Below the pieces are notes generated by a model that worked only from the letters and a program-made list of their open reading frames with translations, did no database searches and had not been told where the DNA came from. The position numbers were made by a program, and so were the translations under genes. A stretch of DNA of 64,000 bases from an uncultured Pseudomonadales bacterium (GTDB lineage: Bacteria > Patescibacteriota > Microgenomatia > UBA1400 > PJMF01), in the NCBI GenBank assembly GCA_964511345.1, contig CAZEEV010000002.1, positions 2,770 through 66,769 on the forward strand, given 5' to 3'. This document shows, piece after piece, positions 1 through 64,000 of this stretch (positions within the stretch are counted from its first letter, which is position 1; each line of letters starts with the position of its first letter).

Positions 1-43
1 GATTATATATTTTTTAAAGACGATTTCAAGAGGGAATTTGTGT

Positions 44-2383
44 TTAAAGTAATTTAGCACGCTGATTGATTTCTGCCTCAACCAGCTCCTTATCTTTACC
101 ATATTTCAGACGAGATAATTGTTTAACCATTTCCGCTAATTTGGGATTCATGCGCGCTTCTTGTGCCTTGATATCTTTATATAATGACATGCTGAAAGCA
201 GATACTGGCTCATTATCAACTATCGTCTTGATGTAAGCATGATATTTTTCGACATTTGTTAGATCATTTTCATTAAAGGTCGGCGCAAATTCATGTTGCA
301 AGAAATTGGCATCAGTTACACCGACACGGAAAGACACCATGGTTCCAACGTTACCAAAAACAGCATTTTTGATCTCTTCATCGATCTGACCAATAAACTG
401 ATTCGCCACAATTAAATTGAGACGATATTTACGAGCCTCAGATAAAATGGCAGCAAAGTCTTCAGTAGCAAAATTTTGAAACTCATCGACATATAAGAAA
501 AAGTCTGGACGCTGATCCATGGGCACATTTTGACGACTCATAGCAGCAGTCAAAATTTTTGGTACCAAAATTAAACCTAAAAACTTGGCATCTTCTTCAC
601 CTAGAATACCTTTAGATAAGTTGCATAAAACGATTTTCTTTTCATCCATCGCTTTACGAAAGTCAAAGGCACTAGCTGGTTGACCAATGATATTACGCAT
701 GGTCTTGTTGGTGACAAAACGTCCAAACTTAGAGACGATATAATCCATCACCTCAGACTTATGAAAATCAGATGTATTGGCAATCTGATCAGTCCAATAA
801 CGCTTGACCATACCATCTTTAACTAAGGGTAAGTACTCTTCGACAAATTTAGCATCAGTTAAAATACGCACCATCTCGATAAAAGTACTACCAGGCTTAC
901 ACATAATCGTCAGCATGGCATTACGAATAGCATGTTCAAAACGTGGACCGACAATACCAGTATGGTGAGGATCATAAAGCTTATACATCAAGCCAATAAT
1001 GGAACTGGCCACAAAATGCATCTGCTCTTCTGTGTCGGCTTCCATAATATTCATCCCCATCGGTCGCTCCAAGTCGGAAGGATTGAAATAAATAACATCT
1101 TCCGCTCGCTCTGGAGGCATGAGTTGCAGAACATCTTCAACTAAGTCACCATGAGGATCGATGACTGCTACTCCATGACCAGCTTCAATATCTTGAAGTA
1201 CCATGTCTTTCAAAAATTCAGATTTACCAGTACCAGTTTTACCAATGATATAAGTATGGCGGCGGCGATCATTAAGTCCCGCATAAATATCTCTTTCTTC
1301 GCCACGATAAATCGATTTACCCATAAATAAACCCGTAGTTGGAATTTTATTTGGAGCTGGGGCATTTTTAGCAGTCAATACTCTAATGTGATGTGTCTCC
1401 ACTGTTTTATTAGGAAAATGCATTACAGTCGCCAACTCTTCAGTATTCAAAACCATCGTATTCCAGTTAAACAAAGGCATATAGCGATAAATGAAATCAA
1501 CCATAAAAAGATGTTTCAAAATGAAAAAAGCTTTTTTGAAGTTATTGTAAGTGGAAGAAAATTGAGAAAATGCTCCTACAATATTGTTCAAATGTGATTG
1601 AGCAGTAGTGGCATTTTGCGCTGATACCACCACTCTAATAGAAACTCTAAAACCTGGTTTACCAACTTTATTATTAATCGCTTCCACTTCTTTAGGATCA
1701 TGAGTGTAGTTGGCTTTATCTGGATCAGACTCACGCTTTTTCTCTTTTTGATTATGTTTTAGACCACGATCTTGCCAACGTTTCCCCTCTGGTCTTAAAA
1801 GTATTTGTAAAGTTGCTCCTTCACCATCGCCCATTTTGGACATAGCTGAAGTTAGTAAAGAAAGACCATCGGTTGGTAAATCTTTATAAGTTTTAATCGG
1901 ATAAAAATTAGCCTTAGCCAATTTAACTGGAGTAAAAGCTACGCGACCTTTTTCATTAAAAATATTGACTTCATCCATCTCTGTAATTGCAGCTGATGGG
2001 TAAGCACCATTAATTTGTTTTTCCACCAAATCACGAATTGTTTTATGACAAGTCACATAAAAAGCAATGTCTTCTTTCATGCCTATAATCTCAAAACTGA
2101 TTGTGTCTTCTGGTTTGAGGAAAGAAAAAAAGCCTTCTTTTTTAAGCGAATAGAGTCCAGCAAACATTTGTTCTGCTGCATCAATCTTAATCTCATTGCT
2201 TTTGGGTAACTTGACTAGCAAAGTCACAAAATTTAATACATAGCTTTCGCGACGCTGATTTTTGATTAAAGAAGCGATTAAAAATACTAATAAAACCAAA
2301 CACACTAGTAAACTAACCACAACGAAGGCAGAAATAAAAAAACTATTCAGTTGAGATAGCATGCTTTGCGCCTGATCATTCAT
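44..2383 (-). CDS. TraD/TraG/VirD4-family P-loop ATPase (type IV secretion coupling-protein-like) with N-terminal membrane anchor
   Basis: N-terminal hydrophobic helix; Walker A IIGKTGTGKSEF followed by VIDPHGDL; Walker B-like LYVDEFQNF and downstream ANQ motif, typical of the TrwB/TraD/VirD4 and DUF87 ATPase families; 779 aa. Confidence 0.6.
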   Translation of the reverse strand: MNDQAQSMLSQLNSFFISAFVVVSLLVCLVLLVFLIASLIKNQRRESYVLNFVTLLVKLPKSNEIKIDAAEQMFAGLYSLKKEGFFSFLKPEDTISFEIIGMKEDIAFYVTCHKTIRDLVEKQINGAYPSAAITEMDEVNIFNEKGRVAFTPVKLAKANFYPIKTYKDLPTDGLSLLTSAMSKMGDGEGATLQILLRPEGKRWQDRGLKHNQKEKKRESDPDKANYTHDPKEVEAINNKVGKPGFRVSIRVVVSAQNATTAQSHLNNIVGAFSQFSSTYNNFKKAFFILKHLFMVDFIYRYMPLFNWNTMVLNTEELATVMHFPNKTVETHHIRVLTAKNAPAPNKIPTTGLFMGKSIYRGEERDIYAGLNDRRRHTYIIGKTGTGKSEFLKDMVLQDIEAGHGVAVIDPHGDLVEDVLQLMPPERAEDVIYFNPSDLERPMGMNIMEADTEEQMHFVASSIIGLMYKLYDPHHTGIVGPRFEHAIRNAMLTIMCKPGSTFIEMVRILTDAKFVEEYLPLVKDGMVKRYWTDQIANTSDFHKSEVMDYIVSKFGRFVTNKTMRNIIGQPASAFDFRKAMDEKKIVLCNLSKGILGEEDAKFLGLILVPKILTAAMSRQNVPMDQRPDFFLYVDEFQNFATEDFAAILSEARKYRLNLIVANQFIGQIDEEIKNAVFGNVGTMVSFRVGVTDANFLQHEFAPTFNENDLTNVEKYHAYIKTIVDNEPVSAFSMSLYKDIKAQEARMNPKLAEMVKQLSRLKYGKDKELVEAEINQRAKLL

Positions 2384-3047
2384 AATCTACTTCTTCTTTA
2401 TATACTACTGCCCCTGAAAACATTTTGGCAATTTTCTTGCACCACTCAACTAACCAACGCACACTATATTTAGTGCTCTTGAACTTCGCTTCTTCTTTAC
2501 TTTTGGCAGTAATAGGCAAAACCACCACTGGTTTATTAGACACAGCCACTGGAGTGACTGCTTCTGTAGCCAATTTATCAATTTCTTGTTGTTTCTCTTT
2601 AATCAAAGCTTGCTCACGTTGTTCCTTGCTTTCTTTAGAAACTTCTTTAATTTCTTGGGAAAGTTCTACTAACTCTGGATTACTCACAACTTCAGCTGGA
2701 GCTTCTACTTGAGATTCTGGGATTTGTGCAAGCTCAGCCTGAGGCGTATTCTCCGCAGGCAGCTGACTACTCAAAGTTTCTTTGGCACGAGCAGGACTTT
2801 GAGGAATGCTTACGCTACCGACAGGAGCGTCGGTCTTACTAATCTGATTGGTAAGTGTTTGATTGATTAAATTATCAAGTAAATTCAATTTTTCATCATC
2901 ATCACTTGTATAAACAACAGTTTGCTTAGAAAAAGCAGGCAAAAACTTACCCAAAGTCGGATATTTGCTAGCATTGGAACTGGAAAAAATCCTTTTTAAG
3001 GATTGACTATTTGACACAAGATTATCATAACGTTTTTTTAACGCCAC
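2376..3047 (-). CDS. hypothetical protein, acidic/low-complexity (Glu/Lys/Ser-rich)
   Basis: ORF of 223 aa co-directional with and overlapping the ATPase gene by 8 bp; no recognisable motif. Confidence 0.3.
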   Translation of the reverse strand: MALKKRYDNLVSNSQSLKRIFSSSNASKYPTLGKFLPAFSKQTVVYTSDDDEKLNLLDNLINQTLTNQISKTDAPVGSVSIPQSPARAKETLSSQLPAENTPQAELAQIPESQVEAPAEVVSNPELVELSQEIKEVSKESKEQREQALIKEKQQEIDKLATEAVTPVAVSNKPVVVLPITAKSKEEAKFKSTKYSVRWLVEWCKKIAKMFSGAVVYKEEVDYE

Positions 3048-3529
3048 TTAAAGAAGAGCTTTGTATTTAAATCTTCATCGCTTAAAAATCCAGGCTGGGT
3101 TTCTAAAACCAAATTCACTGGCTGCGGAGAAGTATAGATTTCCAGTGTTTGATTTTTCTGAGCTGATCTCTGGCATCCCATGAACATTGATTTATTAAGC
3201 CAACAAATATCTAAATCAAAAAGCATCTCTTTCATCCAAAAATAACGAGTTGCTTGATTTGGAAAAACAAATAACAAGCCATCAATAGTTTGGCCATCAA
3301 GACTTCTCATCTCCATTCGATTAGACAAACCTTGAGTAATGCTGGCTTGAGTCTTGGCTACTTCCACAAGTATTTCTTTTTGGGGTTGAGAAAAAAAGGA
3401 TTTTTTCAAAGTTAAGCGCAATAATTGATGATCTTTCGTAAAGAAAATAAAAGCATAACTTGTATAAAAAAAATAAAGACCAAATAAAACCACTCCAATT
3501 AAAAAAACTAAAAAAGCCCGCGCTTTCAT
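3038..3529 (-). CDS. DUF192-family protein with N-terminal membrane anchor
   Basis: N-terminal TM helix; FWMKEMLFDLDICWL resembles the DUF192/COG1430 signature (FWMKNT..PLDIIF). Confidence 0.45.
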   Translation of the reverse strand: MKARAFLVFLIGVVLFGLYFFYTSYAFIFFTKDHQLLRLTLKKSFFSQPQKEILVEVAKTQASITQGLSNRMEMRSLDGQTIDGLLFVFPNQATRYFWMKEMLFDLDICWLNKSMFMGCQRSAQKNQTLEIYTSPQPVNLVLETQPGFLSDEDLNTKLFFKWR

Positions 3530-3533
3530 AAAT

Positions 3534-4040
3534 TTAAAAAAGCAAAATTACTAACAAAAAAACAAAATAGCTAAGCACTGCCCAACAAATTTTTTTAATT
3601 AATTCACTTGTAATCTCAATTTTAAACATAGATAAAAAACGTTGTTTAAAAAGCAATGCCTCACTACGTAATTGCCACATTTCTATTAGTAAATAGAAAT
3701 TAATAGCAAGAATCAAAGCAATGCCTAAAATGCTTCCCGAAGAGGTTATAACAAAAATACTTAAGAAAGGTAAAATTAAAAGAAAGAGAAAATTGCGGCT
3801 AGCAGGAATGCAAAAATGCGAGTTGTTTTCGGAAGATAGATCAGGATTTTCTGTATATAGTTTATACAAATATTGTTCATCAATGTACAATAAAACTATG
3901 CCTAAAATATAAGCAGCAATGAAACCGATTAAACTTCCTAAATTTTGCCATGCTTTGAAAAAGAGGATTAAAAAAACTAATAAAGATAATGGAAAAAGTA
4001 CTTTAAAAAGAATCTGTTTTTTAGAAAATAATTGACTCAT
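3534..4040 (-). CDS. polytopic membrane protein, hypothetical
   Basis: 168 aa with 4-5 predicted hydrophobic helices; no motif. Confidence 0.35.
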   Translation of the reverse strand: MSQLFSKKQILFKVLFPLSLLVFLILFFKAWQNLGSLIGFIAAYILGIVLLYIDEQYLYKLYTENPDLSSENNSHFCIPASRNFLFLLILPFLSIFVITSSGSILGIALILAINFYLLIEMWQLRSEALLFKQRFLSMFKIEITSELIKKICWAVLSYFVFLLVILLF

Positions 4041-5194
4041 TTTTTCAATTCTAAAATCTTACTAACAGCATTATCAACTTTGTTTCTAAAGCTTTCTGAA
4101 TCTTCATATTCTTTTTGCAAAGTCACCACTACTTCTTCCAAAGAAGATGCTTGGGTGCCTCTGCCAAAAACTAAAACATTGTTGCCAGCTTCAATAGCTT
4201 CCACGGCTACTTGCCCCAAACTTTTTTCCTGAATGCCATCTCCTTGCACTCTAGCCGACTTCATTGTTAAGTCATCAGTAAAAAGTAAAGCTTTTGGATA
4301 AGTGTCCGTAAATTTACTCAAGCATTCTTCACTTAAACTACAAACCTGTCCAGACAATTTATTTTTCAAACGCACGTGAGTAGTCATAACACCAATGTTC
4401 TTAAATTTATTTAAAAGCTGACTAAAAATTTCTGTATCATTTTTACTTAAAGTGATGGTAGAAACCGTGTTATGAGGATCCTTACTAATTGAACCTATCC
4501 CTGGGAAATGTTTTATCACTGTCATTACTCCATTCTGGGAAAAACTTAGAATAAAGTTACTGGCGGCTGCATATGTTTTGTTTATATTCGCTGCTGCTCT
4601 CGTTTTCAAAACAGCACTGTTAGAGGCCAAATCAACCACTGGTGCAAAAACCATATTTACCCCAACTTCATTTAATTCTCTAGCTGATTGATTAAAAATT
4701 GCTTTTTGTTGCTCACTGGAATAGTCAGTAACCACTTGCTGCCAAGCATCTAATTCGGTGAAACCTTCGCCATTCAAGCGTTGAACCAAACCACCTTCAT
4801 GATCAACGGCAATAAGTGGTAAATAGTCAGTTTCATTAAAAAAACCAAAAATTTTTTCTTTGGTGGAAAGAGCGGAAAAAGTGGATATTTTTTCACCAAA
4901 ATAAACCACTAAACCTGGATCGTAGTCTTCTATAAAGCGTAGCATCCGTGCACTCGAACTACTTTCTTCTTCTAACTCATTAAGATCAATGGGAGCTGCT
5001 ATAAGCTGCGCAATTTTAGCTTTACCAGTCAGTTCTTTTTTGGGAGATTTGGTAGGTGTTGGAGTCAGGACTGGCTCCACCTCAGCAAGTTGGTTTGATT
5101 CTTTGAAAAAAGGTTTTTTAAAATAATTGTAAGCAGAAATTAAAACTAAGATAAAAAGAAAAAAAATTAGTAATTTAGTGGTCCAATGTCTCAT
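4037..5194 (-). CDS. glycoside hydrolase family 3 beta-N-acetylhexosaminidase (NagZ-like), membrane-anchored with Pro/Thr linker
   Basis: GH3 N-terminal domain motifs LIAVDHEGGLVQRL and IKHFPGIG (KHFPGHG signature); N-terminal TM helix and TPTPTKSPKK linker. Confidence 0.65.
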   Translation of the reverse strand: MRHWTTKLLIFFLFILVLISAYNYFKKPFFKESNQLAEVEPVLTPTPTKSPKKELTGKAKIAQLIAAPIDLNELEEESSSSARMLRFIEDYDPGLVVYFGEKISTFSALSTKEKIFGFFNETDYLPLIAVDHEGGLVQRLNGEGFTELDAWQQVVTDYSSEQQKAIFNQSARELNEVGVNMVFAPVVDLASNSAVLKTRAAANINKTYAAASNFILSFSQNGVMTVIKHFPGIGSISKDPHNTVSTITLSKNDTEIFSQLLNKFKNIGVMTTHVRLKNKLSGQVCSLSEECLSKFTDTYPKALLFTDDLTMKSARVQGDGIQEKSLGQVAVEAIEAGNNVLVFGRGTQASSLEEVVVTLQKEYEDSESFRNKVDNAVSKILELKK

Positions 5195-5570
5195 GTTGTT
5201 CTTTTAGCTGTTTTAGTTTCCACATAAACAATTTAGCTTTATTATCTGCTCTAGAATCAATAACGAAGCTTAGAGCAGTTTCCAAGATACCGCGTGGTAA
5301 AGTTTTAGCTAATTTAATATACAACGCCGTGTGTTTCTTGTCTGCCAAGACTTCTGCCAAATGACAACCAAAGCTTTGAAATTCATGAGCAATGTGTTTA
5401 TTTTTTTCAGTTACCTGATATCTACTAAGCAAATCCTTAGTCGAAGTAAATTCAGCTTTTTGACGATCGGTGGCTGATTTTTTTTCAAGAGTTTTCTTGG
5501 AATCAATCAAATCAGGAAAAAGAGGTACAGCGCGGTACTTTTCAGATTTAGCAAATGTTACTTTTGACAT
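5175..5570 (-). CDS. hypothetical protein
   Basis: 131 aa ORF in operon orientation; no motif recognised. Confidence 0.3.
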   Translation of the reverse strand: MSKVTFAKSEKYRAVPLFPDLIDSKKTLEKKSATDRQKAEFTSTKDLLSRYQVTEKNKHIAHEFQSFGCHLAEVLADKKHTALYIKLAKTLPRGILETALSFVIDSRADNKAKLFMWKLKQLKEQHETLDH

Positions 5571-5571
5571 C

Positions 5572-6234
5572 TTACGAAAAATTATAGCCCAAACTCTGTA
5601 GAATGGCTTTATTTTTAGCCACTATCTCTTTTGGTAAATTACCCTCTTCCTCAACAACCAACTGAAGAGGTTTTTTTGCTAATTTTTCATAGAAGCTTAC
5701 TTGGGTAGCCAGGATTTCTTTGACTAAATTCAGATCAGCAAAAGCCAACCAATCAGCAGAAATCAAATATTGACCAAGATTATAAGTAGTTTCGCCACCT
5801 GCTAAAGTAAAACAAATTTTATTAGCAATGTGAATATTGCGTGGACGCACCATGTGACCCTTAATCTCATGAGCTAATTCCAATGGATCAGCAAATGGTA
5901 AAATTCCAGCATAAAGTAGTTTTTCTTGATCTGCCAAAACTTGTAAGTGTTGTTGCATACTAGCATTAGCCTCATCGAAATCATTTAAAGCTAGAGCTTC
6001 TTTGACATAGGCGTTTTCTTCACTAGCTACGATGCGTAGCTGACGATCTGGAACATCACATTTGTCCATCATCTGGCGCACTGCTGTCAGCATTCGGCTG
6101 AAATTTTCTAATTTCAAGCCAGCGCCCAAGAAAGCCAAGCGACGACCATAGTTAATCTGCACACCTTCATCACCACAAGCAATCACCCAAGGCATATTTG
6201 GGTTGAGTTTTTCTTGGTTATTTTGTTCTGACAT
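5572..6234 (-). CDS. conserved hypothetical protein (unassigned fold)
   Basis: 220 aa, compact ORF with good coding character; motifs ACGDEG and LAGGETTYNLGQ not confidently assignable. Confidence 0.3.
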   Translation of the reverse strand: MSEQNNQEKLNPNMPWVIACGDEGVQINYGRRLAFLGAGLKLENFSRMLTAVRQMMDKCDVPDRQLRIVASEENAYVKEALALNDFDEANASMQQHLQVLADQEKLLYAGILPFADPLELAHEIKGHMVRPRNIHIANKICFTLAGGETTYNLGQYLISADWLAFADLNLVKEILATQVSFYEKLAKKPLQLVVEEEGNLPKEIVAKNKAILQSLGYNFS

Positions 6235-6288
6235 TAAACTACCTTTATATAGGGCAGGAAATATAAAAAAACAAAAAAATGAAAGGAA

Positions 6289-6465
6289 CTAATCTTCGTC
6301 TTCATCTTCACTAGCTTCAGTCATGCCTTGCACAACCGCCAGATATTGTTTCATTTCTTGTTCAACTTGTTGCCAATTACCTTTGGCTTCACGGATCGCA
6401 TTAAATAATAAATCCATATCAATTAATAATTGGTCGTCTGTAACAATCATTCTTTGTTTTGCCAT
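6289..6465 (-). CDS. small hypothetical protein (58 aa) with acidic C-terminal tail; absent from the ORF track
   Basis: Manual translation gives MAKQRMIVTDDQLLIDMDLLFNAIREAKGNWQQVEQEMKQYLAVVQGMTEASEDEDED, ATG to TAG, in a 320-bp otherwise unassigned gap. Confidence 0.25.
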   Translation of the reverse strand: MAKQRMIVTDDQLLIDMDLLFNAIREAKGNWQQVEQEMKQYLAVVQGMTEASEDEDED

Positions 6466-6554
6466 GGGGTTATTATACCTTATGAACGGTTAAATCTCAA
6501 TTAAAAAGGAAGACAATAGATAAAAAACAAAAGTAAAAAAATTCTATAGTCTTA

Positions 6555-7502
6555 TTAATCAATTAAGTTTAGTAAGAAAATCTTAGTCTTCTCTCTGAGA
6601 GAAGTATTCGAAGCCTTTGTTTGTGTATTCTCAGTGGTTACTGCGTTCTCAGTGGTTATTGCGTTCTCAGAGGTAATTGCGTTCTCAGAGGTAATCTTTG
6701 AAGGTACTTCTGTGGGAGTGGGTGTTGCAGAAGTCATTGTCGAAGGCACCTCTTTTGGAGGAGCTTCCGTCACGATTGGTTCATAATCTCCATTTAAATA
6801 ATCTATAATTTTGCAATCATCACCACCACCTCCAAATAGCCCGCTTATACCACTGCATTCATCAGCAAGATTATTGTAGGCTCCACATCCCTCGCAGCCA
6901 ATACTCCCTCCGTAACAATTTTTACAATTGTTCAGATAATCAGAACATCCTTCTGGCACAGGCAAACTTGTACAATCAGCTGCTGTTATACCATCTGCTA
7001 TTTCAATCTCTTCACCCACTTTATCTTCTAAAGACTCTATAATTTCACAATCATCACCACCACTTCCAAGTATTCCACTTATACCACTGCATTTATCAGC
7101 AAGATCATTGTAAGCTCCACACCCCTCACAACCGACACCCGCTTCACGGCAACCTTTACAGTTATCTAGATAATCAGAACATCCTTCTGGCACAGGCAAA
7201 CTTGTACACTCTTCAGGGGTTGGACCATCGTCAGATTCTTGGGGGGGAACTCCACCGTTATAAGGATCACTACCATCCCAAGCCTGCTGGCGATTATCCT
7301 GACTTTGACCAATCTTAGAAACTGTAAAAGCCAGAGCAGTGATAATGAGTGTCAAAGAGAGAAAAAATAGAGTAATTTGCAAACGTCTCTTCTTTTTTCT
7401 GCGTTCAATTGCATTAACTTTATTATTCATCAAATTTAAACGAGTAACATTACGCTTTAGCTTCATACAATTGATTAAAGCACTAATTAATTTAAGTATC
7501 AA
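6555..7502 (-). CDS. surface protein with N-terminal signal anchor, two ~78-aa Cys-rich modules and C-terminal TSENAI hexapeptide repeats (paralog family A)
   Basis: TM helix near aa 45; SQDNRQQAWDGSDPY segment shared with the 42735 protein; duplicated CTSLPVPEGCSDYL-NCK-C--GCEGCGAYN-LAD-CSGISG module; Thr/Ser-rich tail. Confidence 0.5.
   Translation of the reverse strand: MILKLISALINCMKLKRNVTRLNLMNNKVNAIERRKKKRRLQITLFFLSLTLIITALAFTVSKIGQSQDNRQQAWDGSDPYNGGVPPQESDDGPTPEECTSLPVPEGCSDYLDNCKGCREAGVGCEGCGAYNDLADKCSGISGILGSGGDDCEIIESLEDKVGEEIEIADGITAADCTSLPVPEGCSDYLNNCKNCYGGSIGCEGCGAYNNLADECSGISGLFGGGGDDCKIIDYLNGDYEPIVTEAPPKEVPSTMTSATPTPTEVPSKITSENAITSENAITTENAVTTENTQTKASNTSLREKTKIFLLNLID
6630..6701. 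repeat. 4 tandem copies of an 18-bp repeat (ctcagNggtNaNtgcgtt) encoding (T/S)ENA(I/V)T hexapeptides
   Basis: Direct inspection: units at 6630, 6648, 6666 and 6684, the last degenerate. Confidence 0.7.
6806..7225. repeat. intragenic tandem duplication, period ~234 bp (two copies), encoding the Cys-rich module
   Basis: Identical 39-mer ataatcagaacatccttctggcacaggcaaacttgtaca at 6936-6974 and 7170-7208 with flanking similarity. Confidence 0.7.
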
Positions 7503-7596
7503 CCATAATTAGTAATCGAGCCACCTTATAAAAAACAACTGGTCAGTGAAAAACATCTAAAATGGGGTAGAATCTCCTTTATTCATAAACAAAATT

Positions 7597-8244
7597 ATGA
7601 TTAACAAACAAAGATTTTTCGAATTAACTAGTTCCATTTTTATTCTGATTATCGTTATTCCTGTTGGATTTTGTATTTATCCAATATTACTGTATTTCAT
7701 CGGCAAACCAATCATTTTCAAGCAAAAAAGAGTCGGTCAAAATGGCAAAGTTTTCGTGATGTATAAATTGCGCAGTATGTATAAAAACGCTCTAGAAAAC
7801 AGAGCTAAATACCTGGCAAAAAATGAAGCCCCGGCGCCAATGTTTAAAATTGCCAATGATCCACGTTTTCTTCAGAAAAAAATTCAGCTACCCTTCACTA
7901 AAAAAGTGCTTATTTTAAGAGTGGGTCGCTATTTGTCTCAATCAGGTATCGATGAAATTCCTCAACTTTTAAATGTCTTAAAAGGAGAAATGAGTCTTTT
8001 TGGCCCTAGACCTTTACCAGTGATAGAAGCTGAACAATTGCAAAAACTAGATCAAAAATGGTATAAGTGGCGTCATAGTATTAAGCCAGGCATATTCTCT
8101 GCTTGGGCATTAGATACCAAACATAATCAATCTTTCAATTACTGGAAAAAGCTGGAAAAAGAAACTTTACAAATGACCACCGAAAAACAAATTTCGACCA
8201 TCTGGAAAATTATTATTAAGCAACTAAAAAGAGCGCTGTTTTAA
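7597..8244 (+). CDS. undecaprenyl-phosphate sugar phosphotransferase (bacterial sugar transferase, WbaP/PglC-like small form)
   Basis: Bac_transf signature IDEIPQLLNVLKGEMSLFGPRPLP; single N-terminal TM helix; 215 aa. Confidence 0.8.
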   Translation: MINKQRFFELTSSIFILIIVIPVGFCIYPILLYFIGKPIIFKQKRVGQNGKVFVMYKLRSMYKNALENRAKYLAKNEAPAPMFKIANDPRFLQKKIQLPFTKKVLILRVGRYLSQSGIDEIPQLLNVLKGEMSLFGPRPLPVIEAEQLQKLDQKWYKWRHSIKPGIFSAWALDTKHNQSFNYWKKLEKETLQMTTEKQISTIWKIIIKQLKRALF

Positions 8245-8262
8245 GGCGCTCTTTTTATTATT
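8227..8262. terminator. rho-independent terminator hairpin between convergent genes
   Basis: aaaagagcgc stem, tgttttaag loop, gcgctctttt stem, then a T-rich tract; the stop codon sits in the loop; placed between the sugar transferase and rpsA. Confidence 0.5.
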
Positions 8263-8281
8263 TATTTTCAAATAGAAAAGT

Positions 8282-9475
8282 TTATTTATAAGCAATTGGC
8301 ATCGAGGTATCAACGATAGATAAACTCATACGACGCTGTTCTGGAACGACGTTTTCTACGTTTACTGTGACTTTTTCACCAACTTTAAGATCTACACCTT
8401 CTAATTTAGAGGCATGAATTAAAGCATCAACACCTTTTTCAACATTGATAAAAGCACCGAAAGCTTCCACTCTGGTCACTTCACCAGTGAAAGTTGTGCC
8501 AACGCCATAACGTTCTTCAATACTTTCCCATGGATCAGCATCTAATTGCTTAATAGAAAGATTGAGTTTGTTGGTTTTTTCATCAATACCTAAAACTTTA
8601 ACTTTAATACGATCACCAACTTTATGGTAATCTTTTGGATGGTTAACTTTTTCCCAAGAAATTTCAGAAATATGAATTAAACCTTCCACATAACCAATGC
8701 TATCTTTGGCTTCAGAATCTTTAACTGGCACTTCAACAGTTACAAAAAGGCCAAAATGCATAACGCCAGAAACTACACCATCATAAATCTTGCCTTCTTC
8801 AACACTGGAAATAGCTAAATCTTTTTGAGCCAATTCTTTAGCTTCGCTGACATGTCTCTCAGAGAAAATCAAGCGATTTTTTTCACGATCAACTTCGATA
8901 GCTTTGACTGGGAAAGCCATACCCTTGAGGTTTTGAATTTTACCCATGTATTTACGACTAAATTGACTAGATGGAACAAAAGCACGCACGCCATTGACTA
9001 AAACGATTAAACCACCACGGTTCATTTCGATACCCTTGGCTTCTAATTCCTGATCTTTCTCCATGGCTTCTTCAAAATATTCCCATTTAGCATCAGAGGC
9101 TGCACCCTTAAGAGATAAAACTACTTGGCCCTTGTCATTATCAGTTGAAATGACAATGGCTTTGACAGCATCACCTTCCTTGAGTTCTCTAACAAAATCA
9201 ACTGCAAATTCGAATTCTTTTTCGGAAACAATTCCTTCAGTTTTAGAGCCTAAATCAATGATTAGACTTTTCTTATTCTTTTCGACGATCACACCAGAAA
9301 CGGTGTCACCTTTTTTTGGGATCACTAGCTTACCTGCGTTAGCAGTTAAGAGCTCCTCCATAGTTTGTAATTTCTTGACCGTTTTATCAGTCATAGCAAA
9401 AATATTTCCTTTCTTTTTGGATTGCGAGATTGTATCATGAAAGTCAGAGTTTCGCACCTTAAACTCAAAGTACAA
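8282..9475 (-). CDS. rpsA: 30S ribosomal protein S1
   Basis: Four S1-like OB repeats (GDTVSGVIVEK, GGLIVLVNGVRAFVPSSQ, GKIYDGVVSGVMHFGLFV, GTTFTGEVTRVEAFGAFIN); 397 aa. Confidence 0.8.
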   Translation of the reverse strand: MYFEFKVRNSDFHDTISQSKKKGNIFAMTDKTVKKLQTMEELLTANAGKLVIPKKGDTVSGVIVEKNKKSLIIDLGSKTEGIVSEKEFEFAVDFVRELKEGDAVKAIVISTDNDKGQVVLSLKGAASDAKWEYFEEAMEKDQELEAKGIEMNRGGLIVLVNGVRAFVPSSQFSRKYMGKIQNLKGMAFPVKAIEVDREKNRLIFSERHVSEAKELAQKDLAISSVEEGKIYDGVVSGVMHFGLFVTVEVPVKDSEAKDSIGYVEGLIHISEISWEKVNHPKDYHKVGDRIKVKVLGIDEKTNKLNLSIKQLDADPWESIEERYGVGTTFTGEVTRVEAFGAFINVEKGVDALIHASKLEGVDLKVGEKVTVNVENVVPEQRRMSLSIVDTSMPIAYK

Positions 9476-9511
9476 AAATTAATTAACATAAATAAAGGTA
9501 AACAAAAAAAT

Positions 9512-10804
9512 ATGCTTCACACTCCTAAAGTTCTAGATATTAAAGACAAAACTGTGCTGGTCAGAGTTGATTTTAACGTGCCACTCAAAAAAACTATTGA
9601 TAATGGCACTCCTAAATACAACGTGGCTGATGATCAACGCATTAGGAGTTCACTAGAAACTTTACTTTTTTTGAAAGAACACGACGCAAAAATTATTCTT
9701 ATTTCTCACCTTGGAAGACCAGATGGTAAAGCAATTAAGGAATTTAGTTTAGAACCAGTAGCTTCCTATCTCAAAAATAATCTTGGATTGGATGCGCAAT
9801 TTGCCGCAGACTGCATAGGCAATCAAGTGACTAAAAAAGTTGCCGAATTAAAAAAAGGCGAAATTCTATTACTAGAAAATCTTCGTTTCCATGAGGAAGA
9901 AGAGGCTAATAATGCTGATTTTGCTAAAGAAATCATCAGAGACACCAAGGCAGAAGTGTTTATTAACGAAGCTTTCTCTGCTTCTCACAGAGCTCACGCC
10001 TCTGTCGTAGGCATTGCTCCATTTTTACCAAGTTTTGCAGGTTTTGATTTAGCAGCAGAAGTTAATATTTTAATTAAAATCTTGGAAAAAGCTCCTCGCC
10101 CATTTGTAGTGGTACTTGGCGGAGCAAAAATTGATGACAAGGTTTCTGCAGTTAGAAATTTGTCCAAATTAGCCGACCTAGTTCTGGTTGGTGGAGGGAT
10201 TGCTAATGCGTTCTTAAAAGCTAGTGGTATTGAGGTGCACAAATCGTTTATGGGAAAAAATGCAGAAGAAAACGTTAAAATTGCTAAAGAAATTCTTTCT
10301 GAACACCAAACAGAAAGAACTATGATCGATGTAGAAACAAACAGCAAAGGTTTGCCACTACCAAAAGTGGTAGTACCAGTTGACGTTTTAGTTGCCAAAA
10401 ATCCAGATGTAAGTAATGAACGGGAAGTGACTCGTCTCGAATTATTAAAAAATGTTAAAGACAGCGAGACTGATTTAGATCTTCAATACTTAGATATTGG
10501 CAAAGAAACTATAGCTTTATATAAATATTTATTATCAAAAGCTAAAACAATTTTTTTCAACGGCCCACTAGGCGTCTTTGAGAATCCACTTTTTGCCAAA
10601 GGTAGTAGAGAAATTGCTAAAGCTATTGCCAACAATACTACTAACTCAGCAACCGTCACTATTTGCGGTGGAGGTGAAACCAACGCGGTGATTAATGCTT
10701 GCGGTCTGCGAGACCGTTTTACTCACGTTTCAACAGCCGGCGGAGCCGCTTTAGAGTTCTTAGGTGGAGAAAAGTTGCCAGGTATTGAAATACTAAAAAA
10801 GTAA
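9512..10804 (+). CDS. pgk: phosphoglycerate kinase
   Basis: KTVLVRVDFNVPL, ILISHLGRPDGK, VVLGGAKIDDKV, GGGIANAFL, ICGGGETNAVI, STAGGAALEFLGGEKLPGIE. The ORF-track start at 9422 overlaps rpsA; the ATG at 9512 (MLHTPKVLD) is the likely start. Confidence 0.9.
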   Translation: MLHTPKVLDIKDKTVLVRVDFNVPLKKTIDNGTPKYNVADDQRIRSSLETLLFLKEHDAKIILISHLGRPDGKAIKEFSLEPVASYLKNNLGLDAQFAADCIGNQVTKKVAELKKGEILLLENLRFHEEEEANNADFAKEIIRDTKAEVFINEAFSASHRAHASVVGIAPFLPSFAGFDLAAEVNILIKILEKAPRPFVVVLGGAKIDDKVSAVRNLSKLADLVLVGGGIANAFLKASGIEVHKSFMGKNAEENVKIAKEILSEHQTERTMIDVETNSKGLPLPKVVVPVDVLVAKNPDVSNEREVTRLELLKNVKDSETDLDLQYLDIGKETIALYKYLLSKAKTIFFNGPLGVFENPLFAKGSREIAKAIANNTTNSATVTICGGGETNAVINACGLRDRFTHVSTAGGAALEFLGGEKLPGIEILKK

Positions 10805-10819
10805 TTTAAATTTTGGTAG

Positions 10820-12979
10820 CTATTCTTTGGGTAACGGCCAAAAGCTGCTCCAACTGTCTATATCTTTGAAATGTTCGTGTATTTTTTCTAGTCTCACCTT
10901 TTCTTCTGGAGTCTTGCCAACAGCAATTACTTCACGCCATAGAGACCAAGCAAAGTTTGGCTGCTTAGCTATTATTTCTTCTGTCAAAACAAAATAATCG
11001 TCTAACTGGTCATTTTTAAATAAATAGGTTAAAGTTTTTCCATAGAGGCCCATGTACTCATAAAAGTATTTATTCATTAATTCCGGATTAAAATCTTTAA
11101 AATACTTAAGAAAAATTGCAACTTGAGACAAATTATTGTCATCCAAAAAAGCTGATCGTCTATCTCCCATGACAAATTTATTAAGAAAAATGGCTTTTTT
11201 ATAATAACTAGCTGCCAATTCTAGATTTTTTTCTGTATAAGCTTGATTAGCAAAATTGAAGAATTGCTGAGACAAATTCCTCTGATCCCAATAATTTAGA
11301 AAGATCCCATTGTTTAAAAAGTTGTATTTAACGAGCACTTCAATATATTTATTTGCAAGAAGATCAGCAGTTCGATAATCATATTGGTCAAATTCCACAT
11401 TATTGATAAAAGAAGATGGATCAAGATCGGCATATTCAATCTGTAAAATTGCTCTTTTGTCAGGGTTTACTGAAGCAATAGAAAAAAATCTAAATAGAAA
11501 CTCAGTATCATATTTATAAAGCGGATATAGAGTCATAAAATTTTCATATGACAATTTTCGATCATTTAAAAGCAAGCGAACTTGGCGATCTGAATATGGC
11601 AAATATTTAACAATCAATCCTGATTTATTAAACCTATAAAGGACCTGCGCAAAGAAGCTATATATAGCAAAAAAAGCGGTAATGATTAGGATAAAGATAT
11701 AGTATTTTTTATAGAACTTTGTTTTCAAATCAACTCTATTATGATGATCTTCTCTTAAAATCATGGCTAAAAATATTAGAGTTAAAGTAAAAATAACAAA
11801 AAAGTTCCAATCAAAATCAAACATAGCATTTAGTAAAGATGCAGAAGCAGCTAACCATAAAAATTTATATAAATGCTCATTATCACTTTTGATGAGTACA
11901 AAGCTTCTATGGAAAATATAGAATACGAAAAAAATAAAAAAACCACCAACTAATATTCCACATTCAGCTAAATTATGTAAAAAGATATTGTGAGCATAAG
12001 AAGTAACTTGCTGATCTTTAATAGGAAATTGACGATTAGCAAAACCAAAATTTTTAAGCCCTACTCCAAAATAAGGATTTTGCTTAAAAATAAGTATAGC
12101 TTTTTTCCAGTATACAAGGCGATAATTCTCCAAAAGTGGTTTGCAAATTTCTTTGTTTGTAAATACGAGAGGACAAAAACTTTCTCCATTCTTATTGAAA
12201 GGTATGGAAAGAAATAAAAACAATATTCCTATTGATAAAAAAGTAAAAATAAATGTTTTACCAATAATTCTAATAAAATTGTTATTTTCTAAAGAAGCAA
12301 AAGCTTTTTTGTTTGTAAAAAAAATTAGAATTAATTGAATTAAAGAAATCAATAAAGCCAATCTCGCTAAACTTAGAATAATTAACAAATATGAAGAAAT
12401 TAATAAAATAATTATTAAAAGATTAGTTTCTTTAGTATTAGTTTTTCTTTCACCTTTAAATAGAAATTGCCACCAAAAAATAGGTATCATTAGCAATAAG
12501 AAGGCAACGTAATGATTATGCCCATAATTTCTTACTAATAAGTTCATGCCTGGAAAAATATCCTGTTGATTTTTATAAAAGGTAAAAAATAAAACAAAGA
12601 TATTAATTATCAGGGTCATAATTGACGAAAAATAAAAAAACAACTTAGGTTCGATGGTATTAGTTTTAGAAGAATTAAAGAACACAAAAATGGCCAAAGA
12701 TACTAAGTAAAAAAGCAATTTTTCAATAGATAGTGGAATTTGCCTTGAAAAGATAATACTCAGAGCAAATAGCACTGATAAAATTAAGGCAAAGACAGAT
12801 GCTTTCGGCATTTTTGGTTCAAAGAAGTTAATCTTATCAGCCAATCTACTAAAAAATAATAAAAAGATGGTCCATAAACTAAATAAATAGAAGCGATACT
12901 CTCCCTCAATTAAAAAAAATGATAAAAGGAAAAGCAGAAAAAAAATGGGATAAAAAAAGTTTCTAAAAAATTTTTCCAT
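10820..12979 (-). CDS. O-antigen ligase/polymerase-like (Wzy_C) membrane protein with large C-terminal non-membrane domain
   Basis: About 12 TM helices and the motif YAHNIFLHNLAECGILVGGFF, typical of the Wzy_C/WaaL family; 719 aa. Confidence 0.55.
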   Translation of the reverse strand: MEKFFRNFFYPIFFLLFLLSFFLIEGEYRFYLFSLWTIFLLFFSRLADKINFFEPKMPKASVFALILSVLFALSIIFSRQIPLSIEKLLFYLVSLAIFVFFNSSKTNTIEPKLFFYFSSIMTLIINIFVLFFTFYKNQQDIFPGMNLLVRNYGHNHYVAFLLLMIPIFWWQFLFKGERKTNTKETNLLIIILLISSYLLIILSLARLALLISLIQLILIFFTNKKAFASLENNNFIRIIGKTFIFTFLSIGILFLFLSIPFNKNGESFCPLVFTNKEICKPLLENYRLVYWKKAILIFKQNPYFGVGLKNFGFANRQFPIKDQQVTSYAHNIFLHNLAECGILVGGFFIFFVFYIFHRSFVLIKSDNEHLYKFLWLAASASLLNAMFDFDWNFFVIFTLTLIFLAMILREDHHNRVDLKTKFYKKYYIFILIITAFFAIYSFFAQVLYRFNKSGLIVKYLPYSDRQVRLLLNDRKLSYENFMTLYPLYKYDTEFLFRFFSIASVNPDKRAILQIEYADLDPSSFINNVEFDQYDYRTADLLANKYIEVLVKYNFLNNGIFLNYWDQRNLSQQFFNFANQAYTEKNLELAASYYKKAIFLNKFVMGDRRSAFLDDNNLSQVAIFLKYFKDFNPELMNKYFYEYMGLYGKTLTYLFKNDQLDDYFVLTEEIIAKQPNFAWSLWREVIAVGKTPEEKVRLEKIHEHFKDIDSWSSFWPLPKE

Positions 12980-13009
12980 TACTTTCTTATAAGAATATAC
13001 TCAATATTA

Positions 13010-14335
13010 TCACGATCCAGGGTGAACAACATAAGCTTTATATAATTTTTTAAACTCATTAAATCTACCATATCTAAATTCACACAAATTTTTGAGAAAC
13101 AATAAAGCAAACTTCCTAATAAATTTGCCATCTAATGAATGAAAAGACGAAGAAATACTTCGTATTCTCAAGATTGACGTCTTTGTTATTTCTTTCTCTA
13201 AGAGTTTGTTAATAGGCGAAAAAATGTGTAAATGCTGTTCAGAATTTAGATAAATTGGTCTAATGCCTAATTTCAATAAACGGTTATACTGGGCAAGAAA
13301 TTCAGTCTTGATATCATCAATTTTAATCAAACCTAAATTTAACCTCAACATAAAAAAGAATAAATTATAAAATTTGCCACTCGAATCAACTAAGCTTTTG
13401 ACCTTATCTACATCTGTACAGGGCTTACCTCTTAAAAGATTAAAGTGCATTGAGTAATCAATAGGATTTTGAGCCAATTTTAACTTTTCCAAATCAGACT
13501 GTTTAACTAAATTGGGCATAATAGAAACTACATTTAAAGACATTGAATTTACTTCATCGAGAATTGCCTGATTAACTCTGCTAGAAATTCCAAAGTCATC
13601 AGCATCTATTAGGGAGCAGAAAAAAACACTTCTAAAGAAATATTTAGTTTTAATAATAGAAATTAAATCACTAATAGTTGATTTAATTCTTCTAGTTCCA
13701 AAATACCTTGATTTTCTTAATTCAACTATTTTCTGCGGTAAATCAACAAAAATAGCACCATTTTTAGTTAAACGTAAGATTAGCTCCGTATCAAAAAGCT
13801 CATTTTGAGTTCGACAGCTCTTGGCAATTTCCACTAAGTTTTCAGATTTGCGAAAAGCCTTAATTCCATGAGTATCGGTCCCTGGATAGTTGAGCACTAA
13901 TCTTAAGAAAACATTGAAAAAATAAGTCATCATTCTTCTAAAAAAAGACCTCTGGTCATCGCTACTCGTTAAAGTTTTGGATCCAATTACAACGTCAATT
14001 GTTTTCAACAACTTATTAGCTTTCTCTATAAAATCAAAATCAAAATAATCTACATTTAATACAAAAACATTTTTCCCAACAGCGTTAAGAATGCCCCACC
14101 TAATAGCCATACCATATGATGGACTTGGAAAGTGATGGGCTTTAACAAAAGCATACTTTTTTTCTAATCGTTTAGCTATTAACCAAGAATTATCACTACT
14201 ACCATTTTCTACTAAAATAACTCCAAATTTATTTTGATATTTTTTATTTGCAAAATCGAAAAATTTAGTTAATTGATTTTCTAAAAATAAGGCCTCATTG
14301 TGAATTGGGAAAATGAATGAATAAATTTTTAGCAT
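13010..14335 (-). CDS. bifunctional GT2 glycosyltransferase fused to a YdjC/ChbG-like carbohydrate deacetylase
   Basis: N-terminal YSFIFPIHNEALFLE...VILVENGSSDNS (GT2); C-terminal CSLIDADDFGISSRVNQAILDEV matches the YdjC family N-terminal ADDFG signature. Confidence 0.6.
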   Translation of the reverse strand: MLKIYSFIFPIHNEALFLENQLTKFFDFANKKYQNKFGVILVENGSSDNSWLIAKRLEKKYAFVKAHHFPSPSYGMAIRWGILNAVGKNVFVLNVDYFDFDFIEKANKLLKTIDVVIGSKTLTSSDDQRSFFRRMMTYFFNVFLRLVLNYPGTDTHGIKAFRKSENLVEIAKSCRTQNELFDTELILRLTKNGAIFVDLPQKIVELRKSRYFGTRRIKSTISDLISIIKTKYFFRSVFFCSLIDADDFGISSRVNQAILDEVNSMSLNVVSIMPNLVKQSDLEKLKLAQNPIDYSMHFNLLRGKPCTDVDKVKSLVDSSGKFYNLFFFMLRLNLGLIKIDDIKTEFLAQYNRLLKLGIRPIYLNSEQHLHIFSPINKLLEKEITKTSILRIRSISSSFHSLDGKFIRKFALLFLKNLCEFRYGRFNEFKKLYKAYVVHPGS

Positions 14336-14338
14336 TTT

Positions 14339-15811
14339 TTATTTAAAGTTCAATATATACAAAGATTGATCATTATTCTTATCTACAAATTTTTTATTTG
14401 AGTTAGAATCAGAAAAAATTTGATAATAAACTTGCAAGTCTTCTCTATTCTTGTCTACAGAAGTTTGATTTAGCATGTATATAACTGAACAATCTTTAGT
14501 TTCTTCACGAAGCAAATTGTTGCTGGAATTGTAAATAGGAATAACTTTAACTTTTTGCCCCAAAAAATATCTCAAAGATAAATAATTCCAATATGGCATC
14601 GGGATGATACAACTATTTTTTTCAAAATTATAATTTGCAAAATATGCAACTGGATGATGGCGATAGTCAAAAAGATAATACATATAGTCTGTTTTTTTAT
14701 GGTCGGCAAAATAAATAAAAAATTGACTAATTTGAAACACAATCATTACGTAAACAATTGATTTAATTAACTTTGAATTGAGAGCATAGATATCGGCAAT
14801 GATAATGTAAAAAATAATAGCAAAAGTAATCGAAGTTCTGGCATAAAGAAGACTTCTATCAGTTAAATACACAGCTAAGATAAAAAATAAAAAGAATATT
14901 GCCAAAGAAATAACCACAGACAAAATATATTGATTCTTTTTTTTGTTAGACAACCAAATAATCATAAAAACAAACAATATTAAAAACGGAATAACCAAAA
15001 TGTTGAGTTTATTTAAATCGAAGTATCTTGGAATAATACCAAAAAAATTACCAATCATTTCTAAGGTATTCTGAAAGTTTAATGGTGGTGCCCATTGATT
15101 GACTGCAATACTGTACTCAGCATTTTTAACAAATTTAGGCATAAACCAGCTAATAGACAATAAGAATGTAGCAGATGAAAAAAATGCTGTTTTAAAAGCT
15201 GGCAAACTCCTCTTATATAAAAAATAAGCCAATGGCCAAAGAGGAATTATCCAAACCATGCTGAAATTTGAGAAAAAACCGAGCGAGGCTATTAAACCTA
15301 AAAAAATAGAGGTTTTCATAGAAAAATCATGGTTTTTTTTGATCAAGTAATACCAAAAAAGAGAATAAAAAACAGCTATCCCTAAAACTAAAGAATACAT
15401 CCTATGCTGGAACGTGATATGAACAAAGTAAACATTTGTTAAAAATAGCGTTAAAAAAATGAATAAAAAAGATTTAGGAAGTTTGTTTTTAAAATAAAAA
15501 ATAGAAAAAGATAATAAAACAAAAAGAATAACCACTTGAATTAATCGATAATAGAAGATTCCATGAATAATACCTAAAAAATGTGTCGGAATTTCCATTA
15601 ACATATACCAAAACCCGGGATGACTTATGTCTGGTGAAAAGAAAAAATCACGGAAAGAATAAATATTATTGATATCTATTGATAATATCTCGTCCTCTAT
15701 TGTGTCATGCTCTAAATGAGCAAAATATCTTGGCACAAACAAAAGGACCGCAAACAATGCAAAAAACAGAAATTGTCGGCATCTCTTACTAAACTTCTTT
15801 TTATTGATCAT
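14339..15811 (-). CDS. GT-C fold membrane glycosyltransferase (PMT/ArnT-like, GT39/GT83-type), paralog A
   Basis: About 11 TM helices; acidic DE motif in the first extracytoplasmic loop (HLEHDTIEDEILS); full-length paralog of the split pair at 20762-22194. Confidence 0.5.
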   Translation of the reverse strand: MINKKKFSKRCRQFLFFALFAVLLFVPRYFAHLEHDTIEDEILSIDINNIYSFRDFFFSPDISHPGFWYMLMEIPTHFLGIIHGIFYYRLIQVVILFVLLSFSIFYFKNKLPKSFLFIFLTLFLTNVYFVHITFQHRMYSLVLGIAVFYSLFWYYLIKKNHDFSMKTSIFLGLIASLGFFSNFSMVWIIPLWPLAYFLYKRSLPAFKTAFFSSATFLLSISWFMPKFVKNAEYSIAVNQWAPPLNFQNTLEMIGNFFGIIPRYFDLNKLNILVIPFLILFVFMIIWLSNKKKNQYILSVVISLAIFFLFFILAVYLTDRSLLYARTSITFAIIFYIIIADIYALNSKLIKSIVYVMIVFQISQFFIYFADHKKTDYMYYLFDYRHHPVAYFANYNFEKNSCIIPMPYWNYLSLRYFLGQKVKVIPIYNSSNNLLREETKDCSVIYMLNQTSVDKNREDLQVYYQIFSDSNSNKKFVDKNNDQSLYILNFK

Positions 15812-16790
15812 ATTCGTTGAATAAATTATTTTTTAGGTAATCAAAAATTGTAAGAGCAATTGTATGATGTCCATCTGAATTAGGATGCCCATCAGGCAAA
15901 GTTTGCTTCTTATCAGAGAGATTCGGAACTAAAGAAGCAAATATAGTCATAGGATATCTAGATTTCCACTTATTTAAAATGTCTATCTCTGGAGAACTTA
16001 AATTGTCTTCTTCGTAAGTAAACACTAAAACTGTATTATTACTTGTAAACGCGTAAAAATCATCGAGACTATTGGTAATAATTTTGTCTACTTCCCCTTT
16101 ATACTCATTTTCGATTTGTTGTTGTGCTTTTAGCCAACAGTTAACAACTCCTCTACTACTTGTGTCAGAATTCTGAGCCTGACAATCATCAATTATTGGC
16201 GCCATTAATTCAGACAATCGATTAAATCCAGAGCCACCTTCAAACCAAATAATTAAGTCTGGATTGTATTTCATACCAATATCTTTATATCTTTTAACTA
16301 TGTAAGGAATATCAAAACCAGGCATTCCTAGATTTATGACCTCAAAATGCTTGATGTTAGAAATATTTAGCAAAGAGTTGTTCAGCATGCTCTCTAATTG
16401 CTCTGTCCAATTTTCATTTGTGTTAACAAAATGACCGTATGTAAAAGAATCCCCTAAAGTAACAATACGAAATGTATCTGTTGATTTTTCTAATTCATAA
16501 TCAAAACGATCATGTAAACCATCAACATTGTAGTTATACTTCACTTGATAGCCAAGCCATTTTGGCTCATCTGTAGCAATAATATTCGGTTTTAATTCCC
16601 AATAATGCTTATACTCTGATTCTTTCGGGAAAATTAAATTTTCCTTTTTAATTATTGTGGCCTTATCTGGATCTTGAGTTTTATAAACAATTTTTTTTTG
16701 GTAAAAATTAAAAAGAAAAATAAAACCAATTATCAACTCTATTGCGATTACGGCAATTAAAATAATTTTCTTTTTTTTACTTGAACTCAT
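15801..16790 (-). CDS. SGNH/GDSL-family hydrolase (esterase/acyltransferase-like), membrane-anchored
   Basis: N-terminal TM helix; block I VTLGDSFTYG; later conserved Gly, Asn and DGHH blocks consistent with an SGNH fold. Confidence 0.55.
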   Translation of the reverse strand: MSSSKKKKIILIAVIAIELIIGFIFLFNFYQKKIVYKTQDPDKATIIKKENLIFPKESEYKHYWELKPNIIATDEPKWLGYQVKYNYNVDGLHDRFDYELEKSTDTFRIVTLGDSFTYGHFVNTNENWTEQLESMLNNSLLNISNIKHFEVINLGMPGFDIPYIVKRYKDIGMKYNPDLIIWFEGGSGFNRLSELMAPIIDDCQAQNSDTSSRGVVNCWLKAQQQIENEYKGEVDKIITNSLDDFYAFTSNNTVLVFTYEEDNLSSPEIDILNKWKSRYPMTIFASLVPNLSDKKQTLPDGHPNSDGHHTIALTIFDYLKNNLFNEYDQ

Positions 16791-16809
16791 TTGCGTAAGC
16801 TACATTAAA

Positions 16810-16950
16810 TCAAAAAAGCATATAAATAAAAGCACCAACTGGAGAAACTTGGGCAAAAATAATCAGGGCTCCAAAAACTAAAAAAATCAAAACTGGAGGA
16901 ATCAACCACCACTTTTTATTTTGCCACATAAAATCTAAGATTTCTTTCAT
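16810..16950 (-). CDS. small membrane protein (46 aa), DUF5989-like; absent from the ORF track
   Basis: Manual translation MKEILDFMWQNKKWWLIPPVLIFLVFGALIIFAQVSPVGAFIYMLF. Its ATG overlaps the carbamoyltransferase stop in an ATGA arrangement. As I recall, the pattern (KKWWLIP...aPFIYtLF) matches small proteins that commonly follow carbamoyltransferase genes. Confidence 0.45.
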   Translation of the reverse strand: MKEILDFMWQNKKWWLIPPVLIFLVFGALIIFAQVSPVGAFIYMLF

Positions 16951-18701
16951 TTTGCCTTTCTCATTGTCTTTTTACTCACCACAAACTGATCTATTACTAA
17001 ATAATCTATATCGGTTTTCAACAAACAATCAACAGCCTCATTGGGACGACAAATAATTGGTTCGCCTCTGACATTGAATGATGTATTAATTAAAATTGGC
17101 ACACCAGTTTTTTTGTAATATGCATTTAGCAAATCATAATACATCTTATTATCATTTGGGCGCAAGCTCTCTAAGCGACCGCTACCATCAACATGAACTA
17201 CAGCTGGAACTATTTTTTTCTTGTTCGATAAAAATGGATAAACAGTTAACATCCAACGATTTGATGGTGATTGATCATTTTTAGTTTTTTGACTCATTTT
17301 AAAATAATCAGCAATTTGATCTTCAAAAATTACCGGAGCAAAAGGTCTAAAAAGTTCTCGATTTTTAACTCTGCTATTAATCACTTCTTGCATTTCTTTA
17401 TCAGTAGCTGCCGCTAAAATACTACGATTCCCAAGAGCTCTTGGGCCCCATTCCATACGTCCCTGAAACCAACCAACAATTTTTCGATCAATTAGATAAT
17501 CAGAAATTAAATTCAGTAAACTTTTCTTGGAAATGATTAATTGATAATCTATCAGATTATCTTTTTTATATTTTTTCAAACATTTTTCAATTTGTGACCA
17601 ATTAAACTCAGGGCCAAGATATGGAGAAAAATTATTGCCTAAAGATTTTTTATCCAAACAATCAAATTTATTAGCAAAATACAAAGCAGCGCCCATAGCT
17701 CCGCCGGCATCACTTGGATCTGGTGGAATAAACAATTTTTTAAATGGCGTATTATCCAAAATCTTGCCATTAAGGACTGAATTAAGCGCCACTCCTCCAG
17801 CTAAACAAAGATTAGGATTTTTTTGTTTTTCGTAAACTTTGTTTAACAGGTTAAAAGTTAGCTCTTCTAACTTAAACTGCAGTGTTGCTGCTAAATTTTC
17901 ATGAAATGACTTGATTTCAGACTCCTTAGTTCTTGATTGATTCTCAAAAAGCTCAATAAATTTAGAAGAATACATTCTGTCTCCATAGCCAAAAGAAAAA
18001 TATTCCATGTTTAATGAATAGCTGCCATCTTTGTGAACTCGAACCAGTTTGGTAAATTTATTCAATAATTTTTGATCAACGTGACCGAAAGCCGCTAATC
18101 CCATGACTTTATATTCAGCGTCATTAGCTTCAAAACCTAGATATGTAGTAAAAGTGCTATAAAGAAGCCCAAGTGAATTTGGGAAATTAATTTGCTGATC
18201 AATTTTGATATTTTTGCCAAAACCACGCCCCACCGTTGTCGTAGCCCACTCTCCAACCCCATCTAGAGTAACAATGCTGGCGGAATCAAAGTTTGATAAA
18301 TAATAGCTACTGGCAGCATGAGCGAAATGATGATCAACAAAAAAAACTTTTCCATAATAGTTGAGTTGCTTTTTAATAATTTCACGAAAACGCAAACGAT
18401 GAGTCAACCACTGCCCCATATGTTTAATAAAATTTAGATAACTCTTTGGAAAATACTCTAAATGTTGTGTAAAAATTCTTTCTAATTTAATAATTGGTTT
18501 TTCATAAAAAATCACTGCATCTAGTTCATTTGCAGCAATGGCTGATTGACTCAAACAAAAATCAATTGCCTGAGAAGGAAAAGAATTGTCATGCTTAATT
18601 CTAGAAAATCTTTCTTCTGCTGCCGCAGCAATTATTTTGCCATCAACAATTAAGCAGGCGGCTGCATCATGATAATAACAAGATATACCAAGTATTTTCA
18701 T
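16947..18701 (-). CDS. carbamoyltransferase (NodU/CmcH family)
   Basis: N-terminal MKILGISCYYHDAAACLIVDGKIIAAAAEERFSRIKHD, the hallmark of the NodU/CmcH/HypF-like carbamoyltransferase N-terminal domain; 584 aa with a C-terminal carbamoyltransferase domain. Confidence 0.85.
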   Translation of the reverse strand: MKILGISCYYHDAAACLIVDGKIIAAAAEERFSRIKHDNSFPSQAIDFCLSQSAIAANELDAVIFYEKPIIKLERIFTQHLEYFPKSYLNFIKHMGQWLTHRLRFREIIKKQLNYYGKVFFVDHHFAHAASSYYLSNFDSASIVTLDGVGEWATTTVGRGFGKNIKIDQQINFPNSLGLLYSTFTTYLGFEANDAEYKVMGLAAFGHVDQKLLNKFTKLVRVHKDGSYSLNMEYFSFGYGDRMYSSKFIELFENQSRTKESEIKSFHENLAATLQFKLEELTFNLLNKVYEKQKNPNLCLAGGVALNSVLNGKILDNTPFKKLFIPPDPSDAGGAMGAALYFANKFDCLDKKSLGNNFSPYLGPEFNWSQIEKCLKKYKKDNLIDYQLIISKKSLLNLISDYLIDRKIVGWFQGRMEWGPRALGNRSILAAATDKEMQEVINSRVKNRELFRPFAPVIFEDQIADYFKMSQKTKNDQSPSNRWMLTVYPFLSNKKKIVPAVVHVDGSGRLESLRPNDNKMYYDLLNAYYKKTGVPILINTSFNVRGEPIICRPNEAVDCLLKTDIDYLVIDQFVVSKKTMRKAK

Positions 18702-18898
18702 TAAAACATCTTTTCTAGATTGTCACCTTCTTTAAAGTTTGTATAACTAGTTTTTTTATTATTTTTACTCTTCAATAACAAGAAATCCTTAGCAACAATT
18801 CTAGCAAAAATGGCAGTAAAACCTATACCAATAAAGTAAACAATCGACAATAAAATGAAATTAGAAAGAATTGTAAGCTTTTGTTTAATTATCTTCAT
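18701..18898 (-). CDS. small membrane protein (65 aa) immediately upstream of the carbamoyltransferase (SxtJ-like position)
   Basis: Single TM helix; 1-nt overlap with the carbamoyltransferase start; the positional analogy is an inference. Confidence 0.35.
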   Translation of the reverse strand: MKIIKQKLTILSNFILLSIVYFIGIGFTAIFARIVAKDFLLLKSKNNKKTSYTNFKEGDNLEKMF

Positions 18899-19994
18899 AG
18901 ATTGCCTTTTCTTTAAAAATAAAGTTAAAAAATAGAATATTGCCTACTTTTTCTTGGCCACTAGCACCTAGATGACGGACGCCTATTATCTTTTCTTGTT
19001 TCCAAAAATCAGATTGATCTAACATTTCCAATGAACTCATACTCTCATTTTTATACATAGAAATAAATCTTGAATTATTTTGCAAGATATTAGTCATTTC
19101 ATTTTGAAACCTTAAAAAAGAATCATAAAGAACAAATCCTTGCTGTTCATCTAATTTAGCACAACCATTTGAATCAATGACCTCGCATTCTAATGGAGAC
19201 ATTGTTGTGACTAATTTAAAATTATATTTTTTCTCCAAAACTTTCATTTCATTAAGTAAAAAAGTAATTTTTTTATTATTGAAATCGAGTAATAAGTTCG
19301 GGTCACTTTCAATATGAAACCAATCAACTGAAGCGTCTTTCTTTAACTCACCAAAATAAAGTAAGAAGTCTCCTAAATTAGTATTTTTAACAATCGGCAA
19401 TTTTTGATAAATCCAACCTGACCAGAAATAGAAATTTTTAAAAGATTTTTCCCTATGAAAAGAATCTCCTTCTAAGCTGTAAAGTGGCTTTTCCACATTA
19501 TCAAACAAATCATTCCAATAAAATTGCCATATAACTAATTTTGGTCGTAAAAACTTAACAATATCAGTAAATCTGGCAAATTGTTGATCATTGCCAGTTC
19601 CATTAGTTGCAATTCTAATTAATCTGTAGCAATTGTGATTTTTGACAGAAAGTCTATCTACGAAATGCTCAGCATACGGCTTGCCTTCGTAGTCCCATGG
19701 CGAATCTGTAAATGAATCTCCTAGAACCACTATATTTTCACAGTTACCATAACTTTTATTTACGTAAATAACTTTTGAAGTTGAAAACTTCTCTAAAGGT
19801 TCTTCACATATAGAATCCTTGCAGTAAGATTTACCCCAATAAATATATCTCAAATCAAACTTATCGTTTATAGCAGCTTGCAAAATGAAATTTGGTTTGC
19901 AATCGCTACAAAAACGAGGGATAAAATGATTAATAATAATCATGCTTATCAGCAATGAAAAAATAATCATCAAAATAGCCATTACTCTCTTCAT
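18885..19994 (-). CDS. membrane-anchored SGNH-like domain protein (GDSFT motif), paralog A of the C-terminal half of the 22203 protein
   Basis: N-terminal TM helix; VVLGDSFTDSPWDYEGKPYAEHFVDRL...NDQQFARF...WQFYWNDLFDN aligns with LFLGDSFTNSPWNEYDHSYTEYFVSNL...NDQQFARF...WQFCWNDFYEN of the 22203 protein. Confidence 0.4.
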   Translation of the reverse strand: MKRVMAILMIIFSLLISMIIINHFIPRFCSDCKPNFILQAAINDKFDLRYIYWGKSYCKDSICEEPLEKFSTSKVIYVNKSYGNCENIVVLGDSFTDSPWDYEGKPYAEHFVDRLSVKNHNCYRLIRIATNGTGNDQQFARFTDIVKFLRPKLVIWQFYWNDLFDNVEKPLYSLEGDSFHREKSFKNFYFWSGWIYQKLPIVKNTNLGDFLLYFGELKKDASVDWFHIESDPNLLLDFNNKKITFLLNEMKVLEKKYNFKLVTTMSPLECEVIDSNGCAKLDEQQGFVLYDSFLRFQNEMTNILQNNSRFISMYKNESMSSLEMLDQSDFWKQEKIIGVRHLGASGQEKVGNILFFNFIFKEKAIYEDN

Positions 19995-20087
19995 ACCTCC
20001 TTATGTATACAACCTGACCGTCATATTTTCTAGTGAGAATAAATTAGTATTTAGTCATTTATTTATTGCTTTATAATTAATTAATAT

Positions 20088-20753
20088 ATGCACGAAAAAA
20101 ACAATTTTATAAATAAAATATTCAGCCTTCAGCTCCCGCTAAAAGAACGTATTTTTATTTTTATGCGTTTTATTTCAGCTCCTTTTGTTGAAATAGAAAA
20201 TTTAATACCACAAAAAGCGAACATTTTAGATATTGGTTGCGGTCACGGATTACTGGAACTAGTTTTAAAAAACAAAAATAATCAAAGACTTATAACAGGA
20301 ATTGACCCAGATAAAAATAAAATAAAATTTGCTAAAAAGCTGGAACAAAGTTTAAATTTAAAAAATTTGAACTTTTACAACTGCTCTGTTTTTGATGTAA
20401 AAGAAATTAACAAATTTGACTACGTGATAATTTTTGATGTTGATTATCTTTTAGAAAATGAAGAAAAAACAAAATTTCTAAAAAAAATAAGAAAATTGCT
20501 AAATAAAAATGGAATATTGGTGATAAAAACTGTTATCAAAAAGAAAAGTATTGGATACTATCTTTCATATCTTCAAGAATTATTCACTGTCTATTTATTC
20601 AAAAAGACTTTCACAGGTAGTTCACAATTTCATTTTTTAACAATAGAAGAATATAAAAGAATCTTAAAAAATAATAACTATAAAGTAATTAAAGATGGCA
20701 AATTAAAAACAAAATTTTATCATCCACATTATTATTTTATAGCCAAGAAATAG
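20088..20753 (+). CDS. class I SAM-dependent methyltransferase
   Basis: Motif I ILDIGCGHGLLELVL; acidic residue at the end of beta2 (GIDPD); 221 aa. Confidence 0.75.
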   Translation: MHEKNNFINKIFSLQLPLKERIFIFMRFISAPFVEIENLIPQKANILDIGCGHGLLELVLKNKNNQRLITGIDPDKNKIKFAKKLEQSLNLKNLNFYNCSVFDVKEINKFDYVIIFDVDYLLENEEKTKFLKKIRKLLNKNGILVIKTVIKKKSIGYYLSYLQELFTVYLFKKTFTGSSQFHFLTIEEYKRILKNNNYKVIKDGKLKTKFYHPHYYFIAKK

Positions 20754-20761
20754 TTGCCACT

Positions 20762-21346
20762 TTATTTTTCCTCCAAAAAAAATATTTCTTGATTATAATT
20801 TTTTTCTAAGAGTTTTGGTTGATAACCAGCCTGATTTAATGAATCGTAAAAATATTGGAATCTGTATCTTTCTATTGAAGTTTGATCTAAAACATAAATA
20901 TGATCACAATATTTACTTTTATTTTGAAAATTTTCAAACGAATTGTTGATCATAATTACATTAGTTTTTTTACCTAAAAAATAATTAGCTGACAAATAGT
21001 TCCAATATGGGACAGTTATCAAACAGCTATTATCTAAAAACGCAAAATCATTAAAACTAGCTATCGGATGTTTAACATAGTCAAAACGAGCATAATTTTT
21101 AAATGGCTGATAATCTTGCATAAAATAGATTAAAAATTGGCTTAGCTGGAAAAAAACTAATATAAAAAGCATAATTTTAAAAATAGCTTTCTTTGAATAA
21201 GAAGAAAAAAAATCTGCTAGTAAAATATAAAAAACAACAATGAATGATAAGATTGCTCTAACATAAAAAAGTCTGTTATTGGCAAAGTAATTAACCAATA
21301 AAAAAAACATAAACATAATAAAAACACTCCAAGATATTAATTTCAT
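20762..21346 (-). CDS. GT-C glycosyltransferase paralog B, C-terminal piece (split gene)
   Basis: Aligns to the C-terminal third of the 14339 protein (HPIASFNDFAFLDNSCLITVPYWNYLSANYFLGKK versus HPVAYFANYNFEKNSCIIPMPYWNYLSLRYFLGQK); its start overlaps the stop of the upstream piece (ATGA). Confidence 0.45.
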   Translation of the reverse strand: MKLISWSVFIMFMFFLLVNYFANNRLFYVRAILSFIVVFYILLADFFSSYSKKAIFKIMLFILVFFQLSQFLIYFMQDYQPFKNYARFDYVKHPIASFNDFAFLDNSCLITVPYWNYLSANYFLGKKTNVIMINNSFENFQNKSKYCDHIYVLDQTSIERYRFQYFYDSLNQAGYQPKLLEKNYNQEIFFLEEK

Positions 21347-22194
21347 ATGGAAAAATTTTTTTGTTCAGAAATTATATAAATCATAAAGATTAATAAGGAT
21401 AAATAAGGAAAGACTAAAAAATTCAACTTATTTATGTCTTGAACAGGAATTAATCCAAAAGAATTTAAAAGCAAGCTGATAGTGTTTTTGGCAGTGTGAG
21501 GAAGCAACCATCCATTATCTGATAAAGATTTTTGAATGTTCCCAAAGAAAATTGGGATAAACCAAGCTACACCTAATAAAAAAATAGAAATAAAAAAAAG
21601 AATCTTTTTGAAATCCTTATTTCCTTTCTTGTTAAGTAAATAAATTAATGGCCATAATGGAATTATCCATATCATGCTGTAATCGGTAAAAAAACCTAAT
21701 ATTGCGATAGTCGATAAAAATGTGACATTGCCATAGGATAATTTTCTTTTATTTTTTATTAATTCAAACCAAAATAACGAATAAATAATAGCCACGCCTA
21801 TCAACATAGCAAACATTCTGTACTGGATAGATAGATGTACTAAATATATATTGCTTAAAAATAAAATAAAAAAAGCAAATAAAAATTGGGGTGTGAGCTT
21901 TTTTTTGAAATAAAAAAAAGAAAAAACTAAACAAAAGAATAAAATCAGAACCTGCATTGACCTGTATACAAAAATACTATTATCAAATCCTATTAGCAAA
22001 ATAGGGGCCTTCATAAGAGCGTACCATAGACCAGGATGAACATAATCAGGAGCTTTTAATAACAGATCTTTTAAGTTAACATCTCTAGAAAACATAACTG
22101 ACAAGAACTCATCCTCCATTGGGTCATGCATTCTGATTGCAAAATACTGTGGAATAAAAAAACTGCACAAAAAACAAAACAGATAAAAAAACAA
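21343..22194 (-). CDS. GT-C glycosyltransferase paralog B, N-terminal piece (split gene)
   Basis: Aligns to aa 30-320 of the 14339 protein, including the DE motif (HDPMEDEFLS) and the IWIIPLWPL block. Confidence 0.45.
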   Translation of the reverse strand: MFFYLFCFLCSFFIPQYFAIRMHDPMEDEFLSVMFSRDVNLKDLLLKAPDYVHPGLWYALMKAPILLIGFDNSIFVYRSMQVLILFFCLVFSFFYFKKKLTPQFLFAFFILFLSNIYLVHLSIQYRMFAMLIGVAIIYSLFWFELIKNKRKLSYGNVTFLSTIAILGFFTDYSMIWIIPLWPLIYLLNKKGNKDFKKILFFISIFLLGVAWFIPIFFGNIQKSLSDNGWLLPHTAKNTISLLLNSFGLIPVQDINKLNFLVFPYLSLLIFMIYIISEQKNFSI

Positions 22195-22202
22195 GTTTTT
22201 TT

Positions 22203-24329
22203 CTAGTAATTTTCATGTATCGATTGATTATTAGAAATAAAATTTAAAAATAAAATATTGCCAGCTTTCTCTTGACCACTAGGCTCCAAGTGACGAGTGC
22301 CTATATTTTTTTCTAAAACAGAAAAATCAGATTGATTAAATATTTGCTCTTTTGTTAAGGAATCGCTATCAGACATGGAAACAAATTTAGAATTACGTTT
22401 TAAAATATCCACTAAACTAGTTTGTATTATAAAAGCGTCAGTATTGTCTAATTCATCTAAAATGCCACATCCCTCAGAAAAAACAAGCTCACACTCTAAG
22501 GGAGAAATTGTTGTAGCCAACTTGAAATCATATTTTTTTGCTAAAAATTTCATTCTATCTAAAAAATATATAATTTTGTTCTCGTTAGAATTTATTAATG
22601 AATCCAAATTTCCTTCAACTTCAGACTCATTTATAAAAAAATTATTATTTTTTTCTCCAAAATAAAGTAAAAAATTACCTAAATTAGTATTAACTAAAAA
22701 TGGAAACTTTTGATTGAGCCATCCAGCCCAAAAGTAGGAATTTGCGTAGGATTTTTCTCTGTGAAAGTTGCCATTATTATCTAATTTATATAAAGGTCTA
22801 TCAAAATTTTCATAAAAGTCATTCCAGCAAAATTGCCAAAAAACCATTTTGGGCTTAATAATGTCGATAATGTCTAAAAATCTAGCAAATTGTTGATCAT
22901 TGTTAGTAGCACTAGTAGCTACCCTAACAAGCGAATAACATTTTTGATCTTTAGCTGCAAGATTAGATACAAAATATTCTGTATATGAATGATCATATTC
23001 GTTCCAAGGAGAATTTGTAAAAGAATCTCCTAAAAAAAGTATTTTTTCACAATTACCAAGATCTTCGTTATAAGATACAACTTTATTTGTTGAATACATT
23101 TCAGCAGAATTCTTACAATTAGTTTTACAATAAGAATTCCCCCAAAAAACATATTTTGGATCAAAAACTGCAGAATCAACCAGTATCTGGATAAACTGTG
23201 GTTTGTAATTTTTACAAAGATAAGGAATTAAAAAATTAAGTATAACTAAAGAAAATATTAAAGAGGCGATAAGAGAAGAAATAACTAAAAGAATTCTAAA
23301 AAAATTTATTTTGTTATTTATAGCACTAAACCAAGAAGATTTTGAGCTACCTTTAATTTCTTTTTCAATCCAAAGATAAGTTTCTTTCATGCCTTTTTTC
23401 AAAGAAATACTTGGCTGCCAATTTAAATATTTTTTAATCAAAGTATTATCACTACTTCTGCCACGTACACCTTTTGGGGCATCGGGATTATAGCGATGCT
23501 CCAGTTTTGTCTGAGCTATCCCTTCGATTAAATCTACAAGTTCATTAACAGTAACCAGCTCATTTGTGCCCAAATTAATTGGCTCTTTAATGTCACTGTG
23601 CATGATTAGATCGATACCTTTGACACAGTCATCAATGTACATGAAAGTTCTTGATTGCTTGCCATCTCCCCAAATTTCAATTTCTTTTTGTCCTGAAATT
23701 TTAGCTTCAATTACTTTGCGAATTAAGGCAGCGGGAGCTTTTTCTCTACCACCTTTGTACTCTCCAAATGGACCATAAACATTATGAAAGCGTGCAACTC
23801 TAGTTTCTAAGCCAAAATCCTCCATAAAATGGCGACACAAACGCTCAGAAAAGAGTTTCTCCCAACCATAACCATCTTCTGGCATAGCTGGATAAGCGTC
23901 TTCTTCTTTAAGACCAGCAATTTTAGCATTTGTTTGTTTATTAGCCGCATAAACACAGGCAGACGAAGAATAAAAGAATCTGTTAACCCCAGCTTCTTTA
24001 GAAGCCAGAAGCATGTGAGTATTAATCAAAACATTAAGCATGCATAAAGCTTTGTTGCTTTCTATAAAACCCATGCCACCCATATTTGCGGCCAAATTAT
24101 AAACTTCATCCATGTTTTTGACCGCAGTCTTACAATTTCGCAAATCTTTCAGATCTAAACTCAAATTCTCTACTCCCATGCTCAATTGGTGCCAATCTTT
24201 AAGAGGCTTTATATCTACTGCACGAATTTTTCGATAACCTTGCTTTTGCAAATATTTAATTAAGTGCCCACCTATAAACCCACCAGCACCAGTCACTAAA
24301 ACCTTAATTTCTTTTTTTGATAAACTCAT
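22203..24329 (-). CDS. NAD-dependent sugar epimerase/dehydratase (extended SDR) fused to a TM segment and a C-terminal SGNH-like domain (paralog B)
   Basis: N-terminal Rossmann VLVTGAGGFIGGHLIKYL; catalytic-region SSSACVYA...Y..AK context; mid-protein TM helix; C-terminal half paralogous to the 18885 protein, including LFLGDSFTNSPW. Confidence 0.65.
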   Translation of the reverse strand: MSLSKKEIKVLVTGAGGFIGGHLIKYLQKQGYRKIRAVDIKPLKDWHQLSMGVENLSLDLKDLRNCKTAVKNMDEVYNLAANMGGMGFIESNKALCMLNVLINTHMLLASKEAGVNRFFYSSSACVYAANKQTNAKIAGLKEEDAYPAMPEDGYGWEKLFSERLCRHFMEDFGLETRVARFHNVYGPFGEYKGGREKAPAALIRKVIEAKISGQKEIEIWGDGKQSRTFMYIDDCVKGIDLIMHSDIKEPINLGTNELVTVNELVDLIEGIAQTKLEHRYNPDAPKGVRGRSSDNTLIKKYLNWQPSISLKKGMKETYLWIEKEIKGSSKSSWFSAINNKINFFRILLVISSLIASLIFSLVILNFLIPYLCKNYKPQFIQILVDSAVFDPKYVFWGNSYCKTNCKNSAEMYSTNKVVSYNEDLGNCEKILFLGDSFTNSPWNEYDHSYTEYFVSNLAAKDQKCYSLVRVATSATNNDQQFARFLDIIDIIKPKMVFWQFCWNDFYENFDRPLYKLDNNGNFHREKSYANSYFWAGWLNQKFPFLVNTNLGNFLLYFGEKNNNFFINESEVEGNLDSLINSNENKIIYFLDRMKFLAKKYDFKLATTISPLECELVFSEGCGILDELDNTDAFIIQTSLVDILKRNSKFVSMSDSDSLTKEQIFNQSDFSVLEKNIGTRHLEPSGQEKAGNILFLNFISNNQSIHENY

Positions 24330-25473
24330 AAATTCTTTCTAATTTACTTAGCCAACTATTTTGTATAGCAATTTCTCTTTGTACAGACTGTTTTTTGAAA
24401 CGATGAGATTCCTTTAACAACTGATTTATATTCTTTTGCCACCGTTCTGAGTCAGCTCCCATTTTAACGAAATCACTAAAACGTTCAAGCTCATCAATTT
24501 GTGCACTAACAACAGGTTTACCAGCATAAAAATATTCAAAAACTTTCATCGGATATGAATAACGATTAAAATCAAAGGACGAATCGTAAGGAATCATGCA
24601 TATATCAAACCTATCTAGTATAGAAAGAATTGCCTTCCTCGGTTGTTTCTCATAATAAAAACAATTTTTTTTCTGACATATTTTATTAAAAGAATCTCGA
24701 TAAGAAGGATTTGCTGGTACATTATCTTCATGGTGCCAAGGACCAATAAAAACAAAATTCCATTGTCTATTATTTAGAACTAAATTCTCTATTAATTTGA
24801 AATCCAATCTTTCACTAATTTGGCCAATAAAACCAATAATTGGTTTCCCATCTGGTAAAATGAGAGCTGTTTTTTTATTATTTGCCGAAAAACTATCCAA
24901 ATCAAAACCCTGTGGAACAATTTCTATTTTATTTTTAAGATTGATGTGTTCTCTCTTGATAAACTTCTCGTACTGCTTTAATAAAGTATGGGAAATAACA
25001 AAAATATGATCGGCTTTTGTCAGTAATTTTCTTTTAGCTTTGGTTAAAATAAATTCTGCTTGCTCGTTTTCAGAGGTGTGGAAATCAACAATGTCAAAAA
25101 TAATTTGCCACCATGGCAAACTTAACTGAACAGCGGTAACAAGTTGTGGAAAAAACATCCATAAATAACAATCCTTAAAGTTTCTATGTTTTATTGACAA
25201 ATAAACTTGCAAAGCAGAAAAATAGATTGCTCTATTAAGATCTTTTATAAAAACAAATCTTCTAAAAGGTAAGAAATCAATAGGTTTTAAATAATTAATT
25301 TTTTTCCCAAATATCAATGATCTTAGTACTTGAACTAGAGATTGAGAACTTGAGCAATCGATAATATAGACAAAATTGTTTTTGGCCAAAACTTTTTTTG
25401 TTTGCCATAAGAAATCACAAACTTGATCTTCATTTGATATATTTGGAATAATAATGACCGAGTTTTTAATCAT
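24304..25473 (-). CDS. GT4/GT1-fold glycosyltransferase
   Basis: Two Rossmann-like halves; C-terminal FIGQISERLDFKLIENLV...FVFIGPW...KPVVSAQI, typical GT4 layout. Confidence 0.5.
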   Translation of the reverse strand: MIKNSVIIIPNISNEDQVCDFLWQTKKVLAKNNFVYIIDCSSSQSLVQVLRSLIFGKKINYLKPIDFLPFRRFVFIKDLNRAIYFSALQVYLSIKHRNFKDCYLWMFFPQLVTAVQLSLPWWQIIFDIVDFHTSENEQAEFILTKAKRKLLTKADHIFVISHTLLKQYEKFIKREHINLKNKIEIVPQGFDLDSFSANNKKTALILPDGKPIIGFIGQISERLDFKLIENLVLNNRQWNFVFIGPWHHEDNVPANPSYRDSFNKICQKKNCFYYEKQPRKAILSILDRFDICMIPYDSSFDFNRYSYPMKVFEYFYAGKPVVSAQIDELERFSDFVKMGADSERWQKNINQLLKESHRFKKQSVQREIAIQNSWLSKLERIYEFIKKRN

Positions 25474-25499
25474 TTCTTGTTTATAATAAGCTATAAAGC

Positions 25500-26390
25500 A
25501 TGAAAACTGAAATATCTATTGCCATTATTACCAAAAATAGAAAAAAAGAGCTAGAAAATTGTTTAGATAGTATCGTCAAACAAACCTTAATCCCTAAAGT
25601 TATTATTATCGATAATGATGAAAAACTTTCTGCTAAACATATTATTAATAACAAAAAATATAAACAAATAAAAATTAATTACTATTATTCCAAAGGAAGT
25701 GTCCCTAAATGCAGAAACTTCGCTGTAAGAATGGCTAAAAACAAATATTTAGGCTTTGTGGATGATGATTGTATATTAGATAAAAAGTGGACAGAGAATG
25801 GTCTTAAATCAATCAAAAAAAATAAAACGGCTTATGTTTTGGGCAAAACACTACTCCTAAATCCACACAATATCTTTGCTTTGGCTCAATATTCTAGAGA
25901 TGATTATTGGAAAAATTATAACTCCCAAATTTTTGACACTAAGAATGCTATCTTAAATCTCGATGTAATTAAAAAATCTAAGTTGCAATTTGATGAAAAA
26001 TGTCAAAAAGAATTTTATGATAGCGCAGATTTTGATTTTGATTTTGCACTTAAAAAAGCTGGGCTTAAAGGATATTTTTGCAAAAGAATGACTTTACTAC
26101 ATAAAGAAACTACTAATTTCGATCGTTTTAAAAAAAGAGCCTACTGCCGAGGATATTTAGCCAAATATTTGGACAGAAAATGGAAATTAAATGATAAGCT
26201 AGTTGATTTAAGAAACAGATATTTTTATTTTTGGTTATTAAAGGCGATCAAAGATTCTTTTAAAGACTTTAAAAGATATAGTAAGCATATGGAATCGCCA
26301 CTTTATAAAAAAATATTAGCAACCTTTGTAATTAAGCTGTTTGAGCGTTACTATGTCACTGGATATGTTTCAAATCAAGAAAATAGGTAA
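25500..26390 (+). CDS. GT2 family glycosyltransferase
   Basis: ISIAIITKNRKKELENCLDSIVKQT plus DxD (FVDDDC). Confidence 0.65.
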   Translation: MKTEISIAIITKNRKKELENCLDSIVKQTLIPKVIIIDNDEKLSAKHIINNKKYKQIKINYYYSKGSVPKCRNFAVRMAKNKYLGFVDDDCILDKKWTENGLKSIKKNKTAYVLGKTLLLNPHNIFALAQYSRDDYWKNYNSQIFDTKNAILNLDVIKKSKLQFDEKCQKEFYDSADFDFDFALKKAGLKGYFCKRMTLLHKETTNFDRFKKRAYCRGYLAKYLDRKWKLNDKLVDLRNRYFYFWLLKAIKDSFKDFKRYSKHMESPLYKKILATFVIKLFERYYVTGYVSNQENR

Positions 26391-27927
26391 ATACTACAAA
26401 AAATCAATCGTTCCAATGTTCCTCAATGAATTAAAGTCATTGAGGAAATCAAGTGATACAGAGGCGATAGTTGCTTCAATTGTATTTTTATTAGTAGCTC
26501 CTTTTATTCCAAATGTGAAATTATTTTTTGTTGCTTCTTTTGTACTCCTGGCATTTTTAGTGATGAAATATGGTTTTATAAAAGCGTTTATTTATACAAT
26601 TTTGCCAGTGAGTTTAATACATATTGGGCAAACACATTATGTATCAGTCATTCCTCAATCAAAAATTATGTCTCCACGATATTTTGAAGACATTAGATTG
26701 GTTTTTACAGTAACACCCTCAATAATTATCTCATGTGCCAGTTTATTGTTAATACCATGGTTTTATAAAAATAAAATTTTTAAGGAAAAATTATTTGAAC
26801 ACGAGAAATTATTGATTGGATTGGCTGGTTGTGCAGTTTTATCAAGTTTCTATGGTAGTTTAATGCCAGGTTTGAGTTTATTTGCAGCTTTCTCACAATT
26901 TTCAATATTGATCTGGGCTTGGTATTTAATTAACTATTTAGGATTTGCCAAAAAAGATGAAAAAATAAAGGTTATATTTTCCATATTATTGATATTAGCC
27001 ATAATGGTTTGTTACGAAGCTCTAATTGTCTTCGCCCAACAATTGATGGGCTCGCCACTTGGCATAAAAGTTGAACCCACACAATACGCCGCATCATTTG
27101 GTAGCGGAGCAGATGAAGGAAATGGTGGTTTTAGACCACTTGGTTTACAATTTCATCCTAATGGCATGGCTAATAACCAATTAATTTTAATGAGTAGCAT
27201 TATTTTGCTCCTAAGTTTTTTAAAGAAGAAAATCATTTTAAAACCATTAATTAAAAAGTTCTTAGCCACAACCATTATTTTTTCAACAATGTCAATTATT
27301 CTTTCTCTGAGTCGTGCTGTTTATATTTCTTGTGTTGCAGGAATAATCATATATGTATTATATTTTCCAAAATCAATTAATTACGTACTTAAAACAATAA
27401 AGGAAATTAATAAAAAGATTAACACAAAAGTTAAAATTATTTTTATTTTATTATTACTTGCCTTCGTTATTAAATTTACAAATAGAATGTTAAATACTGT
27501 CTATTCCTTTGCTCAAAATGGCGGAGTAGAAACGAGAATCAAACAATACGTTGAAGCAGCTGAAGTTTTTAAGAGAAGCCCAATACTTGGCATAGGCGAC
27601 TCAATGTTTATCCCAACTTCGTATCAGTTGTTTCCAAACGGAATAATGGTTTATTTTCCAGAGAATGTTCATAACGGATTTTTCCTCTTTCTCATTGAGA
27701 AAGGAAGCCTATCAGCAATAATGTATATTATTGCCTTTATATTAACTTACTCTGTAATTAAAAAATTAAAAATTAACAAGATCAATAAGATCATGATATA
27801 CTCAGTTGCCGTTGCCAACTATACTATTATGTTCTTTCATCCAGAAAGAAATTTTTTAAGTTTATTAATCGTCTTTATACTAGTAGTGGTACATTATGAA
27901 AAATATTATTCAATCAATAAAAACTAA
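26341..27927 (+). CDS. O-antigen ligase/polymerase-like (Wzy_C) membrane protein, second copy
   Basis: About 10 TM helices; VHNGFFLFLIEKGSL motif (Wzy_C HN..L...E.G). The ORF-track start overlaps the upstream gene by 50 bp, so an alternative ATG near 26416 (MFLNELKS) is more plausible. Confidence 0.55.
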   Translation: MSVTMSLDMFQIKKIGKYYKKSIVPMFLNELKSLRKSSDTEAIVASIVFLLVAPFIPNVKLFFVASFVLLAFLVMKYGFIKAFIYTILPVSLIHIGQTHYVSVIPQSKIMSPRYFEDIRLVFTVTPSIIISCASLLLIPWFYKNKIFKEKLFEHEKLLIGLAGCAVLSSFYGSLMPGLSLFAAFSQFSILIWAWYLINYLGFAKKDEKIKVIFSILLILAIMVCYEALIVFAQQLMGSPLGIKVEPTQYAASFGSGADEGNGGFRPLGLQFHPNGMANNQLILMSSIILLLSFLKKKIILKPLIKKFLATTIIFSTMSIILSLSRAVYISCVAGIIIYVLYFPKSINYVLKTIKEINKKINTKVKIIFILLLLAFVIKFTNRMLNTVYSFAQNGGVETRIKQYVEAAEVFKRSPILGIGDSMFIPTSYQLFPNGIMVYFPENVHNGFFLFLIEKGSLSAIMYIIAFILTYSVIKKLKINKINKIMIYSVAVANYTIMFFHPERNFLSLLIVFILVVVHYEKYYSINKN

Positions 27928-28753
27928 AAAAACATTTAAGTTAAATTTTTTTGCATTATTTCTAGTTGGTTTTTTAACAGTACTAACTTATCTTTTTCTA
28001 AGTAGAAAAACAACTCACTTGGACATTACTTTACGCTTATATAATCAAGATGTACCTGAATATTATTTAGGTAGCAATGCTCCCTATGTTTGGTATACAG
28101 AAAAAATAATTCCTGGTAAAGCTACTAAAAATCTGTTGGGCGAAAGTACGATAGAGATTGTCGATACATTTAGCTATCCAACGGCTTATGTAAACAATGA
28201 GGTTTATGTAACATTACGTGTAAAAGCAGTGCAAAATAAAGTTACTAAACAATATACTTATGAGGGAAGTCCCTTATTAATTAATGACATACGTTCCTTT
28301 AAAATCCAAGACTTGTTGTTAAATGGAGTTATTGTTGATTTGTCCAATCAACAATATGAAACCAAAAAATTCAAAATTTTAGTAACACTTAATAACAGAA
28401 GCTACAATTTTCAGAACAACAGTGATGTCATAGTCAAGGGAATAGAAAATTATATAGCTGATTTGGTTAAAGAGAATATGATTATCAAAGATAGTAAAGG
28501 TAATGAAATTGCAAAAATTCTCAAAGTTACAAAAAAACCTGGAGAAAAAGTTGTTTCATCAAGCACTGGGGTAAAGAGTTTCCAAGATCCTGAAAGAACG
28601 CAGGTTGTTATTGAAACAGAAGTTTTGACCGAAAAAATTGGTAATTCTTACTTTTATAAAAAAACCACTCCAATCCTCGCTGGCGAAGGAATCTGGCTAT
28701 ATTTGGATAATATTACTGTGACTGGAACAATTTTGTCTGTATTGCCGGAATAA
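27896..28753 (+). CDS. hypothetical protein with a single N-terminal TM anchor (candidate glycan chain-length or processing factor)
   Basis: 285 aa; one TM helix (FFALFLVGFLTVLTYLFL) followed by a soluble domain; no motif. Confidence 0.3.
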   Translation: MKNIIQSIKTKKTFKLNFFALFLVGFLTVLTYLFLSRKTTHLDITLRLYNQDVPEYYLGSNAPYVWYTEKIIPGKATKNLLGESTIEIVDTFSYPTAYVNNEVYVTLRVKAVQNKVTKQYTYEGSPLLINDIRSFKIQDLLLNGVIVDLSNQQYETKKFKILVTLNNRSYNFQNNSDVIVKGIENYIADLVKENMIIKDSKGNEIAKILKVTKKPGEKVVSSSTGVKSFQDPERTQVVIETEVLTEKIGNSYFYKKTTPILAGEGIWLYLDNITVTGTILSVLPE

Positions 28754-28758
28754 TCTTC

Positions 28759-29634
28759 ATGTCTCGCTCATTATTACCAAAAATTTCCATCGTAACTCCC
28801 TCATATAATCAGGGCAATTTTTTGGAATCAACTCTTAAATCTGTCTTAGAACAAGATTATTCTAATTTCGAATATGTAGTAATAGATGGCGGTTCCAAAG
28901 ACAATAGCTTAAAAATCATTAATAAGTATCAAAAAAAGTTAAAGCATTTTGAAAGTAAAAAGGATCGCGGACAGTCTCATGCCATAAATAAAGGCTTTAA
29001 AAAAACAGATGGTGAAATTATGGCCTGGATTAATAGTGACGACATGTTGAGACCAGGAACTTTAAGGCTTGTCGCAAGCATATTCGCAAATTTTCCAGAA
29101 ATAGAATGGCTAACTAGCCTACCCTCCACAATGAATGCAGATGGCATGCAGATTTATTTGGCCCAACCTCCACTTTACATCAGAAGCTTTATAAAAAAAG
29201 GTTGGTACACCAAAAAATTTATGGGATTTATCATGCAAGAAGGTACTTTTTGGCGTCGCTCCCTATGGGAAAAATCCGGAGGAAAACTAGCTGAAGTACC
29301 TTACTCTATGGATATGAAATTGTGGCAATCATTTGCACAATATAGCCAGCTATATTGTGTACAAGCCTGTCTCGCTTCATATCGCTTAAACCCGAATAGA
29401 AAAAATAATGACAATCACAAAAAGTATTACCATGAAATGAAAGCATTAGTTCCAGAGAAAATAAGCCTTATTGGTAAAATTATATGGAGACAAATTGCAA
29501 AACTTGCTAATCACAGTAAATTATTTCCTGCAATTTATTTCGATCAAAAAAGATTGACTTGGTGCTTTAGGAAAAATCTATTTAATGTAAAAACTTTCAA
29601 GTTGCTTAGCGACACTCTTCCAAGAAAGTTTTAG
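28759..29634 (+). CDS. GT2 family glycosyltransferase
   Basis: ISIVTPSYNQGNFLESTLKSVLEQDY, VVIDGGSKDNS, WINSDDML (DxD). Confidence 0.7.
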   Translation: MSRSLLPKISIVTPSYNQGNFLESTLKSVLEQDYSNFEYVVIDGGSKDNSLKIINKYQKKLKHFESKKDRGQSHAINKGFKKTDGEIMAWINSDDMLRPGTLRLVASIFANFPEIEWLTSLPSTMNADGMQIYLAQPPLYIRSFIKKGWYTKKFMGFIMQEGTFWRRSLWEKSGGKLAEVPYSMDMKLWQSFAQYSQLYCVQACLASYRLNPNRKNNDNHKKYYHEMKALVPEKISLIGKIIWRQIAKLANHSKLFPAIYFDQKRLTWCFRKNLFNVKTFKLLSDTLPRKF

Positions 29635-30720
29635 CCCTACTTTTCTTGCATTTTGACCTAATTTATCCATGACTTTTGGATTATCTAGCAAGTCGCTAAT
29701 TCCTTTAGCAAACAGACTTGGTTTTTCTGGTACTAAAACACCTATTTCTTCTTTTTCAAGGATTTTTTTAACTTCACCAGTTGGATTGGCGACAATTGGC
29801 CTCCCAGATGCTAAATAATCGCCTAATTTATTAGGGAACTTACCGAGATTAATTTCTTTTTTAGCGAACGGTAATAGCATGATGTCAGCGGCGGCCAGAT
29901 ACCACACAAGCATTTCTCTAGAAACAACCCCTTGGTTAATAACTTTCTTTTGTTTATAAAATAGTGGCAATTTTGGACCCAAAAGCATTAATGAAACATC
30001 TTTTCTGATTTTTTTAAGCTCATTAAAAGTTTTGAATAATAGCTCATCATCATAAGTGCCAACATATAAATAAACTAGAAATTTTTCTTTTATAGATAAA
30101 GATAGTCTTTTTCTGGCTTCAAGTTTTGAGAGCGGTTTAATAAAATCTATATTGGCACCGACAGGTAAAAAATATACGTTTTTTTTCGATTTTCTAATTA
30201 AAATTGCCTTTCTAATTAAATCGTCACTAATTGCGGTAACGGCAAATGGCAATTTAATAAAAAGTCGCTCAGTATAATGATCAATGTTAGACGTTAAAAA
30301 ACGAAATGGCCCATAGCGACGATCAGCTATGCCACCTTTACCCCATAAATCAGCCCAATCTAAAAACCATTTGGTTTTATTAGAAAATATATATTTAAAA
30401 AACGCCGGCCAGGTGGCAGCAGGACGATGATTAAAACTATGGATCACAGAGCATTTAGAAAATAAAATTGCTATTGTTCTAAAAAATATATCAAAAGGAT
30501 CGTAACCACCCTTTCTGAATCTATATGGAAAAAGACCAATAGACTCAATTACTTTTACTCCATTTTCATAACTTATTTTTGGAAAAAGAGTGCGCTGTTT
30601 AGCACTTGTCCAAAGCGTAACCTCATGTCCAAGTTTTACTAATCCTTCTGCAAGAGATAGCGACCTTAAATAGCTGCCACCTATTTCCTTAGCTTCATAA
30701 GTAGAAAAAATTATGTTCAT
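29578..30720 (-). CDS. GT4/GT1-fold glycosyltransferase
   Basis: N-terminal MNIIFSTYEAKEIGGSY, typical of the GT4 N-terminal domain; C-terminal nucleotide-sugar-binding region (ASGRPIVANPTGE). Confidence 0.55.
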   Translation of the reverse strand: MNIIFSTYEAKEIGGSYLRSLSLAEGLVKLGHEVTLWTSAKQRTLFPKISYENGVKVIESIGLFPYRFRKGGYDPFDIFFRTIAILFSKCSVIHSFNHRPAATWPAFFKYIFSNKTKWFLDWADLWGKGGIADRRYGPFRFLTSNIDHYTERLFIKLPFAVTAISDDLIRKAILIRKSKKNVYFLPVGANIDFIKPLSKLEARKRLSLSIKEKFLVYLYVGTYDDELLFKTFNELKKIRKDVSLMLLGPKLPLFYKQKKVINQGVVSREMLVWYLAAADIMLLPFAKKEINLGKFPNKLGDYLASGRPIVANPTGEVKKILEKEEIGVLVPEKPSLFAKGISDLLDNPKVMDKLGQNARKVGLKLSWKSVAKQLESFYIK

Positions 30721-31487
30721 TTAAACCTTTTCTGAATTATCTTACGCCACAAAACAAAAACCAAGTAATGAGGAATTGTAACTAAATAGCGTCGCCACAA
30801 GCGACTTGGCTCTGAAAACAAACGAAACAACCATTCTAAACTGAAACGTTGCATTAAAAATGGAGCTTGTTTTTTCTGACCAGTTAAAAAATCAAAGGCT
30901 GCGCCAACACAAAAAATTTTAATTCCCCTTGAATGTTTTTTTAAATAAGTTGCCAATTCTACTTGTTTCGGAGAACCAATTCCCAACCAAATAAAGCTTG
31001 CTTTACTTTTTAAGATTTTTTGGAGCATTTTTCTCTCTCCTTCTTGACTAATATCTTTTGGTAAAAAATTAAGTTCAGCATTAATCTTTGGGTAAGATTC
31101 ATTCAGGATTTTAGTTAATTTATCATAGGTTTCTGAATTGGGAGATAAAAAATAATGCTTTCGTTTAGGTTTGGTAACTAACTTTTGTTCTTTGTTTAAA
31201 ACTGCTTTTAGTAAATCAGGACCATATACCCTGTCTATCTTTTTTTTATATTTTAAACGAAAAAAATAAGTTAAAAACATGCTATCACAAGTACAATAAT
31301 CCACATTTTTATATGGATTTGTGATTGATTTTGAATTCCAACTCATGGCCAAATCATTAAGAGAACACGGCAAAATAATGAGAGATTCACTATTCGATTG
31401 CAATTCTTTAGATAGAAAATCAATCGCTCGTGAGAACAGAGCAATTAGAAAAACTTTTCCTTCTAAATAAACAAACATACTTTTCAA
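30717..31487 (-). CDS. WecB/TagA/CpsF-family glycosyltransferase (GT26)
   Basis: C-terminal QAPFLMQRFSLEWLFRLFSEPSRLWRRYLVTIPHYL matches the GT26 signature (eP.w..r..LEWlyRl..eP.Rl.rRY). Confidence 0.7.
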   Translation of the reverse strand: MKSMFVYLEGKVFLIALFSRAIDFLSKELQSNSESLIILPCSLNDLAMSWNSKSITNPYKNVDYCTCDSMFLTYFFRLKYKKKIDRVYGPDLLKAVLNKEQKLVTKPKRKHYFLSPNSETYDKLTKILNESYPKINAELNFLPKDISQEGERKMLQKILKSKASFIWLGIGSPKQVELATYLKKHSRGIKIFCVGAAFDFLTGQKKQAPFLMQRFSLEWLFRLFSEPSRLWRRYLVTIPHYLVFVLWRKIIQKRFK

Positions 31488-31569
31488 GTATCTGATATTT
31501 AACCACTGTGTGCTCTAAGTGTATAGCTTAATTTGAGCAATTCATTGTGCATTAAAAAAGACTATTTAA

Positions 31570-32424
31570 TTGCCATTATTAATGAGGTCATGTATCATGA
31601 TAACTACAAAAATAAAATCCAATATGGATACCGCTTTTATCTTGAAACTACTAAAACAAGATATAAAAACAGACTTTAAAACAGAAGTTTTAAAGTCAAT
31701 TATGCAATTCTTCAATTCTCACAATAATCTTGTTAAACTTAAATTTAAAAGTGACGATCTTAATCGTTTTTATAAAATAAAATATTCCAGCAAATATGAT
31801 TCAAAAGAAAACATGTTGGATTGTTTCTGTGTAAATGTTGAGCAAGCTATTAATATATATCATCTACTTTCTCAAACAATTTTATTGAATATTCCTGGAG
31901 ATGTGGTTGAACTTGGATGTTACGAAGGAATTACTTCTATTTTAATGCAGCAAACCTTAGAACAATTTGGTTCTACAAAGAAACTTCACGTGTATGATTC
32001 ATTTGAAGGATTGCCTAAAAAATCAAGGCAGGATGGTAAAAGCAATTTTTATGCTGGTGGTCTTAAAACACAAAAAGAAAATCTGATATTAAATTTTAAG
32101 AAACACAAAACGAAACTGCCAGCAATTCACGTTGGATGGTTCTCAGATGTATTACAAAAAGACTTGCCAAATAAAATAAGTTTTGCTCATCTCGATGGAG
32201 ATTTTTATTCTTCTATCTTAGACTCACTAACCTACGTCTACCCCAGATTATCTAAAAGAGCCGTAGTGGTAATAGATGATTACTGTGATCCAAAGATACT
32301 CAATGTAAATAATATTTTACCTGGAGTTAAGCGCGCCTGCGATGAATTTTTTAAAGATAAAGAAGAAAAAGTCAGCGTGCTTGTCGCAGATTGTGAATCG
32401 CACGGATATTTTAGAAAGCTTTGA
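31570..32424 (+). CDS. TylF/MycF-like (macrocin-O-methyltransferase family) class I SAM methyltransferase
   Basis: PGDVVELGCYEGITSIL and HLDGDFYSSILDSLTYVYPRLSKRAVVVIDDY match the TylF family blocks. Confidence 0.65.
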   Translation: MPLLMRSCIMITTKIKSNMDTAFILKLLKQDIKTDFKTEVLKSIMQFFNSHNNLVKLKFKSDDLNRFYKIKYSSKYDSKENMLDCFCVNVEQAINIYHLLSQTILLNIPGDVVELGCYEGITSILMQQTLEQFGSTKKLHVYDSFEGLPKKSRQDGKSNFYAGGLKTQKENLILNFKKHKTKLPAIHVGWFSDVLQKDLPNKISFAHLDGDFYSSILDSLTYVYPRLSKRAVVVIDDYCDPKILNVNNILPGVKRACDEFFKDKEEKVSVLVADCESHGYFRKL

Positions 32425-33490
32425 TGTTTGATGAGAGTTCATTTTCGATACTATCAACCATCCGATCCCAATTATAATATCGCATAGTATCTTTTCTGGC
32501 TTCTAAACCTAACTTTTTACCAAATTTTTTATTATTTTTTATAAACAATATTTTCTTAATAATATCGTTCACACTATTATCAGTTAGCAACCCATTTTTG
32601 TTATTTTTTATTATTTCCGATATTTGACCCAAATCTGAAGCGATGATTGGCAACCCCATTGACATAGAGTCAAACAATTTCATAGGCGAATTATAAAAAT
32701 GCGAAGTAAACTGTGGATTGTAGAGTATTAAAGACAAATCAGCTGATTTTAAATAGCTTGGTATAGCTGAATAAGGAACCGTTTTCAACCACATAATATT
32801 GTCTAGTATTGGAGCATCAATCCAATTATCACCTCCTATTACAATAAAAAGAATATCTGGATCAATATTTTTTATCTTTTTTGCAACCTTAGCAATAATA
32901 TCTAGGCCTTGCCACGAAATTTTTCCACCGCCTGCCCAAACAACTTTATATTTTGAACGCATTGCAGATAGTGCACTATCTGAAGTTTTTTGAGGATCAA
33001 ATAATTTTGTATCTGCGCCATTTGGGACGACAACGGTACGCTCCAGCAAAAGTTCCTTTTTTGCAAACGCTTCAACTTCATTCGAGACGCATATTCCAAC
33101 ATCTACAAAGCGTGATAGCTGTTTTCTATAAAAACAATCAGATTTATACTTTTTCATGTCATAACTAGGGATAATAGTTGACTCTTTGATTGGGGCGTTG
33201 ATCAACCAAATAACAGGTATTTTTTTACGCTTGAGCAATGGAAGCATGGTAAACTTCTCACTATAAAAATCGAAAACTCCATCAATGATAATAAAAAGAG
33301 CATCGATTTTCTGAACAAAAGAATAGCCATCCTTTTTCCCACTATAAGCGTGGATTGCTCCTGGAAATGGGCATCTATTAGAAGTAAAAATTTTGTGATG
33401 TTTTTGAAGTCTGGAAAAAATTTGCCAACTTTGTATTGACCAGCAGTTGTTTAAAGGCCAATCGTCGTTGTGAATAAAACCTACATTCAT
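32411..33490 (-). CDS. GT4 glycosyltransferase
   Basis: GT4 layout with C-terminal MSMGLPIIASDLGQISEII...NGLL. The ORF-track start at 33613 would overlap the divergent 33541 gene, so the ATG at 33490 (MNVGFIHNDDW) is preferred. Confidence 0.55.
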   Translation of the reverse strand: MNVGFIHNDDWPLNNCWSIQSWQIFSRLQKHHKIFTSNRCPFPGAIHAYSGKKDGYSFVQKIDALFIIIDGVFDFYSEKFTMLPLLKRKKIPVIWLINAPIKESTIIPSYDMKKYKSDCFYRKQLSRFVDVGICVSNEVEAFAKKELLLERTVVVPNGADTKLFDPQKTSDSALSAMRSKYKVVWAGGGKISWQGLDIIAKVAKKIKNIDPDILFIVIGGDNWIDAPILDNIMWLKTVPYSAIPSYLKSADLSLILYNPQFTSHFYNSPMKLFDSMSMGLPIIASDLGQISEIIKNNKNGLLTDNSVNDIIKKILFIKNNKKFGKKLGLEARKDTMRYYNWDRMVDSIENELSSNIKAF

Positions 33491-33540
33491 ATTGCTTTGC
33501 TTTCTATAAATTATACCATCTGTTATGATGTTGGAAATAA

Positions 33541-36120
33541 ATGAAGATGAAAATGAAACCTCGATATTTTTGGATGTTTTTATTGGTTTTAATAGCCATA
33601 TTTTGTTGCACATATTTACTCACTAAAAAAAGCCATAACCAAAATAAATGGCAATTTTTTATAAAGAACCAAGTTGGAGCTAAGTCCGCTTTAAATGTTG
33701 GCCGCAACTTGTCTTTTGATGAAAAGAGAGTTTACTTTTGTGATGGATTAGGACTTATTCATGCCTTAAATAAAAAAACAGGAGAAATAGATTGGCTCAG
33801 TCAATTAAGTGATCACACACCTTTTGAGATCACTCAGGATCAAGAAGCTCTTTTTGTCTCTAATTTTAACAGCCATATCTATAAAATAGACAAACAAAAT
33901 GGCTACATTTTATGGAGTTTTTCTATCCCTAATCAGTTCTGGCCAGATACAGAGGTTGTTTTTGATGATAATGATCAATATGTATTTTTCGCTGACCGCG
34001 GAGGATTTTTGTATGCTTTGGATAAAAAAACTGGCCAAGAAATGTGGAAAAGAGAACTTGGCACAATTGATAATACTAAAGCTTTTAAGGAAGGATCAAT
34101 TCACTTTGGATTTCTAAAACAGAATGATGAAAATATCATAGTTGACCACTTTCCAAACAAAAAAAGGTATTCAATAGATAAACAAACTGGAGATATATTG
34201 AAAGAAGAAATTATACAACCAGTGATTGAACTTGGAAAAGAAAAAACTAGCTTACAATTTTCACCTTACAATTTAACAATTCAAAAAAATGTTGCCAAAC
34301 AACCGCAACTGAACTTATTTGATCAACAAGAGAATTTGCTTTGGTCCTATCAGACAGAACAACAAACTAATATCAAAGAAATTTATCAAAATGAGGACAG
34401 GGTTTATTTTTTAGATATTAATAATCAGTTGCTTTCCTCAATTAAAATTGGTAATGAAGATCCAACAAAGCCACAATTTAAAAAAATTAATTTTAAGATT
34501 AAAGAAGATCCATACATTGCTTATGTCGTAAAGTCAGGTTGGCAACAAAAAATTAAAAATACCTGGCTCTTTTTAAGATACTTTAGCCAAAATATCCAAC
34601 AAGTTGCTCAATTTGAACTCAAGACTGAAGAAAAAGATTCATATCTAGAGCTCAGCTTAATCCACCAACAAAATTTTTATAAAAATGTCTTTACTGATGT
34701 TGAAATAGAAACCACCTTTATCAATCAGTACGATAAAGATGAAAAATTTAGGGTTAAAGGATTTTACTATGACTATAATTTGTGGAAAGTTAGAGCGAGA
34801 CTAACAAGAGGAGTATGGAAATGGGAAATCAAGATAAAAACACCATTCCTTACAAAGAAGCAAAGTGGTGTTGTTGAAATAAAAAATGATTCCGAAAAAA
34901 GTTTAAAAATAAAAGATAAAAATCTTGTAACTAATAACGATGAGCTATTCTTTCCTATCGGGATACAAGATGCAATCGTGGACAACAATGCAGATGGCAA
35001 TTGCCTCAACCAAATGAATGTTAAAGCCGTAACACTTCCAAGTGGTCAAACAGATCATAGTTATTTAAATTTTCCAGATTATTTAGATCTATACCAAAAA
35101 GAAGCTCCCATCAATCTCTTTCGCTATGGACCAGATAATTGGTCACCAAAAATTTGGGTTAATTTAGCAAGCACTAAAACCTTTACCATGAGTATTAACG
35201 GCAACTTTCAGGGCGATACTATTATTGATGAAGCTAAGAAAAGAAATATGAAATTAATGATGAGCGTATTTAGCTTCAGTCCTCCTTACTCTAGTAAGGA
35301 AGCCATTTCTAAAAAAAGCAACCGAAAGATAATTATTAAATATTTAGATTACGTAATAGCTCGCTATGCCAGTAATATAGATATTTGGGAATTATCTAAT
35401 GAGGCTTTCCCATCTATAGAATGGCAAAATTTCATCAGCGATTATCTGGCAAAAAATGATCCTTATAAACATCCGATTACTACTAATTTTGAAAATACAA
35501 AATTAAATAACTCAAATCTATTATCAATCCATATTTATGCTCATCCAAAGAATAACTTTGACTTACTGGATTATATTAATAAAAATTTTAAAAAACCCAT
35601 CACAGAAGATTGGCAAGGAGCGATGATGGTCAGTGAGCTCGGTTTTAGTGACTCTAATTTTTCCGCTGTTTCAGCAAATTTCATGAGAAAAATCATGTGG
35701 ATACTTGCCTTTAAACAAACAGGCATAGTTTACTGGAATTTTGGTGACGTTATTTTACAAAACAATAAAACTCCTAATATATATATTGGCTTAAAAGAGT
35801 ATCACTTAAATGAATTGCAAAAATTTTTGTCTGGTTTACAAATACCATCAACAAGCAAATTTGAAATTATTAGCAACAATAGGTTGGCTGTTTACCAACT
35901 TGAAAACAAAAATACTAAATTATTTTATTTAATAAATATGATAAATGAAATGACTATGAACTTTGATTTACCAATTTCAGTTGATGAAAACTCTCTGGTG
36001 CAAATGGTAGATCCAAAAAGCAATACCACCTTGAAAGAAATGTTTGTAAATCAAAAAACAAAGACAATACAGTTGCCGAGATTCTATGACGATTTGGCAA
36101 TCAAAATCATTAAGATTTAA
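33541..36120 (+). CDS. secreted/membrane-anchored PQQ-like beta-propeller fused to a GH5-like (clan GH-A) glycoside hydrolase domain
   Basis: N-terminal signal anchor; repeated motifs IHALNKKTGEIDW, IYKIDKQNGYILW and LYALDKKTGQEMW (PQQ/WD-like blades); C-terminal IWELSNEAF (acid/base NE) and MMVSELGF (nucleophile E) with HIYAHP. Confidence 0.55.
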   Translation: MKMKMKPRYFWMFLLVLIAIFCCTYLLTKKSHNQNKWQFFIKNQVGAKSALNVGRNLSFDEKRVYFCDGLGLIHALNKKTGEIDWLSQLSDHTPFEITQDQEALFVSNFNSHIYKIDKQNGYILWSFSIPNQFWPDTEVVFDDNDQYVFFADRGGFLYALDKKTGQEMWKRELGTIDNTKAFKEGSIHFGFLKQNDENIIVDHFPNKKRYSIDKQTGDILKEEIIQPVIELGKEKTSLQFSPYNLTIQKNVAKQPQLNLFDQQENLLWSYQTEQQTNIKEIYQNEDRVYFLDINNQLLSSIKIGNEDPTKPQFKKINFKIKEDPYIAYVVKSGWQQKIKNTWLFLRYFSQNIQQVAQFELKTEEKDSYLELSLIHQQNFYKNVFTDVEIETTFINQYDKDEKFRVKGFYYDYNLWKVRARLTRGVWKWEIKIKTPFLTKKQSGVVEIKNDSEKSLKIKDKNLVTNNDELFFPIGIQDAIVDNNADGNCLNQMNVKAVTLPSGQTDHSYLNFPDYLDLYQKEAPINLFRYGPDNWSPKIWVNLASTKTFTMSINGNFQGDTIIDEAKKRNMKLMMSVFSFSPPYSSKEAISKKSNRKIIIKYLDYVIARYASNIDIWELSNEAFPSIEWQNFISDYLAKNDPYKHPITTNFENTKLNNSNLLSIHIYAHPKNNFDLLDYINKNFKKPITEDWQGAMMVSELGFSDSNFSAVSANFMRKIMWILAFKQTGIVYWNFGDVILQNNKTPNIYIGLKEYHLNELQKFLSGLQIPSTSKFEIISNNRLAVYQLENKNTKLFYLINMINEMTMNFDLPISVDENSLVQMVDPKSNTTLKEMFVNQKTKTIQLPRFYDDLAIKIIKI

Positions 36121-36159
36121 TATTTATAGTAATTAAGCGGTTTAAAACAAAAAATAAAA

Positions 36160-37107
36160 ATGGATAGTAAATTTGATCTTACAGTTGGTATATGCACAAG
36201 AAATAGACAAGATAAATGTCTTAGTCTGTTGGAATCTCTAGAAAAAAACGAAAAGATTATTGGCAATATCGCTATTGTTGTAGTTGAAGATACATCGGAT
36301 AATCAACATTTTTCTCAACAATCCATACAAAAAATATTCAAAAGTAGTAATCAAGTAAAAATAATCTATAAAAACGTTAAATATCAAAATGTATCTAAAT
36401 CTAGAAACCTCATTTTAAAAACCGCTAATAGCAAATTTCTTATTTTTATAGATGATGACGTTTGTTTAGCAAAAAATTCAATCTTAGAAACAATTAATAT
36501 TCTAAAACAAAACGAAAAGAATGCTGTTGTTATTGGTTTATTAAAACCAAAAATAAAAAATTTAGTTTCGATTGCTGATTCAGTTTATTACAATCGAGAA
36601 AGATTCTTATTGAAAAGAAAAGAGCTTGAAATGGCTCCTTTTTCGTTTGTAGGAATTAATTTGTATTTAATTAAAAAGCATCAAATAAAATTTGATGAAA
36701 AATTTAATAAACCAGCTGGAGAGGATATCGACTTCTGCCTTCAAGTTATTAAAAGAAAATTAAAAATCCTTTTTGATTCGAATATTGTTAATTATCATTT
36801 TTTTGACACCGACTTATCAAGTTTACTCAGAAAAAAACAAGGATATGGGAAATATATCTTCCAATTATGCAAAAAGCATCCTCAATATATTCATCTTTCC
36901 TACTACGTTTCAACAAATAGGATATGGAAAATGCTCCCATTCTTAGGTATTTTTATTAGATCTTTGGAAACACTTTCTTACAGTAGGAAAATTAAAATGC
37001 CGTTAATATCTAGAGTGATTTTGTTTGTAACTGAATATGTAGTTAACAAAGCCACTTATGATTATTTTTCTGCCTCAACAAATAAACTCAAATTTTGTCG
37101 ATCATAA
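36160..37107 (+). CDS. GT2 family glycosyltransferase
   Basis: LTVGICTRNRQDKCLSLLESL; DxD FIDDDV; PAGEDIDFCL. Confidence 0.65.
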   Translation: MDSKFDLTVGICTRNRQDKCLSLLESLEKNEKIIGNIAIVVVEDTSDNQHFSQQSIQKIFKSSNQVKIIYKNVKYQNVSKSRNLILKTANSKFLIFIDDDVCLAKNSILETINILKQNEKNAVVIGLLKPKIKNLVSIADSVYYNRERFLLKRKELEMAPFSFVGINLYLIKKHQIKFDEKFNKPAGEDIDFCLQVIKRKLKILFDSNIVNYHFFDTDLSSLLRKKQGYGKYIFQLCKKHPQYIHLSYYVSTNRIWKMLPFLGIFIRSLETLSYSRKIKMPLISRVILFVTEYVVNKATYDYFSASTNKLKFCRS

Positions 37108-37730
37108 GAGTCAAGCTTTTTATCAAATTTTCTTTGTTTAATTTTTTTAAAACCATTCTTTAACAAAAGAGAATTTAATAAATCATAGGTATAAACAAAT
37201 TTATGATCTCCTCCTTGGTAGATTAGCCAATTGAGTAGTAATGACTTTTTGAGTCCCTTATCTTTTTGTTTAAATTCAACACCAAACCTAGATAAATCTT
37301 TACAATAAAGATCAATAATTTTTGATTCTTTTGGATTAAGTAGTGCTTTCATTAACTCTTCGTAATGTGGAACACTAAAAAGAAGTACTCCACCTTTTTT
37401 CAAAATTCTGTGGCTTTCTTTAAAGATATTTTCTAACTCCCAGGCTTCAAAGTGTTCGAAAACATGCTCTGAAAAAATTAAGCTAACAGAGTTACTTTTA
37501 TAAGGTAGAGTTCTTCTTAAATCCAAAACTCTATCTGTGGCTGGAGTCTTCTTTATATCTACGTTTGTAAAGTTATTAAGTCTAATATCTCCACAGCCAA
37601 AATGAATCTTATCAGGATTCTCTCCAAGTAATCTGATCATGTAAAAGTTAAATTTATGTTTAATCAAAATCAAGAACTCAGAATAAATTCGGAGTAAGTT
37701 TCTTTTTAAGAAAAAAAGTAAAAGTTTCAT
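37062..37730 (-). CDS. class I SAM-dependent methyltransferase (Methyltransf_11-like)
   Basis: FGCGDIRL (motif I variant) and FSEHVFEHFEAWELENIFKESHRILKKGGVLLFSVP (post-I/II/III blocks). Confidence 0.65.
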   Translation of the reverse strand: MKLLLFFLKRNLLRIYSEFLILIKHKFNFYMIRLLGENPDKIHFGCGDIRLNNFTNVDIKKTPATDRVLDLRRTLPYKSNSVSLIFSEHVFEHFEAWELENIFKESHRILKKGGVLLFSVPHYEELMKALLNPKESKIIDLYCKDLSRFGVEFKQKDKGLKKSLLLNWLIYQGGDHKFVYTYDLLNSLLLKNGFKKIKQRKFDKKLDSYDRQNLSLFVEAEK

Positions 37731-37732
37731 AA

Positions 37733-38929
37733 TTAATTAAAATATAATTTACTAATAGCTTTGAGGCTAAATTTTTCTACTATTGTCTTCGTTGCTGACT
37801 TACCGATTTCATTTAAAACTTTATCATTATAATTAAAAATCAGTTTAAGTACTCTATTGAGATCATTTGAATCAGCTTCAATTAAAAAACCATTTTTACC
37901 ATCAGTAATAATTTCTCGTCCTCCACCATTTTTGCTTGCAATAGTGACAAAACCCATTGCCATAGCCTCTATCGTGGTGAAGCCAAAAGGCTCATATCTA
38001 GCTGGGAAAATAGCAATTCCTTTGATTTTTTTGAGTAAAACTATTAAATCTTCCAAATTTTGTATCTCTTCGTAGAAATGAATTCTTTTTATAACTTTTT
38101 GGTCAAAATTTTTTAAATTTAATAAACTATCAATCGTTACTAATTCATTGTTATCTGGAAAATCTTTCATTTTTTTTCCAATGATATGCAATTTTAAATT
38201 TGGATCTTTTACCGCCAAGTCTATAAAAGAATCGAGCAAAACATCAACTCCTTTTCTGTATTCTACTCTTCCAAAATATACTAAGTTGTTTTTGTTTATT
38301 TTTTCTTTATTAAGATAAAGAGTGTGGTCGATAAAGTTATGAATAACTTTTGATTTATTTCTCAGATAGCTATGTTTTAACAGATGCTTGCGCTTAACGT
38401 TATAACTGCAATAAATTATTTCATCAGCAACATATCTGAGGTAATAATTTTCTATTGCTATCGCCAATTTCAAATCAAAATTTTCTGGCTGATTGAAATT
38501 AGTTATTTTTACAGAACCCTGAAAAGGACTAACTATTTTAGTTCTAGGATAAAAAGCATGAATTAAGATAGCTGAAGAGTGATAGGAAGGAGAAAATATT
38601 AAATCAAAGTTTACTTTTCTTGCTAATTTTCTAAAAACAAAAAAAGATAATAAATTAAAATCCAAAATTAAAACTGATCTTGGAAAAAATCTTTTAAAAA
38701 AATTTATCAAAAGATAATAAAAATGATTAATAATTCTATTAAAAGGAGCTCGCCTTAGATAATGAATTTTATAATTGTTTTTTTGCTTTAACTTTTTACT
38801 ACCATAAGTAATAACGTGAACATTATGACCATTTGCAACTAATAAATTGGTTAGATTTTCATTAAATCTAGCAACACCTCCCCAATTTGTCTGTGGCGGA
38901 AATTCTGGAGATACGATTGCAATGTTCAT
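37733..38929 (-). CDS. GT4 glycosyltransferase
   Basis: Classic GT4 C-terminal block YEPFGFTTIEAMAMGFVTIASKNGG...NGFL. Confidence 0.75.
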   Translation of the reverse strand: MNIAIVSPEFPPQTNWGGVARFNENLTNLLVANGHNVHVITYGSKKLKQKNNYKIHYLRRAPFNRIINHFYYLLINFFKRFFPRSVLILDFNLLSFFVFRKLARKVNFDLIFSPSYHSSAILIHAFYPRTKIVSPFQGSVKITNFNQPENFDLKLAIAIENYYLRYVADEIIYCSYNVKRKHLLKHSYLRNKSKVIHNFIDHTLYLNKEKINKNNLVYFGRVEYRKGVDVLLDSFIDLAVKDPNLKLHIIGKKMKDFPDNNELVTIDSLLNLKNFDQKVIKRIHFYEEIQNLEDLIVLLKKIKGIAIFPARYEPFGFTTIEAMAMGFVTIASKNGGGREIITDGKNGFLIEADSNDLNRVLKLIFNYNDKVLNEIGKSATKTIVEKFSLKAISKLYFN

Positions 38930-40179
38930 TTATCCCTCAATTGTTTAGAAAAATACATTTTTGAATACCTGTAATCAGCAAGCATCGAAATTACTGTATC
39001 AGATAACGATCCAATACCAACATCTATTGGCATATATCTATGAATAAAAGACAAAAGCCTGGGATCAAAATTTTGAAACTGGGGGGTAATTACAACATCC
39101 TGGCCGAGACAGCCAATCGAATGATCTCGCATAATCTCAATTTTCATTCCAGCCAAAGCTACTGGTAAAATCATATGAGAACCGAGTGTTCCAATTATTA
39201 ATTTACTTTTAGAATAAAGTTTGCACATTTCTTTATCTTTACTTTGACTAAAATGAGCTATCCTAGAATCATTGATCCATGATGGAAACTTTATTTGTTT
39301 TCCTATACCAACAAGCAAAAACTTAGCATTTGGGAATGCTTTTTTTATTTTAGAAAAAAGCAAAATAATTTTTATAGCCTGAACCAAAAAAGAGAAATTT
39401 TTAAGGGCATTAAATGCCAAAAATTTATCAAGAATTTTGCTTGATAGCCATGGTCGATCCTCTCGCCAATAAAAACTAATTACCAATTCTTCACTTTCTA
39501 AATTATGTGGCTCACATTTAACATAATCTGGAACATTAACATTTCGAGGATGACAATTAGTTTTATTAAGATAAAAAGAACTAAACCTATTAAGCTGTTG
39601 ATTAATCTTCTTTTCTAATTTCAAATAATATTCTTGAGCTTCTCTAATCGGAATATTAACTATCCAAGTTTCAGCAACATAATCTGGAATTAACCATTCG
39701 ATACTTTGAGGAGCTATGACAATTAAATAATTATTTACATCATTTTTATATTGATCACAATTGAACAATTTTAATAAACAATGACCATATAAAAAATCAA
39801 TGCAATTAATGATAATTACTTTTTTGTTTTTATAACTAACTGCTATTTTTTTAGTTACTTTTAAAGCTATATCTTTTGAATTTGGATTTTTTAGTGATTC
39901 CAAAAGTGGCTGACCAAACCATTTTTGAGAGTGATTTTCTGGACCAAATAATTTCCAATTAGTGGTGTCTACGCCAAAAGGATAATATCTCGCATGCCCA
40001 ATAATTAAATCTTGTACAAAATCAATATTACAAGCATCGCAATGTCCAGATACACAAACATGAATTCCTGTCCAAATAGGTTTTTGATCACTTAATATTT
40101 TCGAACAATATGGACAAAAAACCTTTTGATTAATAAATGGTTTGAGTTGAATAGTATTAATAGGCAATTTATGATTCAT
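38926..40179 (-). CDS. hypothetical protein with N-terminal Cys4 zinc ribbon
   Basis: CPYCSKIL...CVSGHCDACN near the N-terminus; 417 aa; translationally coupled in the glycan locus. Confidence 0.3.
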   Translation of the reverse strand: MNHKLPINTIQLKPFINQKVFCPYCSKILSDQKPIWTGIHVCVSGHCDACNIDFVQDLIIGHARYYPFGVDTTNWKLFGPENHSQKWFGQPLLESLKNPNSKDIALKVTKKIAVSYKNKKVIIINCIDFLYGHCLLKLFNCDQYKNDVNNYLIVIAPQSIEWLIPDYVAETWIVNIPIREAQEYYLKLEKKINQQLNRFSSFYLNKTNCHPRNVNVPDYVKCEPHNLESEELVISFYWREDRPWLSSKILDKFLAFNALKNFSFLVQAIKIILLFSKIKKAFPNAKFLLVGIGKQIKFPSWINDSRIAHFSQSKDKEMCKLYSKSKLIIGTLGSHMILPVALAGMKIEIMRDHSIGCLGQDVVITPQFQNFDPRLLSFIHRYMPIDVGIGSLSDTVISMLADYRYSKMYFSKQLRDK

Positions 40180-41108
40180 TTTGGTCTAAATAAATTTCTA
40201 GATATAGCTAATTTGACAGCATCTTTTTGGAATCTTTCTTTTACTTCTCCAGCATAATGTAAATAAGTTATGTCTTTTAATTTTTCTGGCTGATATTGCC
40301 AATATAACCATAAATTCAAATATTTGTTAGCTGACAGAATTTTGCTTTTAATTTTATCGAACAAAATAATTAGAGCGTCTTCTTCCACTATAAAATGCCT
40401 GGCAAATTCTACTTGGACAGCTAATTTAAAGACTTTATCCAAAAATGCTAAATCTATGCATTCTTTATTAGGAAAACCGATCATTCCGCAACTCATATAT
40501 ATGTGTGAGCTGGTGGCAGAAAAGATTTTTCTAAGTAAGCGTCTAACGACCATAGCTAGGTCATCATTTGTCCTCGTTTTTTCTTTCCACTCATGGACAG
40601 AATAGAGACCAAGATTTTTTTTAGAATAAAGCCAGTCAAGGACTTCTTTTGGTTTTTTATAAAATAAAACATCAGAATCGAAATTGATAAATCGATCGAA
40701 AGGGTTGAGAAGAAAAGCATCGAATTTATTTCTCACCATATTCTTAGAATAGTTCTGAGAAAATCTATATTCTGTAAAAGACGGATAATTCTTTAAAAGC
40801 TTTTTCATTTTTGTATCACACCATTTTTTAGATGGAATTATGACTGTAAAAAATTTAGACAACTTTTTTTTATCAGCCTCTGTCAAAGACCCATCACTAA
40901 CAATAAATATTGGGAATGGTCGGTTTGCACTATAAAAAAATGAGCTAATAGAATAAATAAACATGTCAACATATCGATGGCATAATAAAGCAGTAATGCC
41001 AATCGAATTATCTACAGGAGATTCTGTCTTTTGACTAGGAAGGAAATTTACCAAAAATTTAAATATAAATTCTTTAATTTGTCTCTTTAAAATAAAGTGC
41101 TTAGGCAT
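40176..41108 (-). CDS. hypothetical protein, possibly a nucleotide-sugar-dependent transferase
   Basis: 310 aa; DxD-like FINFDSDVLFY; SDGSLTEAD; immediately downstream of the wzt-like gene. Confidence 0.3.
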   Translation of the reverse strand: MPKHFILKRQIKEFIFKFLVNFLPSQKTESPVDNSIGITALLCHRYVDMFIYSISSFFYSANRPFPIFIVSDGSLTEADKKKLSKFFTVIIPSKKWCDTKMKKLLKNYPSFTEYRFSQNYSKNMVRNKFDAFLLNPFDRFINFDSDVLFYKKPKEVLDWLYSKKNLGLYSVHEWKEKTRTNDDLAMVVRRLLRKIFSATSSHIYMSCGMIGFPNKECIDLAFLDKVFKLAVQVEFARHFIVEEDALIILFDKIKSKILSANKYLNLWLYWQYQPEKLKDITYLHYAGEVKERFQKDAVKLAISRNLFRPK

Positions 41109-41826
41109 TTTTAAATCCTATTATTTTATCGCAACTCTTTTCTAAATAATCCAACCACTGGCTAACCATTATTATGGTGACATTATTCTTAAACATTTCT
41201 TTCATAGCCTCATTAGACCTTTTCTTAAAGTCATCATCGCCTGTATTCATTACCTCATCTAAAAGCAATATGTCTGGTTCTGCATGAATGGCTACACTGA
41301 AACCTAAACGCAACTTCATACCACTGGAATATGTATATAAAGGAGCGGTGATAAAATTACCAAGTCCAGCAAATTCTACAATCTTTTTAAACTTATGCTC
41401 GATTTCTTTTCTAGACATTCCAATAATCAAACCATTTAAAAATACATTTTCTTGACCAGTCAAGTCAGGGTGAAAACCAGCCTCTAAATCAATAAGAGAG
41501 ATGATACGACCCTTAGTTTTAACTGTGCCTTCAGTTGGAGAACTAATACCAGCAATAATTTTAAGGAGAGTGGTCTTACCAGCTCCGTTACGTCCATAGA
41601 AACCAATTTTTTCTCCTCTGTGAATTTGTAGAATAATATTTCTAAGAGCCCAATACTCTTCATTCTTTTGAAAATGTAAGACTCTATTTACGTCTTCTGC
41701 TAAAGTTGGTTTTTCGTGGTGAACAATATATTTTTTACCAACATGTTTCAGGTCAATCACCACTTCCTCATTTAATCTTTTCTTTTGTAGGACTTTTTCT
41801 TCTAGAATTGTCATTCTTATAACCAA
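41101..41826 (-). CDS. wzt: polysaccharide ABC exporter ATP-binding protein (Wzt/TagH/KpsT-like, short form)
   Basis: Walker A GRNGAGKTTLLKIIAG; signature YSSGMKLRLGFSVAIH; Walker B ILLLDEV. Confidence 0.8.
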   Translation of the reverse strand: MVIRMTILEEKVLQKKRLNEEVVIDLKHVGKKYIVHHEKPTLAEDVNRVLHFQKNEEYWALRNIILQIHRGEKIGFYGRNGAGKTTLLKIIAGISSPTEGTVKTKGRIISLIDLEAGFHPDLTGQENVFLNGLIIGMSRKEIEHKFKKIVEFAGLGNFITAPLYTYSSGMKLRLGFSVAIHAEPDILLLDEVMNTGDDDFKKRSNEAMKEMFKNNVTIIMVSQWLDYLEKSCDKIIGFKNA

Positions 41827-42656
41827 TCATCAAAATTTTTATTTTGTTGCTTGAAAATTTTTAACCCCAAATGAAAAATGTAAAAAACTATTAATAAACT
41901 TACCCAACTAAACTCAACTAATGTGAATGGCAATCTCATTAATGCAAAATGAAACATTTCAATAATTAAAGTCATCGGATTCAAATAGAAAAATGGCCTT
42001 AATAACTGTGGTAATAAATCAAGAGCGTAAATTACAGGAGTAGCGTAAAACCAAAGCATAACTGCCAATTGCACTATAAAATTTACATCACGAAAACGTA
42101 CGTTCAGAGAAGAAGCCAATAAAGATAGTCCTGAAGTAAATAATAAGAGCAATAAAACCGCTGGAATCAGCCATAACATTCTACCTAAATAGAAAAATAA
42201 TTGAATAAAACCGTAACCTTCCAAAATCATTTTGTCACCAATCAATAAAATAACCAACATTAGTAAAGCTACTAAAAAATGAAATAAATTAGATAAAATA
42301 ATTGATAAAACAATTGATTCTCTAGGAAACTTAGCTTTTTTTATTAAATTCCTCTCATAGAAAAAAGCTGGTGTGGTTTTAGTCAAACTTTGCGCAAAAA
42401 AATTCCACGGCAAAAGACCAGCAAATAAAAATAGGAAGTAATTATCAACGCGAACCGGTACAAAAAATTGAAAAACAAAACCCATAACAAGCATCTGTAA
42501 CAAAGGATTGATAATAATCCATAAAAACCCAAGCGTCGCATTTTTGTAGCGAGCTTTTATTTCTTTTTGCGTCATCACCACTAAAAAGTCTATCCAATGC
42601 CTCTGTTTTTTATTTAATTTAAAAAAATGTCCCATCAAGCCATCAAGATACCACAT
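41817..42656 (-). CDS. wzm: ABC-2 type polysaccharide exporter permease (Wzm/TagG-like)
   Basis: Six TM helices; position immediately upstream of, and overlapping, the ATPase gene. Confidence 0.7.
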   Translation of the reverse strand: MWYLDGLMGHFFKLNKKQRHWIDFLVVMTQKEIKARYKNATLGFLWIIINPLLQMLVMGFVFQFFVPVRVDNYFLFLFAGLLPWNFFAQSLTKTTPAFFYERNLIKKAKFPRESIVLSIILSNLFHFLVALLMLVILLIGDKMILEGYGFIQLFFYLGRMLWLIPAVLLLLLFTSGLSLLASSLNVRFRDVNFIVQLAVMLWFYATPVIYALDLLPQLLRPFFYLNPMTLIIEMFHFALMRLPFTLVEFSWVSLLIVFYIFHLGLKIFKQQNKNFDDWL

Positions 42657-42734
42657 TAATACCCTCTTGCAAAGATAAACAAAAATAGGATATTCTTATA
42701 AACGTCAGCATTTTTATTTGCTGCTTGGCTGCCA

Positions 42735-44279
42735 ATGTACAATCCTAGAGACTTTATTCCAACAAAATACAAGAAAAATATTGATAAGGTCAGTAGTTCT
42801 TCTGATGATGAAAAACCAAGTGAGTCAATTATCGACTCTCCATGGAGTGATTTAGCTAAAGAACCACAAACTCCAGAGTATCGCAGTAACATCACTCTTA
42901 GTGAAAATGGTATTAAAAACGAATTAAATGCCTCAAGTAAACTTGAAGAATTAAAAGAAATCAGCCAAGAAGAACAGACTCCATCTAGTTTAAATTTAAA
43001 AAATAAATCTAGTAATAAGAAAAAACTAACCGGTCTTTTAATGGTTTTCTTTTTGGTTATCGGTGGTTTTGCTAGTTACATGCTTAGTCAACAAAATCAA
43101 GATAATCGCCAACAGGCTAGCACTGGTAGTGAGGATCCATATCCAACCGATAATAGTTGTGGAACAAACATGACAAGATGGTCTGATGGATATTGCAGGT
43201 GGGATAATTGTAGGGCAACATCTAACGGTAAAATACTCTGTGGCTACATTACCGATCAAGATGCCTGTACAGAACAGTCTATGGGTGGAGATTGGTGCGA
43301 TAATCCAAATACTAGCCGCGTAGAAAATTGTGAAGAATCAGGCTTAATGCGCTGTCAATGCAGTGCTGGTTGGTGGGTAATTGGTAAAGCCCCTAGTTGT
43401 AGTGAGTTATGTGGCGATGCCAACGCAGACTGTGATGATTGTCCTACCCCAACTCCTCCACCTGGTGGTGGAGGTGGCAGTGGCGAACCAACTCCAACTC
43501 CTACTCCTCCAGCTGAGCTTTTGGCTTGTGGGACAACTGGTTGCACACAAAATGACGATTGCCAAAATGGCTTAACTTGCCAATCAGTAACAGTGAATTC
43601 TCAATCAACTGGTATTTGTGCTAAAGGAGAAAATCAGCTTTTCTGTGCTGCTAACCCTACTACAGATAACTGCTGTATTAGTCAAGCTATGCCAGTTTGT
43701 GCCAGTATTGAAATGCTTGATGCAAGCAACAATTTAATGACTGGCGATGCTGATAAAAACCTAAAGGTTGGAGATGAAGTACGTTTCCGTTGTAATGCTG
43801 TTGGCAACCAAGATGTTGATTTTGATTATCAATTCAGAATTTGGGATAAATCTACCACTACATGGGTAGACATTACCGATAGCAGCGGAACTGTAGCAAA
43901 GAATATTTCCGATACATATAAAATTAATAATTTCAGTAAGCACGTCGTCCAAGGTCGCATTTGCTGGGGAACCGAATGCCAAGTCTGGGAAATAGTCGAA
44001 GGAGCACCAACGACAAAAGGAGAACCACTACCGCTAATTAATGACGTTAGATCGCTAAACTGTTTTGAGGAAAATGCTATTCCATGCGCAGATGGTTACA
44101 TTTGTTCTGCCACTCCAGCAGGTGGCTGTCCTTCATCAGTAACAGTGAATGGCGAAGAGCTTGTGAGCGCCTGCGCCAGAACACCATCTTGCATGAAAGC
44201 AGAAGGAATCGAATGCGAGACAGTTAAAGATTGTTTTGATGGGTATAGCTGTCAAGAAGGATTTTGTACAAAACAATGA
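42735..44279 (+). CDS. surface protein with signal anchor, Cys-rich modules and Pro/Gly/Thr linker (paralog family A)
   Basis: TM helix at about aa 100; SQQNQDNRQQASTGSEDPY shared with the 6555 protein; linker PTPTPPPGGGGGSGEPTPTPTPP; modules CGTTGCTQNDDCQNGLTCQ; 514 aa. Confidence 0.5.
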   Translation: MYNPRDFIPTKYKKNIDKVSSSSDDEKPSESIIDSPWSDLAKEPQTPEYRSNITLSENGIKNELNASSKLEELKEISQEEQTPSSLNLKNKSSNKKKLTGLLMVFFLVIGGFASYMLSQQNQDNRQQASTGSEDPYPTDNSCGTNMTRWSDGYCRWDNCRATSNGKILCGYITDQDACTEQSMGGDWCDNPNTSRVENCEESGLMRCQCSAGWWVIGKAPSCSELCGDANADCDDCPTPTPPPGGGGGSGEPTPTPTPPAELLACGTTGCTQNDDCQNGLTCQSVTVNSQSTGICAKGENQLFCAANPTTDNCCISQAMPVCASIEMLDASNNLMTGDADKNLKVGDEVRFRCNAVGNQDVDFDYQFRIWDKSTTTWVDITDSSGTVAKNISDTYKINNFSKHVVQGRICWGTECQVWEIVEGAPTTKGEPLPLINDVRSLNCFEENAIPCADGYICSATPAGGCPSSVTVNGEELVSACARTPSCMKAEGIECETVKDCFDGYSCQEGFCTKQ

Positions 44280-45274
44280 ATATAGATCAACATCAAACAC
44301 CAACCACTTATTTAAAATCCAAAGATGGGCATAGTTCTGGTGTAATGAAAAAAACAAGTAACTTTAAAGCAATTCTAATGGCTCTTGGTTTGCTAGTGTT
44401 TATTGGTGGAACAGTCAGCGTTTTTCTCATCAGTCAAAAACAAGACACCACTCCAGTAGCTCCAAATGCTCCACAATCACAACCGGCCGCTTATATTGAA
44501 AAAACACAAACCTGTACCCTAGAGTTTGAAGTAACAGAACCTGAAGAAGAAAAAGTTTCTTGTGGTAATAGTGGATGCACTAATACTGACGACTGTGTCA
44601 GTGGTTATGTTTGCGTTTCTACTTCAGCCACAGATGATGACGGCAATATTATGAAGTATTGTGCTGACGAGGATTATTTAGACGCATGTGTTAATAATCC
44701 AAATCAAAACAATTGTTGCGAAGCACCAGAGGAAAATAAATTAGAATGTGGTGAAAAAGGTTGCGATAATGACGAGGATTGCGAGGATAATTTAATTTGT
44801 GTTGATGCCGATGGCAACAATAGATATTGTGCTAAAGAATCATATCAAGATGCTTGTGCAGATGATCCGGATGAAGAAACCTGCTGTGAAGCACCAGCTA
44901 CAGTCACTCCTACTACTACACTCACCACTACGCCAACTGTTACGCCTACGACAACTGTAACTGCAACACCAACTAACAAAACTACTACCGTAACTCCCAC
45001 TGCAACAGTAACGACTATCATCACCACTGTCGGTTGCAATGAGACCTGCAAGGCTAACGCAGATTGCAGCAACGTAAGCCATATTTGTTATGGCGGACAG
45101 TGCCGTTTAGATGTCAATCCAACCGATAGCCAATGTAAATTACCTAATGGCGAAACCACGATCGTCCGTCCAGTGACAGTTCCAACTCAAAGTGGTCCTG
45201 CCAACTGGGCAAACTATGTCAAGGCAGGGCTTGGTACTTTAGGTATTGGCGCTCTCTTGCTACTACTTCTCTAA
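44264..45274 (+). CDS. surface protein with signal anchor, Cys-rich modules, 45-aa Thr-rich mucin-like stretch and C-terminal hydrophobic tail (paralog family A)
   Basis: CGNSGCTNTDDCVSGYVCV and CGEKGCDNDEDCEDNLICVD modules; TVTPTTTLTTTPTVTPTTTVTATPTNKTTTVTPTATVTTIITT; C-terminal GLGTLGIGALLLLLL. Confidence 0.5.
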   Translation: MYKTMNIDQHQTPTTYLKSKDGHSSGVMKKTSNFKAILMALGLLVFIGGTVSVFLISQKQDTTPVAPNAPQSQPAAYIEKTQTCTLEFEVTEPEEEKVSCGNSGCTNTDDCVSGYVCVSTSATDDDGNIMKYCADEDYLDACVNNPNQNNCCEAPEENKLECGEKGCDNDEDCEDNLICVDADGNNRYCAKESYQDACADDPDEETCCEAPATVTPTTTLTTTPTVTPTTTVTATPTNKTTTVTPTATVTTIITTVGCNETCKANADCSNVSHICYGGQCRLDVNPTDSQCKLPNGETTIVRPVTVPTQSGPANWANYVKAGLGTLGIGALLLLLL

Positions 45275-45303
45275 AATCCAGAAGTCTAGTAAAATCTACC
45301 TCT

Positions 45304-45377
45304 GAAGATAAATGCGTGTGTAGCTCAATTGGTTAGAGCTCCAAGCTTATACCTTGGCGGTTCTAGGTTCGAGTCCT
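45304..45377 (+). tRNA. tRNA-Ile, anticodon UAU (decodes AUA)
   Basis: Hand-folded cloverleaf: acceptor GCGTGTG/CACACGC, D-arm GCTC-AATTGGTTA-GAGC, anticodon stem CCAAG/CTTGG with loop CTTATAC, T-arm CTAGG-TTCGAGT-CCTAG, discriminator A; no encoded CCA. Confidence 0.8.
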
Positions 45378-45439
45378 AGCACACGCACAGAACCCTCTTA
45401 AAAAATTTTTTATCCTCTCAAACATGTTAGAATAAATAT

Positions 45440-45889
45440 GTGTTACGCAAACTATTGATCATTATCGTCGTCATGTTTTTAATTTTTGGAACTTATAAAA
45501 TAGCTAAAGCTAAAAATCTTTTACCGAGCACTGTTTTTTCTAAAATCGAAGAAATTATTCCAGACAAAATTACTTTGCCTTGGAACAAGGAGAAAGAAAT
45601 TAAACTTGATGAGGTAAAAGTCGAACAAAAAGATCTAGAAAAACTTGGAGCTGATGGTCTATCTCAAATTCAGATCTTAGCAAACAAAGCCAAAGAAGCT
45701 GGTGGTGTTGCTCAAGACTTTGTAGATGACGTGGTCAAGGTTGACGAAAGTTCTGATAAAAATATCTCTGAAAAAGCATTCGATTATGGTAGATATATTT
45801 ATTGCCAAGAAGTAGTCAAACAGTATGAAGTCGCTCACAATTCTAATGAGGCTACTGACAGTTCAAGCACGGATTTAACATCAGAATAA
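45440..45889 (+). CDS. hypothetical protein with N-terminal TM anchor and acidic C-terminus
   Basis: 149 aa; TM helix LLIIIVVMFLIFGTY. Confidence 0.3.
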   Translation: MLRKLLIIIVVMFLIFGTYKIAKAKNLLPSTVFSKIEEIIPDKITLPWNKEKEIKLDEVKVEQKDLEKLGADGLSQIQILANKAKEAGGVAQDFVDDVVKVDESSDKNISEKAFDYGRYIYCQEVVKQYEVAHNSNEATDSSSTDLTSE

Positions 45890-46879
45890 ATGATGCTGCA
45901 AAAATTTTGGTTTTTCACCAACAGAAGAAGAGATAATTTTTTGTACACTTGGCAAACTTTGCAATAAATTTAAAACTTCTTTTTCATATTGAGGTAATGT
46001 CAAAACATGTACATTAAAACCTGTATTGATAGTGAAATAAGTTGGAATACCCTCTTTTCTAAGCTTACGAACAGCTTGCATAACTTCAATTGTCCCTGGA
46101 TAAAACAGTAATATATTTGGCTTGCTAGTTAATAAGATACTGTGAAATTCTAGAGCCTCAGCCTCAATTAATTCTCCTAAAGTTACGAAGTCTTTATCTA
46201 AAATTGCTTTTTTGACATTTGTAAGCTTTTCACCAATTTTCTCTTGACGAGCTGTAAAAAATAAACTTGTTTCTGCTAGATCATGACCCTCTGTGGAACT
46301 TAAGTTCTTTTTGTCTTCTGACACAATCGCCACCAAGTCTCTGATTGGAAAAGAATCTGGCTCTGCAAAACTTTGCGAATAAGATTCCTCTGAAGTTTCT
46401 CCATCCAACCATTCCACAAAACCTCCGTAAACACAACGACAAGCTGTGCCAGAACCCTGACGGGCTAAAATAGAGAGTTCTTTTTCTGATAGATCTAAAC
46501 CAATAGCCTTGCTAGCAGCTATCGTTAGAGCAGCAAAGCCAGATCCAGAACTAGAAAGGCCAGTACTTTTAGGAAAGTTATTTTCAGAAACAACTTTAGC
46601 AAAAATATTTTCTTTTATTAAATTTTGGCTTTGAGCCAAAGCTCTAATACGATCTAAGTGTTTAATTACACGAGAGGTCTCACCCTCTTCTGTTTCACCA
46701 CCAATAAACACTTCGTCCTTGCTTAAACTTGGTGAAAATTCAACAGTGGTCGTGCTATATAACGAATCCAGAATCATGGAAATACTGCCATTGGCAGGTA
46801 AACGCAAAATTTTGTCTTTTTTGCCCCAATATTTAACTAAAGCAACGTCGCTACTGGCTTGAGCTGTAATTTTTTGCAT
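45881..46879 (-). CDS. mvaD: mevalonate diphosphate decarboxylase family (MVD or phosphomevalonate-decarboxylase-like)
   Basis: GHMP fold; N-terminal ALVKYWGKKD (MVD KYWGKRD signature); GLSSSGSGFAAL. Confidence 0.75.
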   Translation of the reverse strand: MQKITAQASSDVALVKYWGKKDKILRLPANGSISMILDSLYSTTTVEFSPSLSKDEVFIGGETEEGETSRVIKHLDRIRALAQSQNLIKENIFAKVVSENNFPKSTGLSSSGSGFAALTIAASKAIGLDLSEKELSILARQGSGTACRCVYGGFVEWLDGETSEESYSQSFAEPDSFPIRDLVAIVSEDKKNLSSTEGHDLAETSLFFTARQEKIGEKLTNVKKAILDKDFVTLGELIEAEALEFHSILLTSKPNILLFYPGTIEVMQAVRKLRKEGIPTYFTINTGFNVHVLTLPQYEKEVLNLLQSLPSVQKIISSSVGEKPKFLQHHLF

Positions 46880-46886
46880 AAAACTT

Positions 46887-47885
46887 TTAATTTTCTGGCC
46901 TTACTCCCTCTTCATTCATGTTAACTTCAATAATTTTACCACCTGCTCGAGTAATTTCTTCAGCAACAGCACAATAATCGGCTGAATCGGCCAAAGCCAG
47001 CATACAATCTCCTCCGCCAGCACCTGAAAGTTTGGCACCCATTGCACCTGCGCTTTTGCTGGCAGCAATTAAATTCTCCAATTCAATGCTGCTCACTTGC
47101 AATCTACGCAATAAAGCTTGATTTTCATCCATTAATAAACCTAAATGCGGCCAATCTTGCTGTTGAAGAGTTTTTTTAGCTTGTTCAACTAATAAAGTGA
47201 TGTCGGTAAAGATATGATTAATAACTTCTTTATTATCGCTATGCAAACTTTGCACCATGCGTACTAAAGTAGCTGTATCAGCCTTAATTCCAGTATAGCC
47301 AACCATCAATGGCAAGCTTTTAATACTAATTGGCTCAACTGTTTTATGTTTGGTGAATTTGCCGTGAGGCGTAACATAATACAAAGTGCCACCCCAAATG
47401 CCAGCAGCAATATCAAATCCAGAAGCCACTCCCTGAACTTCAAGAACAGTGGCATAACAAAGATCGAATAACTCATCGTTGCTCATTGGCACCTCATAGA
47501 ATTCGCTCAGTGCTTTAGCAAAAGCTACCGTGCTTGCGCTACTCGAGCCTAGACCGTAAGAACTTTTGAATTCGTTTTTACTATAGACATGAATAGTTTT
47601 TTTCTGCGGATATTTTTTTAAAAAAAGTTTATAGCAAGTCTCAATAAAACTTACCTCTTTTGGCAAATTTTCATTACCAAGATCGGTGATTTTTTTTGAA
47701 TAAGCTCGTAAACCTAAATCTGGTGCATCCAAGATAAAAACTTCTTCACCGTTTTCTTCAACAGTGATCGATAAACGACGATTAACGGCAGTCACAATAC
47801 AAGGATGACCAAAAACTACACTATGTTCACCAAATAACATTAATTTACCAGGCGCTGAAGTTTTAATAACTTTTTTCATAAACAA
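46887..47885 (-). CDS. GHMP kinase, mevalonate-kinase-like (MVK or divergent phosphomevalonate kinase)
   Basis: APGKLMLFGEHSVVFGHP; GLGSSSAS; SGAGGGDCMLAL. Confidence 0.7.
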   Translation of the reverse strand: MFMKKVIKTSAPGKLMLFGEHSVVFGHPCIVTAVNRRLSITVEENGEEVFILDAPDLGLRAYSKKITDLGNENLPKEVSFIETCYKLFLKKYPQKKTIHVYSKNEFKSSYGLGSSSASTVAFAKALSEFYEVPMSNDELFDLCYATVLEVQGVASGFDIAAGIWGGTLYYVTPHGKFTKHKTVEPISIKSLPLMVGYTGIKADTATLVRMVQSLHSDNKEVINHIFTDITLLVEQAKKTLQQQDWPHLGLLMDENQALLRRLQVSSIELENLIAASKSAGAMGAKLSGAGGGDCMLALADSADYCAVAEEITRAGGKIIEVNMNEEGVRPEN

Positions 47886-48747
47886 CTCCTATCTGAGTTT
47901 GAAAAAAATCCAAACCCATTTTTTCTAGATTTACCTTAAATTCCTGAGGATCTTCATGCCAAGCTAAAATATAACCTGAGCCAGTTTTTACCCCTCCAGC
48001 TCCAGTAATTTTGCAAAAGGCACCATAGTTTTTTAATTTTTGAATGATTTCTTGAGCTTTTAGGCCAACCACACCTATTTGCTCCAATAAAATCTGGTTT
48101 TCATTTAATAAACTTGGGTTGAAAACACCAGAATTCAAATTCTCCAACATTCTTTGACTTAAAATTCCAATTTTTTGCAAGATTGCTTGATTATTTGGCT
48201 TATCGGCAACTTTTTGCACCATCTCTCCAGTCGATTCACTAGCTTCTCCGGAATTGATTAAGAAAAAATGTTCATTCATCAATGTTTTATTTGATATCGA
48301 TTCTACTTTGCCCTGACTAAAAGCGATTAGTCCTCCATAAACCACAATGCTTGGGTCTGCTCCACTTGAGTGACCATGAATAAAATTTTCTGCCTCTAAA
48401 ACCAAATTATAGAGACGATCTTCATTTAGAGAATAATTATGAAATTTAAACAACTCACTAAAAACTGCAGCAGCAAAGGCAGCTGAAGAACCAAGACCAG
48501 ATTTCTCTAGTAAATTAGATTCAATTTGAATACTAACGTTAATTTTGGAAAGCGGGAATTGAGTGTGTTTGGCAAAAATCTCTAAAATATGTTGCAAATA
48601 TCGATCTTGTTTTTGTTCTTTGCTTAAAAAACCTTCTTTAACCTTACAACTGATACCCATATTTAAACTCGCTAAAATCGCGGTGTGTCCATAAACCACA
48701 CTATGTTCACCAGTTAAAATGACTTTTCCGCTATAAAAGCTAGACAT
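47863..48747 (-). CDS. mvk: GHMP kinase, mevalonate kinase-like
   Basis: SGKVILTGEHSVVYGHTAI; GLGSSAAFAAAV; TGAGGVKTGSGYILA; 294 aa. Confidence 0.7.
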   Translation of the reverse strand: MSSFYSGKVILTGEHSVVYGHTAILASLNMGISCKVKEGFLSKEQKQDRYLQHILEIFAKHTQFPLSKINVSIQIESNLLEKSGLGSSAAFAAAVFSELFKFHNYSLNEDRLYNLVLEAENFIHGHSSGADPSIVVYGGLIAFSQGKVESISNKTLMNEHFFLINSGEASESTGEMVQKVADKPNNQAILQKIGILSQRMLENLNSGVFNPSLLNENQILLEQIGVVGLKAQEIIQKLKNYGAFCKITGAGGVKTGSGYILAWHEDPQEFKVNLEKMGLDFFQTQIGVVYEKSY

Positions 48748-49027
48748 GTTGTACTTTCAAGCCATAACAAATTATCTCGCTCGAAGCCTCTTTTTTAATT
48801 TTTCTTAAAACTATTTCCACTTCGTCATCAATTTCGAATTCACTGTGCGCAACTCCCATTAAAGAAATTTTTTCTTTACCTAAATCAACCAACAAATAAG
48901 CATAGGGCAATAACTCAGTTTGATCAGAAGCAGAGACTTCCATCATAGAAACAGACAAAACTTTGCCTTTTTTACCTAAGTATTTAGACCAATTTTTATT
49001 TGAGCGCCAATATTCTGTAATTTGCAT
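48740..49027 (-). CDS. DUF35-like OB-fold protein (scaffold partner of archaeal-type thiolase/HMG-CoA synthase), lacking the Zn-ribbon
   Basis: 95 aa; position directly downstream of the thiolase; OB-fold-like GKVLSVSMMEV...YAYLLVDLGKEKISLMGVA...DDEVEIVLRKI. Confidence 0.5.
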   Translation of the reverse strand: MQITEYWRSNKNWSKYLGKKGKVLSVSMMEVSASDQTELLPYAYLLVDLGKEKISLMGVAHSEFEIDDEVEIVLRKIKKEASSEIICYGLKVQHV

Positions 49028-49088
49028 AATTTCTGCTTTATAATTTAGTTAGTCACGTTCGACTGAAATTCAAAGTGTTTATTTCTCA

Positions 49089-50201
49089 TTATTTTTTCCC
49101 CAGGATGTTAACTATTGCCGTCGCACCACTACCACCGACATTGTGCGCCAACGTTCGATCAAACTGACCAGCTTCAATTAAAGATGAAAGATAAGCGATT
49201 TGTTTAACCCCAGTAGCTCCCACCGGATGCCCACAAGCTTTTAGTCCACCAGATGGATTAATAACTATTTGTCCATCATAAGTTGCTTGACCTGCAGCGA
49301 TTGCTTGAGCTGCTTTGCCTTTAGCAAAAAATCCAAGATCTTCAGCAGCTAAAATTTCAGCAATACTAAAACAGTCATGCACTTCAATGGCTTGAATATC
49401 TTTTTGACTCAAACTAGCCTGATTAAAAGCTTGTTTAGCTGCTTTTTGCGTGGCTACTAATTTTCCCAAATCCTGGCGATCTTGCAAAGCCAAAGTATCT
49501 TGACCATGACCAAAACCTAAAATTTGAGCTTTACGATTGGATTTTTTACTACTTAGAATTACCGCCGCTACTCCATCGCTAATGGGTGAACAATCTAAAA
49601 GTCTAAGCGGTGAAGCAACCACGGCAGAATTAGAGACATCTTCCAAGGTAAATTTTTTGTGAAATTGAGCCTTGGGATTATTAAAAGCATGTAGATGGTT
49701 TTTAACCACCACACTAGATAACTGCTCACGAGTTGTTCCATAGCGATGCGTATGATAATTGGCCAAAATGGCATAAAGAGCAGGAAAAGTGGAGCCATAT
49801 TCTTTTTCTCTGCTGGCTGCCGTCGCCAAAATGGCACTAGCCTGACTACCAGAAACATCAGTCATCTTTTCTACTCCCAAAACTAGAACTGTCTTGTACA
49901 AACCACTAAGTAAAGCTTGTTGCGCCGCCACAACTGCCAAACCACCAGAGGCACAAGCCCCTTCGACGCGCATAGCTGGTGGAAAATGATCAAATTGTTC
50001 ACTCACTAAAGCACCCAAATGTCTTTGCTCATTAAAACTGCCTCCAGCTTTATTAGCCACGAAAATTGCTTCGATTTCTGAAGGATTAATTTGAGCGTCA
50101 ACTAAGACACCATTAACACCTTCCTTAATCAAATCAGTTAAACTTTTTTCCCAAAGCTCACCAAATTGACCAATATAATTGCCAATTACTTTAATGTTCA
50201 T
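49089..50201 (-). CDS. acetyl-CoA C-acetyltransferase (archaeal-type thiolase)
   Basis: Active-site Cys context RVEGACASGGLAVVAAQ; C-terminal GHPVGATG and GGSGATAI; 370 aa. Confidence 0.8.
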   Translation of the reverse strand: MNIKVIGNYIGQFGELWEKSLTDLIKEGVNGVLVDAQINPSEIEAIFVANKAGGSFNEQRHLGALVSEQFDHFPPAMRVEGACASGGLAVVAAQQALLSGLYKTVLVLGVEKMTDVSGSQASAILATAASREKEYGSTFPALYAILANYHTHRYGTTREQLSSVVVKNHLHAFNNPKAQFHKKFTLEDVSNSAVVASPLRLLDCSPISDGVAAVILSSKKSNRKAQILGFGHGQDTLALQDRQDLGKLVATQKAAKQAFNQASLSQKDIQAIEVHDCFSIAEILAAEDLGFFAKGKAAQAIAAGQATYDGQIVINPSGGLKACGHPVGATGVKQIAYLSSLIEAGQFDRTLAHNVGGSGATAIVNILGKK

Positions 50202-51276
50202 TCTGGCTCCTCATTTTTTGATAATTGGCAAGATTAATGGTTTGCAAAGCAGCAATTTGCTCTGCAAGCATGTTTGAATATTTTTTTCTTTGCATAACTA
50301 AATGATTAGTTGTTTCAAAAAGAAAAGCGTCTGCACCAGCACCAGAACCATAAGAGCAAACTAGTATTTTGCTTTTAGTAGGAGCGATATCTAAAATTTG
50401 GCTCAAAGCTAAAAGCGAAGCTGCCGCATAAGTGTTGCCCACTTCTTTTACAACTAGAGAAGGGGCTAGTTGCTCTCTAGTAAAACCCAATTGTTTAGCT
50501 ACTTGTTGTGGAAACTTAGCATTAGGAGTGTGAAAAACACAAAAATCTATGTCAGCTGGTTGTAAATTAACTTCCTCTAACAAGGCTTTTGTTGCCATGA
50601 TCACATGCTTAAAATAAGCTGGCTCACCAGTGAATCTACCAAAGTGTTGTGGGTAAGATTCTTTGGGTTTGCGCCAAAAATCTGGCGTATCAGTTGCTAC
50701 TGATTTAGTAGCCAGTAATTCAACTAATAGCTGATTACCATTTGCTTCGCTACCAAGGATAAAGGCGGCGGCGCCCGCCGCCGCAGTATATTCCAGTGCG
50801 TCTCCAGGACGAGCTTGGGCAGTGTCGGCACCAATGGCTATAGCATTTTTAAACATGCCCGCTTGCACATAAGCAGCGGCGATTTGTAGGGACTGCGAGC
50901 CTGCTTTGCAAGCAAATTGCAAATCAGCCATACTTAAATAATCACTCAAGCCTAAAGCTGTCTTAACTACTGTACCAGATGGTTTCACTGCATACGGATG
51001 GCTTTCACTACCAATAAAAAGTGTACCAATATCACTGACTGCTCCACCGTTAGATAAAAAGCGATCAAGAGCAATTTTTCCTGCGTCTGTTGCTAAAGTA
51101 ATTGTGTCTTCATCAATACTTGGCACAGTTTTGGATGAAACACCCAAAGATTTAACTAAATCGGAGTTTTTTCCTTGGCTTTGGGCGATTGTGCTGGTCA
51201 GAACTTTTTGCTTAGGTAAAGCTGCAGCGTAAGCAACAATACCAACTCGATTTTTATTTATTTTAGAGTTTTTCAT
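50191..51276 (-). CDS. mvaS: hydroxymethylglutaryl-CoA synthase (archaeal-type, about 360 aa)
   Basis: FabH-like fold; LQFACKAGSQSL (catalytic Cys); FHTPNAKF; CSYGSGAGAD. Confidence 0.75.
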   Translation of the reverse strand: MKNSKINKNRVGIVAYAAALPKQKVLTSTIAQSQGKNSDLVKSLGVSSKTVPSIDEDTITLATDAGKIALDRFLSNGGAVSDIGTLFIGSESHPYAVKPSGTVVKTALGLSDYLSMADLQFACKAGSQSLQIAAAYVQAGMFKNAIAIGADTAQARPGDALEYTAAAGAAAFILGSEANGNQLLVELLATKSVATDTPDFWRKPKESYPQHFGRFTGEPAYFKHVIMATKALLEEVNLQPADIDFCVFHTPNAKFPQQVAKQLGFTREQLAPSLVVKEVGNTYAAASLLALSQILDIAPTKSKILVCSYGSGAGADAFLFETTNHLVMQRKKYSNMLAEQIAALQTINLANYQKMRSQNEH

Positions 51277-51280
51277 TTAA

Positions 51281-52456
51281 TTATCTTGCTAAACGCTGAT
51301 GCGCGCTTGCTAAACTATGGTTACTGAGAGCTGCTAAACCAGAAATTTCGGCCGCTAATACACCAACTGCGAGGATTGTGACTAGTTGCGATGCATTAAG
51401 ATCTTTTTGACCCTTTGTGATAAGTGTTCGCAACTCTCTTTGAGCTGGCAAATTAGTGCCACCGCCAACACTGCCAAATGGAAGATCTGGAAGATTGACA
51501 GCAATATAAATGCCTTTTTCTTCGTTTTCTACGATAGTAGTGCCTTGACTTGCCTCCACAATATGAGCCAGATCTTGACCAGTAGCCATGTAAAAAGCTG
51601 CTACTACATTGGCAAATTGCATGTTTAAAGAATTAGAACCTGCTACATTAGAACCAATAATATTTTTAGCATGGTGAGTTCTTAAAAAATCCCTAGCATT
51701 TGTCTTCAGCACATTTTGCAGAATCTCTTCACTTAAAAAAACCTCAGCCTGAACGCCATAGCCTCTGCCTAATAATTGATTGATAAATGATGCTTTTTTG
51801 TCAGTACAAACATTGCTAGACAAGGCTAACATTTTAATACCTTGATATTGACTCAAAAAATCCTCCCACAATTTTTGTAGAGCAATCGTCACCATATTCA
51901 TACCCATTGCCTGATCTGTTAAGAAACTAAAACGTACATAAACATTACGACCTCTGACAAAACTCATTAATTTAATAAATTTAAGATGAGAGCTGGTTTT
52001 TTCCGTGACTTGGCTGATTTTTTTGAGGGTTTTTTCCTCCTCTAAATATTTAGTAAAAGTAAAAGCCTCGTTTCCATTTTTAAAAGCAAAAACTGGAGCT
52101 CGAGTCATGCCAAAATTTTTGACCATGACTTGCGCGCCGCCAGCTTGATTAATGGCTTTCAAACCTCTGTTGACACTGGCAACGAGAGCTCCTTCGCTAG
52201 TCGCTAATGGCACAAAATATTCTTCTGTTTGTTGCTGTTCATCAATAATTTTCACTGGGCCAGCCAAACCAACCGGCAATGCCACTGCTCCAATCATATT
52301 CTCACAGTTGTGTTGATTAGCTTTACTCAATTCTTCACCAACATTAAAAAGATGATTGTATCCATCTTTTTTCCATGTTTCTTGCAATTTTTTTTGTCGC
52401 TCAAAGATCGTTTCCAGATCAGAGAGTTCGTTTGGGTTTTTTGAAAAGAATGACAT
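51281..52456 (-). CDS. mvaA: hydroxymethylglutaryl-CoA reductase
   Basis: ENMIGAVALPVGLAGPVKI; DQAMGMNMV; GSVGGGT; 391 aa. Confidence 0.85.
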   Translation of the reverse strand: MSFFSKNPNELSDLETIFERQKKLQETWKKDGYNHLFNVGEELSKANQHNCENMIGAVALPVGLAGPVKIIDEQQQTEEYFVPLATSEGALVASVNRGLKAINQAGGAQVMVKNFGMTRAPVFAFKNGNEAFTFTKYLEEEKTLKKISQVTEKTSSHLKFIKLMSFVRGRNVYVRFSFLTDQAMGMNMVTIALQKLWEDFLSQYQGIKMLALSSNVCTDKKASFINQLLGRGYGVQAEVFLSEEILQNVLKTNARDFLRTHHAKNIIGSNVAGSNSLNMQFANVVAAFYMATGQDLAHIVEASQGTTIVENEEKGIYIAVNLPDLPFGSVGGGTNLPAQRELRTLITKGQKDLNASQLVTILAVGVLAAEISGLAALSNHSLASAHQRLAR

Positions 52457-52544
52457 TACCTATTAATAGTCGTAAAAAAAAGCAAAATCATGCAAGAAAT
52501 TTTACATGGCAATCTGGATTTTTTAGTTATAAAATAAGCCAACT

Positions 52545-53225
52545 ATGAAAACAGTGGGCATCATTGGTGGATTGGGACCAGAAACTACGGCGGAATTTTA
52601 TTTAAAGTTAATTTTTTCTAGTTTTGAAAAAGATAAAAAAAAGAGACCTCCCGTGCTGATTTGGAGCATTCCTCTTGAGTATCAGCTTGAACAAGACTTC
52701 ATTACCAAAAGCAAGGGAATTGAAAAATATATCCCATATCTTCAAGATGCAGCTAAAAGATTGGAGAATGGCGGAGCAGATTTTATTGTAATTCCTTGCA
52801 ATTCTGTGCATCTTGCCATTGATGCCGTGCGCCAAGCTGTTAAAATCCCGGTTTTAAGCATTGTTGAAGAAACAGAGAAATTTCTTAAAAAAAGAAACAT
52901 TAAAGAGATTGCTTTGTTGGCAACAAACCCAACCGTCAAGACAAATTTATATAATTTAAAGAATATTAAAATTCATTTACCCATAGAAAAAGATCAGAAG
53001 AAAATTGGACAACTAATTAATAATCTAGTTCGTAGTAGATACAGCAAAAAAGACCAAGCTGAATTAATTAACATTATTAGAAAATTTGCAAAAGAAGACA
53101 TTAAACATGTTGTTTTAGCTTGCACTGATCTGCAACTATTAACTCCAACATATGCCGGAACAGAAATTTTTGATTCCATGGCAATTTTGGCAGAGGCAAC
53201 AATTGAAAAAATCTTAAAATGCTAA
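52545..53225 (+). CDS. aspartate/glutamate racemase family protein
   Basis: IIGGLGPETTAEFY, IVIPCNSVHLAI, VVLACTDLQLL (the two catalytic Cys blocks of PF01177). Confidence 0.75.
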   Translation: MKTVGIIGGLGPETTAEFYLKLIFSSFEKDKKKRPPVLIWSIPLEYQLEQDFITKSKGIEKYIPYLQDAAKRLENGGADFIVIPCNSVHLAIDAVRQAVKIPVLSIVEETEKFLKKRNIKEIALLATNPTVKTNLYNLKNIKIHLPIEKDQKKIGQLINNLVRSRYSKKDQAELINIIRKFAKEDIKHVVLACTDLQLLTPTYAGTEIFDSMAILAEATIEKILKC

Positions 53226-54283
53226 AAAAAATACAAATAGAAAAAAAACTTATTGATACCTGGCTATTAAATTTCCTTCAAGAGGAAGAGAAAAATTTTA
53301 ATCAACAAGCTCTAGTTCAAGAAGCTTTTGCCATTATTAAAGATTTTGTCACTAGTGGGAAAACTGTGCGCGGCGGCCTTTTTTTACTCACCGTAAAAGC
53401 TTTCAATGCACAGATCTACCAAGAAAACCAAAAAGATTTATTAGCTGTGGCCGCCGCACTAGAGCTAGCTCATTCCAGCTTGCTTGTTCATGACGACATT
53501 ATTGATCGAGACGAGATGCGTCGTGGACAGGATTCTGTTTGGCAACAATATGCTAAGAATGCCATCAAAAATGACTACAAAAATCCTCAAAATTATGGTC
53601 AGAGCTTAGCTATTTGTGTTGGCAATATCTTAAATTATTTAGCTGATTTAGCCTTGGCAAGAATTTTTAAACTCCCCACAAATATTCAAAACGATCTTAA
53701 AAAAACCATTGATAAAGAAATTATTAAAACCAATTTTGCAGAAATGCTAGACAGCAAAATCACTCTTCAGAATGAGTTGCCTTCCACAGACGAGGTGCTA
53801 GAAATGTACTTATTCAAAACCGCTCGTTATACCTTTTCTCTTCCTTTCAAATTAGCTGGAATTATCAATCAATTATCTGATAGCCAAAATAATAATTTAA
53901 TTGAAGCTGGCGAAAAATTGGGCATGATTTTTCAAATAAAAGACGATGGAATCAGTCTCTTTGCCACTGAAGAACTTTCTGGAAAAAGTTTTGCTTCGGA
54001 CATTAAAGAAGGTAAAAAAACAATTTTTTATCTCACTTTAATCAAAAACGTCAATAAATCTGAGCAAAAATTTCTTACAGAAAACCTTGGCAAGAGAGAT
54101 CTCGACTTGAAAACTATCGAGAAAATCCAAAATTTATTTCATAAGTACACTAAAAACGAAATTGAAAAAACTATCCAGCAATTAAAACAAGATGCAAAAG
54201 TGCAGATTAAAAAAATTGAGTCGATTCAAATTGCTGAACTACTTGAGGAAATTCTTGACTTTAACTTAAATAGAAAATTTTAG
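53219..54283 (+). CDS. polyprenyl diphosphate synthase (FPP/GGPP synthase family)
   Basis: First Asp-rich motif LVHDDIIDRDEMRRGQ; second FQIKDDGISLF; 354 aa. Confidence 0.8.
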   Translation: MLKKIQIEKKLIDTWLLNFLQEEEKNFNQQALVQEAFAIIKDFVTSGKTVRGGLFLLTVKAFNAQIYQENQKDLLAVAAALELAHSSLLVHDDIIDRDEMRRGQDSVWQQYAKNAIKNDYKNPQNYGQSLAICVGNILNYLADLALARIFKLPTNIQNDLKKTIDKEIIKTNFAEMLDSKITLQNELPSTDEVLEMYLFKTARYTFSLPFKLAGIINQLSDSQNNNLIEAGEKLGMIFQIKDDGISLFATEELSGKSFASDIKEGKKTIFYLTLIKNVNKSEQKFLTENLGKRDLDLKTIEKIQNLFHKYTKNEIEKTIQQLKQDAKVQIKKIESIQIAELLEEILDFNLNRKF

Positions 54284-55485
54284 TTTAGCTCTTCCGTGTG
54301 ATGTTCTTTAATTAGCAAGGTTAGCATCACACCTACTGCAGCAACAATAAATAAACTTTTCCAAGCAATAATCACGAAATTAAAAAGCAAGACAACAATT
54401 AGCCAAAAAATAATTGTTGCTAAACTGTAAATCATTTCTCGATAAACAAAATAAGATAATGCTTCTCGACCTTTGCCTCTTAATATCCAGCTACGATCAA
54501 AAAACAACCAATGAAAACTAGCAGTTAATTTATCGATTGCATTCAAAATAGTGATTGACCAGATATTGACTAAAAAACCTCTTAAAACCCAAAAAATTGA
54601 CAAGAAACTTCCAGAGAGCAAAAATTGTTTGTTGTTTTTACTTTTATCAACAAAAGAGCCTGCCACATAACTAATAAATAAAGCTAAAAACAAAGATAAG
54701 CTATATAAATATCCTAATCCTTGCACAGTACCTAAAATAATAAACATATAAAGTGACCATAAAGACATGGTGCCATCATTGAAACTATGGCCTGTAAAAG
54801 TTAGCGCTAAGCGTCTAAAGCCAGGCTCTTTTAGCCAAGTAAAAAACTCTTTAAAAGATATGGCATCCCTAACTTTGACATTGTCCAAAAGCACTGAAAA
54901 TATTACTCCAAAAAGTACTATCACCAACCCCAATAAGAACAATGCCTGGTATCCCAAAGTAACAATAATTAAACCTCCTAAAGCTGGAGCAATCATTGCC
55001 AATAAATTTAGTAAGAAATTTATGATTCCCAGATTGGCACCTATTTTTGACTGATCACTATTGCGACTTAAAGAGTAATGGTAGCTATTCCAGAAAAAAT
55101 TGATTTGAAAACCGTTAACTACAGCTGCTAAGAAAATTAAATAAGGATTTTCTTTAGATAAATAAAGTAATAAAACAAATAAAACATAGCACAAATGACC
55201 CATCAAGAAACCATGTCTGATACCATATTTAATTGAGATTTTAGAGATTGGAATAGCTGACAAAAAAGAAACAAATCTGGTAGAAGCATAAATCATCGCT
55301 ACATTAAAAATCCCCTCTTTTAATGCTGATAATTCAAATTGGCTCATAAAAGGAAAGCGTATATTAAAAAAATAGATTGGTAGAAAAAAAACCACCAGAT
55401 GATTAGTTAATTCGCGCACTAAACGAATGGCATAAGTATATTGAAAATTCTTAGTTTTCTGAAAACTTAAGTGGAGAATAGGCAT
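54280..55485 (-). CDS. polytopic membrane protein, possible MFS-type transporter
   Basis: About 12 predicted TM helices; no strong family signature. Confidence 0.4.
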   Translation of the reverse strand: MPILHLSFQKTKNFQYTYAIRLVRELTNHLVVFFLPIYFFNIRFPFMSQFELSALKEGIFNVAMIYASTRFVSFLSAIPISKISIKYGIRHGFLMGHLCYVLFVLLLYLSKENPYLIFLAAVVNGFQINFFWNSYHYSLSRNSDQSKIGANLGIINFLLNLLAMIAPALGGLIIVTLGYQALFLLGLVIVLFGVIFSVLLDNVKVRDAISFKEFFTWLKEPGFRRLALTFTGHSFNDGTMSLWSLYMFIILGTVQGLGYLYSLSLFLALFISYVAGSFVDKSKNNKQFLLSGSFLSIFWVLRGFLVNIWSITILNAIDKLTASFHWLFFDRSWILRGKGREALSYFVYREMIYSLATIIFWLIVVLLFNFVIIAWKSLFIVAAVGVMLTLLIKEHHTEELN

Positions 55486-56024
55486 GTAGCAACCTCACTA
55501 ATCACTTGTTCCAATTTTCTTTGCTCAATCTGATTCATTTTCATTAAAACATAGCTACTCGGCTCAATATTGCGACTACCAGCTCGCGAATCAATACCTA
55601 GACGTAAATGCCAAAAGTTTTTATGTCCCAAATGTTTGTAAATCGAAGTTAAACCATTGTGTACTTTTGGACCTTTGCCTTTTTGCAATTTAAATTGTCC
55701 CAAGTCTAAATCTAAATCATCATGCGCCACAATTAGATGATTTCCTTCATCTTCCTCAAGAATATCGGCATAAAAATAATCCAGAAAAGCTCTTAGTGTA
55801 ATGCCAGAATTATTCATGAAAGCCATTGTTTTAATTAAACAAACATCTTCCGCTACTCCATTTTGGATAATCTCTGCTTTGACACACTCTACGTTAAATT
55901 TTTTATCAAAATGAAGATTCAGAGAGAATTTTTTAGCTAAAAAATCAATAAAGGTAAAACCAGCATTGTGCCTAGTGTTTTCGTATTCTTTGCCTGGATT
56001 GCCGAGTCCTACTATAACTTTCAT
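55467..56024 (-). CDS. pth: peptidyl-tRNA hydrolase
   Basis: MKVIVGLGNPGKEYENTRHNAGF and HDDLDL..G..KLK.GGG..GHNGL blocks. The ORF-track start at 56087 (GTG) adds 21 non-conserved residues; the ATG at 56024 is preferred. Confidence 0.85.
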   Translation of the reverse strand: MKVIVGLGNPGKEYENTRHNAGFTFIDFLAKKFSLNLHFDKKFNVECVKAEIIQNGVAEDVCLIKTMAFMNNSGITLRAFLDYFYADILEEDEGNHLIVAHDDLDLDLGQFKLQKGKGPKVHNGLTSIYKHLGHKNFWHLRLGIDSRAGSRNIEPSSYVLMKMNQIEQRKLEQVISEVATCLFST

Positions 56025-56064
56025 ATTTCTACTTGAATGAACAAAAGTATATAATAGCCAAGTC

Positions 56065-57168
56065 ATGAAAACCATTGGAATCTTCACTAGCGGCTATGGA
56101 CACGAAAGTATCGCTGATGCTATTGCAGAAAAAATTGAACAAAAAGCCAAAGGAAGATATAAAGTCAAAAAATTTTTCCGAAAAGAAATTCTTGGTTTTG
56201 CTTATAATTCAATTTATAAGTTTATTCCAGAATCTTTAGGACCTTCTTTTTATCTGAGTTCAAAATTTATTCGTAAAGACAATAATGTTAGAAAATTCTT
56301 AGAAAATTTGTTTTTAGTTAATACAGAAAAGAAAATTAAAGATTTTGTCAAAAAAAATAAAATAAGTTTATGTATTAGCACTTATTTTGGATGCAACCCT
56401 ACTCTGGAAAAAATACAAAAAGAAGGAATTCCACTAGTGAATATCATCACTGATCCTAAAACTGCTCATCCTCTCTTAATTTCGCCAATTGCTAAAGCAC
56501 AAATGGCTTTTGATGAGACTGTTTTTAAGTTATATGCTGATAAAAACACAAAAAAATCCGGTTGGTTTGTAAGATCAAAATTTGAAAACAACTATGACCA
56601 AAGAGAAATTAGAAAAAAACTAAAAATAGACAATCATCTAACTTTTTTAGTTGTTTCTGGCTCTGAGGGAGCGAATGCTATTTTAAAAATTCTACCTAGC
56701 ATCATTAATTGCAATAAAAAAGTAAATTTTATTATTGCTTGCGGCAAAAACAAGTTTCTGTATAACAATATTCTCGGAATTAAACAAAGCTTAAACAGCT
56801 TAAGTTCTTCTAAAGCACAAGTCATTCCTCTTAGTTACACTAAAAATCTGCATTTATATATGCAAGCTGCCGATATGGTTATTGGCAAAGCTGGACCAAA
56901 CACACTTTTCGAAAGCATCGCTTGCGAAACTGCGTTTTTTGCCATCACTCATATTCATGGTCAAGAAGATGGCAATTTGGACATTATTAGAGATTATAAA
57001 ATTGGCGTTGTTGAAGAAAACACTAAAAAAGCCAATCAAGAATTAGAAAAATTAATTCAAAATCCAGAAAAGATCAATTCTTTTACAAAAAATATTAAAA
57101 AACTTAAAGAGTACAACAAAAATTCAATTAATATTTTACTTGAAGAAATTGAAGGTTTATTAAATTAG
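56065..57168 (+). CDS. GT28-like glycosyltransferase (MGDG-synthase/UgtP/MurG-like C-terminal domain), possible glycolipid synthase
   Basis: VVSGSEGANAILKIL and IGKAGPNTLFESIACETAFFAITHIHGQEDGN resemble the GT28 C-terminal nucleotide-sugar-binding domain. Confidence 0.45.
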   Translation: MKTIGIFTSGYGHESIADAIAEKIEQKAKGRYKVKKFFRKEILGFAYNSIYKFIPESLGPSFYLSSKFIRKDNNVRKFLENLFLVNTEKKIKDFVKKNKISLCISTYFGCNPTLEKIQKEGIPLVNIITDPKTAHPLLISPIAKAQMAFDETVFKLYADKNTKKSGWFVRSKFENNYDQREIRKKLKIDNHLTFLVVSGSEGANAILKILPSIINCNKKVNFIIACGKNKFLYNNILGIKQSLNSLSSSKAQVIPLSYTKNLHLYMQAADMVIGKAGPNTLFESIACETAFFAITHIHGQEDGNLDIIRDYKIGVVEENTKKANQELEKLIQNPEKINSFTKNIKKLKEYNKNSINILLEEIEGLLN

Positions 57169-59033
57169 GTGGCAATATGAATTGAAGCCAGCTCTTCAAG
57201 AGTCGTCGCTTCTTCATAGTTTTTATCACTACGAATTCGTACTAGCCTTGGAAAACGCAGGGCTACACCAGCGCTATGAATTGGTGACTGACTAATTTCA
57301 TCAGCGGCAATTTCTAAAACAATTTTTGGTTCCAACCAAAAATCTGGAGCCAAATTCTTATCGACATCATAAATAGCTGGTTTGTGATTTTTTTGACTCA
57401 AATTTTGATCTGCCATTTTTTTCACTTCTTTAAATTGCTCATCTGTTAAACCGGTGCCAATTTTAGATAGGCTTCTCACAATTAAATCTCCAGCCTCATC
57501 CTTATCCAAAACACCCACCAGTAAAGCACCAATTCCAAAAGCTTGTCTTTTACCTTTACCCACGTAGTAACCAAGCATGATGCAATCAATAGTATCCGAT
57601 AATTTTCCCTGGCTACCTTCTTCTTCTTTAATTTTAACCCAACGCCAAGATTTACGACCAGAAACATATTTTGAGTTTTTTTGCTTCATCACCGCACCCT
57701 CTAGACCTAGTTTCAATTGCTCTTCATGAAAAATCTTAAGCTTAGTCGGATCACTAATTAATAAATATTCTGTTTTTTTAATAAATTCTGAATCAGTTAA
57801 GATTTCATTTAGTTTGCTTTTTCTAGCAAGCAACTCTTCATCAATTAACACTTCATTATCGAGTAAAATTAGGTCAAAAGTGTAAAAACAAAGTGGAACC
57901 TCTAAGGCTTTAGCCGAAACGTTATGCTTGCGCTTGCGCTGTATGGTTTCTTGAAAAGATAAAAATTTGCCAGTTTTTTGATCAATACCAATAGCCTCCG
58001 TATCTAAAATACAATTTTGTACTTTAAGTGCTTTGACTACTTCCATCAATTCAGGAAACATGTGAGTCACGTCTTCTAAATTCCTGGTAAAAGCTTTATA
58101 TGGTAAATCATTATCTGCAAACTTTTCTTTATTAATATGAATTTGTACTCTCAGACCATCGTATTTTGGTTCGGCGAGAACCTCACCCATTTTCTCAATA
58201 ATTTCATGAGCGCTATTTAATCGCTGACAAAGTACAGGCAAAACGGGAATACCAATTTCTACCTGATAGGTTTTAAGCAATTCTGCACTACTTAATCCTG
58301 GGTATTCTAATAAATAAGCGGTGGCTAACTTACCTAAGTCGGCCTTTTTATAAAATGCTTTTTCCAAATTAGAACTATCGCTTTTGGTGCCAGTTTTCAC
58401 AAAAGACAAAGCATCGATGAGTGTCATGGTTGAAAAACCGAGCCTCATCTTGGATAAGATAATTCTGCTAATGTATTTGGCTGACAACGGATCTAGTTTT
58501 TGCAATAGATTAGCTAAAAAAGCTATTTTTTTATCTTGAGAACCAATCCCAGAAGTTGTGGCTATTTCACAGAGCAATGAATGAACTTCTTTAATTGAAA
58601 ACTGTTCTTTAAGTTTTTCAGAAGATTCCAGCTCAATTAAAGTTTGTTCAAAAAGTTCACCAATGTCGCCAACTTTTTTATATCTAGCAGTCAACTCTTT
58701 CTCCAGAATAGAATGATCACTGAATAAACTTTGATCGGTATTTGAAACTTCAGAAAAAAGATTATCTGCGTTAACTCGATCGAAACCTTTAACTTTAGCT
58801 TTTACATGGGCCAAGGTTTTGATTAGCATTTTTTCTGACATTTGAAACTCTAAGGATAAATACGAAGGCACTAAACTACCCTGCATCAAATAAGTTGCCA
58901 CGGTTAATTCTTCTTTAGCTTGCTGACCCTTCATTAAATCTTTAAAAAGATCAGCTAAAATAGAGGTAATTTCCAGACGAGCGGAAACATTTTCAATCTT
59001 TTGCAAATAGACGGAAAAGTCTTTAAAAAGCAT
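57165..59033 (-). CDS. lig: ATP-dependent DNA ligase (Lig1/archaeal-type, with N-terminal DNA-binding domain)
   Basis: Motif I EPKYDGLRVQIH (KxDG); motif IV/V region EGAVMK; motif VI-like WLEPKIVLEI; 622 aa. Confidence 0.85.
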   Translation of the reverse strand: MLFKDFSVYLQKIENVSARLEITSILADLFKDLMKGQQAKEELTVATYLMQGSLVPSYLSLEFQMSEKMLIKTLAHVKAKVKGFDRVNADNLFSEVSNTDQSLFSDHSILEKELTARYKKVGDIGELFEQTLIELESSEKLKEQFSIKEVHSLLCEIATTSGIGSQDKKIAFLANLLQKLDPLSAKYISRIILSKMRLGFSTMTLIDALSFVKTGTKSDSSNLEKAFYKKADLGKLATAYLLEYPGLSSAELLKTYQVEIGIPVLPVLCQRLNSAHEIIEKMGEVLAEPKYDGLRVQIHINKEKFADNDLPYKAFTRNLEDVTHMFPELMEVVKALKVQNCILDTEAIGIDQKTGKFLSFQETIQRKRKHNVSAKALEVPLCFYTFDLILLDNEVLIDEELLARKSKLNEILTDSEFIKKTEYLLISDPTKLKIFHEEQLKLGLEGAVMKQKNSKYVSGRKSWRWVKIKEEEGSQGKLSDTIDCIMLGYYVGKGKRQAFGIGALLVGVLDKDEAGDLIVRSLSKIGTGLTDEQFKEVKKMADQNLSQKNHKPAIYDVDKNLAPDFWLEPKIVLEIAADEISQSPIHSAGVALRFPRLVRIRSDKNYEEATTLEELASIHIAT

Positions 59034-59050
59034 AAAAATATTCTAACAGC

Positions 59051-60142
59051 TTAACTCAACAAAGTGTAACTTACGCCTTTAGTGACACCATGTTTTTGGA
59101 CCACATTTTTGGCAATTAAATCTTTGAGGTCACGTAAAATTGTATCGACAGAAACGTTAGGCAAAGCTTTTTGCGCATCTTCAGAAGTCATTTGACCCTG
59201 GTTTTGTAGGACTTCCAAAAGAATAATCTGTCTTTCAGAAAGAGCCACTTGTTGACCGAGCTCACGTTGAATTTTTAAATCTTGAGAAAGTTTTAAAACT
59301 TTTTGTTTAACTTTATCAATCTCTAAAGCTAAACCATAGGTAAAATACTCTAACCAATAAGTTAGATCCTTGTCGTCACTTTGCTGAACTGAAAGCAAAG
59401 CTTGGTAATAAGCTTCAACATCGCTGTCAAAATATTCTTCCAAAGCAAAAAAGCGTTTAAAATCATAACCAGCACTGTATAAAACCAAAGTAGCAAAGGC
59501 TCTAGCAACTCGGCCATTGCCTTCAACGAAAGGATGCACATAAACTAAAAAATAATGAGCAATAGCAGCTCTGAAGATTGGGTGCAATTCCATAGCCTCC
59601 GTGCTATTAATCCAAGTAAAAAAATCTTCCATTAAATATGGCACTTCAACTGCTACTGGCGGACGAAAAACTACTTGACCGTCAGCGGCACCTCGTACAA
59701 TCACTTGTTTGTCACGAAAAACAGCAATTTGCTCCTCAGGTAATAATCTTTGCATGGTTAACTTATGCAAAACCATCAAAGTATCCAAGTTTAATTCTTC
59801 CTGGAGTTTTTTAATCGGACGTTGATCAATCCAAGCCACTACATTGCGATAATTAATCACTTCTTGAATGTCTCTATCTCTAGCAATAATTCCAGTTTGA
59901 TCAACAACCATTTGTGGATTACTGGTATTTTTTAATTGCACCACTTTTCCAGCCTGATCAGCAGTTAATTCGTTACCTTCGATGTGAGTACCAAAGTGCA
60001 CCGTTCTTTGCATGGCTTCATCACGAAATTTAGCCTCCCAAGATGGCACTAAAGCAGAATGATCGATAAGAGCCTTAGCTGATTCAACTGAAGCGACATA
60101 AGTAAGTAAGTGGTTAGTAATTTTAAACTTCGGTTGATACAT
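59051..60142 (-). CDS. fic: Fic family protein (AMPylase-type) with C-terminal winged-helix domain
   Basis: Canonical Fic motif HPFVEGNGRVARAF; C-terminal wHTH-like segment; 18-bp gap to the downstream ligase gene on the same strand. Confidence 0.85.
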   Translation of the reverse strand: MYQPKFKITNHLLTYVASVESAKALIDHSALVPSWEAKFRDEAMQRTVHFGTHIEGNELTADQAGKVVQLKNTSNPQMVVDQTGIIARDRDIQEVINYRNVVAWIDQRPIKKLQEELNLDTLMVLHKLTMQRLLPEEQIAVFRDKQVIVRGAADGQVVFRPPVAVEVPYLMEDFFTWINSTEAMELHPIFRAAIAHYFLVYVHPFVEGNGRVARAFATLVLYSAGYDFKRFFALEEYFDSDVEAYYQALLSVQQSDDKDLTYWLEYFTYGLALEIDKVKQKVLKLSQDLKIQRELGQQVALSERQIILLEVLQNQGQMTSEDAQKALPNVSVDTILRDLKDLIAKNVVQKHGVTKGVSYTLLS

Positions 60143-60163
60143 TTAGATTGATTCTAAACCAGT

Positions 60164-61066
60164 TTGTTAATTTTGAAAAGATTCTTGCAAAATCTACAAG
60201 AAAAAGAAAATAACAACTACGCCAAAAGCGTAAAATACGTTACAATCAAGACGATTATGAGCAATTTAACTCCAATTTTAAAAGCAGCTTTTGGTGAAAT
60301 TATTTTAGCTGACGCAAAAAGCCATAAGGGACAGAATGGCAAATTATTGATTATCGGTGGAAGTGATTTGTTTCACGCAGCTAGTAAATGGAGTTTAGAT
60401 GTGGCTAGTAAAATTGTTGACATGGTTTTTTATACCTCTACACCAAGCAATAACAAAATAATCAGAGAAGCCAAAGAAAATTTCTGGAATGGCATCGTCA
60501 TTGAGCGCAAACAAATTGAGAGTTATATAAAAGAGGCTGATGTTGTTTTAATTGGACCAGGCATGGATCGCTCGTTTTACACCAAGCTTTTAGTCAACAA
60601 GTTACTCAAAAAATATGCTGACAAAAAATGGGTGATTGATGCTGGCGCGCTGCAAATGTTAGATGTTAATTTACTCAGGAAAAATCATATTATCACTCCC
60701 CATCATCAAGAGATGAGCTTGCTTAAAAACAAAAGCGAGTTATTTGACGAACAAAACTATCGAGCCAATTGTTATTGCTTGCTAAAAGGACCGATCGATA
60801 AAGTTTTTTCACCACAAAACCCGCAGGCTGTAAACATCGAGGGAGGAAATGCCGGTATGACCAAAGGAGGTACGGGTGATGTTTTAGCTGGCTTATTAGC
60901 CGCTCTCTATTGTAAAAACTCCGCCTTAAATAGTTGTTTAGTGGCGAGCTATATTAATAAAAAAGCCGGCGAAGAATTGTACTTAAAGCAAGGACTATAT
61001 TTTAACAGTAGTGATTTAGTGGAAATGATTCCAATAACTCTCTGGCAATTTTTACAAAACAATTAA
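60164..61066 (+). CDS. nnrD: ADP-dependent NAD(P)H-hydrate dehydratase (YjeF C-terminal/Nnr2 family)
   Basis: HKGQNGKLLIIGGS and GGTGDVLAGLLAAL. The true start may be the internal ATG near 60257 (MSNLTPILK). Confidence 0.8.
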   Translation: MLILKRFLQNLQEKENNNYAKSVKYVTIKTIMSNLTPILKAAFGEIILADAKSHKGQNGKLLIIGGSDLFHAASKWSLDVASKIVDMVFYTSTPSNNKIIREAKENFWNGIVIERKQIESYIKEADVVLIGPGMDRSFYTKLLVNKLLKKYADKKWVIDAGALQMLDVNLLRKNHIITPHHQEMSLLKNKSELFDEQNYRANCYCLLKGPIDKVFSPQNPQAVNIEGGNAGMTKGGTGDVLAGLLAALYCKNSALNSCLVASYINKKAGEELYLKQGLYFNSSDLVEMIPITLWQFLQNN

Positions 61067-62134
61067 ATTCAGCTCTTTGATTCTGTTTTTGAGATCCGCT
61101 AATACATCAGCATCGGCGGTGGTTAGAATCGTTTGATAATTAGATAATAACTCAAGCACCATATCTTTACTGTTAATGTCTAACTCAGACAAAATATCAT
61201 CTAGCAACAGCACTGGCTGATAGCCTATTTTGTCAGTGAGAAATTGCAACTCAGCAATTTTTAGCCATAAAACCCCCAATCTTTGCTGACCTCTTGAACC
61301 GTAAGCCAATAAACTTAAATCTTCGATGCCCTTATCTGTTTCAGAAAATTTTAAAAGAAAATCATCTTTATGCGGACCAATCAATGAATGTCCTAGAAAA
61401 ATTTCTTTGTCTAAATGTTCCAAAAGACGTTTTTCAGAAATCAATGATGGCAAATAATCAATGTTTAATTCAAAAGGAAAAACCACTTCTCTAATGAAGT
61501 CAATCAAGCTAGCGCGTTTATTTTGTAAGAATTCACCATACCGCACCAGATTGATGTTCCAAAAATTAAGCGCATCTCTACCTTCACTTCCTTCACTCAC
61601 TTTTTGTAATAAACGATTGCGACGTTTCAGCGTTTGTTCATATTTAGCCAAAGCTGAGCTATATTCTCCTGAAACCATACTCAAAGCATTATCCAAAAAA
61701 TTCCTTCTTCTTGAAGGAGAACCTTCTACTAAGCGCAAATCTTCTGGTCTAAAAACAACCGCTTTGAAAAAAGCTAAAAAGTCTTTTTTTCTGCGACGAA
61801 TATCATTAACTGCAAACAAACGGTATTGCGTTCTCTTTCCTTGCACCATACCTCTCGTCAACATTACTTCAAGCTTTAACTCTTCATCTTGTTCTTGATT
61901 GAGACCTTCCAAATCGATTAAACCTTGAACTCTCCCAAAATCAGTTTCCAAACGAATCATCTCCTCAACTTTGCCAGCTCTAAAACTATCGGCGCTGGCC
62001 AATAAATAAATTGCTTCTACGATGGATGTTTTACCAATACCATTAGCTCCAAAAATGAGATTGGTTTTCTCAAATTGAAAATTCTGCAAAGTAAAATTGC
62101 GAAAGTTTTGTAGGGCCAAAGATTTAATTAACAT
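61052..62134 (-). CDS. recF: DNA replication and repair protein RecF
   Basis: N-terminal MLIKSLALQNFRNF...LIFGANGIGKTSIVEAIYLL; C-terminal LLLDDILSELD (Walker B/D-loop); 360 aa. Confidence 0.85.
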   Translation of the reverse strand: MLIKSLALQNFRNFTLQNFQFEKTNLIFGANGIGKTSIVEAIYLLASADSFRAGKVEEMIRLETDFGRVQGLIDLEGLNQEQDEELKLEVMLTRGMVQGKRTQYRLFAVNDIRRRKKDFLAFFKAVVFRPEDLRLVEGSPSRRRNFLDNALSMVSGEYSSALAKYEQTLKRRNRLLQKVSEGSEGRDALNFWNINLVRYGEFLQNKRASLIDFIREVVFPFELNIDYLPSLISEKRLLEHLDKEIFLGHSLIGPHKDDFLLKFSETDKGIEDLSLLAYGSRGQQRLGVLWLKIAELQFLTDKIGYQPVLLLDDILSELDINSKDMVLELLSNYQTILTTADADVLADLKNRIKELNLIVL

Positions 62135-62140
62135 AAAATA

Positions 62141-62479
62141 TTAAGACTGGTTTGATTTGGCGAAAGCTCTGGTAAAACGCAACCACAAATAAAAAAGGAT
62201 AATCTGCCAATAAAAGCAAAAAAATAATCCCACTTGATAAAAAAATTTAAATATAAAAATATCTTTGTAGGCTCTCAACAGCAAATCTATGTGCAATGAA
62301 AAATAAAATAATAAAACAAAAAAAACAGGATAAAAAATGAAAGGTAACAATACTTTGTTCTTAACTAAAATTTGCACACTACGATAAGGATGCAAAAATA
62401 AACCCAACAACATTTGGCCGCATGAATAAATAAATGATTCTAGAATTAATAAAAGTTTGTATTGTGATTTTTTTTGCAT
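62141..62479 (-). CDS. hypothetical membrane protein
   Basis: 112 aa with 3 hydrophobic helices. Confidence 0.3.
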   Translation of the reverse strand: MQKKSQYKLLLILESFIYSCGQMLLGLFLHPYRSVQILVKNKVLLPFIFYPVFFVLLFYFSLHIDLLLRAYKDIFIFKFFYQVGLFFCFYWQIILFYLWLRFTRAFAKSNQS

Positions 62480-62488
62480 TTTAAAATA

Positions 62489-62764
62489 TCAGTTCATAAC
62501 CTGATAAAAATTTAGGATTAGGGTCGAAAAAATAGATAAAATTAAAATTGCTTGCCACAAATGAGTTGCTACATAATTGGAAAAGTCACTTAAAAAATCT
62601 GGTACAAATTTTTCTTGACTCAAAAAACTTTGTTCCTTGGCAGTGTCCTTGAGTAACTGTAAAAAATTATCTTTTTTCATGATTGACATCCAATGCTGCC
62701 CACAGCGATCTGAATTCTTGCCTTGCTCTAAAAAGATCTGATTCAACCGCTTTAACTGTATCAC
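62489..62764 (-). CDS. small single-TM protein downstream of the sigma factor (possible anti-sigma factor)
   Basis: C-terminal TM helix ILILSIFSTLILNF; overlaps the sigma gene's 3' end; the true start is probably internal (MKK near 62680-62689); assigned by position only. Confidence 0.25.
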   Translation of the reverse strand: MIQLKRLNQIFLEQGKNSDRCGQHWMSIMKKDNFLQLLKDTAKEQSFLSQEKFVPDFLSDFSNYVATHLWQAILILSIFSTLILNFYQVMN

Positions 62765-63239
62765 CCATTTCTAAAGCGATTTCTTTGACTTTTTTACAAT
62801 CAACATATTTCTTAAGTAGCAATTCGCGATTTTTACAAACCATACGTTTAAGCACTACACTCACCAACTCAGCAGAAGTAGCAGCATCTTTGTAATTCTG
62901 CTCTAATAAAAAATCACTTAAAGGAATGGTTTGAATAAATTTCTTGGCGTAGCGCTTACGATAATAATCGGCAATTTCATGGCGCAGGACACTTTGCATC
63001 CAAGTTAAAAGCGAAGAATTTCCCTTAAACAAGTTAAGCGTCTGCAAACAATTAATAAAAGTTTCCTGAACAATTTCAGCTGCTTGACTTGGATTTGATA
63101 TTTTACTCAGAGCAATTTTTTTCAATTTGAGACGATATTTTTTAAACCAATATTCCACTGCCAACTCATTACCTGTCTTTAGGGCCTCAACTAGCACTCG
63201 CTCATTATCAAAACCAACAAAACGCGTTAATTCTTGCAC
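62667..63239 (-). CDS. RNA polymerase sigma-70 family factor (ECF-like)
   Basis: Region 2-like FINCLQTLNLFKGNSSLLTWMQSVLRHEIADYYRK; region 4-like KVKEIALEMGDTVKAVESDLFRARQEFR; 190 aa. Confidence 0.65.
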   Translation of the reverse strand: MQELTRFVGFDNERVLVEALKTGNELAVEYWFKKYRLKLKKIALSKISNPSQAAEIVQETFINCLQTLNLFKGNSSLLTWMQSVLRHEIADYYRKRYAKKFIQTIPLSDFLLEQNYKDAATSAELVSVVLKRMVCKNRELLLKKYVDCKKVKEIALEMGDTVKAVESDLFRARQEFRSLWAALDVNHEKR

Positions 63240-63290
63240 ACCACTATTTTACACTAGAAAGAAAGCTAGATTCATTTATAATAATTCTTA

Positions 63291-63719
63291 ATGAAGAACA
63301 AGTTTATATTAGTTATTTTCTTATTCTTAACTTTTATCACTGGTTTTCTTTTCGCACATCCTCAAGAAATCAGTGCTCAAACCGCCGCGCCTGAAGAAAA
63401 TTTACTGGAAGTTGAAAACGTAGAAATTTCCTTAAGCGATAAGATGATTTTAAAAGACGGCACTCCAGTCAAGGACGTTTTTAATAGTACTGATGATATT
63501 GTCAATCTAATTGTTAAAGTGGTCTTTGTTGGCGCCGGCGTAGTACTTTTTGTGATGATCGTGATGGCAGGATTTTCAATGATCGGCGGAGACAGCAAAG
63601 ATAAAGACAAGGCTAAAACCACTATGACCTCCGCTGCCATTGGCTTCATCATAATGTTTGCAGCCTATTGGATCATGCAGATTATTCAACTCTTAACTGG
63701 TATTAAGATGGGTTTTTAA
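63291..63719 (+). CDS. small secreted/membrane protein with VirB2/TrbC-pilin-like architecture
   Basis: Signal peptide MKNKFILVIFLFLTFITGFLFA, then two hydrophobic helices (VVKVVFVGAGVVLFVMIVMAGF and AAIGFIIMFAAYWIMQIIQLL); 142 aa. Confidence 0.35.
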   Translation: MKNKFILVIFLFLTFITGFLFAHPQEISAQTAAPEENLLEVENVEISLSDKMILKDGTPVKDVFNSTDDIVNLIVKVVFVGAGVVLFVMIVMAGFSMIGGDSKDKDKAKTTMTSAAIGFIIMFAAYWIMQIIQLLTGIKMGF

Positions 63720-63755
63720 TAAAAAATAAAAATAGTTTATAATCAAAAAGTAATC

Positions 63756-64000
63756 ATGAAAAAATTTTTATTAGGATTATTCATCAGCTCGACATTGTTA
63801 TTTACTAGCAATCAAGCCGTAATAGCCGGAGAAGGTCCTGCTGGAGAAGATGCGCCATTAGCAGCAGATAGTGTTTTTGGTCAAATTGAAGCTCCTGCTG
63901 GAGTGGCTGAACTCAATACGCAGGCTGGAGCCGCAAGTAGTAACATTGGACTTTTAATCTTTGTTTCTAATGTGATTAAACTCGCCTCCATTGTGGCAGG
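63756..64000 (+). CDS. second small signal-peptide protein (5' partial, runs off the window end), pilin-like
   Basis: ATG at 63756; MKKFLLGLFISSTLLFTSNQAVIAGEG signal peptide, then a Gly/Ala-rich segment and a hydrophobic helix LLIFVSNVIKLASIVA. Confidence 0.3.
   Translation, partial: MKKFLLGLFISSTLLFTSNQAVIAGEGPAGEDAPLAADSVFGQIEAPAGVAELNTQAGAASSNIGLLIFVSNVIKLASIVA

Follow-up and report, generated by a model that had tools for sequence, protein, structure and literature searches.

A cell-surface glycopolymer cluster adjoining genes for Cys-rich surface proteins in an uncultivated Microgenomates bacterium

We report the analysis of a 64-kb stretch of DNA (the window, by which we mean the whole stretch analysed) from an uncultivated ultrasmall CPR/Microgenomates bacterium (Woesebacteria/Pacebacteria-like), in which a big cell-surface glycopolymer cluster adjoins the genes of Cys-rich surface proteins. 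These proteins are named P1 (6555-7502), P2 (42735-44279) and P3 (44276-45274). In our best reading, to which as a whole we give a probability of roughly 0.55, the ~35 kb, low-GC interval between P1 and P2-P3 is an ABC-transporter-dependent cell-envelope glycopolymer biosynthesis cluster, the GT-C glycosyltransferases of which decorate the polymer outside the membrane, and P2-P3 are tied to its exporter. An earlier note on this DNA had proposed that the GT-C enzymes glycosylate P1-P3 rather than a lipid-linked glycan; this is not upheld, the fold being uninformative on the acceptor and the neighbourhood being that of a glycan cluster, and the pairing of GT-C enzymes with P1, P2 and P3 as substrates is unsupported. 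Protein O-glycosylation by the locus is possible, with the Wzy_C proteins at least as good transferase candidates as the GT-Cs.

Composition of the cluster

The cluster is flanked by the conserved P2-P3 operon on one side and by the near-orphan Cys-rich P1 on the other, and its GC content is 0.24-0.33 as against 0.35-0.39 in its flanks within the window. Its Pfam domains comprise Bac_transf, WecG, four GT2, four GT4, two Wzy_C and the ABC_tran and ABC2_membrane pair, together with the tailoring functions of a carbamoyltransferase, three to four methyltransferases, three SGNH domains and an epimerase. Among window ORFs of at least 100 aa, Pfam comparison found neither a Wzx/MOP flippase nor an LCP protein, and no sortase gene lies within the window. 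What we observe is the gene content, the fold of the GT-C enzymes and the neighbourhoods of the genes; all enzyme roles, donors and acceptors we infer.

Synthesis would begin with the initiating phosphoglycosyl transferase of the Bac_transf family (7597-8244, forward strand; PF02397, E 4.7e-39), the gene of which is kept at the cluster edge in the related loci L004, L017 and L020, and which would prime polyprenyl phosphate. Cytoplasmic chain assembly by WecG/TagA-family, GT2 and GT4 enzymes would follow. A conserved core (22203-31487; Pfam) encodes an epimerase/dehydratase-SGNH fusion, a GT4, a GT2, a Wzy_C protein (26341-27927) with a conserved single-TM partner beside it (27896-28753), a further GT2 and GT4, and a WecG/TagA-family transferase (30717-31487), and this gene set recurs in L004, L008, L017, L018, L019 and L020. 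The chain may be modified or capped by methyl- and carbamoyl-transferases, and O-acyl groups would be the target of the SGNH proteins. The glycan-tailoring block (15801-20753, mixed strands; Pfam) contains two SGNH/GDSL genes (15801-16790 and 18885-19994), the carbamoyltransferase (16947-18701) and a SAM methyltransferase (20088-20753, forward strand), with orthologs of the carbamoyltransferase and SGNH genes also in L020. The part of the cluster at 31570-41108, in which gene content varies among relatives, encodes by Pfam a TylF-type O-methyltransferase, a GT4, a PQQ-like beta-propeller/DUF5060 protein (33541-36120), a GT2, a methyltransferase, a GT4 and two unannotated proteins.

Export would proceed through the ABC-2-type polysaccharide or teichoic-acid exporter pair on the reverse strand (41101-42656), consisting of an ATPase (41101-41826, PF00005) and a permease (41817-42656, PF01061) and transcribed divergently from P2 across a 78-bp spacer. 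The Wzy_C proteins would act last, as ligases passing the polymer to its final acceptor. The longer of them (10820-12979, reverse strand; PF04932, E 1.2e-12) is a membrane protein of 719 aa with 11 hydrophobic segments and a ~300-aa C-terminal extension, has orthologs in L004, L017, L018 and L020 and is, to judge by its sequence, a candidate ligase or O-oligosaccharyltransferase.

Two Wzy_C proteins and an ABC exporter in an organism without LPS are left unexplained by polymer decoration, and count against it. Wzy_C together with an ABC exporter is a hallmark of S-layer (slg) type protein O-glycosylation clusters. It is conceivable, though we think it unlikely, that surface proteins, be they P2/P3 or others, receive the ABC-exported, capped glycan en bloc on Ser/Thr, that one or both Wzy_C proteins, like WsaB, PglL or PilO, carry out this transfer from polyprenyl diphosphate, and that the GT-Cs add branches only. 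In Geobacillus, S-layer glycosylation employs WsaP, Wzm/Wzt, WsaB with its Wzy_C domain and 2-O-methyl capping (PMC2943079). The window resembles the Geobacillus/Paenibacillus slg clusters in uniting an initiating phosphoglycosyl transferase, an ABC-2 exporter, a Wzy_C protein and methyltransferases, in its low GC and in the surface-protein gene next to the cluster, the target protein gene lying near the slg cluster in two species (PMC2943079). That no LPS acceptor is expected, and that the window has neither an LCP ligase nor a Wzx flippase that could supply a Wzy polymerase, points the same way, although genes for LCP, Wzx or sortase may be sited in other parts of the genome and Wzy_C proteins also act as polymerases and as lipid-acceptor ligases. 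The long C-terminal extension of the 719-aa protein is a further likeness, since WsfB and PglL have TPR regions at the C-terminus (PMC2943079), but neither a TPR nor any other Pfam domain was detected in it. The window differs from slg clusters, moreover, in that none of P1-P3 is an S-layer protein or bears an SLH or S-layer domain, in its combination of two Wzy_C proteins with GT-Cs and in its CPR host.

The GT-C enzymes and their putative donor supply

The first GT-C glycosyltransferase, paralog a (14339-15811, reverse strand, 490 aa), has a GT-C fold that is confident by structural match and an invariant D-E motif in the first loop. Its best structural match is ALG12, with Pmt4, AglB, AftA and ArnT close behind. 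The acceptor of ALG12 is a lipid-linked oligosaccharide, and the closeness of these matches means that the fold cannot tell acceptors apart. The earlier note had counted at least two GT-C enzymes with a PMT/ArnT-type D-E loop; fold and motif are confirmed, but the second (20762-22194, reverse strand) is two ORFs and not one gene, paralog b being broken at an A7/T5 run into an N-terminal part (21343-22194) and a C-terminal part (20762-21346). When joined, these align with paralog a at 43% identity over 481 residues with a gap-free junction, and the ortholog in L017 is unbroken; the break reflects a pseudogene with a frameshift, an error of assembly or a gene that is truly in two parts. As for the PMT/ArnT affiliation, the GT-C proteins gave no above-threshold Pfam match to PMT (PF02366) or PMT_2 (PF13231) and no match to PF16192, and their family has no model in Pfam or NCBIfam, while comparison with a PMT_2-annotated neighbour in L018 by hhalign (95%, E 1.9e-8) suggests that the pair is remotely akin to PMT_2/ArnT-type proteins.

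Adjacent to paralog a lies the gene of a GT2-YdjC fusion (13010-14335, reverse strand; PF00535 + PF04794). For the YdjC half the matches are solved structures of YdjC and chitooligosaccharide deacetylases, and the GT2 half gives weak matches to the Dol-P-Man synthase 5mlz (E 0.015) and, over its full length, to ArnC 9hwj (E 0.095). This is the one GT2 for which the earlier designation of polyprenyl-phosphate sugar synthase type can be kept, on a weak match; for the other GT2s it falls away. The fusion is a putative polyprenyl-phosphate (amino)sugar synthase and deacetylase that would supply the donor of the GT-C enzymes. The GT-C paralogs would then add side-chain sugars extracytoplasmically. 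By analogy with ArnC/ArnD/ArnT and GacI/GacL, their donor would be polyprenyl-phosphate-linked and might be a de-N-acetylated amino sugar.

The ArnC/ArnD/ArnT system consists of a GT2 Und-P-sugar synthase, a deformylase and a GT-C transferase to lipid A. The window shares with it the order GT2, de-N-acylase, GT-C, as well as the weak full-length match of ArnC to the GT2 half, and departs from it in that lipid A is not expected in this organism, that deacylation would fall to a YdjC-family domain on the GT2 polypeptide and not to an ArnD-type polysaccharide deacetylase, and that the GT-C gives no above-threshold match to PF02366 or PF13231. A parallel may also be drawn with the published scheme in which a GT-A C55-P-sugar synthase and a GT-C decorate wall polymers (PMC8035078, PMC10821137), which is fitted by a GT-C inside the cluster with a GT2-YdjC fusion nearby. 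We compared the three-component systems GtrA/GtrB/GtrC, CsbB/GtcA/YfhO, GacI/J/K/L and lactococcal WpsA/B/G/J (PMC8035078, PMC10821137), with which the window has in common a GT-C gene beside a GT-A/GT2 gene in a wall-glycopolymer cluster with an ABC-exported backbone, an acidic loop-1 motif in the GT-C and several GT-C paralogs per cluster. The remote PMT_2 similarity of a GT-C family outside Pfam and NCBIfam sets the window apart from these systems, as does the fusion of its GT2 to a YdjC deacetylase-like domain. Two further differences count against polymer decoration: the window yielded no polyprenyl-P-sugar flippase, whether of the GtrA or the Wzx type, and the GT2-YdjC protein has no obvious TM segment and only weak synthase matches (E 0.015-0.095).

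The Cys-rich proteins

The three ORFs described in the earlier note are present and Cys-rich (5.4%, 6.8% and 6.8% Cys in P1, P2 and P3, as against a mean of 0.95% and a maximum of 2.9% in the 54 other window ORFs), each has one hydrophobic segment near the N-terminus and a T/P/S-rich stretch 25 or more residues long, which bears out the Thr/Pro-rich linkers, and no Pfam or NCBIfam model matches them, in agreement with their lack of a known family. All three are plausibly extracytoplasmic. Their description as three paralogs holds in part: P1 and P2 have in common the TM and QDNRQQA..DPY segment (BLASTP E 4e-4), and P2 and P3 a CGxxGCxxxxDCxxGxxC...C...CC module (E 1e-6), but sequence comparison detected no significant similarity between P1 and P3. 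The QDNRQQA..DPY motif, which had been ascribed to all three, occurs just twice when the window is translated in all six frames, and the Cys repeat of P1 is a module other than that of P2 and P3.

P1 (reverse strand, 17 Cys) has the leader motif SQDNRQQAWDGSDPY, a hydrophobic segment at about 7308-7385, two ~80-aa Cys-rich repeats and a C-terminal low-complexity T/S/E/N tail at about 6603-6773, and appears to be secreted or anchored; its true start is probably the Met at 7466 or 7430. Its sole homolog is P0045 (41% identical, same architecture). P2 (forward strand, 35 Cys) opens with a ~95-aa tail bearing the motifs PxDFxPxKYKK and SPWSDLAKEP, followed by a TM at about 43023-43091, QNQDNRQQA, a Cys-rich domain, a P/T/G linker at about 43434-43520, the CGxxGC module, an FN3/Ig-like beta-sandwich and a Cys-rich C-terminus. 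The AF2 model has a pLDDT of 63 overall and of about 80-89 over residues 260-425, and the matches of the beta-sandwich to FN3/Ig-like folds are weak. We propose that P2 is a non-enzymatic Cys-rich protein, membrane- or wall-associated, with an FN3-like domain.

P3 (forward strand) starts at the ATG at 44276, and not at 44264 as called earlier, and overlaps the P2 stop (ATGA). Its leader is followed by two CGxxGC..CC modules and by a stalk rich in Thr at about 44873-45034. Just downstream comes a C-terminal module at about 45011-45271, in which a mini-domain (GCNxxCxxNADC...CRL) stands together with VPTQSG, a degenerate LPXTG-like motif, and with a hydrophobic tail. The C-terminal module is common to at least 289 library representatives, nearly always at the extreme C-terminus and frequently with a Thr/Pro linker just upstream. 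LPx[T/S/A]G is found in 109 of 150 members, of which 99 have LPx[T/S]G, and the last residues of the chain are LLLLL or LLLFL. Other members carry isopeptide/RrgB-like and DUF11 domains, which are typical of sortase substrates, and for the member P0113 the TIGR01167 score equals the cutoff of the model. By its sequence the module is assigned to a widespread CPR LPXTG-like wall-anchor type, and P3 to the cell-wall proteins of an LPXTG-like sorting class; since it also has a hydrophobic anchor at the C-terminus, P3 is not the type II protein that it had been taken for. The family resembles Gram-positive LPXTG substrates in its N-terminal leader, modular repeats, Pro/Thr-rich stalk upstream of the anchor, C-terminal motif followed by a hydrophobic segment, and relatives with isopeptide/RrgB-like domains. 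It differs in lacking a positively charged tail (K/R within the last 8 residues in just 4/150) and in the conserved Cys mini-domain (GCNxxCxxNADC..HICY..CRL) ahead of the motif, to which are added the degenerate motif of P3 and a window without a sortase gene.

These linkers bear on the earlier suggestion that the GT-C paralogs are PMT-like O-glycosyltransferases, which would pass single sugars from a polyprenyl-phosphate donor to linker Ser/Thr of P1-P3 as these emerge from the membrane. GT-C enzymes do glycosylate proteins, as with actinobacterial Pmt and Pseudomonas TfpW, and the window shares with the PMT (GT39) enzymes, namely yeast Pmt1/2/4 and actinobacterial Pmt, the D-E of the first extracytoplasmic loop and candidate Thr/Pro-rich acceptors (the linkers of P1, P2 and P3) encoded near the GT-Cs. 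However, such linkers are frequent throughout the LPXTG-like family, that of the P2 homolog P0036 contains neither Ser nor Thr, and P1 is a near-orphan. The window GT-Cs, moreover, lie in a polysaccharide cluster, have no PF02366, PF16192 or MIR domain, end in a small alpha/beta soluble domain and match ALG12 better than Pmt4, with AglB, AftA and ArnT equal or almost equal to the latter. Gene neighbourhoods, considered below, weigh further against PMT-like transfer, which we regard as improbable.

Gene neighbourhoods in related loci

On the GT-C side we compared five distinct loci (L004/L005 as one, L017, L018, L019 and L020). In all five the GT-C genes lie inside a glycan-assembly cluster as one to three tandem paralogs, and in four (L017, L018, L019, L020) the GT2-YdjC fusion is within 10 kb. 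Further unannotated 8-12-TM proteins accompany the paralogs. A cluster may contain as many as 3-4 GT-C-like genes, a number better suited to stepwise glycan assembly than to a single protein-directed enzyme. No P1, P2 or P3 homolog was found within 10 kb of a GT-C in any of these loci. On the P2 side, just two of the nine related loci having an upstream flank show a GT-C-like gene at a distance of 10 kb or less from P2. In the window itself the GT-Cs, within their glycan operons, are 20-28 kb away from P2-P3. What favours a PMT-like role here is that L024 has a PF02366 protein 3 kb, and L010 a remote GT-C family member 8-9 kb, from P2-P3; with the window, this makes GT-C-type genes of three different families in the glycan cluster next to P2-P3, a point against polymer decoration, since it makes a protein acceptor conceivable.

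The ABC-2 exporter pair, on the other hand, directly adjoins the P2 homolog in 9/9 loci, which also speaks for en bloc transfer to P2/P3, and wherever a locus has a downstream flank, P2 is followed by a P3 homolog. Since the related loci all come from one narrow Microgenomates sub-lineage, this conservation may partly reflect shared ancestry, and P1-P3 might be unglycosylated, disulfide-stabilised adhesins or wall proteins whose proximity to the cluster is inherited gene order. In most loci synteny extends to the mevalonate genes downstream, which points to gene order conserved in general, and P1 is not conserved; both agree with such a history. We nonetheless judge it improbable, as the ABC-2/P2/P3 adjacency survives both wide variation of cluster content upstream of the exporter and, in L009, the divergence of P2 to 34% identity and a change of the outer flanks. 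For the exported glycopolymer that we prefer, this steady adjacency suggests a functional tie of P2-P3 to the polymer, as acceptor or scaffold.

Gene content of the interval

CPR/Patescibacteria are mostly uncultivated and, to our knowledge, almost nothing is known of their envelope chemistry. The interval between the gene for the Cys-rich protein P1 (6555-7502, reverse strand) and those for the Cys-rich proteins P2 and P3 (42735-44279 and 44276-45274, forward strand) is an ABC-transporter-dependent glycopolymer cluster. Pfam scans of every window ORF of at least 100 aa identified, for chain initiation and building, a Bac_transf initiating transferase (7597-8244, PF02397), WecG/TagA, four GT2 and four GT4 enzymes; for tailoring, a NodU-type carbamoyltransferase, TylF and other methyltransferases, three SGNH domains and an epimerase/dehydratase; and for export or ligation, two Wzy_C proteins (10820-12979 and 26341-27927, PF04932) and an ABC-2 exporter (41101-42656, reverse strand, PF00005 and PF01061). 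Neither a Wzx flippase nor an LCP ligase was found in these scans and, on inspection of the window ORF list only, no unassigned gene-sized ORF of 50-100 aa was evident. Two housekeeping genes, rpsA and pgk, also lie within the interval. The GC content, which ranges from 0.24 to 0.39 over the window, is lowest at around 12-42 kb, with 0.24-0.33 across the glycan cluster (window positions of about 12000 to 42000) against 0.35-0.39 in the flanks, and the gene content from WecG to the exporter is different in every relative. Low GC with varying gene content is typical of a diversifying surface-polysaccharide locus.

We know of no sequence criterion that separates O-oligosaccharyltransferases from WaaL-type ligases or Wzy polymerases. 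PDB sequence searches with both Wzy_C proteins returned no match, and the C-terminal extension of the 719-aa protein (10820-12979) has no TPR or other Pfam match. The 528-aa Wzy_C protein is followed by a single-TM protein of 285 aa without family assignment (together 26341-28753); this pair, conserved in every locus seen (the window and the related CPR loci L004, L008 and L017-L020), may consist of a polymerase or ligase and a partner with an accessory or chain-length role. An 859-aa PQQ-like beta-propeller and DUF5060 protein (33541-36120), which may process or bind glycans outside the cytoplasm, is conserved within the glycan cluster in L001/L004, L017 and L018.

This inventory also bears on protein glycosylation of the slg type, in which a Wzy_C O-oligosaccharyltransferase would modify the surface proteins. 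The initiating transferase, ABC exporter, Wzy_C proteins and methyltransferases, the nearby surface-protein gene and the low GC all favour it; S-layer glycosylation in Geobacillus, which uses WsaB as its Wzy_C O-oligosaccharyltransferase, has been described with the same combination (PMC2943079), and the window likewise places a Wzy_C membrane protein with an initiating transferase and an exporter, as in WsaB/PglL-like systems. We judge this route unlikely, and at least as plausible as the proposal of the earlier note that GT-C enzymes of the interval glycosylate P1-P3 directly.

A GT-C family outside current models

The product of 14339-15811 (reverse strand) does have a GT-C fold, as had been proposed: it is a multi-spanning membrane protein whose AF2 model (pLDDT 86, pTM 0.87) is superimposable on solved GT-C enzymes. 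The predicted acidic D-E motif is indeed present in the first extracytoplasmic loop, where D40 and E41 are invariant among 18 homologs and E39 is at least 90% conserved. This loop-1 motif aligns with the GDE of a PMT_2 protein, and the family profile aligns over TM1-5 with a PMT_2-annotated neighbour in L018 (hhalign 95.4%, E 1.9e-8). Identity as a PMT (GT39) was not borne out, the PF02366 and PF16192 models being unmatched by both GT-C candidates. The PMT_2 model (PF13231) has no direct match in either candidate, at E <= 0.01 Pfam matches neither 14339-15811 nor the two halves of 20762-22194, NCBIfam gives no significant family for the candidates, and a search of PDB sequences with the family profile gave nothing even at E <= 10. 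Pmt4 is a good structural match, and the structural matches span enzymes acting on protein, lipid-linked-oligosaccharide, lipid A and arabinan acceptors, so that the acceptor type is not readable from the fold or from the D-E motif.

The second GT-C gene put forward (20762-22194, reverse strand) is a paralog, 43% identical to the first, though split in two ORFs. It is broken at an A7/T5 homopolymer run (21340-21362) with an overlapping stop and start (ATATGA). L017 has an intact ortholog, and the break could reflect a frameshifted pseudogene, an error of assembly or a gene that is split.

The GT2-YdjC fusion and a proposed glycosylation scheme

Adjacent to the first GT-C gene lies a fusion of GT2 and YdjC domains (13010-14335, reverse strand), which is conserved beside GT-C genes in related loci (L017 13060-14382; L018 11484-12800; L019 11464-12201; L020 19827-21119). 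As to the earlier description of GT2 enzymes here as polyprenyl-phosphate sugar synthases, the GT2 half is only weakly similar to Dol-P-Man synthase and ArnC (E 0.015-0.095). The YdjC half resembles sugar deacetylases, and the two likenesses together suggest, by analogy with ArnC/ArnD/ArnT, that the donor is a de-N-acetylated lipid-linked sugar. The fusion protein may make and then de-N-acetylate a polyprenyl-phosphate-linked sugar, in the manner of ArnC with ArnD or HpnI with HpnK; that the window GT-Cs use a polyprenyl-phosphate-linked donor we infer only from the adjacent GT2-YdjC gene.

Multi-component transmembrane glycosylation couples a GT-A enzyme, the maker of a C55-P-sugar, to a GT-C that passes the sugar to a polymer outside the cell (PMC8035078, PMC10821137). 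The window likewise has a GT2 beside a GT-C, in a wall-polymer cluster with an ABC exporter; it differs from the published layout in the flippase component, no flippase of GtrA or Wzx type that could move the lipid-linked sugar being detected by Pfam among window ORFs of at least 100 aa. Because the GT2/GT-C/ABC layout matches the published scheme, decoration of the glycopolymer is the most likely role of the GT-Cs, and we put the overall glycopolymer model at a probability of roughly 0.55. The locus offers a concrete list of the parts from which Microgenomates would build a decorated surface glycopolymer, including a GT-C family missed by current HMM libraries and a GT2-YdjC fusion that may be the maker of a de-N-acetylated lipid-linked donor.

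Gene neighbourhoods in relatives

Every homolog came from a CPR assembly of Microgenomates type, with the label Woesebacteria, Microgenomatus or Pacebacteria. A contig scan with the P2 profile yielded 7 loci and a metagenome scan with the GT-C profile 4, so the comparison covers few loci over a narrow phylogenetic range.

On the P2 side, the ABC-2 pair adjoins P2 directly and divergently in all nine loci with an upstream flank (L001, L007, L008, L009, L010, L014, L015, L024 and L025), and a P3-like gene follows P2 in every locus having a downstream flank. The ABC-2/P2/P3 order is kept even in L009, whose P2 has only 34% identity and whose outer flanks have both changed; that P2-P3 sit beside the cluster through purely inherited synteny seems to us improbable. 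A GT-C-like protein (at least 8 TM segments) is encoded within 10 kb of P2 in only two of the nine: that of L010 is a remote member of the window family (hhalign 90%, E 1.7e-6), and in L024, the closest relative with P2 at 74% identity, it is a PF02366 protein unrelated to that family.

On the GT-C side (L004/L005, L017, L018, L019 and L020; n=5), the GT-Cs lie within a conserved glycan cluster in every locus, in one to three tandem copies with more unannotated 8-12-TM proteins nearby, and the GT2-YdjC fusion is within 10 kb of a GT-C in 4/5 (L017-L020). No homolog of P1, P2 or P3 lies within 10 kb of a GT-C in these five loci. In one relative GT-C and P2 share a contig, as they do in the window, and lie about 17 kb apart.

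An association of GT-C genes with the Cys-rich proteins, within 10 kb, is accordingly seldom seen in these loci (2/9 P2-side and 0/5 GT-C-side). A GT-C of some kind does recur in the cluster beside P2-P3, and the resemblance to Pmt4 would suit a protein acceptor, but the gene context points, indirectly, to the glycan cluster. Direct glycosylation of P1-P3 by the GT-Cs is, in our estimation, distinctly improbable.

A CPR-specific form of protein O-glycosylation is a rather speculative alternative. A methyl- or carbamoyl-capped glycan, exported by the ABC-2 system, would be ligated by Wzy_C onto the Thr-rich stalks of P2 and P3; alternatively or in addition, the GT-C family would add single amino sugars to the same stalks. 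By either route, these ultrasmall episymbionts would gain a glycoprotein coat replacing classical wall polymers and, should the neighbouring Cys-rich proteins prove to be glycosylated, CPR bacteria would have their first defined protein O-glycosylation system.

The locus fits known paradigms, and the proposed pairing of the GT-Cs with the Cys-rich proteins as their substrates is conjecture. The GT-C family, the GT2-YdjC pairing, the P2 family and the LPXTG-like module of P3 are outside current models, and no description of any of the four was found in the searchable literature, where searches on CPR glycosylation and surface proteins, on Patescibacteria sortase/LPXTG and on the Microgenomates cell envelope or Cys-rich proteins gave nothing relevant.

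Apart from these comparisons, L024 5551-8382 encodes the PF02366 PMT/ArnT-family protein (34 bits, cutoff 22.7) and an 11-TM YfdI_N-annotated protein, both adjoining the ABC-2 exporter at 3-4.5 kb from P2; as members of the window GT-C family both were rejected (hhalign probability <1%).

The Cys-rich proteins

The three ORFs are present and Cys-rich as reported (P1 5.4%, P2 6.8%, P3 6.8%; the 54 other window ORFs have a mean of 0.95% and a maximum of 2.9%). Each has a T/P/S-rich stretch corresponding to the linker noted earlier, with peptides such as PTPTPTPP... and TVTPTTTLTTTPTVTPTTT... in P2 and P3, and one N-terminal hydrophobic segment, to which P3 adds a C-terminal one. None of the three matches a Pfam or NCBIfam model. 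They are paralogs in a modular sense only: P1 and P2 share the TM and QDNRQQA..DPY leader junction, to which their similarity is confined (BLASTP E 4e-4), P2 and P3 share a module of about 55 aa, CGxxGCxxxxDCxxGxxC...C...CC (E 1e-6), plus a weak leader likeness, and P1 and P3 have no significant pairwise similarity (best E 1.9). As a general mark of the secreted proteins of the window the QDxRQQA motif was rejected, since six-frame translation has it in P1 and P2 only.

Among 5.8 billion clustered proteins, only one homolog of P1 was found. The P2 family is well conserved (26 matches) and retains its N-terminal tail motifs, QNQDxRQQA, some 30 invariant Cys and the P/T linker. The start codon of P3 (ATG at 44276) overlaps the stop of P2, so that translation of the two is coupled, as also in one relative.

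An N-terminal cytoplasmic motif before the TM segment, P[A/T]KY[K/L]K, is common to P2 and P3 (42735-42780 and 44276-44330), as FIPTKYKK and TPTTYLKSK respectively, in the window and in the P2/P3 homologs of the P2 alignment, L001, L007 and L008; P2 has a second conserved tail motif, SPWSDLAKEPxxPEYRS. These motifs resemble the extended leaders, of KxYKxGKxW/YSIRK type, that Gram-positive LPXTG proteins carry. SLH domains (PF00395) occur in two distant proteins with P2-type modules, P0042 and P0044, and tie these modules to wall-associated proteins of other lineages.

An LPXTG-like module at the C-terminus of P3

An exhaustive HMMER search over 1.84 billion representatives found 289 proteins of 44 to 1504 aa matching P3 at E <= 1e-3, most of them covering only its last 90-125 residues or so and at their own extreme C-terminus. 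The module (45011-45271 in the window; members P0046-P0195) consists of a Cys mini-domain, GCNxxCxxNADC..HICY..CRL, then LPx[T/S]G, then GLGxLGxGALLLLLL without a charged tail, with the consensus GCNxxCxxNADCSNxxHICYxGxCRL ... LPxELPQ[T/S]GPxDWxNWLKAGLxxLGxGALLLLLL. LPx[T/S/A]G occurs within the last 50 residues of 109/150 members, LPQTG being the commonest form, with LPETG and LPQSG also common; the NCBIfam LPXTG-anchor model TIGR01167 scores 15.9, its cutoff, on member P0113; and other members bear RrgB-type isopeptide and DUF11 domains. On these grounds the module looks like a lineage-specific form, in CPR bacteria, of the sorting signal that sortases recognise. It departs from sortase LPXTG signals in its preceding Cys mini-domain and in lacking the positively charged tail after the hydrophobic segment, K/R being found in the last 8 residues of only 4/150 members. 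P3 itself carries a degenerate VPTQSG, has no TIGR01167 match and terminates in LLLLL. Current models barely detect this widespread module.

T/P/S averages 50% in the 30 residues preceding the Cys mini-domain (124 members), and the Thr-rich run of P3 occupies the same place, immediately upstream of the anchor module, where the surface proteins of Gram-positive bacteria have stalks that span the wall. In L009, the most distant related genome, four consecutive Cys-rich paralogs beside the ABC-2 exporter (9042-13799) combine leaders of QDLRQQA or ISQKQ type with repeats of an ECGYTPC..DC..LICVTA..YC..CC module, with P/T or poly-Ser linkers and with canonical LPxTG/SG anchors. This combination indicates that the QDxRQQA segment is probably part of the signal-peptide region, and the type II anchor earlier ascribed to P1-P3 is doubtful.

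Flanks of the cluster

Immediately downstream of P2-P3, and syntenic in most relatives, are a complete mevalonate pathway (MVD, two GHMP kinases, thiolase, an HMG-CoA synthase-like protein and HMG-CoA reductase) and a polyprenyl synthase (45881-54283), which would supply the lipid carrier. Towards the ends of the window are a VirD4/TrwB-like coupling ATPase (44-2383), a Fic-domain protein (59051-60142) and a type IV secretion pilin-like protein (63291-63719).

Follow-up and report, generated by a model that had tools for sequence, protein, structure and literature searches.

Three-component Gtr-type systems for glycan modification combine a GT-C transferase with a flippase and a polyprenyl-phosphate GT2. 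Phase-variable (contingency) alleles caused by homopolymer frameshifts are known for surface-glycan glycosyltransferases in Campylobacter, Haemophilus, Helicobacter and Neisseria. In GT-C enzymes of class A the first external loop contains two helices, and the catalytic acidic residue or base is on the first of them (PMC13503287). To this class belong the structurally closest known enzymes to the GT-C proteins described here, ArnT (GT83; PDB 5ezm, 5f15) and STT3/PglB (GT66), with which they share a polytopic membrane fold, an N-terminal conserved module, a first external loop containing two helices, of which the first carries conserved acidic residues, and a variable C-terminal module made up of about four TM helices and an external domain. 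Unlike these enzymes, the family has no detectable sequence similarity to them and one of its members is split into two ORFs.

The window, the whole 64-kb stretch of DNA analysed, contains a region that belongs to a conserved locus for cell-surface glycans in a Woesebacteria-type bacterium (Patescibacteria), a surface-polysaccharide locus in which a GT2 gene, GT-C genes and Wzy-like proteins are found together. With one exception the features considered lie on the minus strand. GT-C paralogue A (490 aa; 14339..15811; from the ORF, AF2 model, Foldseek and family alignments) is intact. Paralogue B consists of an N-terminal piece of 283 aa starting with TTG (21343..22194) and a C-terminal piece of 194 aa (20762..21346), both identified from ORFs, BLASTP and alignment. 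The 369-aa SGNH-like protein A, with the motif LGDSFT, is encoded at 18885..19994 (ORF, BLASTP, AF2, Foldseek); its counterpart, SGNH-like domain B (22203..23219; BLASTP and family alignment), makes up the C-terminal half of a 708-aa epimerase-SGNH fusion protein (ORF at 22203..24329). Between GT-C B and SGNH-like A lies, on the plus strand, the gene of a class I SAM methyltransferase (20088..20753). A third, classical SGNH/GDSL protein of 329 aa (15801..16790) has the motifs GDSFTYG and DGHPN and is only marginally similar to the SGNH-like family. The ORF positions and lengths of both copies are exactly those given in the initial annotation, which had been made from the letters of the window.

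As in the Gtr-type systems, GT2 and GT-C genes stand together in a surface-polysaccharide locus; unlike in those systems, no GtrA-like flippase was identified here and the GT2 forms a fusion with a YdjC deacetylase-like domain. The gene of this 441-aa GT2::YdjC protein (13010..14335) adjoins a GT-C paralogue in the window and in the related loci L002, L004/L005, L006 and L013; in L003 it is close to a GT-C paralogue, on the opposite strand. The neighbour recalls the ArnC (GT2) and ArnD (deacylase) steps, which prepare the lipid-linked donor of ArnT; the NCBIfam matches of GT2::YdjC supporting the parallel are weak.

GT-C paralogue A is predicted to have 11 TM helices, and its C-terminus forms an alpha/beta domain of about 100 aa (AF2 model with pLDDT 87.9 and pTM 0.89). 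Its best 22 Foldseek matches in the PDB are GT-C-fold membrane proteins, the matches including STT3 (E 2e-5), PglB, ArnT (TM score 0.52-0.54), AftA/B/D, Pmt4, ALG9 and the GPI transamidase subunit PIGU, with a probability of mostly 1.00, TM scores of 0.39-0.54 among the top matches and identities of 9-13%; all significant PDB matches were counted as GT-C class A enzymes. In the model, helices 39-50 and 67-79 come after TM1, and D40 and E41, which are at least 90% conserved in the family, open the first external-loop helix (alignment and AF2 model). Copy B keeps the acidic pair as an EDE motif in the family alignment. The modelled first external loop and overall fold both place the proteins in GT-C class A. 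No membership in a described GT-C sequence family (Pfam/CAZy model) was found: the proteins have no Pfam or NCBIfam match, the family HMM gave zero matches to PDB sequences, and at a relaxed threshold PMT_2 was touched by one of 18 family members (E 0.005) and EpsG by three. The family has about 30 members, all from Patescibacteria. Judging from fold and gene context, the pair probably takes a sugar from a polyprenyl-phosphate carrier and adds it, outside the membrane, to a surface polymer; fold and neighbours are what suggests these donor and acceptor substrates.

SGNH-like protein A has an N-terminal TM anchor, then an extracytoplasmic SGNH-fold domain (AF2 model with pLDDT 87.9). Foldseek found 44 PDB matches at E <=1e-3 (range 8e-6 to 1e-3; TM score 0.6-0.68 on the target), nearly all of them GDSL/SGNH esterases or proteins of the same fold. 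The GT-C and SGNH calls of the initial annotation thus both hold at the level of fold (AF2 and Foldseek). G92-D93-S94, N161-D162 and H341 (numbering of SGNH-like A) are invariant in 22 sequences including the fused copy B, and the GDS serine, the Asn and the His would correspond to blocks I, III and V of SGNH/GDSL, respectively. Domain B keeps all 25 family-invariant residues, among them the GDS serine and the RHL histidine. The block V Asp (DxxH) is absent from the family, whose motif is GxRH with no Asp at -3, and Lipase_GDSL_2 scores of 19.4-22.7 bits stay below the Pfam gathering cut-off of 32.9. Its closest known counterparts are SGNH/GDSL carbohydrate esterases (Axe2, CE3, EstL5) and those SGNH domains that glycan O-acyl-modifying enzymes carry outside the cytoplasm. 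With them the family shares the SGNH fold, the invariant GDS serine, Asn-Asp and His, and the N-terminal membrane anchor; it differs from them in GxRH, a large insertion, conserved cysteines and, for one copy, the fusion to a cytoplasmic epimerase. By these models, the pair is two copies of a putative membrane-anchored SGNH-fold esterase or acyl-transfer domain.

Copy A sits in the usual cassette of this gene: SGNH-like, a ~65-aa ORF, carbamoyltransferase and DUF5989. Its partners (16810..18898) are a 65-aa TM ORF (18701-18898), a NodU/CmcH-type carbamoyltransferase (16947-18701) and a 46-aa DUF5989 ORF (16810-16950), in an order repeated in relatives' loci and common to L004, L006, L007, L009 and L012.

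In the initial annotation the two copies were interpreted as an old tandem duplication of one GT-C plus SGNH module, with an identity by eye of roughly 40-50%. The estimate was right: BLASTP gave 48% over 366 aa for SGNH-like A and residues 347-707 of the 708-aa protein (E 2e-121), and for the 490-aa GT-C A 46% over 280 aa with the 283-aa piece (E 3e-75) and 39% over 191 aa with the 194-aa piece (E 4e-41), a similarity far beyond chance. The copies also align at the nucleotide level, as the initial annotation had proposed to check, with matches that are confined to coding sequence (66-68% identity). Each of the two gene pairs consists of true paralogues of old origin. If one two-gene module (SGNH plus GT-C) had been duplicated in tandem, with fusion and fission following in separate copies, this would agree with the order and strand, which are the same in both copies (SGNH-like, then GT-C), with the similar divergence of the pairs (SGNH 48% vs GT-C 39-46%) and with the co-linearity of the nucleotide matches. 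Against it speaks a synteny comparison of ten loci: in L002 and L003 the GT-C B and A paralogues are direct neighbours, and the retrieved DNA (up to 10 kb either side) contains neither an SGNH-like gene nor a carbamoyltransferase; the SGNH-like gene of the relatives, present at most once at each of the nine related loci mapped, goes with the carbamoyltransferase cassette and not with a GT-C gene. A single GT-C family gene was found in the retrieved DNA of L004/L005, L006, L007 and L012-L014, and the number of GT-C paralogues thus differs between genomes. In the GT-C tree copy B has clear orthologues elsewhere, grouping with P0020/P0021 (bootstrap 100), and copy A groups with P0002/P0003/P0005; in the SGNH-like tree, A forms a clade with orthologues from eight other genomes, and B branches outside it (bootstrap 91). 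Therefore, the gene trees are not mirror images. By the GT-C tree, the separation of GT-C A and B is older than the divergence of this genome from Woesebacteria GCA_017999345.1. Trees and synteny together show that the GT-C and the SGNH-like pairs arose separately, in two duplications; they speak against the duplication of one module, which we consider unlikely.

The initial annotation had described the fused state of copy B, an SGNH-like domain behind an epimerase and a TM segment, and this description stands. Residues 1 to ~326 of the fusion protein form an NAD-dependent sugar epimerase/dehydratase domain (23352..24329; Pfam PF01370, E 3e-45) whose identity to the epimerases that stand alone in relatives (327-330 aa) is 70-80% (tblastn). 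Where the relatives carry a stop codon, the fusion has a linker of ~15 aa in frame and a TM anchor (FFRILLVISSLIASLIFSLVILNFLIPYL; 23220..23351, from comparison with the C-termini of relatives). A contig from sequencing run SRR8925805 (L017) covers the linker stretch with 100% identity. No protein matching both halves was found among 1.84 billion representative proteins, and all 21 SGNH-like homologues are standalone proteins, which shows that the fusion is unique to this lineage. The 708-aa protein would have arisen by loss of the stop codon between the epimerase gene and the second SGNH-like gene. The order of the product would be cytoplasmic epimerase, TM helix, external SGNH domain, a topology that appears workable.

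At the junction of the two GT-C B pieces (21343..21367) the minus strand reads GAA CAA AAA AAT TTT TCC ATA TGA. The downstream ATG (21346-21344) overlaps the upstream TGA (21345-21343) as ATGA, and the downstream ORF is in the -1 frame relative to the upstream one. Since the downstream frame has its own TGA at 21367-21365, the frame change is confined to about 22 nt, which contain an A7T5 run at 21362-21351 (A7 at 21362-21356, T5 at 21355-21351). Addition of one A or T to this run yields a single ORF that is collinear with copy A, residue for residue. Direct reading and the repaired ORF therefore bear out two points of the initial annotation, the ATGA overlap without loss of residues relative to copy A and the suspected homopolymer frameshift, which lies inside the A7T5 run. 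The break site is a KKKN-type Lys-rich cytoplasmic loop of four residues between TM8 and TM9, a short and variable loop where a split should be tolerated. The N-terminal piece comprises TM1-TM8 with the conserved module and the EDE motif; the C-terminal piece has three hydrophobic segments (TM9-11) and a C-terminal soluble domain. In the public gene call of the same sequence the N-terminal piece starts at an internal ATG (262 aa; P0019) and would lose TM1.

Homopolymers are classic sites of indel errors, and with such an error, which the initial annotation had named as the finding that would refute its proposal, copy B would be a normal single gene. However, the junction is matched with 100% identity by contigs from two runs, L001 (SRR8925774, 14,015 nt) and L017 (SRR8925805, 2,582 nt), which makes an assembly error unlikely; the check was made on contigs, where minority A8 alleles would not show, and the runs come from one project and may sample one population. 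No 477-aa version was found in a collection of 5.8 billion proteins that includes both runs. The window has 164 A/T runs of at least 7 bases (8 in copy A, 10 in the Wzy gene, 15 in copy B), and 96 A-runs of this length including the A7 of the junction; the junction run aside, they show no broken gene, and a Pfam check of ten short adjacent ORFs in the window revealed no other. An error is thus extremely improbable, and the assemblies show that the population's DNA carries the frame change.

A full-length protein could still be made by -1 ribosomal frameshifting on A_AAA_AAT or by RNA polymerase slippage on A7/T5. The upstream frame reads CA[A AAA AAT], a heptamer of the type X_XXY_YYZ, the downstream ORF is in the -1 frame, and the run lies inside the permitted shift window of just ~22 nt. 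Against recoding stand the lack of a stimulatory downstream RNA structure (136 nt folded, z -0.10) and of an SD-like or purine-rich stimulator upstream, and the absence of the arrangement from relatives, where 25 of 25 homologues are in one frame. A/T runs of at least 7 bases occur everywhere in the 64 kb, so that composition predicts a slippery motif, and transcriptional slippage is usually efficient only in runs of about 9 or more. We consider recoding very unlikely.

The two ORFs with their ATGA overlap would have arisen by loss of one base from the homopolymer of copy B, relative to an in-frame A8T5 or A7T6, within the codons of the short Lys-rich TM8-TM9 loop. The N-terminal part has 67 conserved columns, of which copy B misses 8, and the C-terminal part has 26, of which it misses 1; its unsplit orthologue P0020 gives the same numbers. 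Relative-rate tests with outgroups from the B clade showed no acceleration of copy B (p 0.14-1.0), and with copy A as outgroup the excess of changes was in P0020, not in copy B. The ratio of C- to N-terminal identity is 0.83 for copy B and 0.69-0.90 for unsplit pairs. This absence of sequence decay in a split gene indicates that the frameshift is evolutionarily recent. A hint of erosion is the otherwise invariant Arg of the PRYF motif, which is Gln in copy B alone.

As in phase-variable alleles, there is a one-base frame change in a mononucleotide run of a surface-glycan transferase gene with an intact paralogue. Unlike in those alleles, the A7T5 run is short, no longer than 163 other runs of the window. 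The locus is not classed as phase-variable, because it has no unusually long repeat and the tract is identical in the contigs of both runs.

The pieces could also be a functional two-piece GT-C, made from translationally coupled ORFs and assembling in the membrane; the division may then be between a conserved catalytic module (TM1-8) and an acceptor-side variable module (TM9-11 plus the external domain). In favor are the intactness of both ORFs, with family-conserved residues kept as well as in P0020, the lack of rate acceleration and the position of the break in a cytoplasmic loop between strongly hydrophobic helices; the pieces would therefore end and start in the cytoplasm and could insert independently. 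Overlaps of 4 nt are a normal gene junction in this genome (ATGA-type also at 4037/4040, 38926/38929, 40176/40179 and 16947/16950), and a Shine-Dalgarno motif is missing from the majority of its genes; translation of the C-terminal piece is therefore conceivable. Against it, the split is unique among 26 family members (the 25 others are single proteins of 472-491 aa), the Met that opens the C-terminal piece lacks conservation across the family, the PRYF Arg is lost, and the break is in a mutational hot spot. When 278 single-base indels were simulated in the A/T runs of nine GT-C family genes, at most 3 residues were lost in 52% and an exact 4-nt stop/start overlap resulted in 8%; splits as clean as that of copy B made up 8-29%, which shows that "clean" splits often arise by chance. 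We know of no other naturally split GT-C class A glycosyltransferase, and none came up in literature searches that had no specific focus on split enzymes. We consider a working two-piece enzyme possible but rather unlikely. Both split ORFs are intact, and the tests run are compatible with an inactive allele as well as with two working pieces.

Most likely the split copy is a loss-of-function or OFF allele, and the paralogue a dispensable one that related genomes manage without. The whole account, namely a surface-glycan locus with separate duplications, a recent frameshift causing loss or an OFF allele, and a lineage-specific fusion, we hold to be somewhat more probable than improbable. Fusion and split are ordinary gene-structure drift rather than a new system: the striking states of the genes go back to a frameshift of one base in a homopolymer and to the loss of a stop codon.

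The analysis identifies a small GT-C family, restricted to Patescibacteria and lacking a Pfam or NCBIfam model, which is of value mainly for annotation, and a conserved cassette (SGNH-like, ~65-aa ORF, carbamoyltransferase, DUF5989) in surface-glycan loci of Patescibacteria. A working split enzyme would offer a natural test of how modular the GT-C fold is, with the two modules as independent subunits. If it is an OFF allele, it would mean that homopolymer-rich, reduced genomes vary their surface glycans through paralogue loss.

In order of increasing coordinates, and on the minus strand unless stated otherwise, a 719-aa Wzy_C protein (10820-12979) is followed by a GT2::YdjC fusion of 441 aa (13010-14335), the intact 490-aa GT-C transferase, here called GT-C A (14339-15811), a 329-aa GDSL protein (15801-16790), a 46-aa DUF5989 ORF (16810-16950), a NodU/CmcH-type carbamoyltransferase (16947-18701), a 65-aa transmembrane (TM) ORF (18701-18898) and the 369-aa protein SGNH-like A (18885-19994). 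Beyond a methyltransferase on the plus strand (20088-20753) lie the two pieces of GT-C B, of 194 aa (20762-21346) and, with a TTG start, 283 aa (21343-22194), a 708-aa ORF with SGNH-like B as its C-terminal half (22203-24329), a GT1 gene (24304-25473) and, on the plus strand, a second Wzy_C protein (26341-27927); both Wzy_C proteins are O-antigen polymerase/ligase-like. All ORF coordinates of the initial annotation were reproduced by the ORF table, and the paralogy it had proposed for copies A and B was confirmed by BLASTP at 39-48% identity: the 490-aa protein is 46% identical to the 283-aa piece (E = 3e-75) and 39% to the 194-aa piece (E = 4e-41), and the 369-aa protein is 48% identical over 366 residues to the C-terminal half of the 708-aa protein (E = 2e-121). 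Aligned as DNA, the two copies are just 66-68% identical and match in coding sequence only, on which ground a recent duplication or gene conversion between them was rejected. Clustered at 90% identity, each of the four proteins looked up, namely both pieces of GT-C B, the fusion and GT-C A, is a singleton.

The trees and the synteny of the two pairs differ, and the GT-C duplication is therefore an old event, separate from that of the SGNH-like gene. In the neighbour-joining GT-C tree copy B groups with the unsplit homologues P0020 and P0021 (bootstrap 100), and copy A with P0002 and P0003 (100) and then P0005 (87). In Woesebacteria GCA_017999345.1 (L003), P0020 and the A-side homologue P0004 are products of neighbouring genes (KA111_02110 and KA111_02115) that come immediately after a standalone epimerase of 330 aa, and in a second related locus (L002) an epimerase is likewise succeeded by a B-like and an A-like GT-C; the fetched DNA of both loci is free of SGNH-like and carbamoyltransferase genes. 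In the SGNH-like tree copy A falls within a clade of orthologues from eight other genomes that excludes copy B (bootstrap 91). The sequence facts and fold assignments of the initial annotation stand, and its evolutionary story, a single duplicated module of GT-C plus SGNH-like gene, is not supported by trees and synteny. The conserved glycan locus of Patescibacteria has two old paralogue pairs of independent origin. SGNH-like B could be an old paralogue lost elsewhere, an acquisition from a relative or a fast-evolving copy.

The SGNH-like assignment holds at the level of the fold, the model of the 369-aa protein (pLDDT 87.9) having GDSL/SGNH esterases as its structural matches. In the family the GDS, Asn-Asp and His residues are invariant and the block V Asp is absent; SGNH-like A is anchored by an N-terminal TM helix. 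Five related loci (L004, L006, L007, L009 and L012) have exactly one SGNH-like gene each, always followed, in the order seen in the window, by a 63-70-aa ORF and the carbamoyltransferase and, wherever the contig reaches it, by DUF5989; they have at most one GT-C gene of the 490-aa family within the fetched DNA. The recurrence of this cassette suggests that it may be a dedicated unit for glycan carbamoylation or acyl modification with uncharacterised small membrane partners; a literature search on the pairing of DUF5989 with carbamoyltransferases found nothing relevant.

SGNH-like B differs from these genes in being fused to an epimerase. The standalone epimerases of five relatives stop 6-9 residues past a WIEKEM motif, and in L004 the epimerase gene overlaps the following SGNH-like gene by 8 nt; in the 708-aa protein the frame stays open across a linker of some 15 aa and on into the TM anchor of SGNH-like B, which keeps 25 of the 25 family-invariant residues. 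In a full HMMER scan of 1.84 billion representatives the top hits to the epimerase (498 bits) and to the SGNH-like domain (382 bits) were separate proteins, and no protein was hit by both halves. P0052, P0132, P0063 and other long epimerase fusions were rejected as instances of the same fusion, since their C-terminal domains differ (NodZ, FkbM, an intein or unknown in those examined); in P0052 no SGNH-like similarity was detected. The 708-aa protein is a lineage-specific read-through fusion, and a cytoplasmic epimerase, a TM helix and an external SGNH domain would make a topologically sensible product.

The GT2::YdjC fusion adjoins a GT-C paralogue and is found at 57-80% identity in L002, L004, L006 and L013. 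By analogy, the pairing recalls the relation of ArnC/ArnD to ArnT, in which a lipid-linked sugar is made and then de-acylated; the NCBIfam matches of the fusion are weak (ArnC, E = 5.7e-4; chitin disaccharide deacetylase, E = 2e-17). The 719-aa Wzy_C protein is extended at its C-terminus by about 350 aa without Pfam match, and the Woesebacteria locus (L003) and L006 have similar versions of 725-771 aa. Directly after its GT-C pair, on the opposite strand, L003 encodes a 478-aa protein without Pfam match (12952-14388, minus strand), for which tblastn detected no relation to the GT-C family. The 64 kb have a single tRNA gene (45314-45388, plus strand); it encodes a tRNA-Ile whose anticodon is TAT, an uncommon bacterial way of reading AUA.

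The GT-C family has about 30 detectable members, every one from Woesebacteria or other Patescibacteria. It is unrecognised by Pfam and NCBIfam, a relaxed Pfam threshold gave nothing useful, its HMM has no match among PDB sequences, and a search of the literature on GT-C enzymes in Patescibacteria found nothing relevant. The initial GT-C call is right at the fold level for this family without a curated sequence model: an AlphaFold model of the 490-aa protein built on 27 sequences (pLDDT 87.9, pTM 0.89) has as its Foldseek matches in the PDB the GT-C class A enzymes STT3, PglB, ArnT, AftA/AftB, Pmt4, ALG9 and Emb. This class has a conserved N-terminal module of seven helices, two helices in the first external loop, with the catalytic base on the first, and a variable C-terminal module that touches the acceptor (PMC13503287). 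The model fits this plan: two helices, 39-50 and 67-79, come after TM1, and at the start of helix 39-50 are D40 and E41, which at least 90% of the family share.

On the coding strand the junction of GT-C B reads GAA CAA AAA AAT TTT TCC ATA TGA, where the TGA overlaps the ATG that starts the following ORF. This second ORF is read in the -1 frame relative to the first and, because this frame has its own TGA seven codons 5' of the ATG, the frame change is confined to a stretch of about 22 nt, which includes an A7T5 run (21362-21351). Addition of one A gives a single stop-free ORF of 477 codons that aligns to copy A and the whole family with zero residues lost or gained, bearing out the clean ATGA split described at the outset. 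The break falls at a position equivalent, in the copy A model, to a four-residue loop, KKKN (290-293), between the strongly hydrophobic helices 273-289 and 294-316. No other part of the family alignment is as variable as this region; the A-run is there because the loop has Lys codons. By the positive-inside rule the loop is predicted to be cytoplasmic, since the other Lys/Arg-rich loops alternate with it. The N-terminal piece comprises the conserved module, the long external loop and TM8, and the C-terminal piece three hydrophobic segments and an external alpha/beta domain.

An indel error at the junction, which the initial annotation had allowed for, was not borne out, contigs from two runs carrying the identical A7T5. 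A 26-kb Logan contig of run SRR8925774, 100% identical to the window over 14,015 nt, encodes the 194-aa piece; the N-terminal piece occurs also on a 3.2-kb contig of a different run, SRR8925805, whose 100% match to the window (23631-21050) takes in the A7T5 junction as well as the point of epimerase-SGNH fusion. No intact 477-aa GT-C B was present in a collection of 5.8 billion proteins. Close relatives by which the frameshift might be dated or confirmed were found neither in GTDB representative genomes, with repaired copy B as query, nor in JGI metagenomes, either by an exact DNA pattern allowing 10-14 nt at the run or by protein search. The window has 164 A/T runs of at least 7 bases, about four times the roughly 43 expected from composition; 8 of these fall in copy A and 10 in the Wzy gene, both intact, and the window is otherwise densely filled by long ORFs. 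Systematic homopolymer assembly errors were rejected, as ten short adjacent ORFs checked with Pfam revealed no other split gene. Because the contigs of both runs are identical, a 477-aa version is missing and the other run-bearing genes are intact, a consensus-level sequencing error is unlikely, as judged from contigs rather than reads. GT-C B carries a genuine, probably recent one-base homopolymer frameshift.

Full-length GT-C B could still be made by recoding at the run, which forms an in-frame A_AAA_AAT heptamer and requires a shift of -1. This is unlikely: there is no downstream RNA structure (fold z -0.10), an upstream stimulator was not seen, the arrangement is absent from all relatives, and comparable A/T runs are ubiquitous in the window. 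Alternatively, the two pieces could form a working GT-C enzyme. The C-terminal piece could be translated, since 4-nt overlaps are common at gene junctions in this genome and most genes lack a Shine-Dalgarno motif, almost no ORF having one within 20 nt of its start. The cleanness of the split is a frequent chance outcome in such AT-rich genes and not evidence of design: of 278 single-base indels simulated in A/T runs of nine genes from the family, 52% leave a downstream start with at most 3 residues lost, 29% additionally have at most 10 out-of-frame codons on the N-terminal piece, and 8% give an exact 4-nt overlap.

Decay of GT-C B was looked for by conserved-column counts and relative-rate tests in place of the dN/dS proposed at the outset, because synonymous sites are saturated at the 53% identity of the nearest orthologue and the two samples with GT-C B are identical in sequence. 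Conservation in at least 88% of the 25 unsplit members defines 93 columns, 67 of them in the N-terminal part and 26 in the C-terminal part; GT-C B departs from these at 8 and 1 respectively, equal to P0020 (8 and 1) and below P0021 (10 and 4). Tajima tests against P0020 with B-clade outgroups gave no excess in either half (p 0.14-1.0); when copy A served as outgroup, p was 0.04 for the C-terminal half, the excess changes being in P0020 and not in GT-C B. The C-to-N identity ratio of 0.83 is inside the range of unsplit pairs (0.69-0.90). One lesion is unique to GT-C B, a Gln for the otherwise invariant Arg of a PRYF motif (22110-22112, minus strand; codon 28 of the 283-aa ORF, 1 of 26 members) at the outer end of TM1. 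Begun at its TTG, GT-C B lacks the Lys-rich tail at the N-terminus; if started from an internal ATG, as in a public gene call for this sequence (262 aa), it would lose TM1.

From this lack of decay in conserved columns and rates, either the frameshift is recent or both pieces are still under selection. A working two-piece enzyme seems to us the less likely, though the most interesting, alternative. We slightly favour reading the split GT-C B as a loss-of-function or OFF allele of recent origin in a paralogue that is dispensable; it is an unusual allele within known kinds of gene.

Follow-up and report, generated by a model that had tools for sequence, protein, structure and literature searches.

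The locus lies within a 64,000-nucleotide stretch of DNA, referred to here as the window, and is centered on three minus-strand genes. The first is a 65-aa ORF (18701–18898) encoding a single-pass membrane protein that we designate mini-SxtJ, as it is a truncated homologue of SxtJ. It is followed by the gene for a 584-aa TobZ/NodU/CmcH-type carbamoyltransferase (CT; 16947–18701), recognized by its Pfam and PDB matches, and by a 46-aa ORF (16810–16950) encoding a single-pass membrane protein of the DUF5989 family in the position of SxtK. The 65-aa stop and the CT start have one base in common (TAATG at 18701), and the CT stop overlaps the 46-aa start by 4 nt (ATGA, 16947–16950). Upon re-reading of the sequence, the coordinates, strand and translations of the trio in the original prediction all agreed, as did its coupling of the CT to both small ORFs through 1-nt and 4-nt overlaps. 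Genes for SGNH/GDSL-like proteins with N-terminal membrane anchors are found on either side, also on the minus strand. Upstream, the end of a 369-aa ORF (18885–19994), identified by an SGNH neighbor profile, overlaps the start of the 65-aa ORF by 14 nt, and downstream, a 329-aa ORF (15801–16790) with a weak GDSL match follows the DUF5989 gene after a gap of 19 nt. Three more minus-strand genes, delimited by ORF coordinates and Pfam, continue with small gaps or overlaps (10820–15811) and are probably in one operon with the trio; their products are a multi-pass membrane protein of 490 aa, a GT2-YdjC fusion and a Wzy_C/O-antigen-ligase-like protein of 719 aa. Between 10.5 and 20.5 kb, scans for promoters and terminators did no better than on shuffled sequence.

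The CT matches PF02543 with 280.6 bits (residues 2–340 on model positions 1–346 of 346) and PF16861 with 217.2 bits (residues 402–577 on model positions 3–170 of 170), an architecture consisting of a Kae1-like (Kae1/ASKHA-like) N domain and a YrdC-like C domain. Among PDB sequences it matches 7xb6 (E = 2.5e-96), GdmN (7e-83), NovN (3e-82) and TobZ (1e-70), in each case over approximately residues 2–578. These full-length matches bear out the earlier description of the protein as a NodU/CmcH-type carbamoyltransferase, and because they extend over the whole of TobZ, GdmN and NovN, the CT presumably carries out the same chemistry. In TobZ, a carbamoyl-adenylate is formed, followed by transfer to a hydroxyl. 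Against the NodU equivalog of NCBIfam (NF041651), the CT scores 155.7 bits with a cut-off of 1000; by homology it belongs to the NodU superfamily, yet is no NodU orthologue. Neither a membrane segment nor a signal peptide was noted. The motifs HHxxH, DGVGEW, PPDPSDAGGA and GPRALGNRS are invariant among 15 homologues, as are residues H124, H125, H128, D147, D328, D331 and G419-P-R-A-L-G424. The residues of the metal/nucleotide-binding motifs may correspond to the metal ligands of TobZ. GPRALGRS has been described as the catalytic-site motif of SxtI (bioRxiv 10.64898/2026.06.11.731795). When CTs with and without partner genes were compared, clade-specific conserved positions clustered at residues 65–103, a candidate docking surface that is a lead rather than evidence.

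The 46-aa protein contains one hydrophobic segment and scores 59.5 bits on DUF5989 (PF19451), for which the Pfam cut-off is 27 (E = 3.3e-16), with the match spanning model positions 4–49 of 49. The original prediction had placed it in this family, and that placement stands, as the HMM score that could have overturned it passes the Pfam cut-off. Across the family, lysine and arginine average 5.0 on the N-flank and 0.02 on the C-flank, a bias that makes an N-in, C-out orientation likely. One public assembly of the same sequence (L003) annotates the gene and assigns it PF19451, and homologous ORFs are uncalled in two related public contigs (L084, 8758–8898; L088, 5823–5966). DUF5989 may be the family of SxtK, judging from the place of SxtK after SxtJ and from its size (sxtK, 165 nt; sxtJ, 405 nt; PMC2679770). 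Literature searches for "DUF5989" and for "7XB6" found no papers.

The 65-aa protein has no match at E ≤ 1 in Pfam and NCBIfam, and specifically none at E ≤ 1 to the SxtJ model (PF19588; gathering cut-off 24.4 bits). The HMM check suggested for both small ORFs was therefore positive for DUF5989 in the 46-aa protein and negative for Pfam SxtJ in its 65-aa counterpart. A single-sequence, word-indexed homologue search returned the 65-aa protein itself and one relative only. Its homology became visible only through profiles derived from gene neighborhoods. An HMM built solely from 30 long SxtJ neighbors of CT genes finds the 65-aa protein with E = 1.6e-6 (26.9 bits; model positions 74–128 of 139), in a search where noise starts at about 4e-3 and E-values refer to a database of 7395 ORFs. 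Comparison of the short and long alignments with hhalign gave a probability of 99.5% and E = 1e-22, with short columns 6–84 corresponding to long columns 70–149. The Pfam SxtJ model matches 29 of the 30 long neighbors, as opposed to only 7 of 25 short relatives (best 7e-5). By these profile comparisons, the 65-aa protein is a truncated SxtJ homologue consisting of the C-terminal half only, which the Pfam model misses. A homologue with 65% identity, also 65 aa in length, occurs in another metagenome.

Mini-SxtJ is without the two N-terminal membrane helices of SxtJ; what is left is a core of one helix and a charged C-terminal tail. It has one hydrophobic segment (approximately residues 7–37), compared with three in 23 of the 30 long members, and its ORF permits no upstream extension. 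AF2 models a single long helix at residues 2–48 followed by a low-confidence tail, and a re-entrant hairpin is unsupported by this model. Lysine and arginine are abundant on both flanks of the SxtJ core helix, such that positive-inside counts leave the side of the tail ambiguous; this ambiguity, together with the low-confidence AF2 tail, is counted against the anchoring model presented below. A CT is fused to SxtJ in locus L075, a polyprenol-phosphate-type GT2 to SxtJ in L035, and a HAD phosphatase to the SxtJ core in P0383. In each fusion the partner is joined to the N-terminal end of SxtJ or of the core, which argues that this end is cytoplasmic and that the core is able to anchor soluble enzymes in the membrane.

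A profile of the core matches 6847 cluster representatives, short and longer forms together. In an exhaustive search with this profile, all 150 of the matches listed align at or near the C-terminal end of the protein regardless of its length, from which the core can be regarded as the conserved unit of SxtJ. The 120 short-form matches listed are all 73–96 aa in length, carry the name "hypothetical protein" and have no Pfam domain; judged from such profile matches, the short form is widespread yet unannotated.

Gene neighborhoods were compared at 80 CT loci drawn from a wide range of phyla, both bacterial and archaeal. An SxtJ relative (J) adjoins the CT in 73, a DUF5989 gene (K) in 63 and both in 62, and all but one of these are on the CT strand. 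The expectation that SxtJ-like and DUF5989 proteins habitually flank CT genes is thereby upheld for this CT clade. The order of the trio is variable (CT-J-K in 24 loci, J-CT-K in 22 and K-J-CT in 11). Five closer relatives, all Patescibacteria contigs, keep the J-CT-K order of the window, with J (69–73 aa) immediately upstream of the CT and a K of 46–47 aa, while neighboring genes are rearranged; the small ORFs were expected to be conserved in related genomes, and both indeed adjoin the CT there. Polybasic C-terminal tails of some Patescibacteria CTs (599–629 aa) were considered as anchor substitutes and discarded, as both partners are still there. CTs at ≤36% identity, in polyketide and other contexts, have no SxtJ, DUF5989 or SGNH neighbors. 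On comparative sequence evidence, the association is that of one CT clade and not of carbamoyltransferases in general, and gene identities, homology and conserved arrangement are established along with this clade specificity.

A fourth partner recurs in these neighborhoods. The 329-aa and 369-aa proteins score 25.1 and 19.4 bits, respectively, against Lipase_GDSL_2 (PF13472), both under its cut-off of 32.9, and the latter has weak GDSL matches only. The 369-aa protein is found by the SGNH neighbor profile with E = 6e-46, is a close paralogue (E = 1e-108) of the C-terminal part of a 708-aa ORF (22203–24329) and has an N-terminal hydrophobic segment at residues 1–29; read by eye, its sequence appears to contain GDS and no Asp three residues before its His. 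With phmmer, homologues of the 329-aa protein were detected in 13 loci, and with the profile in 40 of the 80, often adjoining CT, J or K. In these 40 loci the SGNH gene is within 4 kb, and in 24 it is on the same strand and within 100 nt of the block. In L004, L008, L010, L063 and L082, the SGNH gene either separates CT from DUF5989 or shows translational coupling to DUF5989. In an alignment of 23 SGNH members (A5), 22 match Lipase_GDSL_2 and 8 match ALGX; G113, S115 and H302 are invariant, and D114 and D300 are conserved in at least 90%. The SGNH profile matches many solved SGNH esterases in PDB (best 1.3e-14), with AlgX, AlgJ and PatB1 among the matches, compared to a marginal match only when the single 329-aa sequence was used. 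From these profiles and neighborhoods, the fourth recurring partner is a membrane-anchored SGNH/GDSL protein, which here flanks the trio on both sides.

The surroundings of the trio in the window include many glycosyltransferases, Wzy-like proteins, a WecG/TagA transferase, an ABC-2 exporter and mevalonate-pathway genes, as well as sugar epimerases and deacetylases, in accord with the glycan locus that the original prediction had described. Related loci are likewise glycan or EPS loci. In L084, the closest relative, the trio is bordered by homologues of the 490-aa and 719-aa proteins, and a GT2-YdjC gene is immediately ahead of the mini-SxtJ gene in L001. The 490-aa membrane protein has no family match and no match in the PDB sequence search. 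No carbamoyl phosphate source is visible in the window, an observation that is also counted against the anchoring model.

We consider it somewhat probable that the module consists of an enzyme of this CT clade and two small membrane anchors, and that it carbamoylates a lipid-linked glycan at the membrane. The three translationally coupled genes would yield their products in fixed proportion. SxtJ and DUF5989 would form a minimal membrane platform that keeps the soluble CT at the inner membrane face, where the cytoplasmic, ATP- and carbamoyl phosphate-dependent enzyme would O-carbamoylate a polyprenol-linked sugar or glycan intermediate before export. Once the glycan has been exported, the external, membrane-anchored SGNH proteins may work on it, for instance to trim or edit ester or carbamate groups. 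Here we infer the physical association, the membrane recruitment, the substrate and the SGNH role, and with them the O-carbamoylation of a sugar at the membrane with mediation by the small proteins. Several points speak against anchoring. TobZ, GdmN and NovN are soluble and active alone, and their PDB entries are stand-alone carbamoyltransferases with no partner chain, which makes the partners dispensable for catalysis as such. The substrate in saxitoxin synthesis is a soluble small molecule, for which a membrane anchor is not obviously needed. Compared with other members, mini-SxtJ of the window has mostly lost the amphipathic stretch before the helix, leaving little cytoplasmic surface if its tail is outside the cell.

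The SGNH partner allows for a different reading, in which SxtJ and DUF5989 join the cytoplasmic CT to the external SGNH protein as a four-part complex that would coordinate carbamoylation within the cell with transfer or editing outside it, on the same glycan chain. The proximity of SGNH genes to the block, including those inserted into it or coupled to DUF5989, is consistent with such transmembrane coupling, as are the retained Ser-Asp-His residues of the SGNH proteins and the match of some to the AlgX acetyltransferase-type model. Both small proteins carry conserved C-terminal motifs that would face out if they are N-in and single-pass, and the MBOAT/AT3 plus SGNH systems of O-acetylation offer a loose analogy. 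The saxitoxin cluster likewise has the order I-J-K-L, with SxtL a GDSL lipase (PMC2679770, PMC2885083). However, an SGNH gene is missing from the vicinity in half of the loci, a carbamoyl group could hardly be carried across the membrane by as few as two to four helices, and TobZ-type enzymes transfer straight to the acceptor hydroxyl; we regard this coupling as unlikely. An equally doubtful, wider form of it would make CT, mini-SxtJ, DUF5989 and SGNH one membrane-spanning machine for carbamoylation and editing of cell-surface glycans, in which the conserved C-terminal tails of the small proteins touch SGNH outside, sxtI-J-K-L is a copy of an ancient glycan module recruited to toxin synthesis and the 65-aa protein is the minimal SxtJ core.

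It is quite improbable that the small proteins are instead a transport, flippase-like or regulatory device for the carbamoylated product or the membrane state, linked to the CT by a shared pathway only. Canonical SxtJ (three helices) and DUF5989 (one) total four helices, similar to the small subunits of GtrA- or ArnE/F-type flippases for lipid-linked sugars, and polyprenol-phosphate-type GT2 enzymes are nearby (the L035 fusion; GT2-YdjC in the window). The pair in the window, however, totals two helices only, the conserved part of SxtJ is unlike a transporter core in being one helix with a soluble tail, neither small protein has Pfam similarity to known flippase families, and the CT-SxtJ fusion of L075 suits a subunit more than a transporter. 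Modification of a small secondary metabolite rather than a glycan, as in the saxitoxin and aminoglycoside pathways, would fit the closest solved or studied relatives, which act on antibiotics and toxins (PMC2679770). Yet the Pfam-scanned ORFs of the window included no genes for polyketides, non-ribosomal peptides or other secondary metabolites, the genes around the trio and in related loci are those of glycans or EPS, and the CTs in polyketide contexts lack the partners, so that a metabolite substrate is very improbable. Finally, the small ORFs are very short (46 and 65 aa), and in two related contigs the DUF5989 homologue was passed over by gene callers, as might be expected if one or both were chance ORFs with no product. 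There is virtually no likelihood of this; both ORFs have significant family matches and thousands of homologues, keep their position in different phyla and overlap the CT at start or stop codons, and the idea is already refuted by these conservation data.

Ever since the first description of the saxitoxin cluster, SxtJ and SxtK have been listed as unknown and only hypothesized to work with SxtI, and reviews up to 2025 are unchanged in this respect, leaving both proteins uncharacterized (PMC2885083, PMC12300590), as the original prediction had stated of the DUF5989 family. The SxtJ/DUF5989 pair is no saxitoxin peculiarity; its members are near-obligate partners of one CT clade in numerous phyla of bacteria and archaea, for the most part in glycan loci, and an SGNH enzyme often joins them as a fourth member. 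What counts in SxtJ is a core of approximately 65–75 aa with one membrane helix and a tail, and because current family models do not cover this core, thousands of short SxtJ members are unannotated. The trio itself is already named and widespread; what is added is the stripped-down SxtJ and its missed short form. Our result sharpens an old, small question and is not surprising enough to shift the view of the field. A further prediction is that the surface glycan of an uncultured bacterium with a reduced genome is carbamoylated, and the module is also present in culturable organisms (Ensifer/Sinorhizobium, Paludisphaera and Ralstonia).

Among known systems, RefSeq already names trios of [quoted passage not shown], which makes the trio a known, functionally uncharacterized module. 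In these, the same families adjoin each other in polysaccharide loci, as on a Paludisphaera borealis plasmid and on Ensifer canadensis pT173d, the latter with a GDSL esterase too, but SxtJ is the canonical form of about 140 aa and not the short form of the window. TobZ, GdmN and NovN are the same two-domain enzyme as the window CT over its full length (E = 1e-70 to 1e-83), although their substrates are soluble antibiotics and they need no membrane partners; CTs that are as similar to the window CT as these, or less so, are without SxtJ, DUF5989 or SGNH neighbors. The sxtI-J-K(-L) block resembles the window in its small proteins of comparable size and in the GDSL-type enzyme next door, and by position the SGNH gene of the window takes the place of sxtL after sxtI-J-K. 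The sxt block differs in its order (CT-J-K, as opposed to J-CT-K), in an SxtJ with three helices where the relative in the window has one and fails the Pfam SxtJ model, and in belonging to a toxin cluster, whereas the window trio is in a surface-glycan locus of a Patescibacteria-like genome with two flanking SGNH genes. That a carbamoyltransferase may decorate a glycan of the cell surface has a precedent in WapO (PA5005) of Pseudomonas, the LPS-core heptose 7-O-carbamoyltransferase, which is encoded among glycosyltransferases and a PIG-L deacetylase (PMC8005017).

The carbamoyltransferase gene (16947-18701, minus strand; 584 aa) lies between two tiny, overlapping minus-strand ORFs, as the original prediction described. 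The 65-aa ORF (18701-18898, minus strand) is head to tail with it, one base being common to its stop and the carbamoyltransferase start (TAATG), and the carbamoyltransferase stop overlaps the start of the 46-aa ORF (16810-16950, minus strand), the last gene of the trio, by four bases (ATGA). The start of the 65-aa ORF overlaps a 369-aa ORF by 14 nt, and 19 nt separate the 46-aa stop from the start of a 329-aa ORF. Since eight minus-strand ORFs follow in series from 19994 to 10820 with small gaps or overlaps, they probably form a single operon. Promoter and terminator predictions between 10.5 and 20.5 kb were as frequent as in shuffled sequence and did not help in defining it. The window is AT-rich (24-39% GC), and the closest named homologues of its carbamoyltransferase are from Patescibacteria.

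The 584-aa protein has full-length matches to PF02543 (280.6 bits) and PF16861 (217.2 bits) and aligns over its whole length with O-carbamoyltransferases of solved structure, namely 7xb6 (2.5e-96), GdmN, NovN and TobZ (1e-70). HHxxH, DGVGEW, PPDPSDAGGA and GPRALGNRS do not vary among 15 aligned homologues, and no membrane segment was noted in the protein. TobZ-type enzymes are cytoplasmic and consume carbamoyl phosphate and ATP in transferring a carbamoyl group to a hydroxyl, and the same chemistry is assumed here by analogy. Orthology to NodU was rejected with the NCBI equivalog model (155.7 bits against a cut-off of 1000).

The 46-aa product, proposed from its translation to be a DUF5989 protein, clearly belongs to that family by profile match, covering nearly the whole Pfam model with 59.5 bits against a cut-off of 27 (E 3e-16). 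The basic N-terminal flank and short, uncharged C-terminal flank of the family suggest a single-pass, N-in protein whose C-terminal motif (...FIYMLF) is hydrophobic and conserved. In two related contigs, a DUF5989 ORF overlapping the carbamoyltransferase stop (46-47 aa; L084, 8758-8898; L088, 5823-5966) was left uncalled by public gene callers, and under-annotation of the module's tiny partners is likely.

A relationship of the 65-aa protein to SxtJ was missed by the Pfam model and held with a profile of longer relatives. Pfam and NCBIfam scans gave no match, and a single-sequence search of a large protein collection returned only the protein itself and one 65-aa relative (65% identical), whose gene directly follows a GT2-YdjC gene (2405-3724) at the end of contig L001. 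Homology was then assessed among all ORFs of 80 loci from many bacterial and archaeal phyla, each with a carbamoyltransferase relative (40-49% identity). Here the 65-aa query matched ORFs of 71-108 aa (longest ORF) upstream of the carbamoyltransferase (E 4e-9 to 5e-5), directly adjoining it in nine of ten loci, and more weakly ORFs of ~138 aa immediately downstream. An iterated search merged the two groups with a clean gap (E 3e-10 versus 0.05), and Pfam assigned 29 of 30 members of the long group to SxtJ. Independently of iteration, an HMM built from the long group alone matched the 65-aa protein (E 1.6e-6, 26.9 bits) at model positions 74-128 of 139, and profile-profile alignment placed the short proteins on the C-terminal half of the long ones (99.5% probability, E 1e-22). 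These matches identify the 65-aa protein as a truncated SxtJ homologue, with one predicted membrane helix and a charged tail retained. The Pfam SxtJ model spans residues 14-109 of a 138-aa member, so it overlaps the short proteins only in their single helix and misses this one. Compared with other short members, the 65-aa protein also lacks most of the amphipathic stretch that precedes the helix, and its tail motifs are degenerate (SYT for SYW; EKMF for RQF).

The short form is widespread. A profile search of a clustered protein collection gave 587 matches, and the 120 listed were all 73-96 aa long, without a Pfam domain and, where named, called 'hypothetical protein'. When 1.84 billion cluster representatives were searched exhaustively by HMM, 6847 matched at E<=0.001, 790 of them also at E<=1e-10. 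Among the 150 of the 6847 listed, the matched region lay at or close to the C-terminal end in proteins of ~72-82, 95-120, 136-139 and 165-186 aa and in a few longer fusions, so that the conserved unit of SxtJ is its C-terminal core, with a varying number of extra N-terminal helices.

The expectation that DUF5989 and SxtJ-like proteins habitually flank carbamoyltransferases was borne out, within one clade of the enzyme. Two duplicates of the window were left out of the 80 loci counted. An SxtJ relative (J) adjoined the carbamoyltransferase (CT) in 73 of 80 loci, DUF5989 (K) in 63 and both in 62; neither was present in six, three of them on contigs below 3.5 kb. The window's order, J-CT-K, occurred in 22 loci and the sxtI-J-K order, CT-J-K, in 24, followed by K-J-CT (11), CT-J (9), J-K-CT (4), J-CT (2), CT-K-J (1) and K-CT (1). 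With one exception, partner genes lay on the carbamoyltransferase strand. Short forms predominated among the SxtJ relatives upstream of the enzyme, and lengths of 129-156 aa among those downstream. In five closer relatives from Patescibacteria (carbamoyltransferase identity 76, 66, 63 and ~57%), J (69-73 aa)-CT-K (46-47 aa) was kept among shuffled surrounding genes, so both small ORFs are conserved, as predicted. J, K and SGNH partners were absent near seven carbamoyltransferases at 29-36% identity (Bradyrhizobium, two Burkholderia, one of which adjoins a polyketide synthase, Moellerella, Bacillus, Natrinema and Streptomyces clavuligerus); the association ends outside the window's clade.

The canonical trio is already named in RefSeq: a Paludisphaera plasmid EPS locus carries a 'carbamoyltransferase', an 'SxtJ family membrane protein' and a 'DUF5989 family protein'. 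An Ensifer megaplasmid has a GDSL esterase, a 143-aa 'hypothetical protein' that our profile assigns to SxtJ, DUF5989 and a carbamoyltransferase in a row. On a Ralstonia solanacearum megaplasmid (L092, 2989-7626), a nolO-like carbamoyltransferase, a 68-aa hypothetical protein with a weak SxtJ-core match (E 1e-4), an SGNH-like protein and a second carbamoyltransferase (nodU) follow one another in that order, and no DUF5989 was found; the locus may represent another form of the module, in a culturable pathogen.

Pfam matches around the carbamoyltransferase bear out the predicted glycan setting, a large locus with a Bac_transf initiating sugar transferase, numerous glycosyltransferases of types GT1, GT2 and GT4, two Wzy_C-type proteins and methyltransferases. 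An ABC-2 permease/ATPase pair and a WecG/TagA transferase (41101-42656 and 30717-31487, minus strand) suggest ABC-transporter-dependent export by a teichoic-acid-like or O-antigen-like route. A mevalonate-pathway-type run (45881-51276, minus strand; scanned short of the ORF at 50191-51276), with diphosphomevalonate decarboxylase, two GHMP kinases and a thiolase-like protein, fits a local supply of polyprenol carrier. No secondary-metabolite genes were found among the window ORFs scanned. Related loci have the same type of glycan content, often with a PIG-L deacetylase. The operon of the trio includes a GT2-YdjC fusion of glycosyltransferase and deacetylase-type domains (13010-14335, minus strand), and PIG-L deacetylases occupy a similar place in contigs L087 and L088; together with the L001 gene, these show a deacetylase recurring near the module. 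The 490-aa product of 14339-15811 (minus strand), a multi-pass membrane protein, had no Pfam or PDB sequence match; an acidic stretch after its first helix (HDTIEDE) may resemble those of GT-C glycosyltransferases, and its homologue (E 1e-123) adjoins SGNH genes in L084, the closest related contig. Elsewhere, a 779-aa protein at the window edge (44-2383, minus strand) is type IV coupling-protein-like and carries TrwB/HerA-type ATPase domains; it has no relation to the glycan locus. The ribosomal protein S1 ORF (8282-9475, minus strand), which contains an antisense 125-aa ORF, overlaps the phosphoglycerate kinase ORF (9422-10804, plus strand) head to head by ~50 nt; the longest-ORF rule has probably set their TTG starts too far upstream.

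SGNH proteins are a recurrent partner. The 329-aa and 369-aa ORFs on either side of the trio had weak GDSL matches below the Pfam cut-off. Homologues of the 329-aa protein occurred in 13 of the 80 loci by single sequence and 40 by profile; in 24 loci one lay within 100 nt of the block on the same strand, and in several the gene sits between the carbamoyltransferase and DUF5989. In a 23-member alignment, Lipase_GDSL_2 matched 22 members and the AlgX-type SGNH model also matched eight; the Gly-Ser of the GDS motif and a His are invariant and two Asp nearly so. Matches of the profile included many SGNH esterases of solved structure; those to AlgX, AlgJ and PatB1 were weaker. An N-terminal hydrophobic anchor in both flanking proteins probably places their catalytic domains outside the cytoplasm. 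The window has a third SGNH copy at 22203-24329 (minus strand), where a 708-aa fusion joins an NAD-dependent sugar epimerase/dehydratase to a C-terminal SGNH-like domain that is closely paralogous to the 369-aa protein (E 1e-108).

The three genes form a conserved, clade-specific unit in which the two small ORFs encode membrane proteins. Fusion of a soluble enzyme to the N-terminus of SxtJ, or of its core, occurs occasionally, each case being seen once: a 739-aa carbamoyltransferase-SxtJ protein (L075, 4001-6220; possibly an assembly error), a 365-aa GT2-SxtJ protein whose GT2 domain was read by eye as DPM1-like (L035, 1924-3021), and a 266-aa fusion of a HAD-type phosphatase to the SxtJ core (P0383). 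From these observations and the full-length match of the enzyme to stand-alone carbamoyltransferases, we infer that the small proteins may be membrane subunits keeping the carbamoyltransferase at the inner membrane face, where it would act on polyprenol-linked glycan intermediates; the SGNH proteins would act on the exported product. We give this membrane anchoring about an even chance. Residues F65, K68, K72, F73, L77, W98 and L103, shared by 90% or more of the partner-associated carbamoyltransferases and different in the seven partner-less ones, are a candidate docking or substrate surface (residues 65-103). Against anchoring, the enzymes matched over the full length are stand-alone, were deposited without partner chains and are not known to need partners, and the saxitoxin substrate is not membrane-bound. 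Charge counts and AF2 leave the side of the SxtJ tail ambiguous, and with the tail outside, the 65-aa version would have almost no cytoplasmic stretch. The main rival, which we consider unlikely, is that the small proteins couple the carbamoyltransferase across the membrane to the external SGNH protein.

The observation behind the original prediction is real and its interpretation right; the type of system is already known and named. Our additions are modest: a minimal SxtJ variant missed by family models, a counted neighbourhood conservation restricted to one carbamoyltransferase clade, and the SGNH partner. In the saxitoxin cluster, sxtK is followed by sxtL, a GDSL lipase with a proposed role in removing carbamoyl groups (PMC2679770, PMC2885083). 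A phylogenomic study placed sxtI, J, K, L and three other sxt genes in one class, shared with Oscillatoriales cyanobacteria (PMC2684587). The SGNH gene beside the trio and sxtL after sxtK are alike by position and description.
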